49,802 nt of DNA from contig NKIB01013929.1 in assembly GCA_002256025.1 (NCBI GenBank), forward strand, positions 1-49,802, written 5' to 3'. The position numbers were made by a program, and so were the translations under genes. The notes under the pieces were generated by a model. That model searched no databases, was not told the origin of the DNA, and saw nothing but the letters and a program-made list of their open reading frames with translations. Of this stretch, positions 1 through 49,802 are shown one piece after another. Origin of the DNA: Asterionella formosa. Its lineage: Eukaryota. Numbering within the stretch: position 1 is the first letter of the stretch; every line of letters starts with the position of its first letter.

Positions 1-128
1 ATTCAGATAATATATAGACATGTTCAACTACGTATTTTGATGTATTCAACTAATTCATGTGATGCATTCAAAATCAACTAGGCTTATTTACGTGATGGTC
101 ACTTCACGTAATACGCGGCTTAGATGTA
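1..128 (+). mobile_element. Right end of a non-autonomous TIR element (CATCTAAGCC family), followed by TA
   Basis: Matches 39641-39768 at 120/128 nt by hand count. Ends in GGCTTAGATG|TA, the reverse complement of the left end TA|CATCTAAGCC at 37334. Confidence 0.85.
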
Positions 129-130
129 GT

Positions 131-262
131 ATCTCCTTGCTTTCTGAATCTGTTTGGTAATTTAGTACCTTAAACTAAGTTTGTTCCTTATCTCCTTGCT
201 TTCTGAATCTGTGTGGTAATTTAGCGCCTTAAACTAACCCTTCTCTCCTTGCTTTCTGAATT
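131..262 (+). repeat. Tandem repeat with a ~55-59-bp unit, about 2.3 copies
   Basis: TCTCCTTGCTTTCTGAAT recurs at about 132, 191 and 244. The first two copies continue with near-identical CTGT.TGGTAATTTAG..CCTTAAACTAA. Confidence 0.85.
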
Positions 263-954
263 GTTCTATTGTAGTCAGTAATCAGGAAAGTCAATGAATT
301 ATTTTCTATACTGAGCTAGTGTAAATATCAAAATCATCTGTGTTCTATGATGTTCAAATTTTCGAGTTGGTGATAATTTCTTGATGTTGATGCTCCAGTT
401 GACACCCATTGCTTCATAATAAGGCCATGTGATATGGATATAAACCATCCAGCTGAACCTAGTACTAGCTAGGAGGATGAAATCTGCTTGTATCCTTACA
501 AGTTCAACCATTGCAATTAGGAAGAAAATTCGATAGCTCCTCCTATTAGCACTTACTACTATGCCAACAAGCTAGTAGAAGAAAAATGTCATGACAAGTG
601 AGTGCCCAATGTTCAATTTAAATTAGTGTTCATTTCTTGACGTTGACTTGTCAGTTGACATCATCCTCTATCAGAATATTTGAAGCATAAACAGGTAGAC
701 AAACATCAGTGCCTATCAGTATAAATGACTTAAAATTTGCTGCCTCCTTTCAAAATTCAACGGTTGACACCAACAATTGCTTCTGGCGTCCTTAGTGCCA
801 GGAACAGGAAAGGGTGTACAATAAACTACTTTCCCCCTGGTACTGTTATGACTTACGCTATCCGAATTATCGTGATGCCATGATGTTGACACCTGTATTT
901 TGCAACGGAAACAAAATGTGAGGCATCGCTCAGGAAGGTCAGATATTCATTACA

Positions 955-1390
955 TACCGGTACATACGGCCACCGGTATTGGTACGTATGCTTAAAATAC
1001 CTTCATTGCCTGCGTCGACCTGGTACCAGGTACCAGGTAGTGTCTGGTACCAGGGTACCTGGTAAACCAGGTATCATACCAGTAGCGGTATTTTGGTTGG
1101 CAGCAGTTGTTAGATACCTGTACTGCTGTCAGTAGTAGATTCTAAAGGTTCCTAAGTAGTATTTGGAAGTATTGGTCGGAGTCTCACGTGACTGAGAATC
1201 GTTTGTCGATTGACGACCATCATGTATCAATGTCGTACGGAGTACGTACATGGCGAGGACAGTACCTAGAACTGTACTGGTCGCAGTCTCACGTGACTGC
1301 TGGTACATAGTTAAAATAATACCGGGTAGTGATAAGTGACATGCCGACGTACCAGGTACCAGGGTACTGTGGTACAGTGCTGGACCACCA
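955..1390. repeat. TACCAGG/CCTGGTA palindromic mosaic cluster
   Basis: Examples: CCTGGTACCAGGTACCAGGTAG at about 1019 and GTACCAGGTACCAGGGTAC at about 1349. Confidence 0.8.
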
Positions 1391-1833
1391 TGTAGCCTTC
1401 TGAAAAGTATGATGGGACATCGGTTAACGTAGAAAACGGACCATGAGTGATTCCTTTCAGAAGTGCGTGCAGCGATTTCGTTTTGCACAAATAGTTCACC
1501 CTAGTTGCAAGTTGTTCTAACAATGTGTACTCTCATGCAGTTTGTTCATTTGCATTTCTATTGAATACTGTTCATTTTCTATTTTTGTACCTTTTTGTCG
1601 CTCTTTGATAACCTGTGTCAGTCATTCACTTCCCGGCCAGTGCATCGTATTTCGTTCTATTTCTATTTTGTTTTGGTTGTGCGCGTTCAATTTGCAGTAC
1701 TTTTCCTTTTCGCAACCATTCATGCAATACATATATTCAGTTCTCTATCACTTGGGTGTCTCCTTTCTATAAAAAGGAAATACAACCCATCACGTTCACT
1801 CAACACACCACATAGTTCTCATCGTCTTATTCT

Positions 1834-2793
1834 TTAAGCACGCTGATTGCATTCAATCACAGCCTTTGCGACAGCTTGAGCGAGTGGAACAAGCAAAAAC
1901 AAAGCTGTTGTCACTAGCGAAAGAGTCAAAGCAATCGATTTTTGGCCGCCTCCGAATTTCCAAATCACAGAAGCCACTTTGATAGGGCCTACAGTGGCAG
2001 CCTTGACAACCAAACGGAGAGCTCTGTCAATCTGTCGGTTCTGAAACGAAACAAACGCCGCACGACGTGCACCAATTCTTGAAATAACCGTCGATCCGGC
2101 TTCAATCAGCGTCTCTGTCGTCGTCTTGGTGACGAGGGAATCATCTAGAATGGATGAGACAGAGAATTGAGCATTTATCACGCCATTCTTAGCCTCAGCA
2201 GCTTGCTTAGCAGCTTTTTCCTTCTCCAGTTGCACATTGATCTGCAGATTCTGAAGAAGGCGATCACTGGCAAGCTCGGCCACGCCAAGGACAAATAAAG
2301 CATTCTCTTGTGCATTGATGGCGTCAATGTCAGTGGTGACACCTGCATCCCCCGTAAGCCAGTTCCGAATGCTGAACTGGACTTTGCTTGGTTGTTTTGA
2401 CTCATGAAGCCTATGGTACCTTTTGTCAAGGAAAGCCAAATACTCATCGACCTTGTCCTGATCGCTGCCAGTCATGTGATCATCTTGTGGAAAGAGATGT
2501 TGTCGCCAGTTGTTCTGTTTTGTTCGACTTTGCTCACGACCTCCACTTCTTTGGCCTTCTGATTCCTCCGCACTAGTGTCTCGATGCAAGAAGAGCAGAG
2601 TGTCTGTCGTCTCATGGCGTACACGGTCTGCGGGAAGCCGAATTCGGAGAGCAGAAGTGGTGCAATGGGTGGTACCGCTAGCCGAAAACGCCGCAACCGA
2701 CGGAGTCGCGAGCAGTAATGACACCCACATCAATGCCGGAGTAGCAAGTTGTAGAGAGTTGTTAGAGATGCTATTGCATTGAGATTTCGTCAT
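1834..2793 (-). CDS. Hypothetical protein with a probable bipartite plastid-targeting presequence and a hydrophobic C-terminus
   Basis: 319-aa ATG ORF. The signal-like segment LMWVSLLLATPSVAA|FSA has Phe at +1 (ASAFAP-like) and is followed by a Ser/Thr/Arg-rich transit-like stretch. C-terminal TM-like segment IALTLSLVTTALFLLVPLA. An alternative start lies at 2730. Confidence 0.8.
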   Translation of the reverse strand: MTKSQCNSISNNSLQLATPALMWVSLLLATPSVAAFSASGTTHCTTSALRIRLPADRVRHETTDTLLFLHRDTSAEESEGQRSGGREQSRTKQNNWRQHLFPQDDHMTGSDQDKVDEYLAFLDKRYHRLHESKQPSKVQFSIRNWLTGDAGVTTDIDAINAQENALFVLGVAELASDRLLQNLQINVQLEKEKAAKQAAEAKNGVINAQFSVSSILDDSLVTKTTTETLIEAGSTVISRIGARRAAFVSFQNRQIDRALRLVVKAATVGPIKVASVIWKFGGGQKSIALTLSLVTTALFLLVPLAQAVAKAVIECNQRA

Positions 2794-4100
2794 TGTAAAT
2801 ATTTGTGAAATGGGGAAGTCTTTTACAGGTTGTTACAAACTTTTACCGGCATGAACTTTTGATTTTTATGAAATATTCTGGACCTTCTTGCACAGGACTT
2901 CCAATCGCTACATATGACTTCCAAGTAGACTACTACCAGAACTGGTAGGGATTGTTCGGTTTTGGTATGATTCAACGCCATTTCAACGACGGGAATTAAT
3001 ACAGGCGGGGTCAAACGCGGTTCTATTGGGATTCATAAGAACCGATAGCTGACGTCAACATCACGAGGAGCTGACGGCAACATATCGTAGATTGAGACAA
3101 TCGCCTTCAACGAGATTGTTAGCTCTCTTTGTATCAGAGTTGGATTCTGAACGAGCACCAGCTGTTTTAACCATGTGTATCGCATGCCAAAACCGTTATC
3201 GACACCCCGAGGCCAGCGGGTCGTCAACGGCCAATTGAATGTATTCCTGGCTTTTTCATGAAATTTTGGGTTTTCGACCATCCTTTCACAGGAGTGCGAC
3301 TCCGACTCTTCGTGTTCGCCTACGACTTTTAAGACCTCCCAACAGGGTGACCGACACTATGTATCACAGGGCCTTGGCAATGAAGGTCACCCTATTCGCT
3401 GTATCCTCCATGACGCGCCTAAATGGGGTTCGCGGAAGCTGCAACTCCGATGAACAAACGAGAAGGCGCTATCCAAGAATAGTCTAGTATCGACAGAGTT
3501 TGCGTACGCATGCATGTGGAACAACGAGGACCATGACGAGTCGATCGAACGATGACGATGACCAGTCGATTCTTCTAGGTATTGGACATCTTGTTTAGTG
3601 CTATGCCGCTTTCTCGGGAATCGGTGATCGTTATTCCGTTTCATCTCGAAATGGGAATGCACCCCCCTTTGGAAATAACTAAAGCTGTCGTGACGCAAGC
3701 GAAATGTTTTGGCGCGCCTGGGAAGTGACAGTCTAGATCAACTGTGGATTCGTATCAATCTATTGTCAACTGGACGAAAGAGTCACTTCAGCAGTTCTTG
3801 TATTGTTGAAGAAATCAGAAGTCGGCTGAACTGCGTTGGAATAACTACCATCCGAAGATGCATGGTTGCCGTGCTTATTATACTTAGTGTAACTATGGTT
3901 ACCGCCATTACGAGCCATTTTGGCAAGACACCACTTCTACTAGTGAATGCTCCTGCTACAAATTTTGGATTGCCTCTTTATTCAAAATCCTCTGTAGATG
4001 GGTTTACCTGGACCATCGACTTGAAATTTTGTCCATAGTTTGTTCAATGTACATCTCGAACAACGCTCAACAACCAACAACCAGCCAAGCCATCACGATT

Positions 4101-4790
4101 CTATTGAAACGCCATATTCTTTGATCGAAAGACCGAAAAATTTCCATCTCGTAAGATACACACCGACGCATATATTCCAATAATGGGAAAGAAGAACCAA
4201 AGGGAATTGGAAAAGCCAACAAAGCTAAGCACTTCGACCATGGGTCGTCCCACGTACCTCCGATTGAAGCAATAGGAAAAGAGGTAAATGATTGTTCCAT
4301 ACAGAACTTGCCAATACGATGCAATTCCAACACATCCCACTAGGACAGGCGACACTCGTTCTGGGTAGGCCATGGCATAATTCCACAGCAGGCAAGGAGG
4401 AATCGTTGACATGCCGTTGCCAAAGTCAATGAAGAATCCAAAGGACTCGTGATTTTGGTAGGATGGATCATAGAGAGAATATGTAGACCACATTTTACTC
4501 CATTTTGCACTGTCAAAGACATTAGGCAATGGCAGGAATAGAAAAGCCAATGCACCGTCCTTTTCGCGTCCCTTGTACTGTTCCTTTAGTTTCTTGAAGT
4601 CCTTTTTGATCAGCATAATGCGGAAGCCAAGAATGAGTTCACATATAGCAATCAATATATTGAGGTTGTTGAAAAAGAGCATAGATACTGCGATAGAGCA
4701 TGCTCGGTCAATGGGAAGGGCCAATAGACATCCTCCAGTCGTGACAGCCAACCAAAGGCAGATGGCTGTTAAAATGTTCAGTTGGGGCAT
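4101..4790 (-). CDS. Multi-pass membrane protein, emopamil-binding protein/EXPERA-like (sterol isomerase-like) family
   Basis: The ORF is open from 5000; the likely start is ATG 4790 (MPQLNIL..., 229 aa). It has about 5 hydrophobic segments. Motifs NILIAICE and WSTYSLYDPSY..ESFGFFIDFGNG recall the EBP W..Y...D.RY motif. Confidence 0.6.
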   Translation of the reverse strand: MPQLNILTAICLWLAVTTGGCLLALPIDRACSIAVSMLFFNNLNILIAICELILGFRIMLIKKDFKKLKEQYKGREKDGALAFLFLPLPNVFDSAKWSKMWSTYSLYDPSYQNHESFGFFIDFGNGMSTIPPCLLWNYAMAYPERVSPVLVGCVGIASYWQVLYGTIIYLFSYCFNRRYVGRPMVEVLSFVGFSNSLWFFFPIIGIYASVCILRDGNFSVFRSKNMAFQ

Positions 4791-5004
4791 TTTGGATGTA
4801 TTTGAAAACGATGATTTGAACTGTAATAATTCCAACATTGACCGACGAACAAGTCTGGTAGAATCGGATACCAAGTAGAAAGCAATGCTTAAGATTTTGA
4901 GATTGATCTCGAATTTTTTGTCGTCTGGTTGTTGTTTGCCTCCAGTGTGAAAACTTGACCAACGGGATCGTGCTGATGCATCACTTTTCGATGCATGCAT
5001 ATGC

Positions 5005-5135
5005 CGGTATCATGCTACCGGTATCTTTGATAAATGACCCGGTACCAGGTAAGTACAGGTAATAATCTACAGGTACGAACACCAGGTACCAGGTACCTGG
5101 TACACTGAGTACCTGGTACCAGGTACCGGTAGTAC
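5005..5135. repeat. TACCAGG/CCTGGTA palindromic mosaic cluster
   Basis: Two perfect 18-bp palindromes: GTACCAGGTACCTGGTAC (5086-5103) and GTACCTGGTACCAGGTAC (5109-5126). Confidence 0.9.
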
Positions 5136-5199
5136 ATAAAGGCAATGAATGGCACCGCTTTGAACCCAGATACCCATTTGGACCACAGCCAATGATTTA

Positions 5200-5600
5200 G
5201 AGATTGGATGGTTGTTCCAAGGAAAGTCATCAACCATCCATTGATTTGGGATGCTCATGGTATTGTTGAACAAGCATTTTGTGTTGGTTACACTCGCAGT
5301 CTTAGTGCTGACATTGCCAATGTGTATAATCTGATTGCCCCTGGCAGTCCATCAGACAAGTTGTTAAGTAGATTTTTCAGGTTGGTGATTGGCACACACA
5401 ATATTGATGTTGGAGGCACATCTTTGGGAATCATCATGTTTAGCTATGTATAAACAAACAGCAATTGGTAGAACCAGTGGGAATGTTGGAAGTCTTACTA
5501 TTTGGAGAGTCCCCATTTGCCCCCTGCTGATTACAAATATGTTAACATTCCAGTTTGGAATGATTTCTACCCACAATCAGGCACTTAATCACCTCACAGA
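5200..5600 (-). mobile_element. Decayed Ty1/Copia (CoDi-like) reverse transcriptase fragment
   Basis: The minus strand reads INIVCANHQPEKST*QLV*WTA..GNQIIHIGNVSTKTASVTNTKCLFNNTMSIPN. This resembles the diatom Copia RT pattern IVC..RP.K..P.RVR.T.GGN.I.Y.G.VST.TA...T.K.LFN...S.P. It carries stops and frameshifts. Confidence 0.7.
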
Positions 5601-5625
5601 AAAAAATCATGATGGTCAGCCAGCC

Positions 5626-6050
5626 ATTACTACAATGCATCCTAAAATCAGCTCATCTCTATGCTATCATGTGAATTATTTCATCGTACATCTATCTTAA
5701 ACATGATCTATAATTCTAATCACGAGCATTGTTCAAAATAGATTGGAATGGATCGTAATTTAACTATCAAATTTAGCAATGCTATCTATTATTCTATATG
5801 CCAGCGACCCAACATTTCTCTCTCTACTCGGGTCAATGTATATTGTTCCTGTCTCGCCCTTTTCTTCCTCTTGTCTGAATCTTGTGCCAAGCAGTGCCTT
5901 ACTAATGTTGCGTCTCTCTCCCTGCTGTTAGTGTCATTCTGAACTCGCCGACTATTCCGTTGTTTGATCGGTTTTATTGTCCTATGCAGTTACAGTAACA
6001 AGCAATCATGAGAACGAATGACTTGTTAGCAAGACATGTTACACTGACAC
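5626..6050 (+). repeat. Dispersed ~420-bp repeat, copy 1
   Basis: Reverse-complement match to 40697-41114. The spurious ORFs MDRNLTIKFSN (5748,+) and MDRNLINKFNN (40993,-) reflect it. Confidence 0.9.
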
Positions 6051-6953
6051 AACATCACGCCATTCCATCGTATCCTCTTGCTTGCTTCACTTACCACAGC
6101 CAAATCAAAGCAAGTGATGCATAAGTCTGTAATAGTAAATTGTCAGTAAATTCTTGAATAATTAAGTTTCAGGTTTCCAAAATAAAACTTATATATTCAT
6201 TTTCGTTAGCTAAACTTTGAGAGAAGGTAACGTGGCATGTCCTTCAGTTATGTTCCATCAGAAGTGAATAGGACCGCCCAACAACAAGAGCACTTACCAA
6301 TTTTGTTTTGTTTCACATCGGTGCTCCCCAACAATCGAAACGAGCTATTGAATCAACTGAGAAAAAAGGAAATGTGCATTTAGTTTACAATTTGTTGTTG
6401 TCCTGCCTCCCAATGATTGTCATCCAAGAACCACATTGATGGCTTCATTACCTTAAACATACTCCATCCTTCGAAGGCGCAATGTGTCGAAGCCACAATG
6501 TTTTTCGTTATTGCGTAAGCTTTCCTTGTCATATGCTTAACAATGAGTGAACTTGTAGCCTCATCCGCAGACTCAATAATGTCTCGTTTTTCTTGGTCAT
6601 ATCTTCAAAACTGAGCAATGACGACCAGAAACAAATACGGAATGTGCAAAGTATATGCAAGGTCTGTTGCATGTATGATGTGTTCCATGTCGAAAATGTA
6701 AGTACATCTGATACATTATGCATCCGATTTCTTGACAAAAATGTACAGTAGTACAAATTTATTTTTATTTTTATTTTTCGATTTTCAATATGCTAAGTAG
6801 TAAAAAGAGTCATCGAAAATTTAGTTAGGATAAGTTTCTATCATTGATAGAAATTATTATTGACTTGCTACAAATTTAGTCAAAAAAAAGTAATCCCAAG
6901 TTCCCCCGACTAACTCATTATGCATTTTTCGGACACTTTTATGCAAAAGTGTA

Positions 6954-7150
6954 ATGGCCCCCTCCTCTGCCACCACATATATGTTGGCCATTATCATGGC
7001 AATTCAATTTTTCGTCCGAACTGGATATGGAGTCTCCTCATCCTACTACAACACCACTGCCCAACTCCTTATTTTGGGAGTGCTCCAGGGTAGTGGGGAT
7101 GCCCCATGTATCGGGCTTGCTTTGTGTCAAAAATATTCTGTTCTTACAAT
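6954..7150 (+). mobile_element. Non-LTR retrotransposon (LINE, possibly Ambal-like) RT fragment
   Basis: FFVRTGYGVSSSYY...ILGVLQGSGDAPCIG resembles the LINE RT motif-B region (V.TG.G.S...Y...G.GQGSG.SP..W). No YADD-type motif follows, so it is truncated. Confidence 0.6.
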
Positions 7151-9683
7151 CTCTAAAAAAAAACTCTCAGAAGGATTCACTGCAGTTTGTCCAGAACACT
7201 TCTATCCTCCTCCCGTCTGGGCAAAGCCTTCGTCGATGACACCGATCTATGGCTCACCAGCAATTCTCTTTCCGGGCCAGATCTGGTTGCTTCAATGCAA
7301 CAAACGCAAACGGCGGCTCTTTAGCTTTACAGAAACGTGTCTACTGTTTGGTTACCTGGGAATGGGACCATCATGGACATCCCACAATCCAATCCAACTC
7401 AGCATCTCCGGATCTATCTCTCCCAATGTCTGCAAATAAAAACCATCATATTCCTATGATGCATCATAGGATTATGACCATCTGATCATAATTTTTCGTT
7501 GTATCATCTAATTATTTTGAGAAATGACCTCGTAATTTAAATAATAACCCTTTTGATTATGTAAATTATATTATTATTTGTATTTTTTCCATTAGCTAGG
7601 TTCCTTTAATTAAATTTCTTGGTAGGATAATGTACCAGCTAAAGTAATGTGGTTTGGCTCATCATCCTTTCCAGTCCTCACTCTGATTCTTGCAACAACG
7701 ACAAAGCAGCCATGTCGAGAGGAACAAGTGTTTGTGACAAAATCTTCATTTTTGTTCAAGTCATCAAATGTCTTGTTTGATAAATCGTCATCTACAGTCC
7801 AAAAATGGAGTCTCAACCATGCCGCCTGCAATTCTTCAGAAATCAAGAAGATTGTACCATGGAACAATTCTTGTCCTTTACCTGAATATTTTGAGTTGAT
7901 TTTAGAGAATGAATACTGGATCAAGATCAAGATTGATCAGATTGCCGCACTTTGTGTTGCTTGCAGGCCAAATCACGATTCGCCTAGCATTCTTCCCAAT
8001 TTTTTCGGCGCACCTTGCTTGAGCATACAGAAGTAAGTTATCTTGTGCTAGCCGCAACAATTGCTACAGAAGAGCAAGCAGCAGAATATCATTAATAAGT
8101 ATTGAAATTGATACTAGAATTTGTCATCGTCTCATTTGCAAATTTTAAAGATATAACCAAAGTATCAACACCATTTAATCTGTATTAGCTAACTTGATAA
8201 CTTATACTGAGTGATTATTTCTGTCTACAGTACAAAATAGTAGAGAAGACTTGAGAAAATAAAATCTTGAGTACGGTGCAACAGCTCAAAATGCAAGATA
8301 TTATTTAAGCTTTTTTTCGTACTTACTTTCAAAAATTGTAGTTCATGTCATGGTTCATTCCTATTCCAACGGAATCTTGCCTTGATAAGTAAGAAGGTCA
8401 TTTCGAAGTTACATAAATACATACATATATACATGCAATAATACCATGATTTTTCTTTAGGCGGCTAAAAAATTTGCGTCATGTGAATATTCACAAATTC
8501 CCTAACTTTAATATTTGTGCACTTCCTGACGCTTTTGTTTATTGTTCTTGTTCCAGGTTCTTAAGTTGATAATGGAGTTGCTTGGTCCCAACCAGCATGA
8601 AAGACTTTCAATTTTTTTCTTCAACTTGTGGGGGAATGGGTAGATTAATGTGTTGACGTTTCCAAATATTTTCTTGTTATTGTGGATTTTCTTCTTGCTA
8701 CTGTTAGTGTTGTCATTGCATAAATTTCTCGCTTTAGGTCCCTTCTTGGTGGTGGATGGAATGTTCGAAAAAGTGATAAGAGCAGGAAACTGGTTGATTG
8801 GTGAAGTGTCTAAATTCTTGGTTTGTCTTCTAATGATGAAATATTGGACAAGCTCTGTGATGAATCTCTAGACTCTTCATTGAATTCGACAGCATCACAC
8901 AACAATACTTCTGAAGGAGTGGTGATACAAGGGAGTTCCAAATAAGATTGAGCAATGCCAGATAGCATATCATTGTTAATGATGCTTGAATGTCTACAAC
9001 ATGAGCTGCTAGAATTTGTGCACTGTATCTTGTTCATCATCCTGATTCACCTTGAATGATTTGTTTGCCTCCTCTAGAATGTTGATTTTGTTCCCTGAAC
9101 AAGAAAGCAATCAAATTCTTGGCAAGTGTGAATATAATGCTCAATGGAGAAGCATCGAGGGACAGTAGAGCAATAGTAGCATTAGATAGAAGCAATTAGA
9201 AGAGTTCTGCTATTTATTTCAATGAATTTTGCTATGAATAAAAGACGTTCTTTATTTAAATAAGATTAAATGAGACTCTGTCTGGTGACACATTTTTCGT
9301 TTGAGGAAATGACCGCAACTTGCTGTGACCACCTGGTACCCAACCTATCTAGAATTGATGTGAATTATGCATATCAAATAAACATGGAATACAAAATTAT
9401 AACCGGTAGGTACCTGGTTTGCTTTTTCCGACAAAGAAATCATGCATGGAGGATTGACAGAAGCCATGTCAAGGAGTTGCCCCCACGAGGAATCAATTAC
9501 TCGTTGCTGCCTTGACCCTGCCTCTCCTTCGTTATTCTTCCATCTACTGTCATATTTTTTGATACATTTTCAATGTAATGAGTAGCATTGAACAAAGACA
9601 GTACAGTATTGGTAAACGAGCTGACCAAATCTCGGGATAAGGTACCGTTACTTCCATCACGTCTGTGAAGCGACATTTCTCCA

Positions 9684-10142
9684 ATGTCGACCATAATGTC
9701 AAATTCAAGCCAACAAGATAAAGCATTGCCATTTTGTTTACTACTAGTATTCACGATTGCAGTCACTACAATGGTACATACATTCACGTCTGTATTTCGA
9801 ACAAACAGAAGATTGCAAATCTCATTGGCTGCAACGACAGGCAAGAAAGGTGGGCAAGCGGGGGATTCAATTAAAATAAACGACATAAATGAACAGACGA
9901 CTGAACACTCAAACGAGGTGATTGAAAAATACAATGAAAGAAGCAGAAATACCAAAGAAGGCATTGTGGAGAGTGATGGCAGAGTAGATGTTTCGGATAC
10001 TTCGTACAATGTGAGCAACGACAACTGGAGATGCGCGTGCGAGGGAGGGTTTCTACCTCCTGGATTGCTCAAAACGTTTGGAAACATGGAGAGTGTCTAT
10101 AAAATGGGAATTGGCAATTGCTATCACAAGAACAATATTTAG
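9684..10142 (+). CDS. Small hypothetical protein with an N-terminal TM/anchor and a Cys-containing C-terminal motif
   Basis: 152-aa ATG ORF. Hydrophobic LPFCLLLVFTIAVTTMV, a low-complexity acidic linker, then WRCACEGGFLPPGLLKTFG...MGIGNCYH. Confidence 0.65.
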   Translation: MSTIMSNSSQQDKALPFCLLLVFTIAVTTMVHTFTSVFRTNRRLQISLAATTGKKGGQAGDSIKINDINEQTTEHSNEVIEKYNERSRNTKEGIVESDGRVDVSDTSYNVSNDNWRCACEGGFLPPGLLKTFGNMESVYKMGIGNCYHKNNI

Positions 10143-10565
10143 GCCTGCGTTTTGGAATCCAGAGTCATTCATTTCAAAATACCAAATGTTTTTCAGGAGG
10201 TGGGCTAAGTCTGCCAATATCAATAAGCCGGTGACGATTTTTGCTTCCATTGGAACTCACTACAGAAAAAAAACTACTTCCACCACATTGGTTGGAACAT
10301 GTTTTAAGGAAAGCTAGGCATCCAACAGGTTGGTTTAAATGTTTGGTAGAAACTCTTGTGTAACTTCTAATGCATGTTCAGTGCCAGCCCGAAATTGAAC
10401 TTGAAACCACAAGTCAAATTGTTTCACTCCTGCCAAGCCATCCATTGCGACATTCTTGTGCGCTACTCTAGACTGTCCTGAAAATAAATCACAACCACCA
10501 CGAAACCCTAGGGCAATAATGCAGCTGCAGTGTTGTAAACAAAATTATACCATTCGTGAAAGATT

Positions 10566-11772
10566 TTAAAGGGATTTCATACCAACCAAGGCCCGGAGCT
10601 GTTCGAAGATGACCAACTGAAGTGTAGTGGTAGGGGCGAACCGAGACCAGATTGGCATGAAACCACGCCAGAAGGTAAGTGGTCCTTCTTTGGTGGCAAT
10701 CTTAATCATACAGTCGACTGCGTTGTTGTAGATTCTTGCATCATTAGGCTGGTTCATCAATCGTGTGCGGATCATGTCGAAAGGGGACACAGTGCATGTC
10801 ATGAAGAAACCAGCCGTTGTGGCAGCGAAGAATGTGGTGAGAAGTGACGATCGCTCCCAGCCAGTGCTGTCCACAACTAAACCCTTTGCCTGATCATAGA
10901 CACCCATCTTGGTCCCGTTGAGCACCATGGCACGGGCAATGTTTGAGTCGATACCGCGGTAGAAGCCAGCCAAACCTTGATTAGCGAATAGCTCTTTGGC
11001 TGTCGCTGTGAGAGAGGCGCCGGCCCCTTGAGCAGCCATCATCTTTGTCTTCAACACATCGAAAGGGTTTCCAGCGACGGAACCGAGGGCACCAGCGGCA
11101 GATCCGGCTAGAAATTTCTTGACAAACGTGGTGGTCTCCGGTGTGGTACAACCAAAGGCAATCTTGCAAGGCTCATACAAACCAAGACGAAGGGACGTGT
11201 AAGAAGCCTCGCGTAGCCATGCGGCGTTGACTCCCTTCCAGAGCGCCCCAACTCCTTCACCTGCGATAATCTTCCTTGTGGATCCAACCATTCCAATGCT
11301 GCTGTACTCAGTAGAAATCTGGATGCGAGTCTGTAATATCCAAGTGGGAAAGGAAGATTCGTGGTGAGAAACACAATATAACATATGATGGATTTGCTCT
11401 CTCAACTCTTCCTCTTGATATTCATGAACCACAAGCACACTACAGCCGAGTCGATGAAGCTTATCGACGCAACCTTGCTGCAGTGAATGGCCAATGACGG
11501 CATTCTAGCACTTCCTCCGGAAGGATGATGTAAAATGCGAAGATTCCATAAAAAGCGGTGTCGCGCCACTTGTGTAACGCAGCCAATGTGGAATGTAGAA
11601 TCATGCAAGTGCCTCACGCGAAGCAACGACTCACCTTGATGACATCGATTGGGTGAATGAAAGTAACGGTGATAACAGCAGCTGACCCTGCCATTCCAAT
11701 GGACTGGAGCAGTCCACCACCTCCACCTGCACATGCGAGGACAGCCGGGGTATGTTGTTGATAAAGGCTCAT
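10566..11772 (-). CDS. Mitochondrial carrier (SLC25), 2-oxoglutarate/malate, dicarboxylate or UCP-like; 2 exons (11772-11635, 11330-10566), 300 aa
   Basis: Splicing AAG|GTGAGT (11634) to TACAG|ACT (11331) restores PIDVIKTRIQ. Two more signatures follow: PFDVLKTKMM and PFDMIRTRLM. REASYTSLRLGLY, RAMVLN and RFAP contact motifs are typical of the OGC/DIC/UCP group. Confidence 0.92.
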
Positions 11773-12153
11773 GACTGTGTGTGACTACCGGTGAGATCGG
11801 GGGAGTAAAATACAAAAACAGCGAATGTGAGTGAGAACGGCGAAAGGAACGGATAACAACAAGCTATGCCTTGGTTCAGGAACCAGCGAGTGATGATGTC
11901 ATTCGTGATGTCATCAATGTGGTCAACCAATCAATAAGTACGAATGCTTTTTTTTCGAACACCCTCTAGTAACATTAGATTCTACGAGTATGTAGATCAT
12001 ATCAAATAACCATGAACCTTCCAAGAGAGGATGCGGACACGTCAGTGCCTAACGATCGACGTACCTGTGGATTGGTTCGCTCTTAGACTGGCTGCCGCCC
12101 CCTCGAAAAAATTTAACGTGTGGTCGGGAACGAATCGTTGCCTACCCTCAAAT

Positions 12154-12570
12154 GTACCAGGTACCGTGGACCTGGTACCAGGTACCGTGGACCTGGTACC
12201 AGGTACCGGTAGATATAATGAACATGCCGATGTACCGGTATGTATGTAGTATCCCGGCCTCGCCTTCCCGAACCAATCGCATAAGCAATGCCTATATATA
12301 TATATACCTGCAAGCTGCGGTAATTGTGCTAAAACTGTTACCTACCGGTACCGTACTATGTCGTACCAGCAAGTTGCGGTTATCTGGCTTAAATCAACAA
12401 TGTAATATGGGATAAAGGTAGCTATACCTTTAGCTTGGTCACAATTACCGCAATTTGCAGTACCTGTTACCGAAAGTAAGTTTTCAACAAGTCGCTCCGT
12501 ATGATATGGCGGTTCTCGATGTGCCTGTACACAATTGGAGTACCGGTACCAGGTAGTCGACTACCTAATA
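12154..12570. repeat. TACCAGG mosaic cluster including an exact 21-bp tandem duplication
   Basis: GTACCAGGTACCGTGGACCTG x2.6 at 12154-12208. Further TACCGGTA/GTACCAGGTA units occur at about 12235, 12345 and 12541. Confidence 0.9.
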
Positions 12571-12857
12571 CCAGTTCAAGTCTAACGAAATTTATAGCGG
12601 TAGGACTGTACTTTGCCAAGATGATACATGCACCAGCAGACCAGCAGTGGATACGTTCTTTGACTTTTCAATTCATCTCGTTGGCTCTGACCACGATAGA
12701 ATTTTCTAATTATGTTATGTCACAATTTACCATTATATTCATTGCTAACTAAGAATCTTAAAAAATTTTCCTCAGTGAACTAGAATTTTAAGCCAACACA
12801 GAAGTGTGAATTCACTCTGAAAATGTATAAGTTCGAAGATTGTGAGCACATAAACAT

Positions 12858-14175
12858 TTATCGGTTGATGAGCGCTGGGTTCCATTTCATGACAGGCTCA
12901 TCGTCTCGGGCCGTCAAGATTTCGTAGCCGTTATCAGTCACGAGCACCGTGTGTTCAAACTGGGCACTACTCCTTCCATCTGAGGTGACAGCAGTCCAAT
13001 TGTCGGCCCACGTCAAATCACCAGGTGATCCTAAATTGATCATCGGCTCGACAGTGAACACGTGACCAGCCTTCATCGTACCCTTGGCCTTGTTTTTATG
13101 GTAGTGAGGCACATTCGGGGCAGTGTGAAAGAGAGACCCAATTCCATGACCACAGTACGTGCGCACTACGCTGCATTTGTCTCTACTGGCAACCTTGTGG
13201 ATCGCAGTGCCAAGGTCGCGGTAAAGTGTACCTGGCTTGACCAGATCTAACGCCGCCGAAAGGCACTCAAAAGCAGTTTGCACCAGCTGTCGCCCCTCAG
13301 GATTAACTTTACCAACGCAAAACGTTTCGTTGAGGTCGCCGTGGTAACCACCTGCATTAAATGTTGTCACGTCGATGTTGACAATATCACCGTCTTGTAT
13401 TTCTCGGAAATCAGGAATGCCATGACAAATCACCTCATTGACACTTGTGCATACACTTTTTGGAAAGTTGTAATAATTCAATGGGGATGGATAGCACTCA
13501 CGTTCAATGCATGCTTCGTGTACAATACGGTCTATTTCGTCCGTAGTCACTCCAGGACGTAGGGCCTTTGCAGCGATATCGAGCACTTCTCTGCCCATTT
13601 TACAAGCATGACGCAAGCCAGTTTCACCATCAAGTTCGTCAGAGGTGTACACACGAATTGCATTATTGCTAGCTCGGTCTCGTTGCTCGGATTCCGAAAC
13701 ACCGGCAATATGATTAGCGTAATCTGGTTTTCTAATAGTGGCTGGAACTGTTCGCTTTGGACTGTACAAAGCGGGTCGCAGCGTCCCCGTAAAATTATAT
13801 CTGAGTGCCCATTCAGGGAGTGATAACTTGAGAGATTCTGGTTCGGAAGGATCGCACGAGACGCCGTCCTTAGGAGGAGTCTTTCGGTGAGATTTTTCGC
13901 TGGTTTAAATAAGAAAGAGGGAGAATGAGTTCTAGATCCAGAGGTGTCATCATAATTGGGGTCAGTGCACAAACACACCTGCTTGCAGCTAAAATTTGCT
14001 TTGCGAGGGAATGAACTGCCTTGTGACTCGCGTAATTGGCCTTGAAACAATCTTGGCTGCAGAAATAAGTGGGAGCGATCCCTAACTGGATGCATTTAGG
14101 GCAGGCAAGACGAGAGGAAACGACTTTATCGCAGTTGGGAGACGCACAAGCGCCATCGGTACAAGTTGATGCCAT
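12858..14175 (-). CDS. METAP1: Methionine aminopeptidase 1 (type Ib, N-terminal zinc finger); 2 exons (14175-13979, 13899-12858), 412 aa
   Basis: A 79-nt intron GTGTGT...AACCAG joins the Zn-finger exon ([28 protein letters not shown]) in frame to YNFTGTLRP and the catalytic domain. Metal-ligand motifs: [34 protein letters not shown]. Confidence 0.97.
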
Positions 14176-14199
14176 GATGAGGATCAGGTTTTTGTATCC

Positions 14200-14400
14200 C
14201 TACCTACCGGGTAGGCCATCAAGGAATAGACAACAACGTCGTTGGATGAGTACATACGTACCAGGGTACCTGGTACAAGGAGGTAGGGGAGGGGTATCTA
14301 GTACTATCTGGGTATTTAGCTTAATCTTTTCCTAAGTAAAACACTTTTGTTTTACCGAACCTTACTTGGTACTGCTACCTTGTACCTGGCACCTTCCGGT
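14200..14400. repeat. TACCAGG mosaic cluster upstream of MetAP1
   Basis: GTACCAGGGTACCTGGTAC at about 14258, plus TACCGGGTAG and GTACCTGG. Confidence 0.75.
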
Positions 14401-17258
14401 AGCACTCCCTTGAGATTTTGGTCGAACCATACTAGCGGCCAGGCAACGGTGTGAGTATTAATCTTTAAAGTGTACTGACTGTACTAAAAATCATGCGTTA
14501 GAATCTGTCTGTGAGGCTGTTGACGTCGCGCGGTGTCCGACGTCTAGATGTAGCCTGAGAAATTTCTGAATGGAAATAGTTACTGGTATGACCTGCCATA
14601 CCCATGCATTAACTCACCTTCATTTCCTAAGGGATGATAAAAATAAAAATTCTGAAAAAATTTCTGACAAAACATGTTATGATGTAAGACGTTTTATCAC
14701 AATTCTCCATTGGTTCCCTTAGGGAGTCTGTTTTTACCATGAACTTGCTAATAATCCATGAATGTACTATCAGTATGGTTTTTCAAGTAATTTTGTGCAT
14801 TTTAATCGGAAATTGGTTTTTTGCTCCCAACAGTCCAACGTTATTCTGTGATATACAGCAGCAGTATCAAAATGCATAGTATTCATATCAAGTAAAAAAG
14901 CATTCATCAGGTCAAGCATCACTCTAAATGGATAACTTCTCCCAAGACTCCTTGCATTTTGTGGTAGCTAGGCTATGATGCTGCCCTTGCCACCATTACA
15001 GCTAATAATGCAAGATACGGAGACGACGAAGAAGCGGAAGGAAATAAGGAAAAGATCAGAGATTATCGCCACAGAAGAGGAGGTCAACTTTATTTCTCAT
15101 TTCACAACCAGTTCCAAATGCGTGATACTGTCACTTTTCATGCAACAATGTTTCAACTATCTCGATTTGCTTATGATTTAGAAACATCATTTATCCAGAG
15201 CTTACTTGAAATTTGGATAAAAAGAATAAACTTCTTAGAAGAACACATGTGCTTTTCACTTCGCATTTTGGGAGGTTCCATATAGGACATTGATGCATGC
15301 TGGGGTTTTAATTTGGGCAGAGAGCCAATATCTCTATTATTGCTTATGGACTGGAATATTTCAGAAGTAGAATCTGCCAAACTTGAGTGGAAATATTGAG
15401 AGCTGCATGGAATATTGGTGGACATGACATTAGAATCCAGGCATCACCAGGAGCTTAGTAGATATATTTCCATTCGAAGAGATATGATGAACTGTATTGA
15501 TTGCCTTATTAATACAAAAGGCAATACTTAATGCCCGTGAAGCTGCCGAAGGAAAAAATTAGTAAGACTTTATGACTAGTTATGTATTAATCACTGTTTG
15601 ATTGAAATGAATGACTTTGAATTATATCGCATATAGTAATAGCAATTGTATCATTATGGTATGCAGTTAATCTTAAAATTCTGCCATGATTACTTTCACT
15701 ACAAGTATCATCATTCTTGTTTTCACAAATTGATTCAGGAGAAGCTCTCAAATAAACTTGATTTGAATGCTCCAGTTTCTCATTCAATTAATGAATCCTC
15801 ATGATGTTATTGATTAATGAAAACCTCGCCTTTTTCAACTTAATTAAAGAAGAAGTATATCATTTTTTGCTCTTGATTTAGTCAGCTACAAAGCTACCAG
15901 TAAAATCAATAAGCTCCAACTATCAACCAATAACCCCAGTAACGACACAAACCAAGTCAGCAACAAGAAGTGGGGTTATACAGAAAATTATTCACCAAAT
16001 CAACACTCACCATCCAATTCTCAGGCTGACATGAACAGTGCAGTCAAAGGGAACCGATTCAAGATCAAAGCAACAACAAATTTTGTTTTACCCCTACTTC
16101 TTCAAGAGGAAGTGACTACCCACCAAATATTCCACCGCACCACATTACAAGGGCCATGGAGCGCAACGACGACAAACCTAGAAATAGGTCAATAAAAATG
16201 CGCTATATAAATGATTTATATCTAAGAAGATACCAGTATTCATAATATTATTTGGTTTGGCACTGTCATCAAAATGTCATCCTGACGAGATGGAGAGATA
16301 CTCAGCCTATGCGGTGTCACAAATGGGAGAAGCTTTGTGCTACAAAGGTGCTGTGAATCTCATGTTTGCATCAATGTACAGTGCGTTTCAAGCTTACAAA
16401 GGTGGAGACTGGCGAGGATAAAACAAAGAGCTGCAGATGGTGATGAAGGCTGCGGTTTCCGAGATAGAGCGAACAGCGCTGTGTACAGTCGAATTGTTGG
16501 GAAAGAACATTGCTGCTTTGGAGAAACAAGATTTCGGTATCAAGACCAGATTGCTCAAATCATTGAGGTGTTTGATAAAAGTGACAATCAAAAAAGAGCG
16601 AGGCTAGGAGCAACCAAAACCTTGGAGTGACTTCATTTCTACTTTTTGATGACATCCAAAGTTAAGAGTAAATGGATTCTAAAGGATGCTTCTTTGAATA
16701 AGGTTCAACAATCTTGATTGAAAAGAATAAATTAAATACATATAAACAAGTAGTACTTGATCATTTTAAGACTTGAAACTGGTCTTTTGATATAATTTCT
16801 AGTTGTCAATGAGACGTGTCAGATTTTTTCGTTTGCAAGTCAGCCATATAGTTTGAGAACAAAATATTTCATAAATAAAAGAGGTAATCACTCAATGTTA
16901 CCTGGGCCCATACTGCCTCCTCCCATTGGGCAACATTGGGCCTCTTACTAACCTTTTCATTTTCTGAGTTTTGAACCAAAAAATTCTCCCATGCAGCCTG
17001 CACATAGCCTTTGAATGGCGAGAAAATACCATCCTTGCACAAATATTTTTATCTGCACAATGGGTTGGTCTGGGGAACTCGTGATTACTTTTTTAAACTA
17101 AAATACCTATCAGATGAATAATCGTTCATGTCAATGATAGAATATTTTACTAAATAAATTTCAAAGGACTTTTTTTAATAAAAGGAATATCGAGCGTTAT
17201 AAACAATTTTTGTATTATCATCGAATTCGACAGTAAATCAGGGTTGTTTTCTTGACTT

Positions 17259-17460
17259 CCTACCAGGTACTACTGGCTTCATTATAATATCACACCTAAA
17301 TGCTACAACTATTATCAGTATGCATGCTTAGACAATGCTCAACACATGCCTTATGATACTACTACGTGAAGATGGCCTGTGCTGCACCGCTCTATGGACA
17401 GTACTGGTACCCTGGTACCAGGTACCGGTAATTTACCATCTAGACTGGTACTGGTACAGG
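17259..17460. repeat. TACCAGG mosaic cluster
   Basis: GTACTGGTACCCTGGTACCAGGTACCGGTA at 17401 and CTACCAGGTACTACTGG at 17260. Confidence 0.85.
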
Positions 17461-18569
17461 TATGTATGTTGTGCATCTCAACCCGCCGGTATATGCACGC
17501 ATGGCTTCATATCCATATGTAGGACTATTGGTGCCACTTCAAATTATACTACTGGTAATATATATGTCTAGAATATCAGCTTGAGTAACAAGGATTGTGG
17601 ACTCGATTGTAATCCAACGAGTCGAACATTCCATTGCCACATCAATCGGCTATCAAACGAGATAAAAGATTGAAGATTTCTAAGGAAATGTTAAGTAGAA
17701 ATTGGAGGAGAGTCTTAGAACGACTTTGCGGGAAGCAAAGATGCATGGAAAGGAAACATTTAGTTAAGCTTATAATTTAATTTGAGTTTAGGTTATCAAT
17801 ATAGGAAACAGTGAGTTAATAGTCAGGAAGTTCAATTAGTTTATCTAGCAGGAAGGCTAGAAGCAGAGCAGAGCGAGAGGAAAGTAAGTGGTACTAGGTA
17901 GTACCACTAGCACCTAAGAGCCTACGTGAAGAGAGACCCAGCCTGTGGGAAGGAGTACGGACCTTTTTCAACATAAAAAACCACAGTATTATAGATGTTT
18001 CACATAGCTACATGAGTAAATTTGATTTGTACTGATGTACAGGTACCGCAGTTGGGGGTCGCTGAGATAGCAACTCCGTTCTTACCATGACGAAATTATC
18101 GGACTGAATATCTCCACGAAAAATGACAATCAACTACCGGTATTGCTATTTCGTACATATATCTTGCCTAACATAGAAGAGGTAACCGTTCAATGATAAA
18201 ATATTTTGCACTAATATTGACGAAAAAATTGCTGCTAGAACTTGTTTTCGTCCTCGTTTGCTCAGTTTTTAAGATATGACCAACAAGGTAGCGACACTTT
18301 TGAGTTCGTGATGCCTAGCGTAATACCATTTACTAGATAATTATTTCTATCTAATGTACAAACAAATGAGAAAACTTGAGCGATATGAATTTTGGGGATA
18401 GCACAACAACATCTCAAATGCAAGAAATACCTCAAGGTATAATTTTGTACTTACTATCAACATTACACTGCATGTTCCTTACGCGACTAGAAATATCGAA
18501 TCGCATTAAGAAAAAATAATTCCCAAAAAAAGCCATTGTGCATTTAGAATTTTTTTTGTCCAAGGATGG

Positions 18570-18925
18570 TAATGGACCTTTGAATGTCTTGTTGACTCCC
18601 ACATCCAGTACTTGAACCTGGGATGTGTAGCCAGTTGTTGCCACAAGATTTAATGGCATCTGCACGTTTACCAACTTTGTGGAGAAAAAGTTTTCCATTA
18701 GCAGTTGAGTTGGCATTTCTAAGAATGGCTGAGTCCAGGGCTTCCAAACTTGCTCAATCCCATTCAAAAAGACGGTTTGCTCGACCAAAGCCATGGCCTG
18801 GCAAAAGTGTTTCACTGAAACCGGAAATTCGTTTGGTGGATTGATCGTTAACTACCTGCTTATCTGTCCATCGCTGGTTCCCTTGAATAAAATGAATGGA
18901 GGCATCTGTTCTCTATCACTGGAGA
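18570..18925 (-). mobile_element. Decayed pogo/Tc5-like DDE_1 transposase, C-terminal part
   Basis: Reads SSDREQMPPFILFKGTSDGQISR*...FCQAMALVEQTVFLNGIEQVWKPW...TGYTSQVQVLDVGVNKTFKG. This matches the pogo motifs DG.KLPP.IIFKG, Q..AW.D, and GG.T..LQ.LDVG.NKPFK. Confidence 0.85.
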
Positions 18926-19894
18926 ATTTGATAGCGTATCTAGTTAGCAAATCAATGAATAAGTAAATAATAATAGATTTATCAATCAAATCTTATAGTA
19001 TGTAAAAGCTATCCAATAATCGCACTTGTGCCCAATATAAATGAATAAATGGACATAATTATTACCGGTTTTATTCGTTTGTAGAGTACAACGGGACTTG
19101 TCTTTTTGTCAGCCGCACCCTCCAGAACCCTAGAGACTACATGAAAAAGACAGGTGGAGAATGCAAGAATCGAAACTGCAACTGCAACAGGTGTGCTAAT
19201 CACTAATCCATTCCCAAATGAATAAGTAAATAATAGTTAAGGATGATGAATGCAATGTTGATTCAGAAAATGCAATTGATTTCTGATTTTTTAAGTCTCA
19301 CTTTTATTCCCCACTCTTGCTATTCTCAGATACTACCACATCCAAACCATTATTGCTTGCTTCTGAGTCGCATTTCTCGTTTCAATCAAGAGGAGCCGAT
19401 GAACTGAGAATGCTACGGTTGTCAGGAGGAGGTGAAATGAATATTGCCTAAATACAAGCTAGAATGGTGCCCAATATCGCCGTTGCTCTACTGCCTTTCA
19501 TTGCTTTAGTACCAGCATGATAGAAGAAGCATTGCTAGGAATAAAATAAATTGTACACACTTAAGTCTATTTACAACTATCTAGCAACTGCTTGAATTTG
19601 GTTTGATTGGATTTATATATAGAAAATACGTGATTGTTAGGAAAATATCTGTTGTCATAGATACAGAAATTATGTAATCATACATGAAAAACGGTTTGTT
19701 TGCCCCAAAATTTATGTAGGTTTATAAAATTTTTATGGAAGTTGTCGAAACAATTTTAGTTTACTCCTAGTACATATATTTCATGATGCATCACATTTTA
19801 TATTTGATGTCATACCCTTAAATTATGAACATAGCCCAAAACCTACAAATTATTTATTTGGGTGATCACATTTGACTAACATTGTTTTCTGGCA

Positions 19895-20450
19895 GCTGTA
19901 CCAAGAAAAATCGGCATTGTAGATCCACCAAGAGTTACACCCCCTAAGAGCACAGTCCAACAACCTGAGGTACCTTAAGTCTTGATTCCAATGGTCCTGG
20001 CTCCACGTTTCTCCAATGTTAATTATCCATATGAGTCAAAGTTGATGTTTGTCTCATCAATATTGACAATGCACCTAGCTACTAGTATGGTCCATACAAA
20101 AGGTCTGATGATTGGGGACATAAGTTACAAACTCAAGCACTCTGGCTTAGTTGAGTCTTGTGTTCTAGGCAACATGTGTCAATCGCCAAAGAACAACACC
20201 CTCCTTCACCATCCATCGATTGATGCTCTTTGACAGAGCTGCAAGAGATACATATTAGTTTCCAGCCACCCTTTTAAGCTTAATAGTAAACATTGGAATG
20301 GCGCAGCATTGATCTTGCTGCCTCAAACCATTGAAAGTTGACCATAAAATGTTGAATTCACCAACACTTTTTCTGACATGACCTTGGTGAGCTGTTTTCT
20401 TATTCAAAATCTGTGAGAGCTGACAATTCGGTTCATTCTTGTCATCACCC
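19895..20450 (-). mobile_element. Decayed pogo-like transposase, N-terminal DDE part (second copy)
   Basis: Reads IVNIDETNINFDSYG*LTLEKRGARTIGIKT*GTSGCWTVLLGVTLGGSTMPIFLG. It contains the N.DET first catalytic Asp motif and TL..RG..T..IK..G....TV.L. The upstream boundary is approximate. Confidence 0.8.
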
Positions 20451-21459
20451 TCATCACTATGTTCCCCTGTTGGAACAGGTAGGGAAGCAGAAATGGTCCT
20501 TCATTGCCTGATCTGTTCAAGTAAAACAGAAAAGGCCGACAGTCAACTTGATGTAATTTGGCTTGAAAATGTTGCATCCAAAATCGTTTTCTTCAGCCTG
20601 AGGCTGATGAATTTTTTCGTCATGATGCACAAATAAATAAGATGATGTAGTTGGCTTGCGGAAATTCAGGAAAGACAGAACCTTGTAGAACCTACACAAC
20701 ATAATATAGGTGTAGAAAGAGGTATATACAGCTATGTCACCATAGAAATTAGGAGTGACTTGTTCTAATTATCTGGTTATGTTGAAGGGGCTTTGACCGT
20801 GAATTCTTCATATGCTGATCGCATACGCATACACTTGCATCATACTCTTGGCAAATTTGATTGTCAAACTAAAGGTACTGGTTCTATATTGGGATGTAGA
20901 CGTAACAGACAGAAAAGCAATCGTATGCTTGGTAAAACACTATCCTAGCAACAAGAAAATCAATTGGAACAGCTTTGACGAACATATCAAAGTTTAAAGC
21001 TAATGTGTGCTAAGTAAGCAAATACATAACAATGTAGAGAGACTTAAGGTATACAACTTTATACTGGTAGCGGTCTAGTCTAGTCTAGTCCTTATTACTT
21101 GCTATATCCTCCATCTGCCACTTTTCGATACATGTCGCAACGATTACGAGCATAATACCGTTTCATGCGGTTGCATCCTACTGATCATTTCCATTCTCGG
21201 TGTAAGGCAATTGAGATCAAGCTTCCCTGTTCTGAACGCAAATATCATTCCCTCGTTTGGGTGCAATCGTTGCTCTGATTTTGACAACCGGAACCAAAAC
21301 GTTTTTAATAGATATCGAGAAAGACACATTACATATCGCTGTTCATATCGTAAAAGGAGGGAATAAATGTATTGGTTTAGTGCGTAAGCAGAGTCACACA
21401 GGAAATGGACTTATAAGATGTCTTTCAAGCATTAAACATAATCAATGATATGGAAGGAT

Positions 21460-24400
21460 CTAAGAAGCTTCTTCTGTAGCAGGAGGAGGCTCGTTTGGGA
21501 AAGGAGAGATTTCATTTGTGTACTTGCTAAGGCGGGCAGTCCAGCCCTTAAAAAAGCCACATGTACCGTTGGGTCCTTTCGCCATTCCAGACTGAGCCAT
21601 AATGGTTCCTCCGAGACCTTTGCGAACGGTAAGATTGAGCTTGGGGCGTTCTTTGTGACTTAGTCCAAGTTTCGACTCAAGATAAAGATCGGAGGTGCGA
21701 CAAATTCCAAAAATGTGGCCTTCGTGAAGAATGCCTTCGACTGATTCGTTTTCTTTCAGGAGAGAAACATCGCAACTAATTACCTCTTTCAGATCCACTA
21801 AGTATTCCTGCTGATCAGGTGTAGCGATAAACTTGGCAGTTCCAACATGTGAGACATCGTCGCCAAGAGTAATAGTAATGCTTTCGAGACGGCCTCGCTG
21901 CATCACAGCCGCTCCCTTGGTAACAACACGGACATCACGGACACCCTTTCCACTTTTTGCTTTGACAAACGAGACTAAATCACCCCGACGTGGTCCACTA
22001 GTACCATCGGCACCGTTTGTTGCACCGTTGCCTTGAATGGCGATTGCTCCATTCTTGTAGGGCAAACATGAGCATGATATATATTCATTTTCATGCTCGA
22101 GCACCTCTCGCGCATCTGTCGATGATTCGGCATTCTTTGTGTCATTTATGGCATCCTTATCAGAAACGTCCGAAATTGTGGCAATGGCACTTGTGTTCGA
22201 GCTTCCCTTCTTCTGTTGGGCAAACATGTTACATGGGTCCTTGGTGAGTAGAATGAAACCTTCCTCTTTCACATCAGTGATAGTATTATTTTCCCTCTTT
22301 CCGTCTAATTCAACATTTTCCCATCGATTTGTTCCGGCACCACGTATGGGACTTTTCGACAATGTAGCAGGGCTGGATGCCTTTCGGCTTGGAGTATTTT
22401 TAAGAGTTGTGTGTGAAGGCTCTAGCAATACGATACCATGACAAGCATCCTTTGAAGCCTTACTTGGAATATTTAGGGTTCCCTTGGGTGCTATGCGAAT
22501 ATTTATTGCACTTTTCTTCCCGTTTTCGCCGACGACAATTTCAAATTCCACCTCATCTCCCTTTCGGATCGAAGGAGCGCGTATTGGTGATAGAGACAGT
22601 CCGGCAGCTGCCTCATCGGGAGACAAAGTAAGTGCAGGCGTCGACAAGATACTCTTTGTCTGGAAAAATAGAACATCGCGTTTCGTCGCAGTTTCATCGC
22701 ATAAGCTAATGAAACCAAACTGACGAGCAGCCACGACCTCGGTGACAATTCCGAAGTAAGAATTAGAAGCCGAAGACAACTCGGATCGTACCTTGCTTCG
22801 TTCAAGAATATCCACGTTTACCAGAGAAACGTCACCTGTCCTCCTGGACTGAACAATGTCGCACTGAACAAGATCGCCAACATTTGGAGGCATTGTGCGG
22901 CGAAGGCCTTCTATGAGGCAGTGCTTGTCATAACGGATCCGTTTAATGGGCTTTTCCCAAATGAGGCGCTTCTTCTCTTTCTTTTTTTCGGATGAAATAT
23001 CAGTGTCATTCCCATCCTTCTCCTCTGTTTCCAGCACGTTCTCGTCACTGCAGCGGTCGAATTTAAAAGCATTGACTTCATCGGAATGCAATTCATTCTG
23101 ATCCAGTCGCATTATACAAATGCGGCCCGCAAAGTCGTTCTCTCCTGGGACGGGGATATGAGTAATCGTTAACTTCCCTTTCCCGTAGAACTCAGCAAGG
23201 CTTGTCACAACTTCATCGTCCCTTGTGGCAAGAATGTCAGGGTAGACAACAGATTTTCGGCTATGGCTGTCGCCTATCGACAACAAAGATTTGATAAGCT
23301 TGGACACCAAAGGGTGTCTATCATCGGGTGACATTGTTGTCCATTCCTTTTCGAGGTCAATTAGTCCAGCGAAAGGTTGTTTAGGGTCCTCCTTGACAAC
23401 GACACCCTTGACACTTTGAGCAATCACCATTGATTCGCGAATCGTCCCTGAGGGCAAAAGTACGATGCGTTGTGCTTTAAGATTTTCTTTCTCCTGTTGG
23501 ATTCGTTGTCCTTTCCGATTTCGGTTTCGAGGACCCATTCCTTGCAAAGACAAGTCGAACTGAACTTCCGTGCCAACTTGAAATTTTAATGGAGCCCCAT
23601 TATCAGTGTTCGGTAACCCCATGTTTTTACGGAGATCGCTTTGTATAGCATCAGGCATCAACTCAAACAATCGAAAGTAGACATCAATGGGTCTTTCAGC
23701 AAATGCGATGAAACCAAATCCATCCTTGATCGCATGGATCACTCCTTCTGCTCTACCTGCAAGGGACGTGGAAATCATTTTTACTGAGGGTGCATCATGT
23801 TCGTTCTCTTCTTCAGAACAAGGATTCACACGCTTGGTAGGCTTCAGGCGACAAGATCCGTCAATGATGTCCTTAACGACATCGAAAAGCAGAACATCGC
23901 CCTCGTGAACCCACAAACCAACTGCATTACCTTCGCGAAAACAAAACGTGCCCCCGGGAGAATCGGCAGGATGAAAATCGATCTCACTGATTATATTCTC
24001 ATTTCCTTCGTCATTAATATCGGCCAAAGGCTCACTAAGTTGAACTTTTCCAACCAGCTCAGAAGTGTATTTCAAATCGCTAGCATGAGGTGGTCGAGTC
24101 ACTGTTCCAGTTACTCCAGTCGCAAGGACCTCATGGAAAATAACCGAACCCTTTGGAAGGAACTTGATTTGTCTTGCACTAGACCTTTCACGTCCTCCCT
24201 TTCCAACTGGTTCTGTAATGACTAGGAATTCCAAGTCTTGTCCTTCCTTCAATACAAAATCGCCCTCATCGTCATCCTCTGGTAGTAAAACTTGAGAGTA
24301 GTGGAAGTGTATTTCTTCGCGGCGGCGATTGCTCTTGAGGAAACCAAAATCTGTTTTTAGCAAGCATACTACTCCTTGTTCAACTTTAGCGTTTGCAAGC

Positions 24401-25422
24401 AACTCTTTCTCACGAGCCAACCGCTGTCGGTCGCGATCAGACAATAGCAATTTAATGTTCCTTGCATATGTGCACTTATTGCGGCTGGAAATGGCCATTG
24501 TGAATTCAACAAGGTCATTGGTTGCAAGGCGATTACTAGGACCTCGTGATGACTGAGAGTTCATTGACTCCAATCGCCGAAGACTTCGGTCTGAATCGGC
24601 GGATGGTTCCGGCAAATAGTCGTTTTCAGCGAAATAGACAATAGGACCAGAGACAAGAGCTTCAGATTCTGTGGCAATACTCTCAGCGACATCCTCTTCC
24701 ATTGTATGCTCTGCAGCCACCAAAACGCGAATGGTTCCTTCGGTGAAATTGGTAGATCCTCGATCAGGGCGCAAAGGTTTTTCAACAATACCTTGGAATC
24801 TCGTACCAGGTTCCTCTTCTACTTCCCAGACAATAGTTCCTGGCTCCAAAACAACAACATCAAAAGCAGCCATTTTATCGCTGCTTTTCGATTCTCCGAC
24901 GCGAAACTCTAGCTCATCGTCCACCTTTAGGTCAGTTGGACGAGTTCCATCTACTTCCGAATAGTGGAAAAATATCTCCTCTTCCCGATCAGCACAATAA
25001 ATGAATCCAAATGAATCTTTCAAGCTCGAAATACAACCACGCTCTAATGGCAATTTCGATCGATCTGGTCTACGATTTCCGCCTCCGCGATTGTCTCTTC
25101 TGTCGCCACGAAAAGTCGAATCGTGGTTGCCGCTATGATAGGATGATCTAGAATCGTCTTGTCGAAGCGACCTGTCGTCGTTTTGACTATAGGCATGGCG
25201 ATCAATGTCCCGTCGCTCGTTTGAATTTTTCCTGCAGGAATACTTTTGCTCCTGTTTCTGCTCTTCCTGGATGTCGGCAAGGCTTGGTGGGCGACCGACT
25301 TCCACAGGCGTGAAAAGTCCCGGTAGTTGAGGCGCCGTTTGGTTCTTGTTCCCACCGCCTTTCTTGGCGGCAGCACGGCGCTGTGCGAAGATTTCGCCCA
25401 TACTTTGGACACCTTCAGCCAT
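21460..25422 (-). CDS. CSDE1: Multi-cold-shock-domain RNA-binding protein, UNR/CSDE1-like, 1320 aa, intronless
   Basis: At least four RNP1/RNP2 cold-shock domains: SLKDSFGFIYCADREEEIFFHYSE, LKTDFGFLKSNRRREEIHFHYSQ, IKDGFGFIAFAERPIDVYF and RQFGFISL...LFF. Degenerate CSD-like spacers lie between them. The C-terminal MAKGPNGTCGF resembles the SUZ-C PRGPD..GF motif. Confidence 0.82.
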   Translation of the reverse strand: MAEGVQSMGEIFAQRRAAAKKGGGNKNQTAPQLPGLFTPVEVGRPPSLADIQEEQKQEQKYSCRKNSNERRDIDRHAYSQNDDRSLRQDDSRSSYHSGNHDSTFRGDRRDNRGGGNRRPDRSKLPLERGCISSLKDSFGFIYCADREEEIFFHYSEVDGTRPTDLKVDDELEFRVGESKSSDKMAAFDVVVLEPGTIVWEVEEEPGTRFQGIVEKPLRPDRGSTNFTEGTIRVLVAAEHTMEEDVAESIATESEALVSGPIVYFAENDYLPEPSADSDRSLRRLESMNSQSSRGPSNRLATNDLVEFTMAISSRNKCTYARNIKLLLSDRDRQRLAREKELLANAKVEQGVVCLLKTDFGFLKSNRRREEIHFHYSQVLLPEDDDEGDFVLKEGQDLEFLVITEPVGKGGRERSSARQIKFLPKGSVIFHEVLATGVTGTVTRPPHASDLKYTSELVGKVQLSEPLADINDEGNENIISEIDFHPADSPGGTFCFREGNAVGLWVHEGDVLLFDVVKDIIDGSCRLKPTKRVNPCSEEENEHDAPSVKMISTSLAGRAEGVIHAIKDGFGFIAFAERPIDVYFRLFELMPDAIQSDLRKNMGLPNTDNGAPLKFQVGTEVQFDLSLQGMGPRNRNRKGQRIQQEKENLKAQRIVLLPSGTIRESMVIAQSVKGVVVKEDPKQPFAGLIDLEKEWTTMSPDDRHPLVSKLIKSLLSIGDSHSRKSVVYPDILATRDDEVVTSLAEFYGKGKLTITHIPVPGENDFAGRICIMRLDQNELHSDEVNAFKFDRCSDENVLETEEKDGNDTDISSEKKKEKKRLIWEKPIKRIRYDKHCLIEGLRRTMPPNVGDLVQCDIVQSRRTGDVSLVNVDILERSKVRSELSSASNSYFGIVTEVVAARQFGFISLCDETATKRDVLFFQTKSILSTPALTLSPDEAAAGLSLSPIRAPSIRKGDEVEFEIVVGENGKKSAINIRIAPKGTLNIPSKASKDACHGIVLLEPSHTTLKNTPSRKASSPATLSKSPIRGAGTNRWENVELDGKRENNTITDVKEEGFILLTKDPCNMFAQQKKGSSNTSAIATISDVSDKDAINDTKNAESSTDAREVLEHENEYISCSCLPYKNGAIAIQGNGATNGADGTSGPRRGDLVSFVKAKSGKGVRDVRVVTKGAAVMQRGRLESITITLGDDVSHVGTAKFIATPDQQEYLVDLKEVISCDVSLLKENESVEGILHEGHIFGICRTSDLYLESKLGLSHKERPKLNLTVRKGLGGTIMAQSGMAKGPNGTCGFFKGWTARLSKYTNEISPFPNEPPPATEEAS

Positions 25423-25814
25423 GGTTTTTGTGTCGCCGTTGTTCTAGAAAAAGGGTCAGGTAGAGTTCGTGCTAATCTGTACGGAACCTGGAACGAGATG
25501 ATGACAGTGGCCAACCGGTTTATCTGTGGCGATTTCTTCCTTCGTCTGTCAACGCGGAAGCCAGTGAATGAATCAACTCGTCTTTTCTAGAATCTTCAAT
25601 CACAAAGAGAGCAAAACAGCGGCCGGTGAGAGTAGATCACAAGGAGATCGAGATGACTGAGGTCGTTCCTCATTCGGCGTCGAGGAGAGAACAAGAGCAT
25701 TACAGCACCAGTTTCTACTTGCAAATTACTTGGGTAGATCTAGCAAATAAGGTGTACTGGTATGGTCATGTATGTACTGCCTGTTGGCTCGAAGGAGTCC
25801 CAGGTTGGTTTTTA

Positions 25815-25925
25815 CCCGTACTGGTACCTGGTACCTGGTACCGGGATTCCACATGGTACGAGGTACCAGGTACCTGGCAAACGTCTCAGTAGATTACCGG
25901 TATCGGTACCAGTACCGGTACTGCT
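25815..25925. repeat. TACCAGG mosaic cluster upstream of the UNR-like gene
   Basis: GTACTGGTACCTGGTACCTGGTACCGGG...GGTACCAGGTACCTGG...TACCGGTATCGGTACCAGTACCGGTAC. Confidence 0.9.
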
Positions 25926-26129
25926 CCCTCGTCCCTTAGAGCGCCCTTGTTGTGCATGTACTGTTACACGACAAGGTATTATTATTACATTTTTGACGAA
26001 ATTCTACCAAAGTAGTATTTTTCTGTAGGCCTCTGGTAGTGTTCTACTCCGGACAGGACAATACTGTCCGGTACCCCTCCCTTGCTTGACCGTGGTGAAA
26101 ATATGGTATAGAGAAAGGCAAAAATTCTG

Positions 26130-26600
26130 CCCAGTAGTACATGGCCAAGCTGCGTCTGTGTTGAACAAAAATTCTAAGGACAAGAGGGATGCGCCAAGCC
26201 AGGTTCTCATTGTTTGCATCCCTGTCAAAAGGCAGTGTGTTCTCCTTTCCTTGGCCATTTTCTTGAGACAGATTGTATGAACCAATGCCCTAACCCAAAA
26301 AACCGTGGGTTTTCTGTGAAGAACTGACAATCCAGCAAATGCTAAAGAAAGGCCTAGACAATTCTGCAAGATGATGTGTTTGCAGGAAAATCATGAGTTT
26401 GACAATTGAATAATGGTTAGCTGTCAAAACAGGATCTGTAAGTACTCATTAAAAAATACAATTTGAAATGAATGTTCCTGAGATGATTTTGTTTGAATGA
26501 TGGCACATATCGTGGTGGTCAGCGCTGGGCAGTGTTCCTAGCAAAGTTGCTTTTGCTGCAACAAATGCCATCAGCAACCCAAAATGGAAATATCTGTCAT
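26130..26600 (+). mobile_element. Possible decayed tyrosine-recombinase (Crypton-like) element fragment
   Basis: Frameshifted AKLRLC/..KNSKDKRDAPSQVLI...CVLLSLAIFL, later SRDD-like and AKVA. It resembles from memory stramenopile YR-like ORFs (L.WSKNV.EERDAP.QIL.G..DP.YCVLL.LA..LE). The catalytic HxxR is not intact. Confidence 0.4.
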
Positions 26601-27844
26601 ATGCTATCTAGGCGATCAATCTTAAACAAGTTCAGAGGTAACAAGCAGAGTTAAACGATTAAAACAAGTGAGCTAAAAAGTTTTTTAATCTACATTCGAT
26701 CGCTTGGTTGAGCTGGGCTTGAAAAAATGATGATGTGAGCCCTGTATGTCATTGTGAACCTTTCTAGTCACCTAGCCATAGTACCCATGTGCAAGACATG
26801 ATTGGGGATTATAAACCATTCTTAGTTTATTTATTTCAGGTTCAATGCTGACTTTTAGACTAAGTATATATTACGCATGAATTCCTGGTTACTAGAGCAT
26901 AAGTTCTACTTTCTTCATAGAGGTGACCGTTGAACCATAAGGAAATCACTGTATGATATCCTTCTTCAAGATCAAACATTGTAACAAGTGTTCTGAAATG
27001 TGTGGTTATGCCTTTTACTAGGCATAATGTTAGTAGAACATGTCTATAACTGATGAATCATCTATCTGGGTTGGTTTACATAGCCGCCACACTATCCCTA
27101 TAGTATGTTAGACCCATTCTTGAGCTAGCTGAAGTTCTACTTTAGTAGAGCTTTTGGAATAGTCAACATTTGCTATGTTAGTTGCAGCTATTTAATTAGC
27201 CTCATGTGTAGGCTGCCCATCCAAGCAATGTACCATAGGTTCATGTTGCACAGCTTGCTCTAGGAACCAACAAACCAACAGTCAAGCTGGTATTGCGGAC
27301 AAACAAGCAAACATGGATGTGGATCCTGATAATGAAAGTAACCTTCCAAGATACCAAAACTATATTTGTTCTTTGGTAAGAATGGGAAGTTGGAATCACC
27401 GAACAAAAAACCAGAAAGGCTACTATTTACAAGCAGCAGGGCAGGGAGGATGAGGAAATATGCATTTACTATCAGCAGGCGCAAGGTTCTCTGGTGGGAT
27501 GCAGTGGCAACTCTAGCTAGTTTGAGTGGCTGGGTACATTTCACATCTAGCCCTGTATTAAATCTATGAGACATATGGTTTGGATAAGATTGTTACTCAC
27601 ATTCTCGTCAACCAAATGTTGAAAGGTTGCAGTGGTGGTGGGCATCCACAACTACAGCCTGCCTTGTTAAGCTAGATAAATGTGTATACTACTAATTAGT
27701 AACATACATACTTACTACATTAAATTGCAATTTCATTTTCAATGTACTGTACATTGTTATTTCATTGCCTGCTTCTTACCCGGTATAAACATCAGACCAG
27801 TTAAATCAGCATTACACACGACGAAGCTAGCAAGATCCGGCAGC

Positions 27845-28385
27845 ACCAGGTGCTGGTACTTGGCACATACCGTAGTACCTGGTACCGATACCTGGTACTT
27901 GAATGCATTGTAACAGCATCGCCTGGTGACACGAGGTACCTGGTACCTGGTACAAGTACAACTGGTACCTGGTACAAGTACCAGGAGAGGTCTATGTTGT
28001 GGCTATTTACATACGGGGATATTTGACATTACTGCCAAGCCAAAAATGATCGAGGACCATACTCCAGTGCATGCTTCGTACGTATTGCTAGTAAACTACT
28101 AGTGCACTAGCTTTCACTACGGCAAAAAATGGTAGTATTGGGGGTAGAATTAATTGTCAATACTGGCACAGTATATGAAATGAGAACCATCATAAATTTA
28201 CGGCCGCTGCTAGGGTGCCAGTACTGTAGTGGCTCGAGGTCGTAGAGTTAAAAAATAATATTGAGTCACAGTACCGGTAGTGAAACCGAAATTTTTTACA
28301 ACTAAACGGAGCTTTCACCCACGTACCGGTACTCCCTTTCCATATGCTTTGATAGTACCAGGGTATGGTACCAGGTACCAGGTAC
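27845..28385. repeat. TACCAGG mosaic clusters (27845-27985, 28270-28385)
   Basis: GGTACCTGGTACCTGGTACAAGTACAACTGGTACCTGGTACAAGTACCAGG and GGTACCAGGTACCAGGTAC. Confidence 0.9.
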
Positions 28386-29199
28386 AGTCATTGATCAAGA
28401 AAGCAGGGGTATAGGTCTATTCAATTCTATGTACTGTCAGGATAGAGGATCTGTCGAGAAAGTGCAGAGAAGGCAAAAAGTCGGGTTCTTTACTATCTGA
28501 AAATAGTGGATTTTACCTGGCAAACTCATTTGTTTGGCCCAAAAAAACGCGAAATTCTTTTATGCGGCGCACTTTCTCGCCCAAAGTTAACTTCTGGGGC
28601 TATGTGAAGATTACCTATGTATTTAACTCTTCTTCAAACCCTACCAATGTTGAGAAATCAATGTCCAAAAATTCGACAATATTGGCCATTTCAACAGTCT
28701 CCAAAATGTCATAATCATAATCGCCAATACATCATCATTGGAATGGGAGTCTTGTCCTATAATCTCCTGTACAAAAATTTCCATTGTAAGTGCCTGCCTC
28801 ACCATAAATATTTTGATTGGTCAAGTTCAATAACTTTAAGACATTTGATCAGCCTGGTTTGCTTGCATGGTCTTGCAAAACCATACTGGCCACACTGGAT
28901 ACCAATGTAACATTTTCTTGGGTGTTGGCCAGTACAATGTCCACAGTAGGTAGCTGATCATAAGTGATCATATGCATACCAGTAATAGAACACACTTTGC
29001 CTGACTTGAATGGACAGAGTGTGCTACTTCTCCTTTGATGATCATTGCGGCCCCAATGATTGCAGACATTTGTTCCTTTCCTTCTTGTTGTTTCCTGATG
29101 TTCCCTTATCAACCCAACACCAGAACTGTAAGTCTTACCTGATTTGTTTTGTCTTGCCTTTCTTGTTAGACTGTTTCAAATAGTGCTGCATGTATATTT

Positions 29200-30222
29200 T
29201 CATTTCATTTCGTTTGCCCTTTCATTTGAATTGCGCTTTGTAGGCTCCATCATCACTTCGTTGCTTTCCTTTTGTCGCCAGAAGTATTCTTGCAGTGCTG
29301 ACATCTGCATTCCAAATTGCTTGTAAACATCCCTTGTATGCATATTGTGTTGCTCTATGAGTGTGTTGCCCAGCAACCAAAGCCACTCGATATTGAAGGC
29401 CTCCAAATCCTGCAAACACCTTGTCATTGGACATCGTTGCAACACTGCATTGTTCATTGCCTCATTAATCTGCGTGTCAAAGGGATGATGCAATGATTGA
29501 AGCTTTTCGCCTTTGACTTTTGTTGCAATATGCCACATCAATCATTTGTATAATTTTTTTCGTTTTCCTTGCCATGATATTTTCCATTACTAACCATTTT
29601 TCCTGCTTCTAAAGGGCACCATGGCTCAGAGCAGTAATCATGGGAGCCAAATAAATGGTTGATTGGTGCCTTGGAAGAATTACTAAATTCGGTCAGAGAG
29701 AGATTCTTGTTTTGTCTTTTTTTCTAAATTCGGTCAGAGAAAGATTCCTGTTTTATAATCCAAGCACCCCCATAATAAACTTTCAACTGGAGACAATCAG
29801 CTTTTGAAGGATGCTCAAGCAAGAAGGGAAACTGGGCCATTGGATTTCAAAAAAGCAGGGTGGAGAAGGACTTGTATTTTGTGGGATGGATCAGACAGAA
29901 ATTTAGGTGTGGGTACAGTCAGTGGAAGGCATCCTTCTTGGTCCAATTTTACAATCCTTTTAATGTTCTTGGCCATTGGAAGGCTGTAGCTAGTTTCAAT
30001 AACTCCTTATAGGACCATTTAGAAACAGCTCTAATAGTAGAATCATCATCACAGATGATCTTAGTGTAGATGACATTGTTTTTCATAACTGCATCAATCA
30101 TCATTTCCACAATGGTGTCTTGTTCCATTTCCTTCAAACTACCAGTTTTGTAATTCTTGGGACAAACATTTGCCTCGGTTGGTTTCTTGTACTGACTGTT
30201 GTAAAGCCTGTCGCACTCATAC
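29200..30222 (-). mobile_element. Decayed Mutator-like (MULE/Phantom-type) transposase
   Basis: Segments in order: CPKNYKTGSLKEMEQ...IICDDDSTIRA; GCLPLTVPTPKFLSDPSH; APINHLFGSHDYCSEPWCP; LQSLHHPFDTQINEAMNNAV. These fit the C.KN..GSS..ME / D.DS / D..H / H.FG.H..C / T..NE..N motifs. Multiple frameshifts. Confidence 0.8.
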
Positions 30223-30224
30223 AT

Positions 30225-30580
30225 GCACCAGGTACCTCGTACCTGGTACTGGTACCAGGTACCATTATCGTAGTCTCGTCCCCGGTCCCTCGTGCACAGC
30301 ATGTAGGCATCATACCAAGTAAAGGTAGTGCGTAATCGAGATATTTTGCCTAATCTTTTCTTAAGTAAATAACAAACGTATGCGTTTTACCTGACCTTCC
30401 AGAGTACCTGGTAGCTGGTAGTCTACCGGTAAGTACCTAACCAATATACCGGAAGGCAGTACATATACTAAAACCCACCATCCAACGTACGAGCATGCCG
30501 GTAAACTGCCTTGTACCGGCAATAGCATGTTTACGATCACCATCACACCATTACTACCAGCCCCCTTGTACCAGGTACTG
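30225..30580. repeat. TACCAGG mosaic cluster between the Mutator relic and the next gene
   Basis: CACCAGGTACCTCGTACCTGGTACTGGTACCAGGTACC at about 30226; further units at about 30404 and 30567. Confidence 0.88.
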
Positions 30581-30810
30581 TAAAATTCTAGCAGACAACA
30601 TGTATCGTAACAATAGGAGCAATATTTATTCCCGACGAAAATGGAAGAAAGAAACAAGTAAGAATGCCTACCGACATCATATGACAAGAACAACAACAGT
30701 TCCCCAACATATCGATAGACTCTATTGACCGGTAATCGAAGAAGCTACCAGGTGCCGGTGGGCTTCTACCCTCAGCAACGGATTTCTTGAACATCTATCT
30801 AGACTCGACA

Positions 30811-31711
30811 ATGGCGTTCATAAATGCGCTCAGTTCCAGGCGACAATGGCTGTCAATTTTATTATTTGCTCTTGTGGCAAGAGCAGAAGACTCGTCACAA
30901 GTTGGGCAACATAAAGTAACGTCGCTCTGCGACTCGACGTCCATTGTTGTACAATCCGTATATCTAACATGTGATAGCAGCAGTCTGGGTTCTTACCGAA
31001 AAAGCACAACATGCGTGTATGGCGATGCTGTCAATCTGAATATATTCTGTAAGTTCTGAAACGCTGTTTGAACACTGTTGACATGTTGAGCTCGTCGGTC
31101 ATGAATGACACACACGCCGTTTTGCTCACACCAACCCTAAAATACGAATCACATTGGCAGTGACAATAAATAACCCCGATTTAGAAAGTAATGGTGGTGT
31201 AAAGTTATCGTTAGATATGGGAGTCTACGATGTCCTGAAACGGGTACAGGAAAAGACAGATCTATGCAATTATGGAACAATGTTAAGTCTATCAGGTGAT
31301 GAACTCAATGGCAATTCCTGTCCAAGCGCAGGGTACTATCATTTATATTCCTACTTTTCGTTGCCAAATTTATTCACCGATCACGATATGCAATATACTC
31401 CAGATATTAGAGTTAAATTCTTCTCAGGCGACGGCGAGGACACCATCCTTGGCTGTGCCAGCACAGGTACCATTGCACACTATAAGAGCGGAACAACCCA
31501 TTCGCAAAATGGACAAATAGCGCTAGGAATATCCATGGCTGTATTTACCTTTTGCTTTGGATGCATGCTGTGTGCCACGTATCGACGTAAGAAACGACTG
31601 GAACTTGAACGCGCAGAACAAATGACGGTTGCAGAATCTCACTATGGGTATGTTCGAAGTTCAAACAGCGGCCATGTGATGCGACTTGATGCAGATGGGC
31701 AGTTGCATTGA
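30811..31711 (+). CDS. Type I membrane protein: signal peptide, Cys-rich ectodomain, TM and basic stop-transfer; 2 exons (30811-31048, 31161-31711), 262 aa
   Basis: A 112-nt intron GTAAGT...GGCAG joins the two ORFs in frame. Signal WLSILLFALVARA|ED; TM IALGISMAVFTFCFGCMLCA followed by RRKKR. Confidence 0.8.
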
Positions 31712-31897
31712 TCGACAGGATGATGAATACAAGGTGGGTTCCCTTGAATTATTCTAATGAAGGTGGTGGCATTGTGGAAAGCGTGGTGTTGACTACTGAG
31801 CATCAACATGGAATGAACTACCGACAGTGTAAGATTTGTGGCCTATTATGGCACACAGTGCGAGAAATAATGATTAGCTCTGTTGAAGGTAGATGAT

Positions 31898-32509
31898 CTA
31901 TTTCTTTTCATTTGTTAGATTTATGATGGCAGCTGCCAAATTTGCAGCTTGAATGTATGCTTCGAGCGTTGCTTTTGCCTCCTTCTGAGCTTCTTTCAAA
32001 TCACTCGATGCAAATGCTCCGAAGAGTAACAGTGGATCAGCATTTCTCAAGCGATCATCTTCGTCAGGCAAGACTTCTTCATTTACCCCCATTTTATTTT
32101 TGTCCTCGCTTTTGATTTTATTTGCGTTCTTTCGATTGCGTAGGCCCGGCGTCGTCGTGTTATTCTTCAGAGTTGTTGATGTATTTTCCTTCATGGCCGA
32201 GATTTCTTCCACTGCATCCACTAAAGTCCAAATATCTTGTGCAACAGAATGCTTGTTTTGACTCTTGCTTTCTTCTTCCAATAAGTCAGGGTTCTTTTCC
32301 AAGAGGACAGTTCTGGCGCGGAGCTCCTCTCGAACTAGTTCAACCGAAATGCCATCGGCAGCGAGATTTTCTCGCGCTTTCTGTCGACGAGCTTTGTTCA
32401 ATGTCCATAATGTGCTTTTGTAATGAGGTTGAGCCCCTTTTTGGCATCTAGAATATCCATCAAGGAGCAGCAAAGCCTGGAGACGGGCGGGCAGTGGGAG
32501 GTTTGCCAT
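31898..32509 (-). CDS. CCDC115: V-ATPase assembly factor CCDC115/Vma22-like, 203 aa
   Basis: L.KAR in the N-terminal helix, GLRNRK in the linker, and C-terminal DPLLLFGAFASSDLKEAQ..A...LE....AAN. The last matches the family motif DPL.WFG...P..LR.AQ..F..ALE....LAN. Confidence 0.72.
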   Translation of the reverse strand: MANLPLPARLQALLLLDGYSRCQKGAQPHYKSTLWTLNKARRQKARENLAADGISVELVREELRARTVLLEKNPDLLEEESKSQNKHSVAQDIWTLVDAVEEISAMKENTSTTLKNNTTTPGLRNRKNANKIKSEDKNKMGVNEEVLPDEDDRLRNADPLLLFGAFASSDLKEAQKEAKATLEAYIQAANLAAAIINLTNEKK

Positions 32510-33072
32510 GGTCCGATCAAATGCTAGCTAATTGTGGGTTTATTTATACATATATTTCCAACTTATCTCTTTCAAGTAATTAATTAATTAATTCATGATT
32601 ATGTGCCGTTTAAATTTCTATTTTTGGGGGCCAAAATAACAAACGTTCCCAAAACAAGGGCTTTTGCTTAAAAAGTTCCAAAGTAACTGAGACGCGTGGG
32701 GCATCATCCGTATGTACTGCCAGGGTGTACCCGGCACAGTACCAGATACCCCTGGTACGCAATCATGAATATCATACGGTACATACGATGATACCTGCTG
32801 GCAGGTGTCTAGCACGGACATACGCACCCCGAATCTAATTGCTTACACATAGCAATACATCATAGTCTGAATATTTAACAAAAAAGATAAGCATAATTGA
32901 TAGATAAAGATGATCCACACATACTTACTAGCAAATACTACGTTAGATTTTGAATGCACCAGTAAAAGTCATCATGTTGATGTTTAGAGCTAAAATGCGA
33001 AGGCAGACCATCAAACAAATCTTTTTTGACTCGGCATGATGTAGTTTCATCATTTGATCATCATCATCCACG

Positions 33073-33741
33073 ATGGCCCTTCGAATCCTTGTTTTCCTTC
33101 AGCTTGCAGCTCTATGCGAAGGCTTCATCATACATAAACCACTTTTGAAAGTTGTTTGTAGAAGAACTCCAATGTGTCAGGTGACAATCGTCTATCGTTC
33201 GCTGCCAACGCAAAGATATCTTTCCGAATTGAACGACGACAAGGGCGGGATGCAGTATGTTGCTGAGTCAAAATCTGTTCTTAAGAAACTCAAGGGCTTG
33301 ATTAAAGGTAATAATGGGGATGAATTGACCACCAAGGAGCGATTAGCTAAAATGGGTTTAGCGGCCTTGCTTAGTTATGGGTGGGTGTCCAACATGTCAT
33401 ATGCTGTCTGCACAGGTTTGGCTTGGTTCACCTTTGCCAAACAGACTGGTATCACTCCGTTGGCTCCTGGACAATGGAAAAAGTTCCTGGCTGTTTATTC
33501 TGGATTTTTCATTTTCAACAACGCCCTCCGACCTGTTCGTTTTGGATTGTCGGTCGCTGTAGCCGGATTGTTTGACAGGTTTATTAATTACATTCAAAAG
33601 AAAACGAAAGCTCGAAAAGGTGTGGCCATTGGAATTGTGGTATTTTTGTTCAATGTATGTGGTACTTTCGGCGCCATGGCACTTGGAATTGTATTAGCGT
33701 CTGCGGCATCTGGTGTTGCGATTTTCCCTTCCAAAGTGTAA
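33073..33741 (+). CDS. Probable plastid-targeted membrane protein (DUF1279/FAM210-like), 222 aa
   Basis: Signal LRILVFLQLAALCEG|FII followed by a transit-like stretch. Core KMGLAALLSYGWVSN...FLAVYSGFFIFNNALRPVRFGLSVA; 3-4 TM segments. Confidence 0.75.
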   Translation: MALRILVFLQLAALCEGFIIHKPLLKVVCRRTPMCQVTIVYRSLPTQRYLSELNDDKGGMQYVAESKSVLKKLKGLIKGNNGDELTTKERLAKMGLAALLSYGWVSNMSYAVCTGLAWFTFAKQTGITPLAPGQWKKFLAVYSGFFIFNNALRPVRFGLSVAVAGLFDRFINYIQKKTKARKGVAIGIVVFLFNVCGTFGAMALGIVLASAASGVAIFPSKV

Positions 33742-33998
33742 AATTTATTGTGAGCCCTTAAAACTACATAACCCACCATAATTATGCGCGACAACATTCG
33801 CAATAAATTTTTTTTATGTTAAGCGAATTTAACAGTATTGCTTTCAACTTCCACGTAGGTTTTTTTTCACTTCAAACTCATCTCTGGGGACGCAACCACT
33901 GTAGTCGCTGTCAGAAACCGAAGAAATATGGGGTTCACTTCAAACTAGCTTGATTACAAACAAAAAGCAATAAGAAAATGGTGTTAATGTAGCTTCCC

Positions 33999-35156
33999 TC
34001 ATTTTGCAGTGCTCCGCTCATCAGGTCCCCCGGTAACAGAATCAATAAACGTCTTAAGTCCAAATAGGGCAGCCTTTGATCCACCAAATGCGGCCTTTCC
34101 CACAGACTTTGCCAATTCTCGACCTAATGTTTCGTATTCAGCTTTGTCTTCTTTGTTTTCGACAGTGTTGGGTCCCAATGGAATATTTTTAATTTGGAGT
34201 TTCCTCTTCATCGTGATCACTTCGTTCAGTCGTTCTTGTCTCTTTCGTAGGCAACCTTCTGCGGTTTTCATATTCTCGGCAGCCTCATTCAATGAAGCCT
34301 CTATCTCCTCAAAATCCGACCATTCATAAGCTGCATCAGCCTTGGGTTTGGCAAGACCAAGCAATTTAGACGTGAGAAGTGCCGATCGACGTTGTCCTGC
34401 TTCCAATACAGACTCCAGATCAACTAGTGAAGCTTTCAAGTTAGCCACTAAGTCAAGATCTATCTGAGTAGCTCGTCTCTTTTGTTCCATCATCTCATCT
34501 AGCTGACTGGCAATTGATCCAGGTGCAAGCTTGGATCGCACTTGTTGCATTTCCGCGAAAATTTGATCCTCTTTTGCCGTCAAAATCATTTTCGCTGATA
34601 ATTTTTCGTTCAGAATGTTTATGGTTTCCACGATTTCACTCTCACGGGAAGCTTCCAACCGAATCTCAGACTGAAGGACACGAGTGTATTGCTCCACCTC
34701 TTCATCAATCTTCACTTGCTGCTCGGCCAATTTTTCTTTCAATTCTTCCTCGATTTCTTTCTGGGCGAGTTCGAACTTTCGTCGGAGACGATCGATCTTT
34801 TCGATAGCCTTGGTTGATTCGTAGTTTGACCGCGACATGCGCTTTTCGGTGCGGGCTTTGGACTCACGGAGTGCCTCGCAAGTTGTGGCATATGAACGAC
34901 CAAGAAAAGCATTTAACATGGAAGAAAAAAGTTCCGAGAGACTTACATCCAACGAGACATCATCGAACGATTCCACCTTCGCAGAGGCTTCTTTCATAAG
35001 CCCGTTCACAGCACCTTCAGAGGCAAATACATTATAATCCTCACCGTTCATCCGGCTGATGGTCACCTCCTTCCTGGCGGCCATCCTTGGAGCAAAAGCA
35101 CCAACGCAAGTTCCCAACGCAAGGGCAATTATCACTTGCTGATGGTAACGAACCAT
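33999..35156 (-). CDS. Plastid-targeted coiled-coil protein, 385 aa
   Basis: ATG at 35156: MVRYHQQVIIALALGTCVGA|FAP is a canonical ASAFAP site. Long E/K/L heptad region; the C-terminal motif is shared with the neighbouring gene. Confidence 0.85.
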   Translation of the reverse strand: MVRYHQQVIIALALGTCVGAFAPRMAARKEVTISRMNGEDYNVFASEGAVNGLMKEASAKVESFDDVSLDVSLSELFSSMLNAFLGRSYATTCEALRESKARTEKRMSRSNYESTKAIEKIDRLRRKFELAQKEIEEELKEKLAEQQVKIDEEVEQYTRVLQSEIRLEASRESEIVETINILNEKLSAKMILTAKEDQIFAEMQQVRSKLAPGSIASQLDEMMEQKRRATQIDLDLVANLKASLVDLESVLEAGQRRSALLTSKLLGLAKPKADAAYEWSDFEEIEASLNEAAENMKTAEGCLRKRQERLNEVITMKRKLQIKNIPLGPNTVENKEDKAEYETLGRELAKSVGKAAFGGSKAALFGLKTFIDSVTGGPDERSTAK

Positions 35157-36035
35157 GATGAGTAGCGACCGGGGGTAAGACGCAAAACAACTAAAGCGAG
35201 CGAGCTGGATGAAAAATGACGTGCGTAGACGGCAAAGATCAAGAAGCACAGAACGCAGAAATGTGAACTGAACAGATACAAGGTAATGAAACTCCACCTG
35301 GTACGAGTACAACTACCCGGTACTAAAAGCGCATGTCATAGAAAATCATGTTCAACTACACTTGCGTCATCAAAAGTCGTGGTATACATTTAAAACGTAT
35401 CATCATGACGTTGGTGGTCGATTGCTTACGGCCTTTCAATTACATGTTTATTCATAAATGTATTATAGAGTATGATCGACCAACATACCGTATACTGTAC
35501 TTTATTGTTCTGAACCCTCAATGTACACTGCCTTGACTGAATTTGACTGATCCCTTTTTAACAATTGTAAAATGTAGTGAGCTGACATTCCCAAAACAAA
35601 ATTGTTCTGCTAACAGCTGACGTACAATATAACCTAAAATAGTCTAGACTCTACTAATTAGATGCTCCGAATATACTCCTCACTCTTGACATTCCGATAA
35701 ACTAACTGAATGTGATGGCTTTACTTAACTAGGTATTTAATCAGTTGCCTGACCAATAAAGGTCGAAATTATTTGATCCTTGATTTGGTAATCTTTGTCG
35801 TCGTGATCCCTCCTTGGCGATTAGGTTCAGCATTTTCATTTTCTAGTTACATTCTTCAGGACCATGGGACAATCAATATAAAGTGGAGAAAACTGCATGG
35901 TATTATTTAATTTATTGCTACTAAATACAATACAACATGATTGCATCATCACTTGTGCAGCAAGTAGTGTTATTTGCCTCGTTTCAGTTCATACTTGCTT
36001 TTCCCTGAGCATTTGCCTCTTTCTCATTATACGAC

Positions 36036-36575
36036 TTATTTTGGAGCGGATACAATGTCAACAAATGCTTTTAATCCAAATATGGCAGCCTTGGATCCAC
36101 CAAACGCAACTTTTCCAACAGATTCTGCCAATAGACCTAACGCGTTGTAGTCGTCGCCCTCGGTTTCTTCTACGAGAGATTGCTCTGACAATGATTCTTC
36201 CATGAACGACTCATTCCTGAAATTTTCCTTAGTTTCTTCTATAGGAGCGTCTGTTTGCGACAAGAAGAAGAAAGCGCTAGAAGGTACTGATGAATGACTG
36301 GTAGAGGGTCCACTTGTGATTTCTGCGCTGGTGAAGGCACGGCATGCAGGGTTGTTTTCCATATCAGTTGGAGGTTCTATAGGAGGTCGGGGAGTCCAGA
36401 TCACAGCAGGGTTGTTTTCCATATCAATGGGAGGTTCATTCGGAGGTCGGGGAGTCAACAAAATGCTCCAGTTGCTTCTACCAATCGTTGTCACTGTGAA
36501 TGCCTTGACGTGATCGCAAGCTCCACCACCGAATCCCAACGCTATGGCAATGATTAGTAGTTTGAAACAAGCCAT
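36036..36575 (-). CDS. Small probable plastid-targeted protein with a Pro-rich repeat, 179 aa
   Basis: ATG at 36575: MACFKLLIIAIALG...VKA|FTV. A 60-nt in-frame duplication lies at 36346-36456. C-terminal LAESVGKVAFGGSKAAIFGLKAFVDIV. Confidence 0.7.
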   Translation of the reverse strand: MACFKLLIIAIALGFGGGACDHVKAFTVTTIGRSNWSILLTPRPPNEPPIDMENNPAVIWTPRPPIEPPTDMENNPACRAFTSAEITSGPSTSHSSVPSSAFFFLSQTDAPIEETKENFRNESFMEESLSEQSLVEETEGDDYNALGLLAESVGKVAFGGSKAAIFGLKAFVDIVSAPK

Positions 36576-37333
36576 TAATATAGCAGAATGAGATGTTAGC
36601 TCGATTGAATGGAAGGCTATATCACTGGTCGCAAAGGCTGGATAAAACAACTGACCGTAATTATGTCAGCAATGAGCAAAGCAAAACCATTGCCCTTTTC
36701 CGTTCCGAAGTTACATACAGGTTGCTTTATTTGTTGCATGGTTTCTATAGTAAAATATTTACAGGAATGTATCGTATGTCTTCACGTAACTCAACATGCC
36801 GTACACGTCAACGAGATACATACTGGGCAATTTGAGGTAATTTTGCTGAAACTAAAGATTTTGCTTTCTTTTTCCAAGATTAAAATGACCACAACTTGTG
36901 GTACCTGGTATCAGGTACTACCTGATGGTACGTGGTAAAAATCTGGATCGACCGCACTGTTTCCTCACATTCGTTTGATTAATTCGACTAACACTTAACT
37001 CGCCACTCTCCAAAATATGTTCACCAAGTAACTGTATGCATTAGAGCGCTCTCAGTAGGATTGATGTTATTGCACGAATGAAAATGTGTTTTCGTCTGCA
37101 TATGCATTACATGTGAATGATCTACTAGTGGACTTATTAGAATACCATAAAACCGGCAATTCAAAATCGGCGGAAAAATCGTCCGCATTTTTCCGTCCAG
37201 TTGAGGATGTTAGCATCCTGTTCCTAGATACTGGTAGTTAAATTGAATATCAGGTTCAGAAGTTAACAACATTTATATAGACATAAAATTCAGAACAAGT
37301 GCGTCAATGCAGTAGTATGTAAAATTTTTGCCA

Positions 37334-39768
37334 TACATCTAAGCCACGAAATACGCCACTTTTCGAAATTTGTTCTACGTAGGAGTGTTAATTATGTGGT
37401 ACTTCACATGAATTAATGCCACTCTTCCCGGAGAAAAGGTTACTTTTAACGGTTTCATGTGAAGATTTCACAAAAAAAATTGAACTCAAGACTGAATTAG
37501 TTGATGTTTCAAATAATTCATTTCAAAGTTCAACTAAGACCCTGCTCTCGTGGCTAATTTATTTACGACATGCATCTTCCTTTGTGAAATAGTAAGGATA
37601 TTTGTGGTGTCTTAATTCATGCTACCAGGTACAGTTAATGGTTGTGCACTTCACGTAAATAATATTTACAGTTTTGCTGAACAAGATTACTCATCGTGGT
37701 TTCATGTGATAGCTGGTTCACAATCATACAGTTATTTCCAAGGCAGGACTAATTGATGTTACAACAAAAAAATTTAAAAGTTCAAGATAAATTTTTTAGA
37801 TGATAAATCATTGCGAAAGACGACTTCACTACAAATTGTTTGATTGCAATCTGCCCTGAATTGATTGAGAAAAACGGAACGAAATGGATCTCGAGAAATA
37901 TCGCGACATGATTCGTGAGGATGATGCAAGCAACAACCAACCCTAATGAGGACAAAACAGGTACAGAACGAAACATTTAATATTGAATTTGAAATGCTAA
38001 ACTAAATATCTATTCGAATTAGTGTGTGTTATCGACTGCAAATCTTCGGAGTGCTATTGGGCATGAATTGATGGAGAAAATCGAAGCGATGTGGTTGTCG
38101 GCAAGTGGGTGCATGAAGCATATCAACAATCATCCTTACCATCGATATTGTCAGCATCCAATATGAATTCTCTTATTCTTTCACATAAACTATATTTCGT
38201 ATGAATTCTGAAGATACAAAACATATGGATAACATACCTGGTGTATTGTGCATATGTCTGGAATGGCATTGTGATGCCGAGTGTGTTGACCTCAGCTAAT
38301 GAATAGTAGGTATGGTACCTGGGACCAGGTACCGGTATACAAGGCCTACTCAGGGCTACTATGATACATACTAGCAGGGCTAGTACCAGGTACCAGGGGA
38401 GTACCTGTTACCTGGTACCTTGTACCTTGGGTCTTTTGACGTTGCACTCAGACATACTAACAAATAGCTATACTGTATGGTACCACCAGGTACTCCTGGC
38501 TGGTAGGTACCACCAGGTCATCGTTACAAGTGTGAGACTGTAGGTTTGCCCTACCGGTATTTCCGTCTTTCCCTTCTTGTTACAATAGGAATTATTTCGT
38601 TCGTACTGAGAAACTGTACTCATTTCTACGTGCATACTGTGGAACTGTAGGATTGCACTACCAGCATTGCTTCCCGTATTCCCCTTATTACAATAGAATA
38701 TGGCGTTCGTACTGTGAATATATTAAGAGTAACCACTGGATGTGTCCTCTCCTTCTTGTCATACCGATATTTGTTTAAGGTCACACTTGTAGCATCAAAA
38801 TTTTTCCCGACGAAGTAAGACTGCGCCAGGTTTTTTCATGTAGATTGTAGGTTCTGTTGGTACAAAGATGAAGTCATGGCTGCGCCAGGATTTTTGACCC
38901 TCTGAATTCATAAAGACAACATTTAACCACCACTGTGCACAATATAGTATGTTTTCAACATGGGGACGACCCTTAAAAGCAGCATCCCCTTCTAGCTTTT
39001 CAGCGCCTCACCATTAACAAATCCTACATCAGCCAAGAACTCACATATTGTTTGTTGAAACAATAGAAGGTGGAATGACACAACATTGAGATTGTAAGCA
39101 ATCGATGCTTTTAAGGTAAGGTTTATTTGCTTGCTATTTTTGCTATTATATCACCAAGCGAGGGAAAACTCATGATATGTCAGGTTTTTGTTTTCAACAT
39201 TCATTTGACATTTGAACAGGCCTTTTCAGAAAAGCAGTGTTCTTTGGAAATTATGGGTGATAGCAGATGAAATGACACAATATGGAGACCCGCAATGGAG
39301 GCCTTCAAGGTGAGCTTAATCTTCAGTTTTCATAATTGTATCAGCAAAACGAGCGAAAAATCACGTGCTTCTGTTATTGTTCTCTACATTTATTTTACAT
39401 TTTAGCCGTCCATTTCACAACAGGAGCATCTTTTTCAATGCATCAGTGAGTTGCGGTGCTGCCTGGTGGCTGGCTAATGCCGGTGTCAAGGCAATGTGAA
39501 CTAAGTTACAGAATTACGTGAAGTATTTCAAATAATTAGCTACGTGAAGTATTTCAAAAAATTATGTGAAGGTGATCATGTAATATAGTGATGATCAGGA
39601 ATGCATGCATGATACTCTGATCAAATAAATAACGTGATGTATTCAGATAATATATAGATTTATTCAAGTAAGCATTTTGATGTATTCAACTAATTCATGT
39701 GATCAATTCAAAATCAACTAGGCTTATTTACGTGATGGTCACTTCACGTAATACGCGGCTTAGATGTA
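37334..39768 (+). mobile_element. Complete 2.43-kb non-autonomous TIR element with a TA target duplication
   Basis: Left end TA|CATCTAAGCCACGAAATACG; right end CGTAATACGCGGCTTAGATG|TA (17/20 inverted match). Both ends have independent copies elsewhere in the window. No transposase ORF. Confidence 0.85.
38310..38520. repeat. TACCAGG mosaic cluster inside the TIR element
   Basis: GGTACCTGGGACCAGGTACCGGTA, GTACCAGGTACCAGGGG, TACCTGGTACC and GGTACCACCAGG (x2). Confidence 0.85.
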
Positions 39769-39806
39769 CCTGAAAATAGCTTTACATTTATTTACGAACA
39801 TGGATT

Positions 39807-39906
39807 AGGGGAATGGTTAAATTGGTTAGCACCCAACACCTCATGAGGTGGTGGGTTCGATGCTTACATTCTCCACCTGACTTCCATTTATGTAGTCCCT
39901 AGGGTT
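39807..39906 (+). mobile_element. tRNA-derived SINE-like element, copy 1
   Basis: GGGGAATGGTTAAATTGG (A box), GGTTCGATGC (B box) and CATTCTCCA (acceptor-like pairing). The tail TTTATGTAGTCCCTAGGGTT is shared with copy 2. Confidence 0.6.
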
Positions 39907-40696
39907 GTTATGGGGGTGGGTGAGGATGACAAAGAGACAGTTCCTGTTTTACTTTGTGGACAACAAAACTGGTACTAATTGTTTCCATTCAAGTGGGCAC
40001 GAGTGCGATTATTGAATAGCTTTAACATACTGTAAAATTTAATGGCCATTTTTTGTTTCTGAGCATGAATTATCCTGTTTGTTTTACATACAAATTTTCT
40101 TGACATCAACACATATTAATTATGGACTGATCAGGTAATGGCTAAGTGCGTCTGCAAATAGAAAACATGTTATTCATGTGATGCATCTTATAATGACAAT
40201 CACAGTATGATGATATAATTTCAATTTATCATCTAGTATATATAATAATTATCGTCAAAGAGACTATTGTCAAGTATAAATCTATACATACTATCTATGG
40301 ATTGTTTACCATCCCGCTACAACAATCAGCAGTTGCTCAATCAATTGAAATTCATTAGGTGATGGAGTTAAAGTTGTCGGATATGTGGATGTTAAAAGTA
40401 AGATCAAAAGAGCTAAATATTGTTATCCGTGGTCTAATTTTATTGGCAATCTTTTGAAACCAGAAAGTGACATCTATAATTCATAAAGTTTGATTCATAT
40501 ATCCTAAATGTTTGATCAAAGCGTATCCATCATATGATAGGAGTGTCAATTATACGAGAAAATGAAATATAATTATTATATGAGTTGTACCATACGAAAA
40601 GTGTTGTATGGCTCCCGCTGATTGAGGGGCCTACCACTGACTTGTAGGTACTACAAGAATCGATAAGGAAAAAATCAAAAACAGTACATCAGGTCG

Positions 40697-41114
40697 TGTC
40701 AGTGTAACATGTCTAGCTAACAAGTCATTCCTTCTCATGGTTACTGTAACTGCATAGGACAAAAAAACCGATCAAACAACGGAATAGTCGGCAAGTTCAG
40801 AATGATACTAACAGCAGGGAAAAGGATGCAACATTAGTAAGGCACTGCTTGGCACAAGATTCAGAATAGAGGAAGAAAAGGGCGAGACAGGAACAATATA
40901 CATTGAGACAAGTGGAGAGGAGAGAAACATTCCTCGGGTAGCTGTCAATACAGAAATATCATTGTTAAATTTGTTAATTAAATTACGATCCATTTCAATC
41001 TATTTTGAACAATGCTTGTGATTAGAATGATGATCTTGTTTAAGATAGATTTACGATGAAACATTCACATGATAGCATGAGAGTTGAGCTGATTTTAGGA
41101 TGCATTGTAGTAAT
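40697..41114 (-). repeat. Dispersed ~420-bp repeat, copy 2
   Basis: Reverse complement of 5626-6050. Confidence 0.9.
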
Positions 41115-41785
41115 AATTTACATATTGCAATCACGAGAAGTGAAAATAATATGAGAAGGTTTATGATATTGATGAGAAATGTTGTTGATCAGTTGATGTA
41201 CATGGTGTGATGACAATGTTCTTATTATCATTATAGTTCAAGGTCGGTAAGAAAATATTAATAAATCATCATAGTTATAGGATACCTTGATCATAGTTTT
41301 GATCCAAAAATTATCATATATACGAAAATCCTGTGTCACTTAGCGTACAATACCCTTGATCCTATATGCATGATACTTTTTATTTGCAGACGAACTCCAA
41401 AAAGCGTTGCATCAGATTGTTGAGGGCTCTCCTTTTTGGTTGAACTGGCTGGCTGATGGTTGCAACGAAATACCTCGTGCTGGTTCTTGGTCCCAGTGTT
41501 CCATGCTACCAAATACCGGTGGTACCAGGAAGGTCCTGTAGCGCACGTTTTGTTCGCACCTTTTCAGTTTCGACGCACTCCCAATAGATTTTCTCATGCC
41601 TGGTGCCTGACGAGATAGACTGGTTTTTCATTCAAAACTCTCATAAGTAACTTTCTTTAATGTTAAATCATCATTCATTAACTCCAAGTCGTGTTCTGAT
41701 CATCGCAATCGTGTTCACCTACTACTACTGGTAGTGTATTCAGCAACTGGATGACGGTTTGCTAATGGGGTTCACCAATCAATAA

Positions 41786-41896
41786 CTTCTAGTCGTAGTC
41801 AGAAATTTCTAGTGATAGTCAGCAGTTTCTAGTTGTTATTGACAGTTTCTTGTTGTAGTCAGCAGTTTCTAGTCATTGTCAGCAGATTTCTAGTCG
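41786..41896 (+). repeat. 20-bp minisatellite, about 5.5 degenerate copies
   Basis: Consensus approximately TTTCTAGTCATTGTCAGCAG at period 20. Confidence 0.85.
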
Positions 41897-42132
41897 AATT
41901 TCATTGTCATTGTTGTTGTCGTCAACTAGTTCGGCAGCAATCATGAACAAAGAGTCACTTTGAAAATGTCAATGGACTATTAATAGACATTACATAAATA
42001 GTGAATCAAACAAAATAGCGCTCGACCTATAAATTACTGTAGTATAGCATGCTGTAGTACTATGCTACTGTGATTTTGTCAAGTCTGTTCGTAACTTTGT
42101 CGTTTTGAATTGTGCATCATCCGCGCACCTGG

Positions 42133-42225
42133 AACCCAAGGGACTCCATAAACAATGCAGGTAGAGAATGCGGAAATCGAACCAGCCACCTCGGAAGGTG
42201 AGCTAACCAGCTAAGCTATTCCTCT
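42133..42225 (-). mobile_element. tRNA-derived SINE-like element, copy 2
   Basis: The minus strand reads AGAGGAATAGCTTAGCTGGTTAGCTCACCTTCCGAGGTGGCTGGTTCGATTTCCGCATTCTCTACCTGCATTGTTTATGGAGTCCCTTGGGTT. A box TAGCTTAGCTGG; B box GGTTCGATTTC. Confidence 0.65.
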
Positions 42226-42745
42226 ATGTTTTGTTAGATATAATTACCAAATAGCATAGCATCGTTTTCATTTTCCATGGAGGAATTTGTTATTTTCGAC
42301 ATGGTCAAGGCAGAGATGGCGCAATGGCAGGATTCTCTAGCTGCGCACAAGAACTGCACTCTAGCATTTTATATCCTGAAAGAAATCGCAACATCTAAGC
42401 TAAGTAATTATATACTACTAGTTTCTAGGCTACCTCAGGTACCTGGTACCTTGAAAATATGTACCGGTATCATAGTATGTACTAGCCATAGTATGCATGT
42501 CATAAGTGATTTGTATGATATTGCAAATAGTCTAGTATAGGGGTACCCGGTAGTAGGCTGTTGCATCTGGAATGATAATGACTGTGACCATGCATGATGT
42601 ATATAGATATCACGTTAGATATGCTTATATGCAGTTTTGGCAAGGCAATCAGGGGGGAAATGGTTGTCTTTGTTCATGTATAGTACACTGCCTTCATAGC
42701 CATAATAAGGGTCCTCATTCAGAAAATCTACCAGCATTCTTATTT

Positions 42746-42815
42746 GCAAGTTCTAGTTGTTGTCAGCAAATTTTACTAATTGTCAGCAAATCTTAGTCAT
42801 TGTCAGCAAGTTCTA
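42746..42815 (+). repeat. 20-bp minisatellite, about 3.5 copies, same family as 41786-41896
   Basis: TTCTAGTTGTTGTCAGCAAA / TTTTACTAATTGTCAGCAAA / TCTTAGTCATTGTCAGCAAG. Confidence 0.85.
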
Positions 42816-43024
42816 TACCGTATGTAGAAACCTTCCAGGTACTCCTACCAGGTAGAGTACCGGTAGCAAGTTCTTTTACGGGTGTACCGTACATAGGTAC
42901 TGCCATGATATTTGTCATTGCCTGCTTCTGCCTGCCACATACCCCAGTGCACTATCATACCCCCAGATGGCAATAATGTAAACCGGTTGTTTCAGCCCCA
43001 TAACTCTAGTCCACTGAGATAAAT

Positions 43025-44955
43025 ATGACAGAGCAAGCTTGTGCGTCGCCTTGGGCGACGACTGTAATTCCCGGGCCCACCATGGTCCTAGGTTGCCTAT
43101 GCTTTGTTCTTATTTACTTCAAATTATCCGATTGGCATGTGTTCTACATGATCAAGCTAATTCTTGAATTCCGGTCGCCTGTTCCGCTCCTTGATGTGCC
43201 AATGACTGCCGCCGAAAGGGACGATGATGGTGTGCCCTCCAAACCATCCACGAAAGTTGATCTCAGAGATCCGAGCAGACCTGGCTTCATTCAGTGCTTC
43301 GATCCTTCGACGAAGCAACGCCTTGGCGAAGTGACAGCAATGACGGCATTGGAAGTGCACGCGCTCTGCGTCAAGGCCGCCCGAGCACAGAAGTCATGGG
43401 CCAAGACCACTTTTTCTGAGCGCCGGAAGGTATTGAGAACAATTCAAAGATACATTGTACACCACGTCGAAGACATTTGCCGCGTCTGTGCCAGAGATTC
43501 TGGAAAACCGAAGGTCGACGCCTTGTTGGGGGAAGTCATGACGACCTGTGAGAAAATTCGATGTACAAATGCCAACGGGGAACTTTGGTTGCGTAAAAGC
43601 TACAGACCGACTGGTCCTGTCATGATGCACAAGACTGCATACGTGGAGTATGTTCCTCTAGGAGTGCTGGGAGTGATTGCGCCATGGAACTACCCAGTGA
43701 GTACTGAAACACTTGCTCCTTGGTTTCTGCGGGTGGCTCGGTCTGTTCAGAAGTATTGATTGCTAACCTTGCCCCCCCTCATATCCCTCAGTTTCATAAC
43801 ATGCTCAATCACATCATCTCGGGAATCTTCGCTGGAAACGCCGTAGTTGGAAAAGTCTCGGAACACACATCGTGGTCTGCCGAATATTTTGGTCGAATCG
43901 TGCAAAGGGCATTGGAAGTACATGGTCACGACCCGAATTTGTGTCAAACAATAACTGGTTTTGGAGAAGCTGGTGCCGCTCTTGTATCAGATCCTCTTGT
44001 TGATAAAATAATCTTCACAGGCTCGCCCGGCGTCGGCCGCAAGGTCATGGAAGGTGCCGCTCCCCATCTCAAACCTGTTGTTTTGGAGTTGGGAGGCAAA
44101 GACCCCATGGTGTTTTGCGACGATGTCAAGATTGCTGACATTGTGCCTTGGGCCCTGCGTGGTTGCTATCAAAACAGTGGACAAAATTGTTGTGGTATTG
44201 AGCGAGTCTTTGTATATGAAAGTATTTACGAGGAATTTATCAAAGTGATCAAACCAAGAGTGCAGGCATTGAGGCAAGGTATTCCACTAGCAACATGTGG
44301 AGCTAGTGGTGATGTCGACTGTGGAGCCATGGTGATGGAAGGGCAAATAGATATTATTCAAGAATTGATTGATGATGCTGTCAAGAAGGGAGCTACACTA
44401 CACTGTGGAGGAAAGCGCAACAAGTCGCTGGATGGCCAGTTTTACGAACCAACTCTTATTTCAGGGATCACGCAGGACATGAGAATCAGCCAAGAAGAAG
44501 TATTCGGTCCCGTCATGAGCGTCTCAGTTGTACCGAATGATGATGACGATAAATGCGTTGAGCTTGTCAACAACTGCCCTTTTGGACTTGGTTCTTGCGT
44601 TTACTCTGGAAACCAAGAACGCGGTGAAAAGATTGGTCGTCAAATTCGAAGCGGAATGCTTACCGTTAATGACTTCGGTGCCAATTACATTGTTCAAGCA
44701 TTGCCTTTTGGTGGAATCAACGAGAGCGGATTTGGACGCTTTGCGGGTCCGGAAGGACTCAGGGGCTGCTGTGCGGAGCGATCCATCGTGGTAGACCGCA
44801 TTCCAGGAGTTCGAACTTTCATCCCTCCTCCTATCAACTACCCCATCGACATAAACAAGGGGCTTCCCTTTGGTGACTCATTGATGCAATTCTTCTACAA
44901 TGAGAGCATCATTGGCAAAATCAAGGGAATTATTGGATTAATCAAGTACGGCTAA
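43025..44955 (+). CDS. Aldehyde dehydrogenase, ALDH22 (Msc7-like) family, with an N-terminal membrane anchor; 2 exons (43025-43696, 43792-44955), 611 aa
   Basis: A 95-nt intron GTGAGT..TGCTAAC..CTCAG restores PWNYP|FHN. Other motifs: FTGSPGVG, catalytic LELGGKDP and GQNCCG, EEVFGP, LPFGG..ESGFGRF. The N-terminal TM and the FHN motif fit ALDH22. Confidence 0.92.
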
Positions 44956-45053
44956 TAGTTACAAGTAGTAATGTGATGGCAGTAATTACACTGTAGTCAG
45001 TAGGTGCACTCTACCTCTCGTTTTCCTTCTCGGGATTGAACACAAGCGGCCTT

Positions 45054-47723
45054 CTAGTTCTCAATCGTTTCCAACTGAGCGATTAGTTTTTTGACAGGGG
45101 CGACCACGGCGACACTGAGATCATGAACGGAGTAATAATAAAAGTTGCAGAATGCTTTGAGTGTATTCTTGATCAATGTGAATCCCGTTGAGCTCCCGTC
45201 TTTATTTCGTGGCATCGTACCATCGATAATCACTCGAATTGAACGGCTGATATCATCAGCCTTGTCGCCGACAAGGTCACTCTGTATCATACAGCAGGCC
45301 AGCAAAATGAATCCATTACCAGCTGTTACGAGATTCTCGTCAGCGTCTTTGTCAAGATACGTATTCGAGCCTTGATGACAAACATCAGTTTCCTTACTCG
45401 ATTTGCCAAAGGTACCGTGCATTACACCATCGCGGAAAGACTCGGTTTGTGAAACCACCCAATGGGACAGCCAAGAAATAAAACCTTCTTCGGAAACAGA
45501 ACCCCTACCAACCTTGTGACGCGCCAGAATTTGCAGAAAGCCAACCGCTTCAATGGCGTTTGTCAGAGTGTTGAGACAAAATATTGTAATATCGTAAGCC
45601 AATGGAACATAGAGTCCCTTGACATTCAAGTCCTTTGCGTTCTTCGAATCTACAACCCTGAACAACAAATCAGCAATCACCTCTGGTCCCAGCTGCTCGT
45701 CCTTGCTGAAGAATGTATACCCCTTCATAAGTTGACCGTCTGCGACTGAATTCTCATGCGATAAACTGGTCAACGTTCTAATCGAAATAAGAGCAATCTC
45801 GTGAACTAACAAAGCATCGTCCACGTGTATCGTGAGAGTCGATGATCCATTTATTTGACCTGAAATAAAGTCAAGGAACTGGAGGATACTTCCTATGATG
45901 CATCCATACGAGCAAAACTCTTGTCGATTTGGCGCGCTGAGACAGCACGCTCCGTCAATCAAAGATGCCAGAATGGTCAACCGATGATGCATGTCCGCGA
46001 GACATGCGGAGCACCGTTTATGTGATCCCAAAGTAGCCATGACAGCCGCCAAGGTCTCCGCCATACCGCGTGCCAAGCGTGGCAATGAGCCACTTTTTCT
46101 AAGCAGGAAATTTGTCATCATAAATGGATTGGTGGCTTCTTCCTTTCTAAAACTTTCCTCTTCCGTCTCTTCATTTGAATGGATATTTGGAATCACATGA
46201 GCTGCTTCGTCGTCCAAGTTGTCGATGCACGAATCTTCGTCGCCTTCCTTCCCCTGTACGATACGAAGCATGGCTTCCAACGCGATCATCGCAGGAGATA
46301 TGGTCGTTGTTATTCCGCATGTGTGCTGGACCTCGCGTTTGACCTCTATCCCCACTAATTTGGAACGGATCTCGGTCAACAAGTTTTGAGTCTTGGTGAT
46401 ACTAGGAGACGCATCGTCAGATCCACTGAAGGTTCCTCCCTTGACATGCGATGTTTCAGATGCAAAGCTCAGTGCATCATTAATGGGCTCACCAGTTTCC
46501 TCAATAATTACAGTATCTTTCACATCTTCAGGAATCTTATCTAAGTCGTTTGGAATTTTCTTGACGACAATTCTCCTTCGCTTTCGTTGCCGCCGTCCAA
46601 AGCTTGTCGGGTCACCCTTGGATGATTCAGTCGCAGCTGAGCTTGCATTGCTGCCTTGTTCATCCAACACTGACAGTGGTGCTTCTGGTTGGGGGTAATT
46701 GGGCAAACAGTCCATGATTTCCACAGCTTCCTTTGCGTGAAGGATTCGTCGTACCACTGGCTCGTGTAATATGAGGGATGCCAAACCAAGAACTGCTACA
46801 GACTGCTCCAACACCAACGTCCGCAACTTTCGGGCCTCCCCAGCCGTATGAGATGCAGAGTGTGAGGATGTAGTGCAATCCCATGATATAAAATGAGCCA
46901 CAATTGCCAACGCTTCCAGCGCTGTATCAGTCAATCGTCGTTTGGTCATTGTTGCCTTGGTCTTGCTGGTTGTCCGGCCACGTCTGGTACATGCTGTTTC
47001 TTGACTGGACGGTACCGTCAAATCATCTGCGTCGTTGTAGATGGTACTCTGATGCTGGAACTTATTTGTTCCTGTACATGATGTTTCAAATTGCGAGTCG
47101 CAAAAGTCATCTTTTCTGTCTACCGGTAGTCCAAACTCAAAATTACACGGCGTTGGTGCGGATATATTGGACAAGACAGTCAATATCCCATCCATAATGG
47201 AAATTTGTTCAGTGTTGGTCCATAGCATTCTCCTCGTTTTCTGCAACGACATCATCAATGCCAGTTCACATAGTGCATTGGTTGGATCTGACATGGTCGG
47301 AATAGTTGAGCACAGGTACAATGTGTCGTCGTGGACCATTCGGTAGGATCCCGAGTGTTGAACGGCGAATACGTCCGTCCCAGCTCCTCGTACCGGTTTG
47401 AAGGTCGACAAGTCGTTCTCACTACTACTGTTGCAGCTGTGGTTGCTCCTCCTCGTCGTTGCGAGTAATAGGCGCTTGCGAGACGCAGCCTCCATGTTAT
47501 TCGTAGTGGTTGGGGAAAGCGAAAATCGTACCACTTTTTCTTGTTTTGTTATTTCTTGTTCCAACTCACGCCACGGTTCGTCCTCCTTGGTTCGTTGAAG
47601 TTTGATGCGACTTGCCTTGGTTCGTCCTCGACTACTCTTGGCACTCGAGGATGTTGTGCTGTACGATGCGAGCGTTGATTGAGAACCGTTCAAGCCTTCA
47701 TCAAAGTCCAAATGATTGTCCAT
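45054..47723 (-). CDS. WAPL: WAPL-like cohesin release factor (HEAT-like C-terminal domain), 889 aa
   Basis: Disordered N-terminus, then SGSYRMVHDDTLYL (cf. GE...F.DD..Y.L), IRTLTSLSHEN (LRVLLNLT.DN), YDITIFCLNTLTNAIE (FD...L.LGLL.NLVE), VTAGNGFILLAC (IVA.Y.ALLLGC) and LKAFCNF, in the expected order. Confidence 0.68.
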   Translation of the reverse strand: MDNHLDFDEGLNGSQSTLASYSTTSSSAKSSRGRTKASRIKLQRTKEDEPWRELEQEITKQEKVVRFSLSPTTTNNMEAASRKRLLLATTRRSNHSCNSSSENDLSTFKPVRGAGTDVFAVQHSGSYRMVHDDTLYLCSTIPTMSDPTNALCELALMMSLQKTRRMLWTNTEQISIMDGILTVLSNISAPTPCNFEFGLPVDRKDDFCDSQFETSCTGTNKFQHQSTIYNDADDLTVPSSQETACTRRGRTTSKTKATMTKRRLTDTALEALAIVAHFISWDCTTSSHSASHTAGEARKLRTLVLEQSVAVLGLASLILHEPVVRRILHAKEAVEIMDCLPNYPQPEAPLSVLDEQGSNASSAATESSKGDPTSFGRRQRKRRRIVVKKIPNDLDKIPEDVKDTVIIEETGEPINDALSFASETSHVKGGTFSGSDDASPSITKTQNLLTEIRSKLVGIEVKREVQHTCGITTTISPAMIALEAMLRIVQGKEGDEDSCIDNLDDEAAHVIPNIHSNEETEEESFRKEEATNPFMMTNFLLRKSGSLPRLARGMAETLAAVMATLGSHKRCSACLADMHHRLTILASLIDGACCLSAPNRQEFCSYGCIIGSILQFLDFISGQINGSSTLTIHVDDALLVHEIALISIRTLTSLSHENSVADGQLMKGYTFFSKDEQLGPEVIADLLFRVVDSKNAKDLNVKGLYVPLAYDITIFCLNTLTNAIEAVGFLQILARHKVGRGSVSEEGFISWLSHWVVSQTESFRDGVMHGTFGKSSKETDVCHQGSNTYLDKDADENLVTAGNGFILLACCMIQSDLVGDKADDISRSIRVIIDGTMPRNKDGSSTGFTLIKNTLKAFCNFYYYSVHDLSVAVVAPVKKLIAQLETIEN

Positions 47724-49456
47724 GGTTGCTATTCAAAACTGAGACAAGGGCAATCTGAAGTTTGTAGTTCGTGCAATTACACTTTAAGTAGCTCTAGTAT
47801 AATGAGGATGTGTGGTTGTTGGTTTGAGTCTTTCCATGATGTATACAGTATAATCATTGCTATGGTATTGCATTCACTTAAACTTGGATATGTGCAAGAC
47901 AAGGCCGGGGCGGTCTCAAACAAGCGACGCCACGCTCCTCAGTTCTTACCTCTTTTTTATAAAATAATAATGAAGGGTAAGTAATACCTTAAGGCATCAG
48001 TCGTAACAAACTGTTGAGACTTGCTTTGTTGTTACCTCCACACATTATGTCTCGGTAGACTCGAGACTAATGGCAGTTCATCAGATTTTGTGTATGTGTA
48101 CACTTCCCTGAGGAATCAAGTACCATTGTTGCCAAATCACACGGTCACTTTTGACATTTCAAAAGGAAGAACCTTCCGTCTCGAATCCTCTTTTTGCTAT
48201 TTTCTACGTAGCTACCGGTAGACATGTAGAAAATTGTTTTTTTGAAAAAATTCTGCCTTTGTGGATACGGTAGTTGCTTGACGGTTTTTACTGTTGGTGG
48301 ATTTGACATAAAAAACTAACCACCGGTATACCGGTATGCATTTACACTTCATGATGGATATCGGGCCACAAGTATGCTGTGACATCGCAATGCAAGTAGA
48401 CTACACGGTAGGTAAAATATTGTTTTCTTTTAATGTACGGATTATCATGAGATGCATGTACAGTATATGCATCCCCTGTATAAATACAGTAGTGGGCGTG
48501 CTTCGAAATTATAATTTTATTTATTTGTGGTGTCCATTATGTGTATTATCTACACAATTTGTTGTACTTAAATCCCAAAAATTTGTGTTTGTGTTGACCA
48601 AATGCCATTTTGGTACCAGGTACTCCCTTTGGGCGAAAACAATTGCATCAATTCCTAAAATTTCTCCAGGTCATTTTCTAGACTTCTACAATTTTCTCCA
48701 GCTCAATTTTCCTAATGAGTCCAATCAAATAAACAAGTACAGATCCATGTATAACCTAAATGTAGTAAATGTACAATTGGCAATTACGAATCAAAAAACG
48801 TTTTTAGGCTTTTTCGATTTTCACCTCTGGCTATCTTGAGAAAAATGCAGAAGAATGAGGACAATTTTTCATCGAACCATCTTTTCTCAACATACATACA
48901 AAGTTCAATATACCAGAACTAGGACAAAGGTAACTTGCATTCAATTATGAAATGTGCAACCATGAAAGTGGCAATGAAGGGAAGGAAGAAAATGACAGCA
49001 TGCTTGTTTTGATGATTGAAACTGTTAAATAGCTGGCAGTTTGGTCCCTGTAAATGTAGCAACTGTAGAAACTATATGAGCGTTGAAGTTCACCCAGAGG
49101 ATCAGTTATATGACAGTTTCGACTAAGCCATGATGATGTGATTGGAAAACTATCTTCCACATGAAAGCTTTGAGCTTCAGTTTCTTTGGTGGATCCTGCA
49201 ATAGTACTTGACCAAACCATTATAAATTTGGTCATGGAATTCAGAGCCTGGCTGGTGTCTCAAGACTTTGAAATTTTTTCTCAAACTCACAATGTCTCAT
49301 CCAGAAGATCAAATGACCTTGTGAGAGAATGATTGAGTGTCATTGTCATTTTCTCTGTGCCCCATGCATGGTGGCAGCAACTGTTTGAATTGAATCATAT
49401 AATGAAAGATTCTGACCTGCAGAATACTGAACAGTTTGCACAAGTGCGATAAAAGC

Positions 49457-49802
49457 TACATCTAAGACGCGAAATACGCCACTTTTCGAAATTTCGTCTA
49501 CGTATGAGTGTTAATTATGTGGTACTTCACATGCATTAATGCCACTCTTCACGTAAAAAAGATTACTTTTAACTGTTTTATGTGAAGTTTTAACTGTTTC
49601 ATGTGAAGTTTTCACAATGAATTTTGAACGCGAGACTGAATTAGTTGATGTTTCAAATAATTCATTTGACTTTTCGAAATTTCGTTTACATACGAGTGTT
49701 AATTATGTGGTACTTCACATGCATTAATGCCACTCTTCACGTAAAAAGGTTACTTTTAACGGTTTCATGTGAAGTTTTAACGGTTTCATGTGAAGTTTTA
49801 AC
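49457..49802 (+). mobile_element. Left end of another copy of the CATCTAAGCC TIR element, running off the window, with an internal duplication
   Basis: TA|CATCTAAGACGCGAAATACGCCACTTTTCGAAATTT matches 37334 onward. The segment from about 49482 is repeated from about 49670, with 21-bp TTTTAAC.GTTTCATGTGAAG units. Confidence 0.88.

Follow-up and report, generated by a model that had tools for sequence, protein, structure and literature searches.

We found that the palindromic mosaics dispersed through this diatom DNA are piles of a single small unit, TA-CC(A/T)GG-TA or, in a variant without the middle letter, TA-CCGG-TA, and that they do not form a composite signal. The units usually stand in a GTAC context, and they look more like transposon scars than like a gene switch. 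The reading we prefer, with a probability that we would put at roughly 40%, is that they may be iterated excision scars of a cut-and-paste transposon in open upstream DNA; an array of sites for a dimeric factor is a serious rival. The stretch analyzed (the window) consists of 49,802 nucleotides from Asterionella formosa, and a search with its MetAP gene assigned it to a pennate diatom.

A first-pass annotation of the window had described about 18 clusters of TACCAGG and related words, and we confirmed that these dispersed clusters of palindromic words are real. TACCAGG occurred 54 times on both strands, whereas 100 dinucleotide-preserving shuffles of the window averaged 3.9 and never exceeded 9, and TACCGGTA was present in 21 copies where 0.2 were expected. 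The most over-represented hexamer of the window was GGTACC, with 59 occurrences where base composition predicts 8.0; its overlapping relatives took the following 15 ranks. Merging words at most 80 bp apart gave 50 sites, about 20 of which contained several words and coincided with the clusters described before. Two 18-bp palindromes that had been reported at 5086-5103 and 5109-5126 were both exact. For the distribution over coding and non-coding DNA, 14 ORF-based genes (18,090 nt) were taken as the coding set and the remaining 31,712 nt were treated as non-coding. Motif words amounted to 85 nt in the ORFs (4.7 per kb) and 798 nt in non-coding DNA (25.2 per kb), a five-fold depletion that bears out the near-absence from coding sequence noted earlier; TACCWGGTA was found 36 times in non-coding DNA and once in coding DNA, and TACCGGTA 20 times and once, respectively. 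The sites are listed here by position in the window, with a strand where one was assigned.

955-1073: cluster with a three-unit array at 1019-1039, 3' of the 1834-2793 gene (word counts, TRF)
1350-1363: two-unit array TACCAGGTACCAGG (word counts, TRF)
5016-5131: cluster upstream of the 4101-5000 gene (minus strand), with two exact 18-bp palindromes (merged words)
9332-9417: weak cluster; the start codon at 9684 (plus strand) lies 267-352 bp downstream
12155-12240: cluster upstream of the mitochondrial-carrier gene, with a perfect 21-bp tandem repeat of 2.6 copies
12343-12555: two more cores in the mitochondrial-carrier spacer, TACCGGTACC at 12343 and TACCGGTACCAGGTA at 12541
14259-14275: core TACCAGGGTACCTGGTA; the MetAP poly(A) contig stops at 14214, 45-61 bp before it
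17261-17430: cores at 17261-17269 and at 17406-17430; the DNA around them is rich in repeats and has no callable ORF close by
25823-25920: cluster in front of the cold-shock-domain (UNR-like) gene, about 400-500 bp 5' of its start codon (merged words)
27876-27985: cluster with a perfect 22-bp tandem duplication (merged words, TRF)
28272-28384: cluster at the left edge of a Mutator-like transposase relic (merged words)
28855-30248, minus strand: the frameshifted Mutator-like transposase relic itself (Pfam PF20700, E 2.3e-11), given as context and lying outside the repeat
30228-30752: four cores (30228-30263, 30405-30431, 30569-30577 and 30728-30752) upstream of the 30811 gene (plus strand)
32751-32757: lone word CCTGGTA between the divergent genes 31898-32509 (minus strand) and 33073-33741 (plus strand)
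36900-36910: core GGTACCTGGTA, 250 bp upstream of the 36036-36650 ORF (minus strand)
38235-38559: long degenerate cluster in repeat-rich DNA
41514-41529: core TACCGGTGGTACCAGG (merged words)
42438-42865: clusters at 42438-42547 and 42835-42865, in front of the aldehyde dehydrogenase gene and 160-587 bp from its start codon
48213-48622: weak cores at 48213, 48322-48336 and 48612-48622, between the 45054-47723 gene (minus strand) and the 48336 ORF (plus strand)

The spacers between genes are filled with the same units in 70 unrelated, eukaryote-like loci from metagenomes. Neither DNA nor protein similarity was detected between the window and these loci, which yielded no orthologous spacers and no orthologues of the window genes. 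The unit was common to genomes of 41.6% and about 44.5% GC, and at least two diatom genomes that differ in GC content have kept it. The loci of 44% GC had an excess of TA-CWG-TA (204) and TA-GWC-TA (181) as well, together with many (TAC)n/(GTA)n runs in which the strand switched at TACTAGTA (147 versus 5.9 expected); they were also rich in other TA-bounded palindromes. Among high-GC bacterial loci, 32 of 50 carried just the two seed units. A viral origin was considered and rejected, the viral contig collection giving just 10 single seed matches.

In the window, 37 units had A or T at the center and 5 had C or G; in the 70 loci these numbers were 452 and 3, which is the self-complementary form with an A/T center that an excision footprint would have. 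Among 127 adjacent unit pairs the centers were AA in 23, TT in 43, AT in 34 and TA in 27. The center letters of neighboring units are thus chosen independently, which speaks against slippage copying and against target duplication as the source of these pairs. The strand flip through GGTACC that had been read into the clusters dissolves into the same free choice of A or T at the center of a palindromic unit, and GGTACC itself arises because adjoining units overlap in a common TA. Arrays grew in 7-bp steps (CCWGGTA) with a shared TA, the longest having 5 units, and single units made up 39 of the 48 arrays in the window and 250 of the 357 in the loci. In the non-coding DNA of the window, CCWGG had TA on both sides 36 times, on one side 30 times and on neither side 29 times; since the last number equals the ORF density, the whole CCWGG excess is bounded by TA. 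A run-phase test on 265 runs in the loci, each too short for the search seed, showed that 184 started with T or GT and 183 ended with A or AC, compared to 29% for a random phase. Both the CCWGG excess and the run ends therefore fit an insert flanked by TA, as in a footprint. Beside the arrays, G was found at position -1 in 57-69% and C at position +1 in 52-58%, and R-GTAC-Y was enriched in this DNA.

The unit is all-or-none. One-letter variants were evenly spread over all eight fixed positions, with 37 perfect versus 42 one-off units in the window and 452 versus 187 in the loci; once inserted, units decay evenly through point mutation. The CpG-transition products TACTGGTA and TACCAGTA exceeded TACCGGTA in the loci by 145 to 40, from which it follows that those sites are not maintained. 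Unequal tolerance along the motif, as expected of a binding site, was not seen in this flat one-mismatch spectrum with its CpG decay, and the fine structure does not look like that of a selected signal. Most units were solitary and 25-200 bp apart in unrelated surrounding sequence. Core-to-core spacing had its mode at 50-100 bp followed by a simple fall-off, and an inspection of the cores for nucleosome-like phasing gave neither periodicity nor a preferred spacing.

Because the form of the unit copies the Sleeping Beauty footprint, excision scars appear to be the best reading. According to the footprint passages of PMC3878927, Tc1/mariner elements target TA and leave a footprint that consists of the overhang sequence within the duplicated target. 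Overhangs are given there as 2 or 3 nt, and Table 1 of that paper lists the footprint C(A/T)GTA, i.e. TA-C(A/T)G-TA, for Sleeping Beauty and Frog Prince and T(T/A)A for Hsmar1; reinsertion close to the donor site is also described for these elements. Measured against these passages, the diatom unit has the TA duplicated on both sides, as in the Sleeping Beauty and Frog Prince footprints, and its insert is an odd-length palindrome with solely A or T at the center. It likewise resembles Tc1/mariner footprints in being all-or-none, with a shorter form that lacks the center letter, and in being non-coding and locally clustered. In contrast to the overhangs of 2-3 nt given in the same passages, the diatom insert is 5 nt (CCWGG) or 4 nt (CCGG), and the units form stacked arrays of up to 5 at about 1.2 per kb with no parent element in sight.

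Under the scar model, insertion of a TA-targeting element would duplicate the TA target, and excision would leave the end nucleotides of the element behind in overhangs that are self-complementary apart from an A-A mismatch at the center; repair would resolve this mismatch to A or T. Each scar would turn one GTAC target into two, which could explain the local pile-up of hits. Accumulation upstream of genes would then reflect open, non-transcribed DNA in which insertions land and are tolerated, with no promoter signal involved, and subsequent slippage between cores could yield the 21-23-bp and larger duplications. Several observations weigh against this model. The density of about 1.2 units per kb is far above any case known to us, and the same spot must have been hit repeatedly to build arrays of up to 5 units. 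The positional data given below fit a regulatory element equally well, and a conserved DNA-binding protein explains the presence of the unit in two diatom genomes as easily as a shared transposon family does.

The clusters were also examined for signs of mobility. A self-BLAST of the window gave 13 repeat pairs, only 2 of which connected clusters, and these did so via the motif itself. In DNA run X2, 32-58 contigs had a cluster in common and then continued into unlike sequence, with a consensus agreement of 0.35-0.37; this agrees with the earlier remark that different clusters have unrelated flanks. The clusters also break short-read assemblies, in that contigs stop at them or chimerise through them, and the bin 17343-18009, beside the cores at 17261-17430, had very high depth in this run. 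DNA of the window is present in runs X1-X8, and the X2 contig across 183-5654 exceeded the window by 14 nt and aligned with 16 gap letters. A flanking direct repeat of at least 8 bp was found at none of 61 cluster pairs, where chance would give 1.7. Elements with TA|CCAGG...CCTGG|TA ends were absent from about 300 kb (the window plus the 70 loci): all 34 matches of the inverted-end search were the motif itself, and a single weak, low-complexity match was left among the 75 eligible pairs whose interiors were not motif. Flanks, target-site duplications and inverted-end searches all support the statement of the first-pass annotation that this is not a simple mobile element. No Tc1/mariner transposase domain was detected among the ORFs scanned in window and loci, and no transposase among 40 long ORFs adjoining clusters in the metagenome loci. 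Filled/empty polymorphism was not observed: the two loci with repeat samples were identical across their clusters, their sole indel being 5 bp long and outside any CCWGG unit, and a search for diverged allele pairs among the loci gave only identical or 97-100% identical duplicates with identical clusters. A motif word in the transposon fragment at 19063 turned out, by comparison with its paralogue at 39830-40070, to be a chance word and no insertion. Rfam gave no family match in the window.

These data bear directly on the idea that the units are remnants of terminal inverted repeats or miniature elements, for example Mutator-like ones, and that the words are transposase-binding sites. The relic at 28855-30248, which corresponds to residues 340-784 of a 791-aa relative (tblastn map; P0121 is 71% identical), is bracketed by inverted clusters at 28352-28385 and 30232-30265 (34 nt, 76% complementary) and stops exactly at one of them, the cluster at 30228-30263. 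Pfam recognized Mutator-like domain pieces in one ORF and no others, and tblastn with P0121 mapped the rest. Clusters are often paired at 100-500 bp, and Mutator-type elements favor the 5' ends of genes; both points speak for this origin. However, the complementarity of the bracketing clusters consists of shared words only, and the copies share nothing inside or beside the clusters, whereas such elements should have common ends and target-site duplications. The junction expected from a 9-bp TACCWGGTA duplication, GGTATACC, was present in one copy in the window and in two copies in the loci. With the missing duplications and the transposase-free ORFs beside the clusters, we regard this origin as highly improbable.

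A palindromic micro- or minisatellite made in place by slippage, fold-back priming or template switching would need neither transposon nor function; hairpin-prone, GTAC-rich sequence would expand and invert in DNA that often breaks, e.g. open promoters. The clusters do fold into 20-25-bp hairpins with dG of -19 to -21 kcal/mol and z of -4 to -5.6 (-19.1 kcal/mol and z -4.0 for 5016-5131, -21.1 and -5.6 for 12155-12240, and -21 and -5.5 for 25823-25920, which also contains the only three consecutive GGTACC sites of the window), and for five of the six clusters folded none of 200 shuffles was equally stable. TRF reported many period-7 arrays of 2-8 copies and perfect higher-order repeats of 21 bp (2.6 copies at 12154-12208) and 22 bp (1.9 copies at 27940-27981), and in locus L045 a 33-bp segment is duplicated on either side of a motif block. 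Slippage does act at the 21-23-bp level, and the runs and TA-bounded palindromes that fill the 44% GC loci fit the same idea. Yet slippage copies the middle letter, so that new head-to-tail copies should be identical, while 61 of the 127 neighbor pairs differ and the window arrays are mostly single. Neither can slippage seed single units 25-200 bp apart in unrelated sequence. The run ends are locked to TA instead of having a random phase, and such a process offers no reason for the same 9-mer in different species. We consider it unlikely as the source of the units. The first-pass annotation had itself offered a repeat made in place in open chromatin as an alternative, and this lies nearer to the scar reading than its promoter idea does.

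The position of the units relative to genes is what most concerns a possible function. At least 11 motif-covered bases were present within 600 bp upstream of the start codon in 9 of the 14 ORF-based genes; when the motif track was rotated 5000 times through non-coding DNA, 118 rotations reached this number of genes. Total upstream cover was 419 nt versus a mean of 213 (reached in 51 of 5000 rotations), i.e. an enrichment of about two-fold; one gene had no upstream cover and four had less than 11 nt. Density fell from 56 per kb within 600 bp upstream to 15 per kb at greater distances, and the 300 bp that follow stop codons had 2.5 per kb. The claimed upstream placement therefore holds as a two-fold enrichment, but distances ranged over 16-590 bp and not 80-500 bp, and in the test for a preferred place relative to gene starts they varied over 45-590 bp. 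In the poly(A) and metatranscriptome data, RNA contigs stopped 45-210 bp before a cluster at three genes, and at two genes the gap was 45-100 bp; for instance, metatranscriptome contigs end at 4918/4919 and the next cluster begins at 5016. Near the 9684 gene (plus strand), RNA contigs begin at 9517, 9553 and 9662. The 1834-2793 gene had been singled out as an exception with a downstream cluster, and indeed the poly(A) contig 1569-2814 puts the 955-1073 cluster past its 3' end. RNA cover of the 1-20 kb parts without contigs was left out of the evidence. Several clusters are situated between a gene and high-copy DNA, and strong clusters at 17261-17430, 27876-28384, 38235-38559 and 41514 lie far from any callable ORF. 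In the loci, density per kb was 65 in divergent, 32 in tandem and 18 in convergent spacers. Spacers holding a seed were divergent in 7 cases, tandem in 14 and convergent in 1, compared with 2, 19 and 11 for unseeded spacers on the same contigs. Every spacer in the loci longer than about 1 kb had units, including all three long convergent (3'-3') ones, and the seeded spacers were all longer than 1.1 kb, so spacer type is confounded with length.

The serious rival holds that TACC-W-GGTA or GTACCWGGTAC is the site of a putative lineage-specific homodimeric DNA-binding protein, arranged in homotypic clusters, perhaps a general factor that keeps upstream DNA nucleosome-free or insulates genes from neighboring transposons. 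It would account for the enrichment near gene starts, the low density right after stops and the clusters just beyond the RNA contigs, and both the seeded-spacer counts and the spacer densities, which approximate the 2:1:0 promoters per divergent, tandem and convergent spacer, are consistent with it. A dimer on an odd palindrome sees a central A and a central T alike, which explains the independent middle letters, and persistence of the unit across genomes of different GC content would be natural. On the other hand, dimers do not usually contact the center of their site, for which a bias of 452 to 3 toward A/T is extreme; there is no pattern of tolerated positions, and the CpG-decay products are abundant. 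Overlapping sites at 7-bp spacing cannot all be occupied, and some copying mechanism is needed anyway to put perfect 9-mers at hundreds of separate sites. The presence of units in all long spacers whatever their type, the five genes with little or no upstream cover and the strong clusters in repeat-rich DNA away from callable ORFs also argue against it. We judge this factor to be possible though doubtful. The promoter or insulator role proposed in the first-pass annotation thus retains a modest positional enrichment, while the flat variants and CpG decay are unlike a selected signal. Scars and function might also be combined: an unseen TA-targeting element of pennate diatoms with a 5-nt stagger could have left self-multiplying TA-CC(A/T)GG-TA scars, whose arrays were then co-opted as nucleosome-excluding or boundary elements. 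Scars would in that case make up about 2.5% of intergenic DNA, or tens of thousands per genome, and mutational origin and regulatory role would both hold; we think this combination rather improbable.

Other known systems match the unit in part. Simple-repeat promoter elements include the GAGA-factor (GA)n repeats of Drosophila and plants, plant telo-boxes and the yeast Reb1, Abf1 and Rap1 sites. Like these, the unit is a short word of variable copy number upstream of many unrelated genes and could set up nucleosome-free or boundary regions; unlike them, it has a flat variant spectrum and only two-fold upstream enrichment, and its binding protein is putative. Bacterial REP/REPIN and Correia elements are likewise short, hairpin-forming, intergenic and dispersed with unrelated flanks, but they measure 20-150 bp, are prokaryotic and move whole, whereas the unit here is 7 bp long, belongs to a diatom nucleus and forms clusters that all differ from one another. 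SBP-domain GTAC copper-response elements, recognized by CRR1 of Chlamydomonas, were reportedly described by Kropat et al. in 2005. The GTAC core and the enrichment of R-GTAC-Y recall such elements, but what is conserved in the diatom unit is TACC-W-GGTA and not just GTAC; SBP proteins are described as plant-specific. A literature search for the TACCWGGTA motif in its literal or IUPAC form found no description of it.

If the scar reading is true, this diatom lineage would record cut-and-paste transposition at an unreported scale, the units would be a countable and datable trace of insertion landing sites, and the 5-nt excision geometry would be one undescribed for TA-targeting elements. If instead the units are binding sites, they would represent a general promoter-region word of pennate diatoms, whose promoter grammar is poorly known, with direct use in expression engineering. 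On either reading, the units provide a simple, testable marker of non-transcribed upstream DNA.

The words that make up the mosaics are real and far above chance in the window. TACCAGG was present in 54 copies on both strands, where 3.9 were expected and the maximum among 100 dinucleotide-preserving shuffles was 9, and TACCGGTA was present in 21 copies against 0.2 expected. GGTACC was the most over-represented hexamer (59 versus 8.0 by base composition), and the 15 hexamers ranked directly below it were its overlapping relatives. Merging words no more than 80 bp apart gave 50 sites, of which about 20 contained several words; these lay where the first-pass annotation had placed its clusters, and the two 18-bp palindromes it had reported (5086-5103 and 5109-5126) were both exact. 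The claimed near-absence from coding sequence also held. With "coding" taken as 14 ORF-based genes, among which Pfam backs the carrier, MetAP, cold-shock-domain, Vma22-like and aldehyde dehydrogenase genes, word cover in the window was 4.7 nt/kb in coding DNA versus 25.2 nt/kb in the remainder; TACCWGGTA (W, A or T) occurred once in coding versus 36 times in non-coding sequence, and TACCGGTA once versus 20 times. In the DNA run X2, clusters 1018-1039 and 5109-5131 were each common to 32 to 58 contigs, which diverged beyond the cluster (agreement 0.35-0.37). Since these contigs share the clusters and then differ, the words must occur at many places in the genome amid unrelated sequence, in line with the earlier statement that clusters do not share flanks.

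The main new result is that the mosaic consists of stacks of one unit, TA-CCWGG-TA, or TA-CCGG-TA when the middle letter is missing. The gap between TACC and GGTA in the window was filled by A in 21 cases, T in 16, C in 3 and G in 2, and was empty in another 21; in the loci, metagenome contigs found with the seed TACCWGGTACCWGGTA, the matches listed had A in 204 cases, T in 248, C in 1 and G in 2, with 40 empty. CCWGG in non-coding window DNA (n=95) had TA on both sides in 36 cases, on one side in 30 and on neither in 29; because the 29 without TA equal the density in ORFs, the whole excess is TA-bounded. The phase of the unit was read by following the 7-bp periodic pattern as far as it extended in the loci among the matches listed: of 265 runs too short for the seed, 184 began at T or GT and 183 ended at A or AC, versus 29% if random, and this TA phase was weakly visible in the 42 runs of the window. 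In the window, 39 arrays of the form TA(CCWGGTA)n had one unit, 8 had two and 1 had three; the loci among the matches listed had 250, 85, 17, 4 and 1 arrays with one to five units. Position -1 was G and position +1 was C in 52-69% of arrays, and the context of the unit is therefore GTAC. The middle letters of adjacent units are independent (AA 23, TT 43, AT 34, TA 27; n=127 pairs). One-letter variants affected all eight fixed positions evenly in window and loci, with perfect versus one-off counts of 37 versus 42 in the window and 452 versus 187 in the loci among the matches listed, over backgrounds of roughly 9 and 50, respectively. CpG-transition products numbered 15 versus 21 for TACCGGTA itself in the window, and 145 versus 40 in the loci among the matches listed. 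The GGTACC joins, the strand flips and the 18-bp palindromes of the mosaic described earlier are all results of stacking one unit. Cluster hairpins were strong (dG -19 to -21 kcal/mol, z down to -5.6); any pile of palindromic units would fold likewise.

The window is pennate diatom DNA, because its MetAP shares 80-85% identity with named Cylindrotheca, Pseudo-nitzschia and other diatom proteins; the public runs containing the stretch are freshwater or lake samples. At least 132 metagenome stretches matched TACCWGGTACCWGGTA, and a viral contig collection gave 10 single matches and no more. Among the matches listed, removal of 10 duplicates left 70 loci of 39-47.5% GC (252 kb), which carried many further units, up to 25 each; outside that GC range, 32 of 50 had just the seed's own 2 units. 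The window and these 70 loci showed no similarity in DNA or protein, nor did the loci among themselves apart from duplicates. Their long ORFs were ordinary eukaryotic genes, one with DUF6824, a domain that to our knowledge is diatom-specific, and clusters occupied intergenic spacers there as in the window. In loci of about 44-45% GC among the matches listed (e.g. L046, 3450-5214), spacers were rich in (TAC)n/(GTA)n besides CCWGG units, with runs changing strand at TACTAGTA (147 versus 5.9 expected), and also held TAGCTA, TA-CWG-TA (204) and TA-GWC-TA (181); of these palindrome types, the window species has CC(W)GG units only.

We then considered placement relative to genes. Motif cover in the window was 56 nt/kb within 600 bp upstream of start codons, 15 nt/kb farther upstream and 2.5 nt/kb in the first 300 bp past stop codons. 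When the motif track was rotated through the non-coding DNA of the window in 5000 trials, the 9 of 14 genes with 11 or more covered nt in the 600 bp before the start codon were matched by 118 rotations, and the summed upstream cover (419 versus a mean of 213) by 51; 4 genes had less than 11 nt and 1 had none. The upstream association is real, yet only about two-fold. In the loci among the matches listed, units peaked 400-1000 bp from start codons, and divergent spacers (65 per kb) were denser in them than tandem (32 per kb) or convergent ones (18 per kb); seed-bearing spacers were 7 divergent, 14 tandem and 1 convergent, versus 2, 19 and 11 without seed. Spacer type is there inseparable from length, because seeded spacers all exceeded 1.1 kb and every spacer above ~1 kb had units, including all 3 long convergent ones. 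Three RNA runs and one DNA run were compared with window positions 1-20000. Poly(A) contigs spanned 1569-2814, 3531-4602 and 9662-11276, and another, from MetAP, joined 12707-13899 to 13979-14214, confirming a 79-bp intron (13900-13978). Metatranscriptome contigs ended at 4918/4919 and others began at 9517/9553. Clusters 14259-14275, 5016-5131 and 9332-9417 sat 45-210 bp outside assembled transcripts, only a weak hint of transcription starts because the evidence is contigs rather than read ends. Metatranscriptome contigs 388-2555 and 957-4918 crossed two genes and the clusters at 955-1363 without a break; they are either library DNA or read-through transcription, and some clusters may thus be transcribed. 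At 10438, between the convergent 9684 gene and carrier gene, contigs of X2, X9 and X10 (3 of the 4 runs) carried 8 inserted bp, CATCATGG, that the window lacks; the poly(A) run from what is probably the source sample had no such insertion. Other features of the window were as follows.

13873-14199 and 12858-13904, minus strand: MetAP1, whose zf-C6H2 (MYND-like) finger has a first exon of its own
28855-30248, minus strand: frameshifted Mutator-like transposase relic, 45-71% identical to residues 340-784 of P0121
45054-47723, minus strand: ORF of 889 aa, no Pfam match, nearest WAPL-like clusters (0.90-0.93, language-model features)
1-128 and 39641-39768: dispersed repeat pair (72-94% identity range for all five pairs)
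5626-6053 and 41114-40693: dispersed repeat pair
6571-6924 and 18305-17054: dispersed repeat pair
18985-19174 and 40043-39856: dispersed repeat pair
37334-37523 and 49457-49667: dispersed repeat pair
41787-41920: 20/60-bp tandem array unrelated to the motif, upstream of the aldehyde dehydrogenase clusters
49567-49802: 21-bp tandem array unrelated to the motif, at the window end

The resemblance of the 45054-47723 ORF to WAPL-like proteins (cohesin release factor) is only a lead. Dispersed repeat fragments, together with X2 depth that was very high in some bins of the first 20 kb, mark transposon-rich blocks at 5.3-8, 17-19, 37-41 and 49.4-49.8 kb, in whose ORFs no Pfam domains were found.

With a probability of roughly 0.4, we read the units as excision scars of the Tc1/mariner type. 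A TA duplicated on either side of an odd-length palindrome with only A or T at its centre is the canonical Tc1/mariner excision footprint. Sleeping Beauty and Frog Prince, which target TA, leave C(A/T)GTA (PMC3878927); that review describes a footprint as the overhang bordered by the duplicated target, and notes that elements reinsert close to the donor site. By analogy, the excision of a putative element that starts with CCAGG and finishes with CCTGG would leave two CCAGG overhangs, which would pair at four positions around a central A-A mismatch and give TA-CC(A/T)GG-TA, or TA-CCGG-TA if the mismatched letter were lost; one scar would make two GTAC from one, favouring repeated hits. Such an origin would account for the TA frame and 7-bp step, for a strict A/T centre that varies independently from one unit to the next, for units that are either complete or missing and that decay evenly, for unrelated flanks and local clustering, and for the way units avoid ORFs and transcribed DNA. 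It would need an overhang of 5 nt, versus the 2 or 3 nt described for Tc1/mariner. No parent element with CCAGG...CCTGG ends was found in ~300 kb (window plus loci among the matches listed), and no filled/empty polymorphism was seen in loci sampled twice among those matches. The sole indel between two samplings, L049 (at 3284) and L073, 99.9% identical over 7.2 kb, was 5 bp in a GTAGTAG run; it could be written as TA + GAC + TA, a 3-nt footprint form, or could be chance in low-complexity sequence.

Several other origins were weighed against excision scars. Slippage of units would copy the middle letter, as would target duplication of 5 or 7 bp, yet half of neighbours differ and most units are single, standing 25-200 bp apart amid unrelated sequence. 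On a larger scale slippage does occur: positions 12154-12208 and 27940-27981 hold perfect repeats of 21 bp and 22 bp, respectively, and in locus L045 a segment of 33 bp is duplicated around a block of motifs. A micro- or minisatellite made in place and driven by hairpins would fit these repeats and, in the GC-44% loci, the further palindromes bounded by TA and the (TAC)n runs that change strand, but is at odds with single units and independent centres, and we consider it improbable. An ordinary transposon or miniature element was rejected, which supports the first-pass annotation in seeing no simple mobile element: flanks were unrelated, a flanking direct repeat of at least 8 bp was found in 0 of 61 cluster pairs (versus 1.7 by chance), and inverted-end searches over the ~300 kb of window and loci among the matches listed matched the motif itself only. 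That the units are remnants of transposon terminal repeats seems very improbable; the single case in its favour is the Mutator-like relic, which is flanked by clusters and ends at one. This relic has lost the N-terminal 339 residues of P0121 (791 aa, from a protein cluster with 159 member sequences), and the break coincides with cluster 30228-30263. It may just as well have inserted into a zone of clusters that was already there, in which case clusters 27876-28384 and 30228-30752 would be one upstream zone of the 30811 gene.

A binding-site array for a putative dimeric factor is the strongest competitor, if somewhat less probable than scars. Such a factor would explain the upstream bias, the symmetric centre and a unit common to different species; it leaves the 150-fold A/T preference at the centre and the flat variant spectrum unexplained, and gives no origin for perfect 9-mers at many separate sites. 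Of the promoter or boundary signal proposed by the first-pass annotation, the upstream place is borne out (two-fold, 9 of 14 genes), whereas the structure of the unit points to scars. We found no description of the motif in the literature on diatom promoters, palindromes, SBP/GTAC or mariner footprints; its kin would be either transposon footprints or simple-repeat promoter elements.
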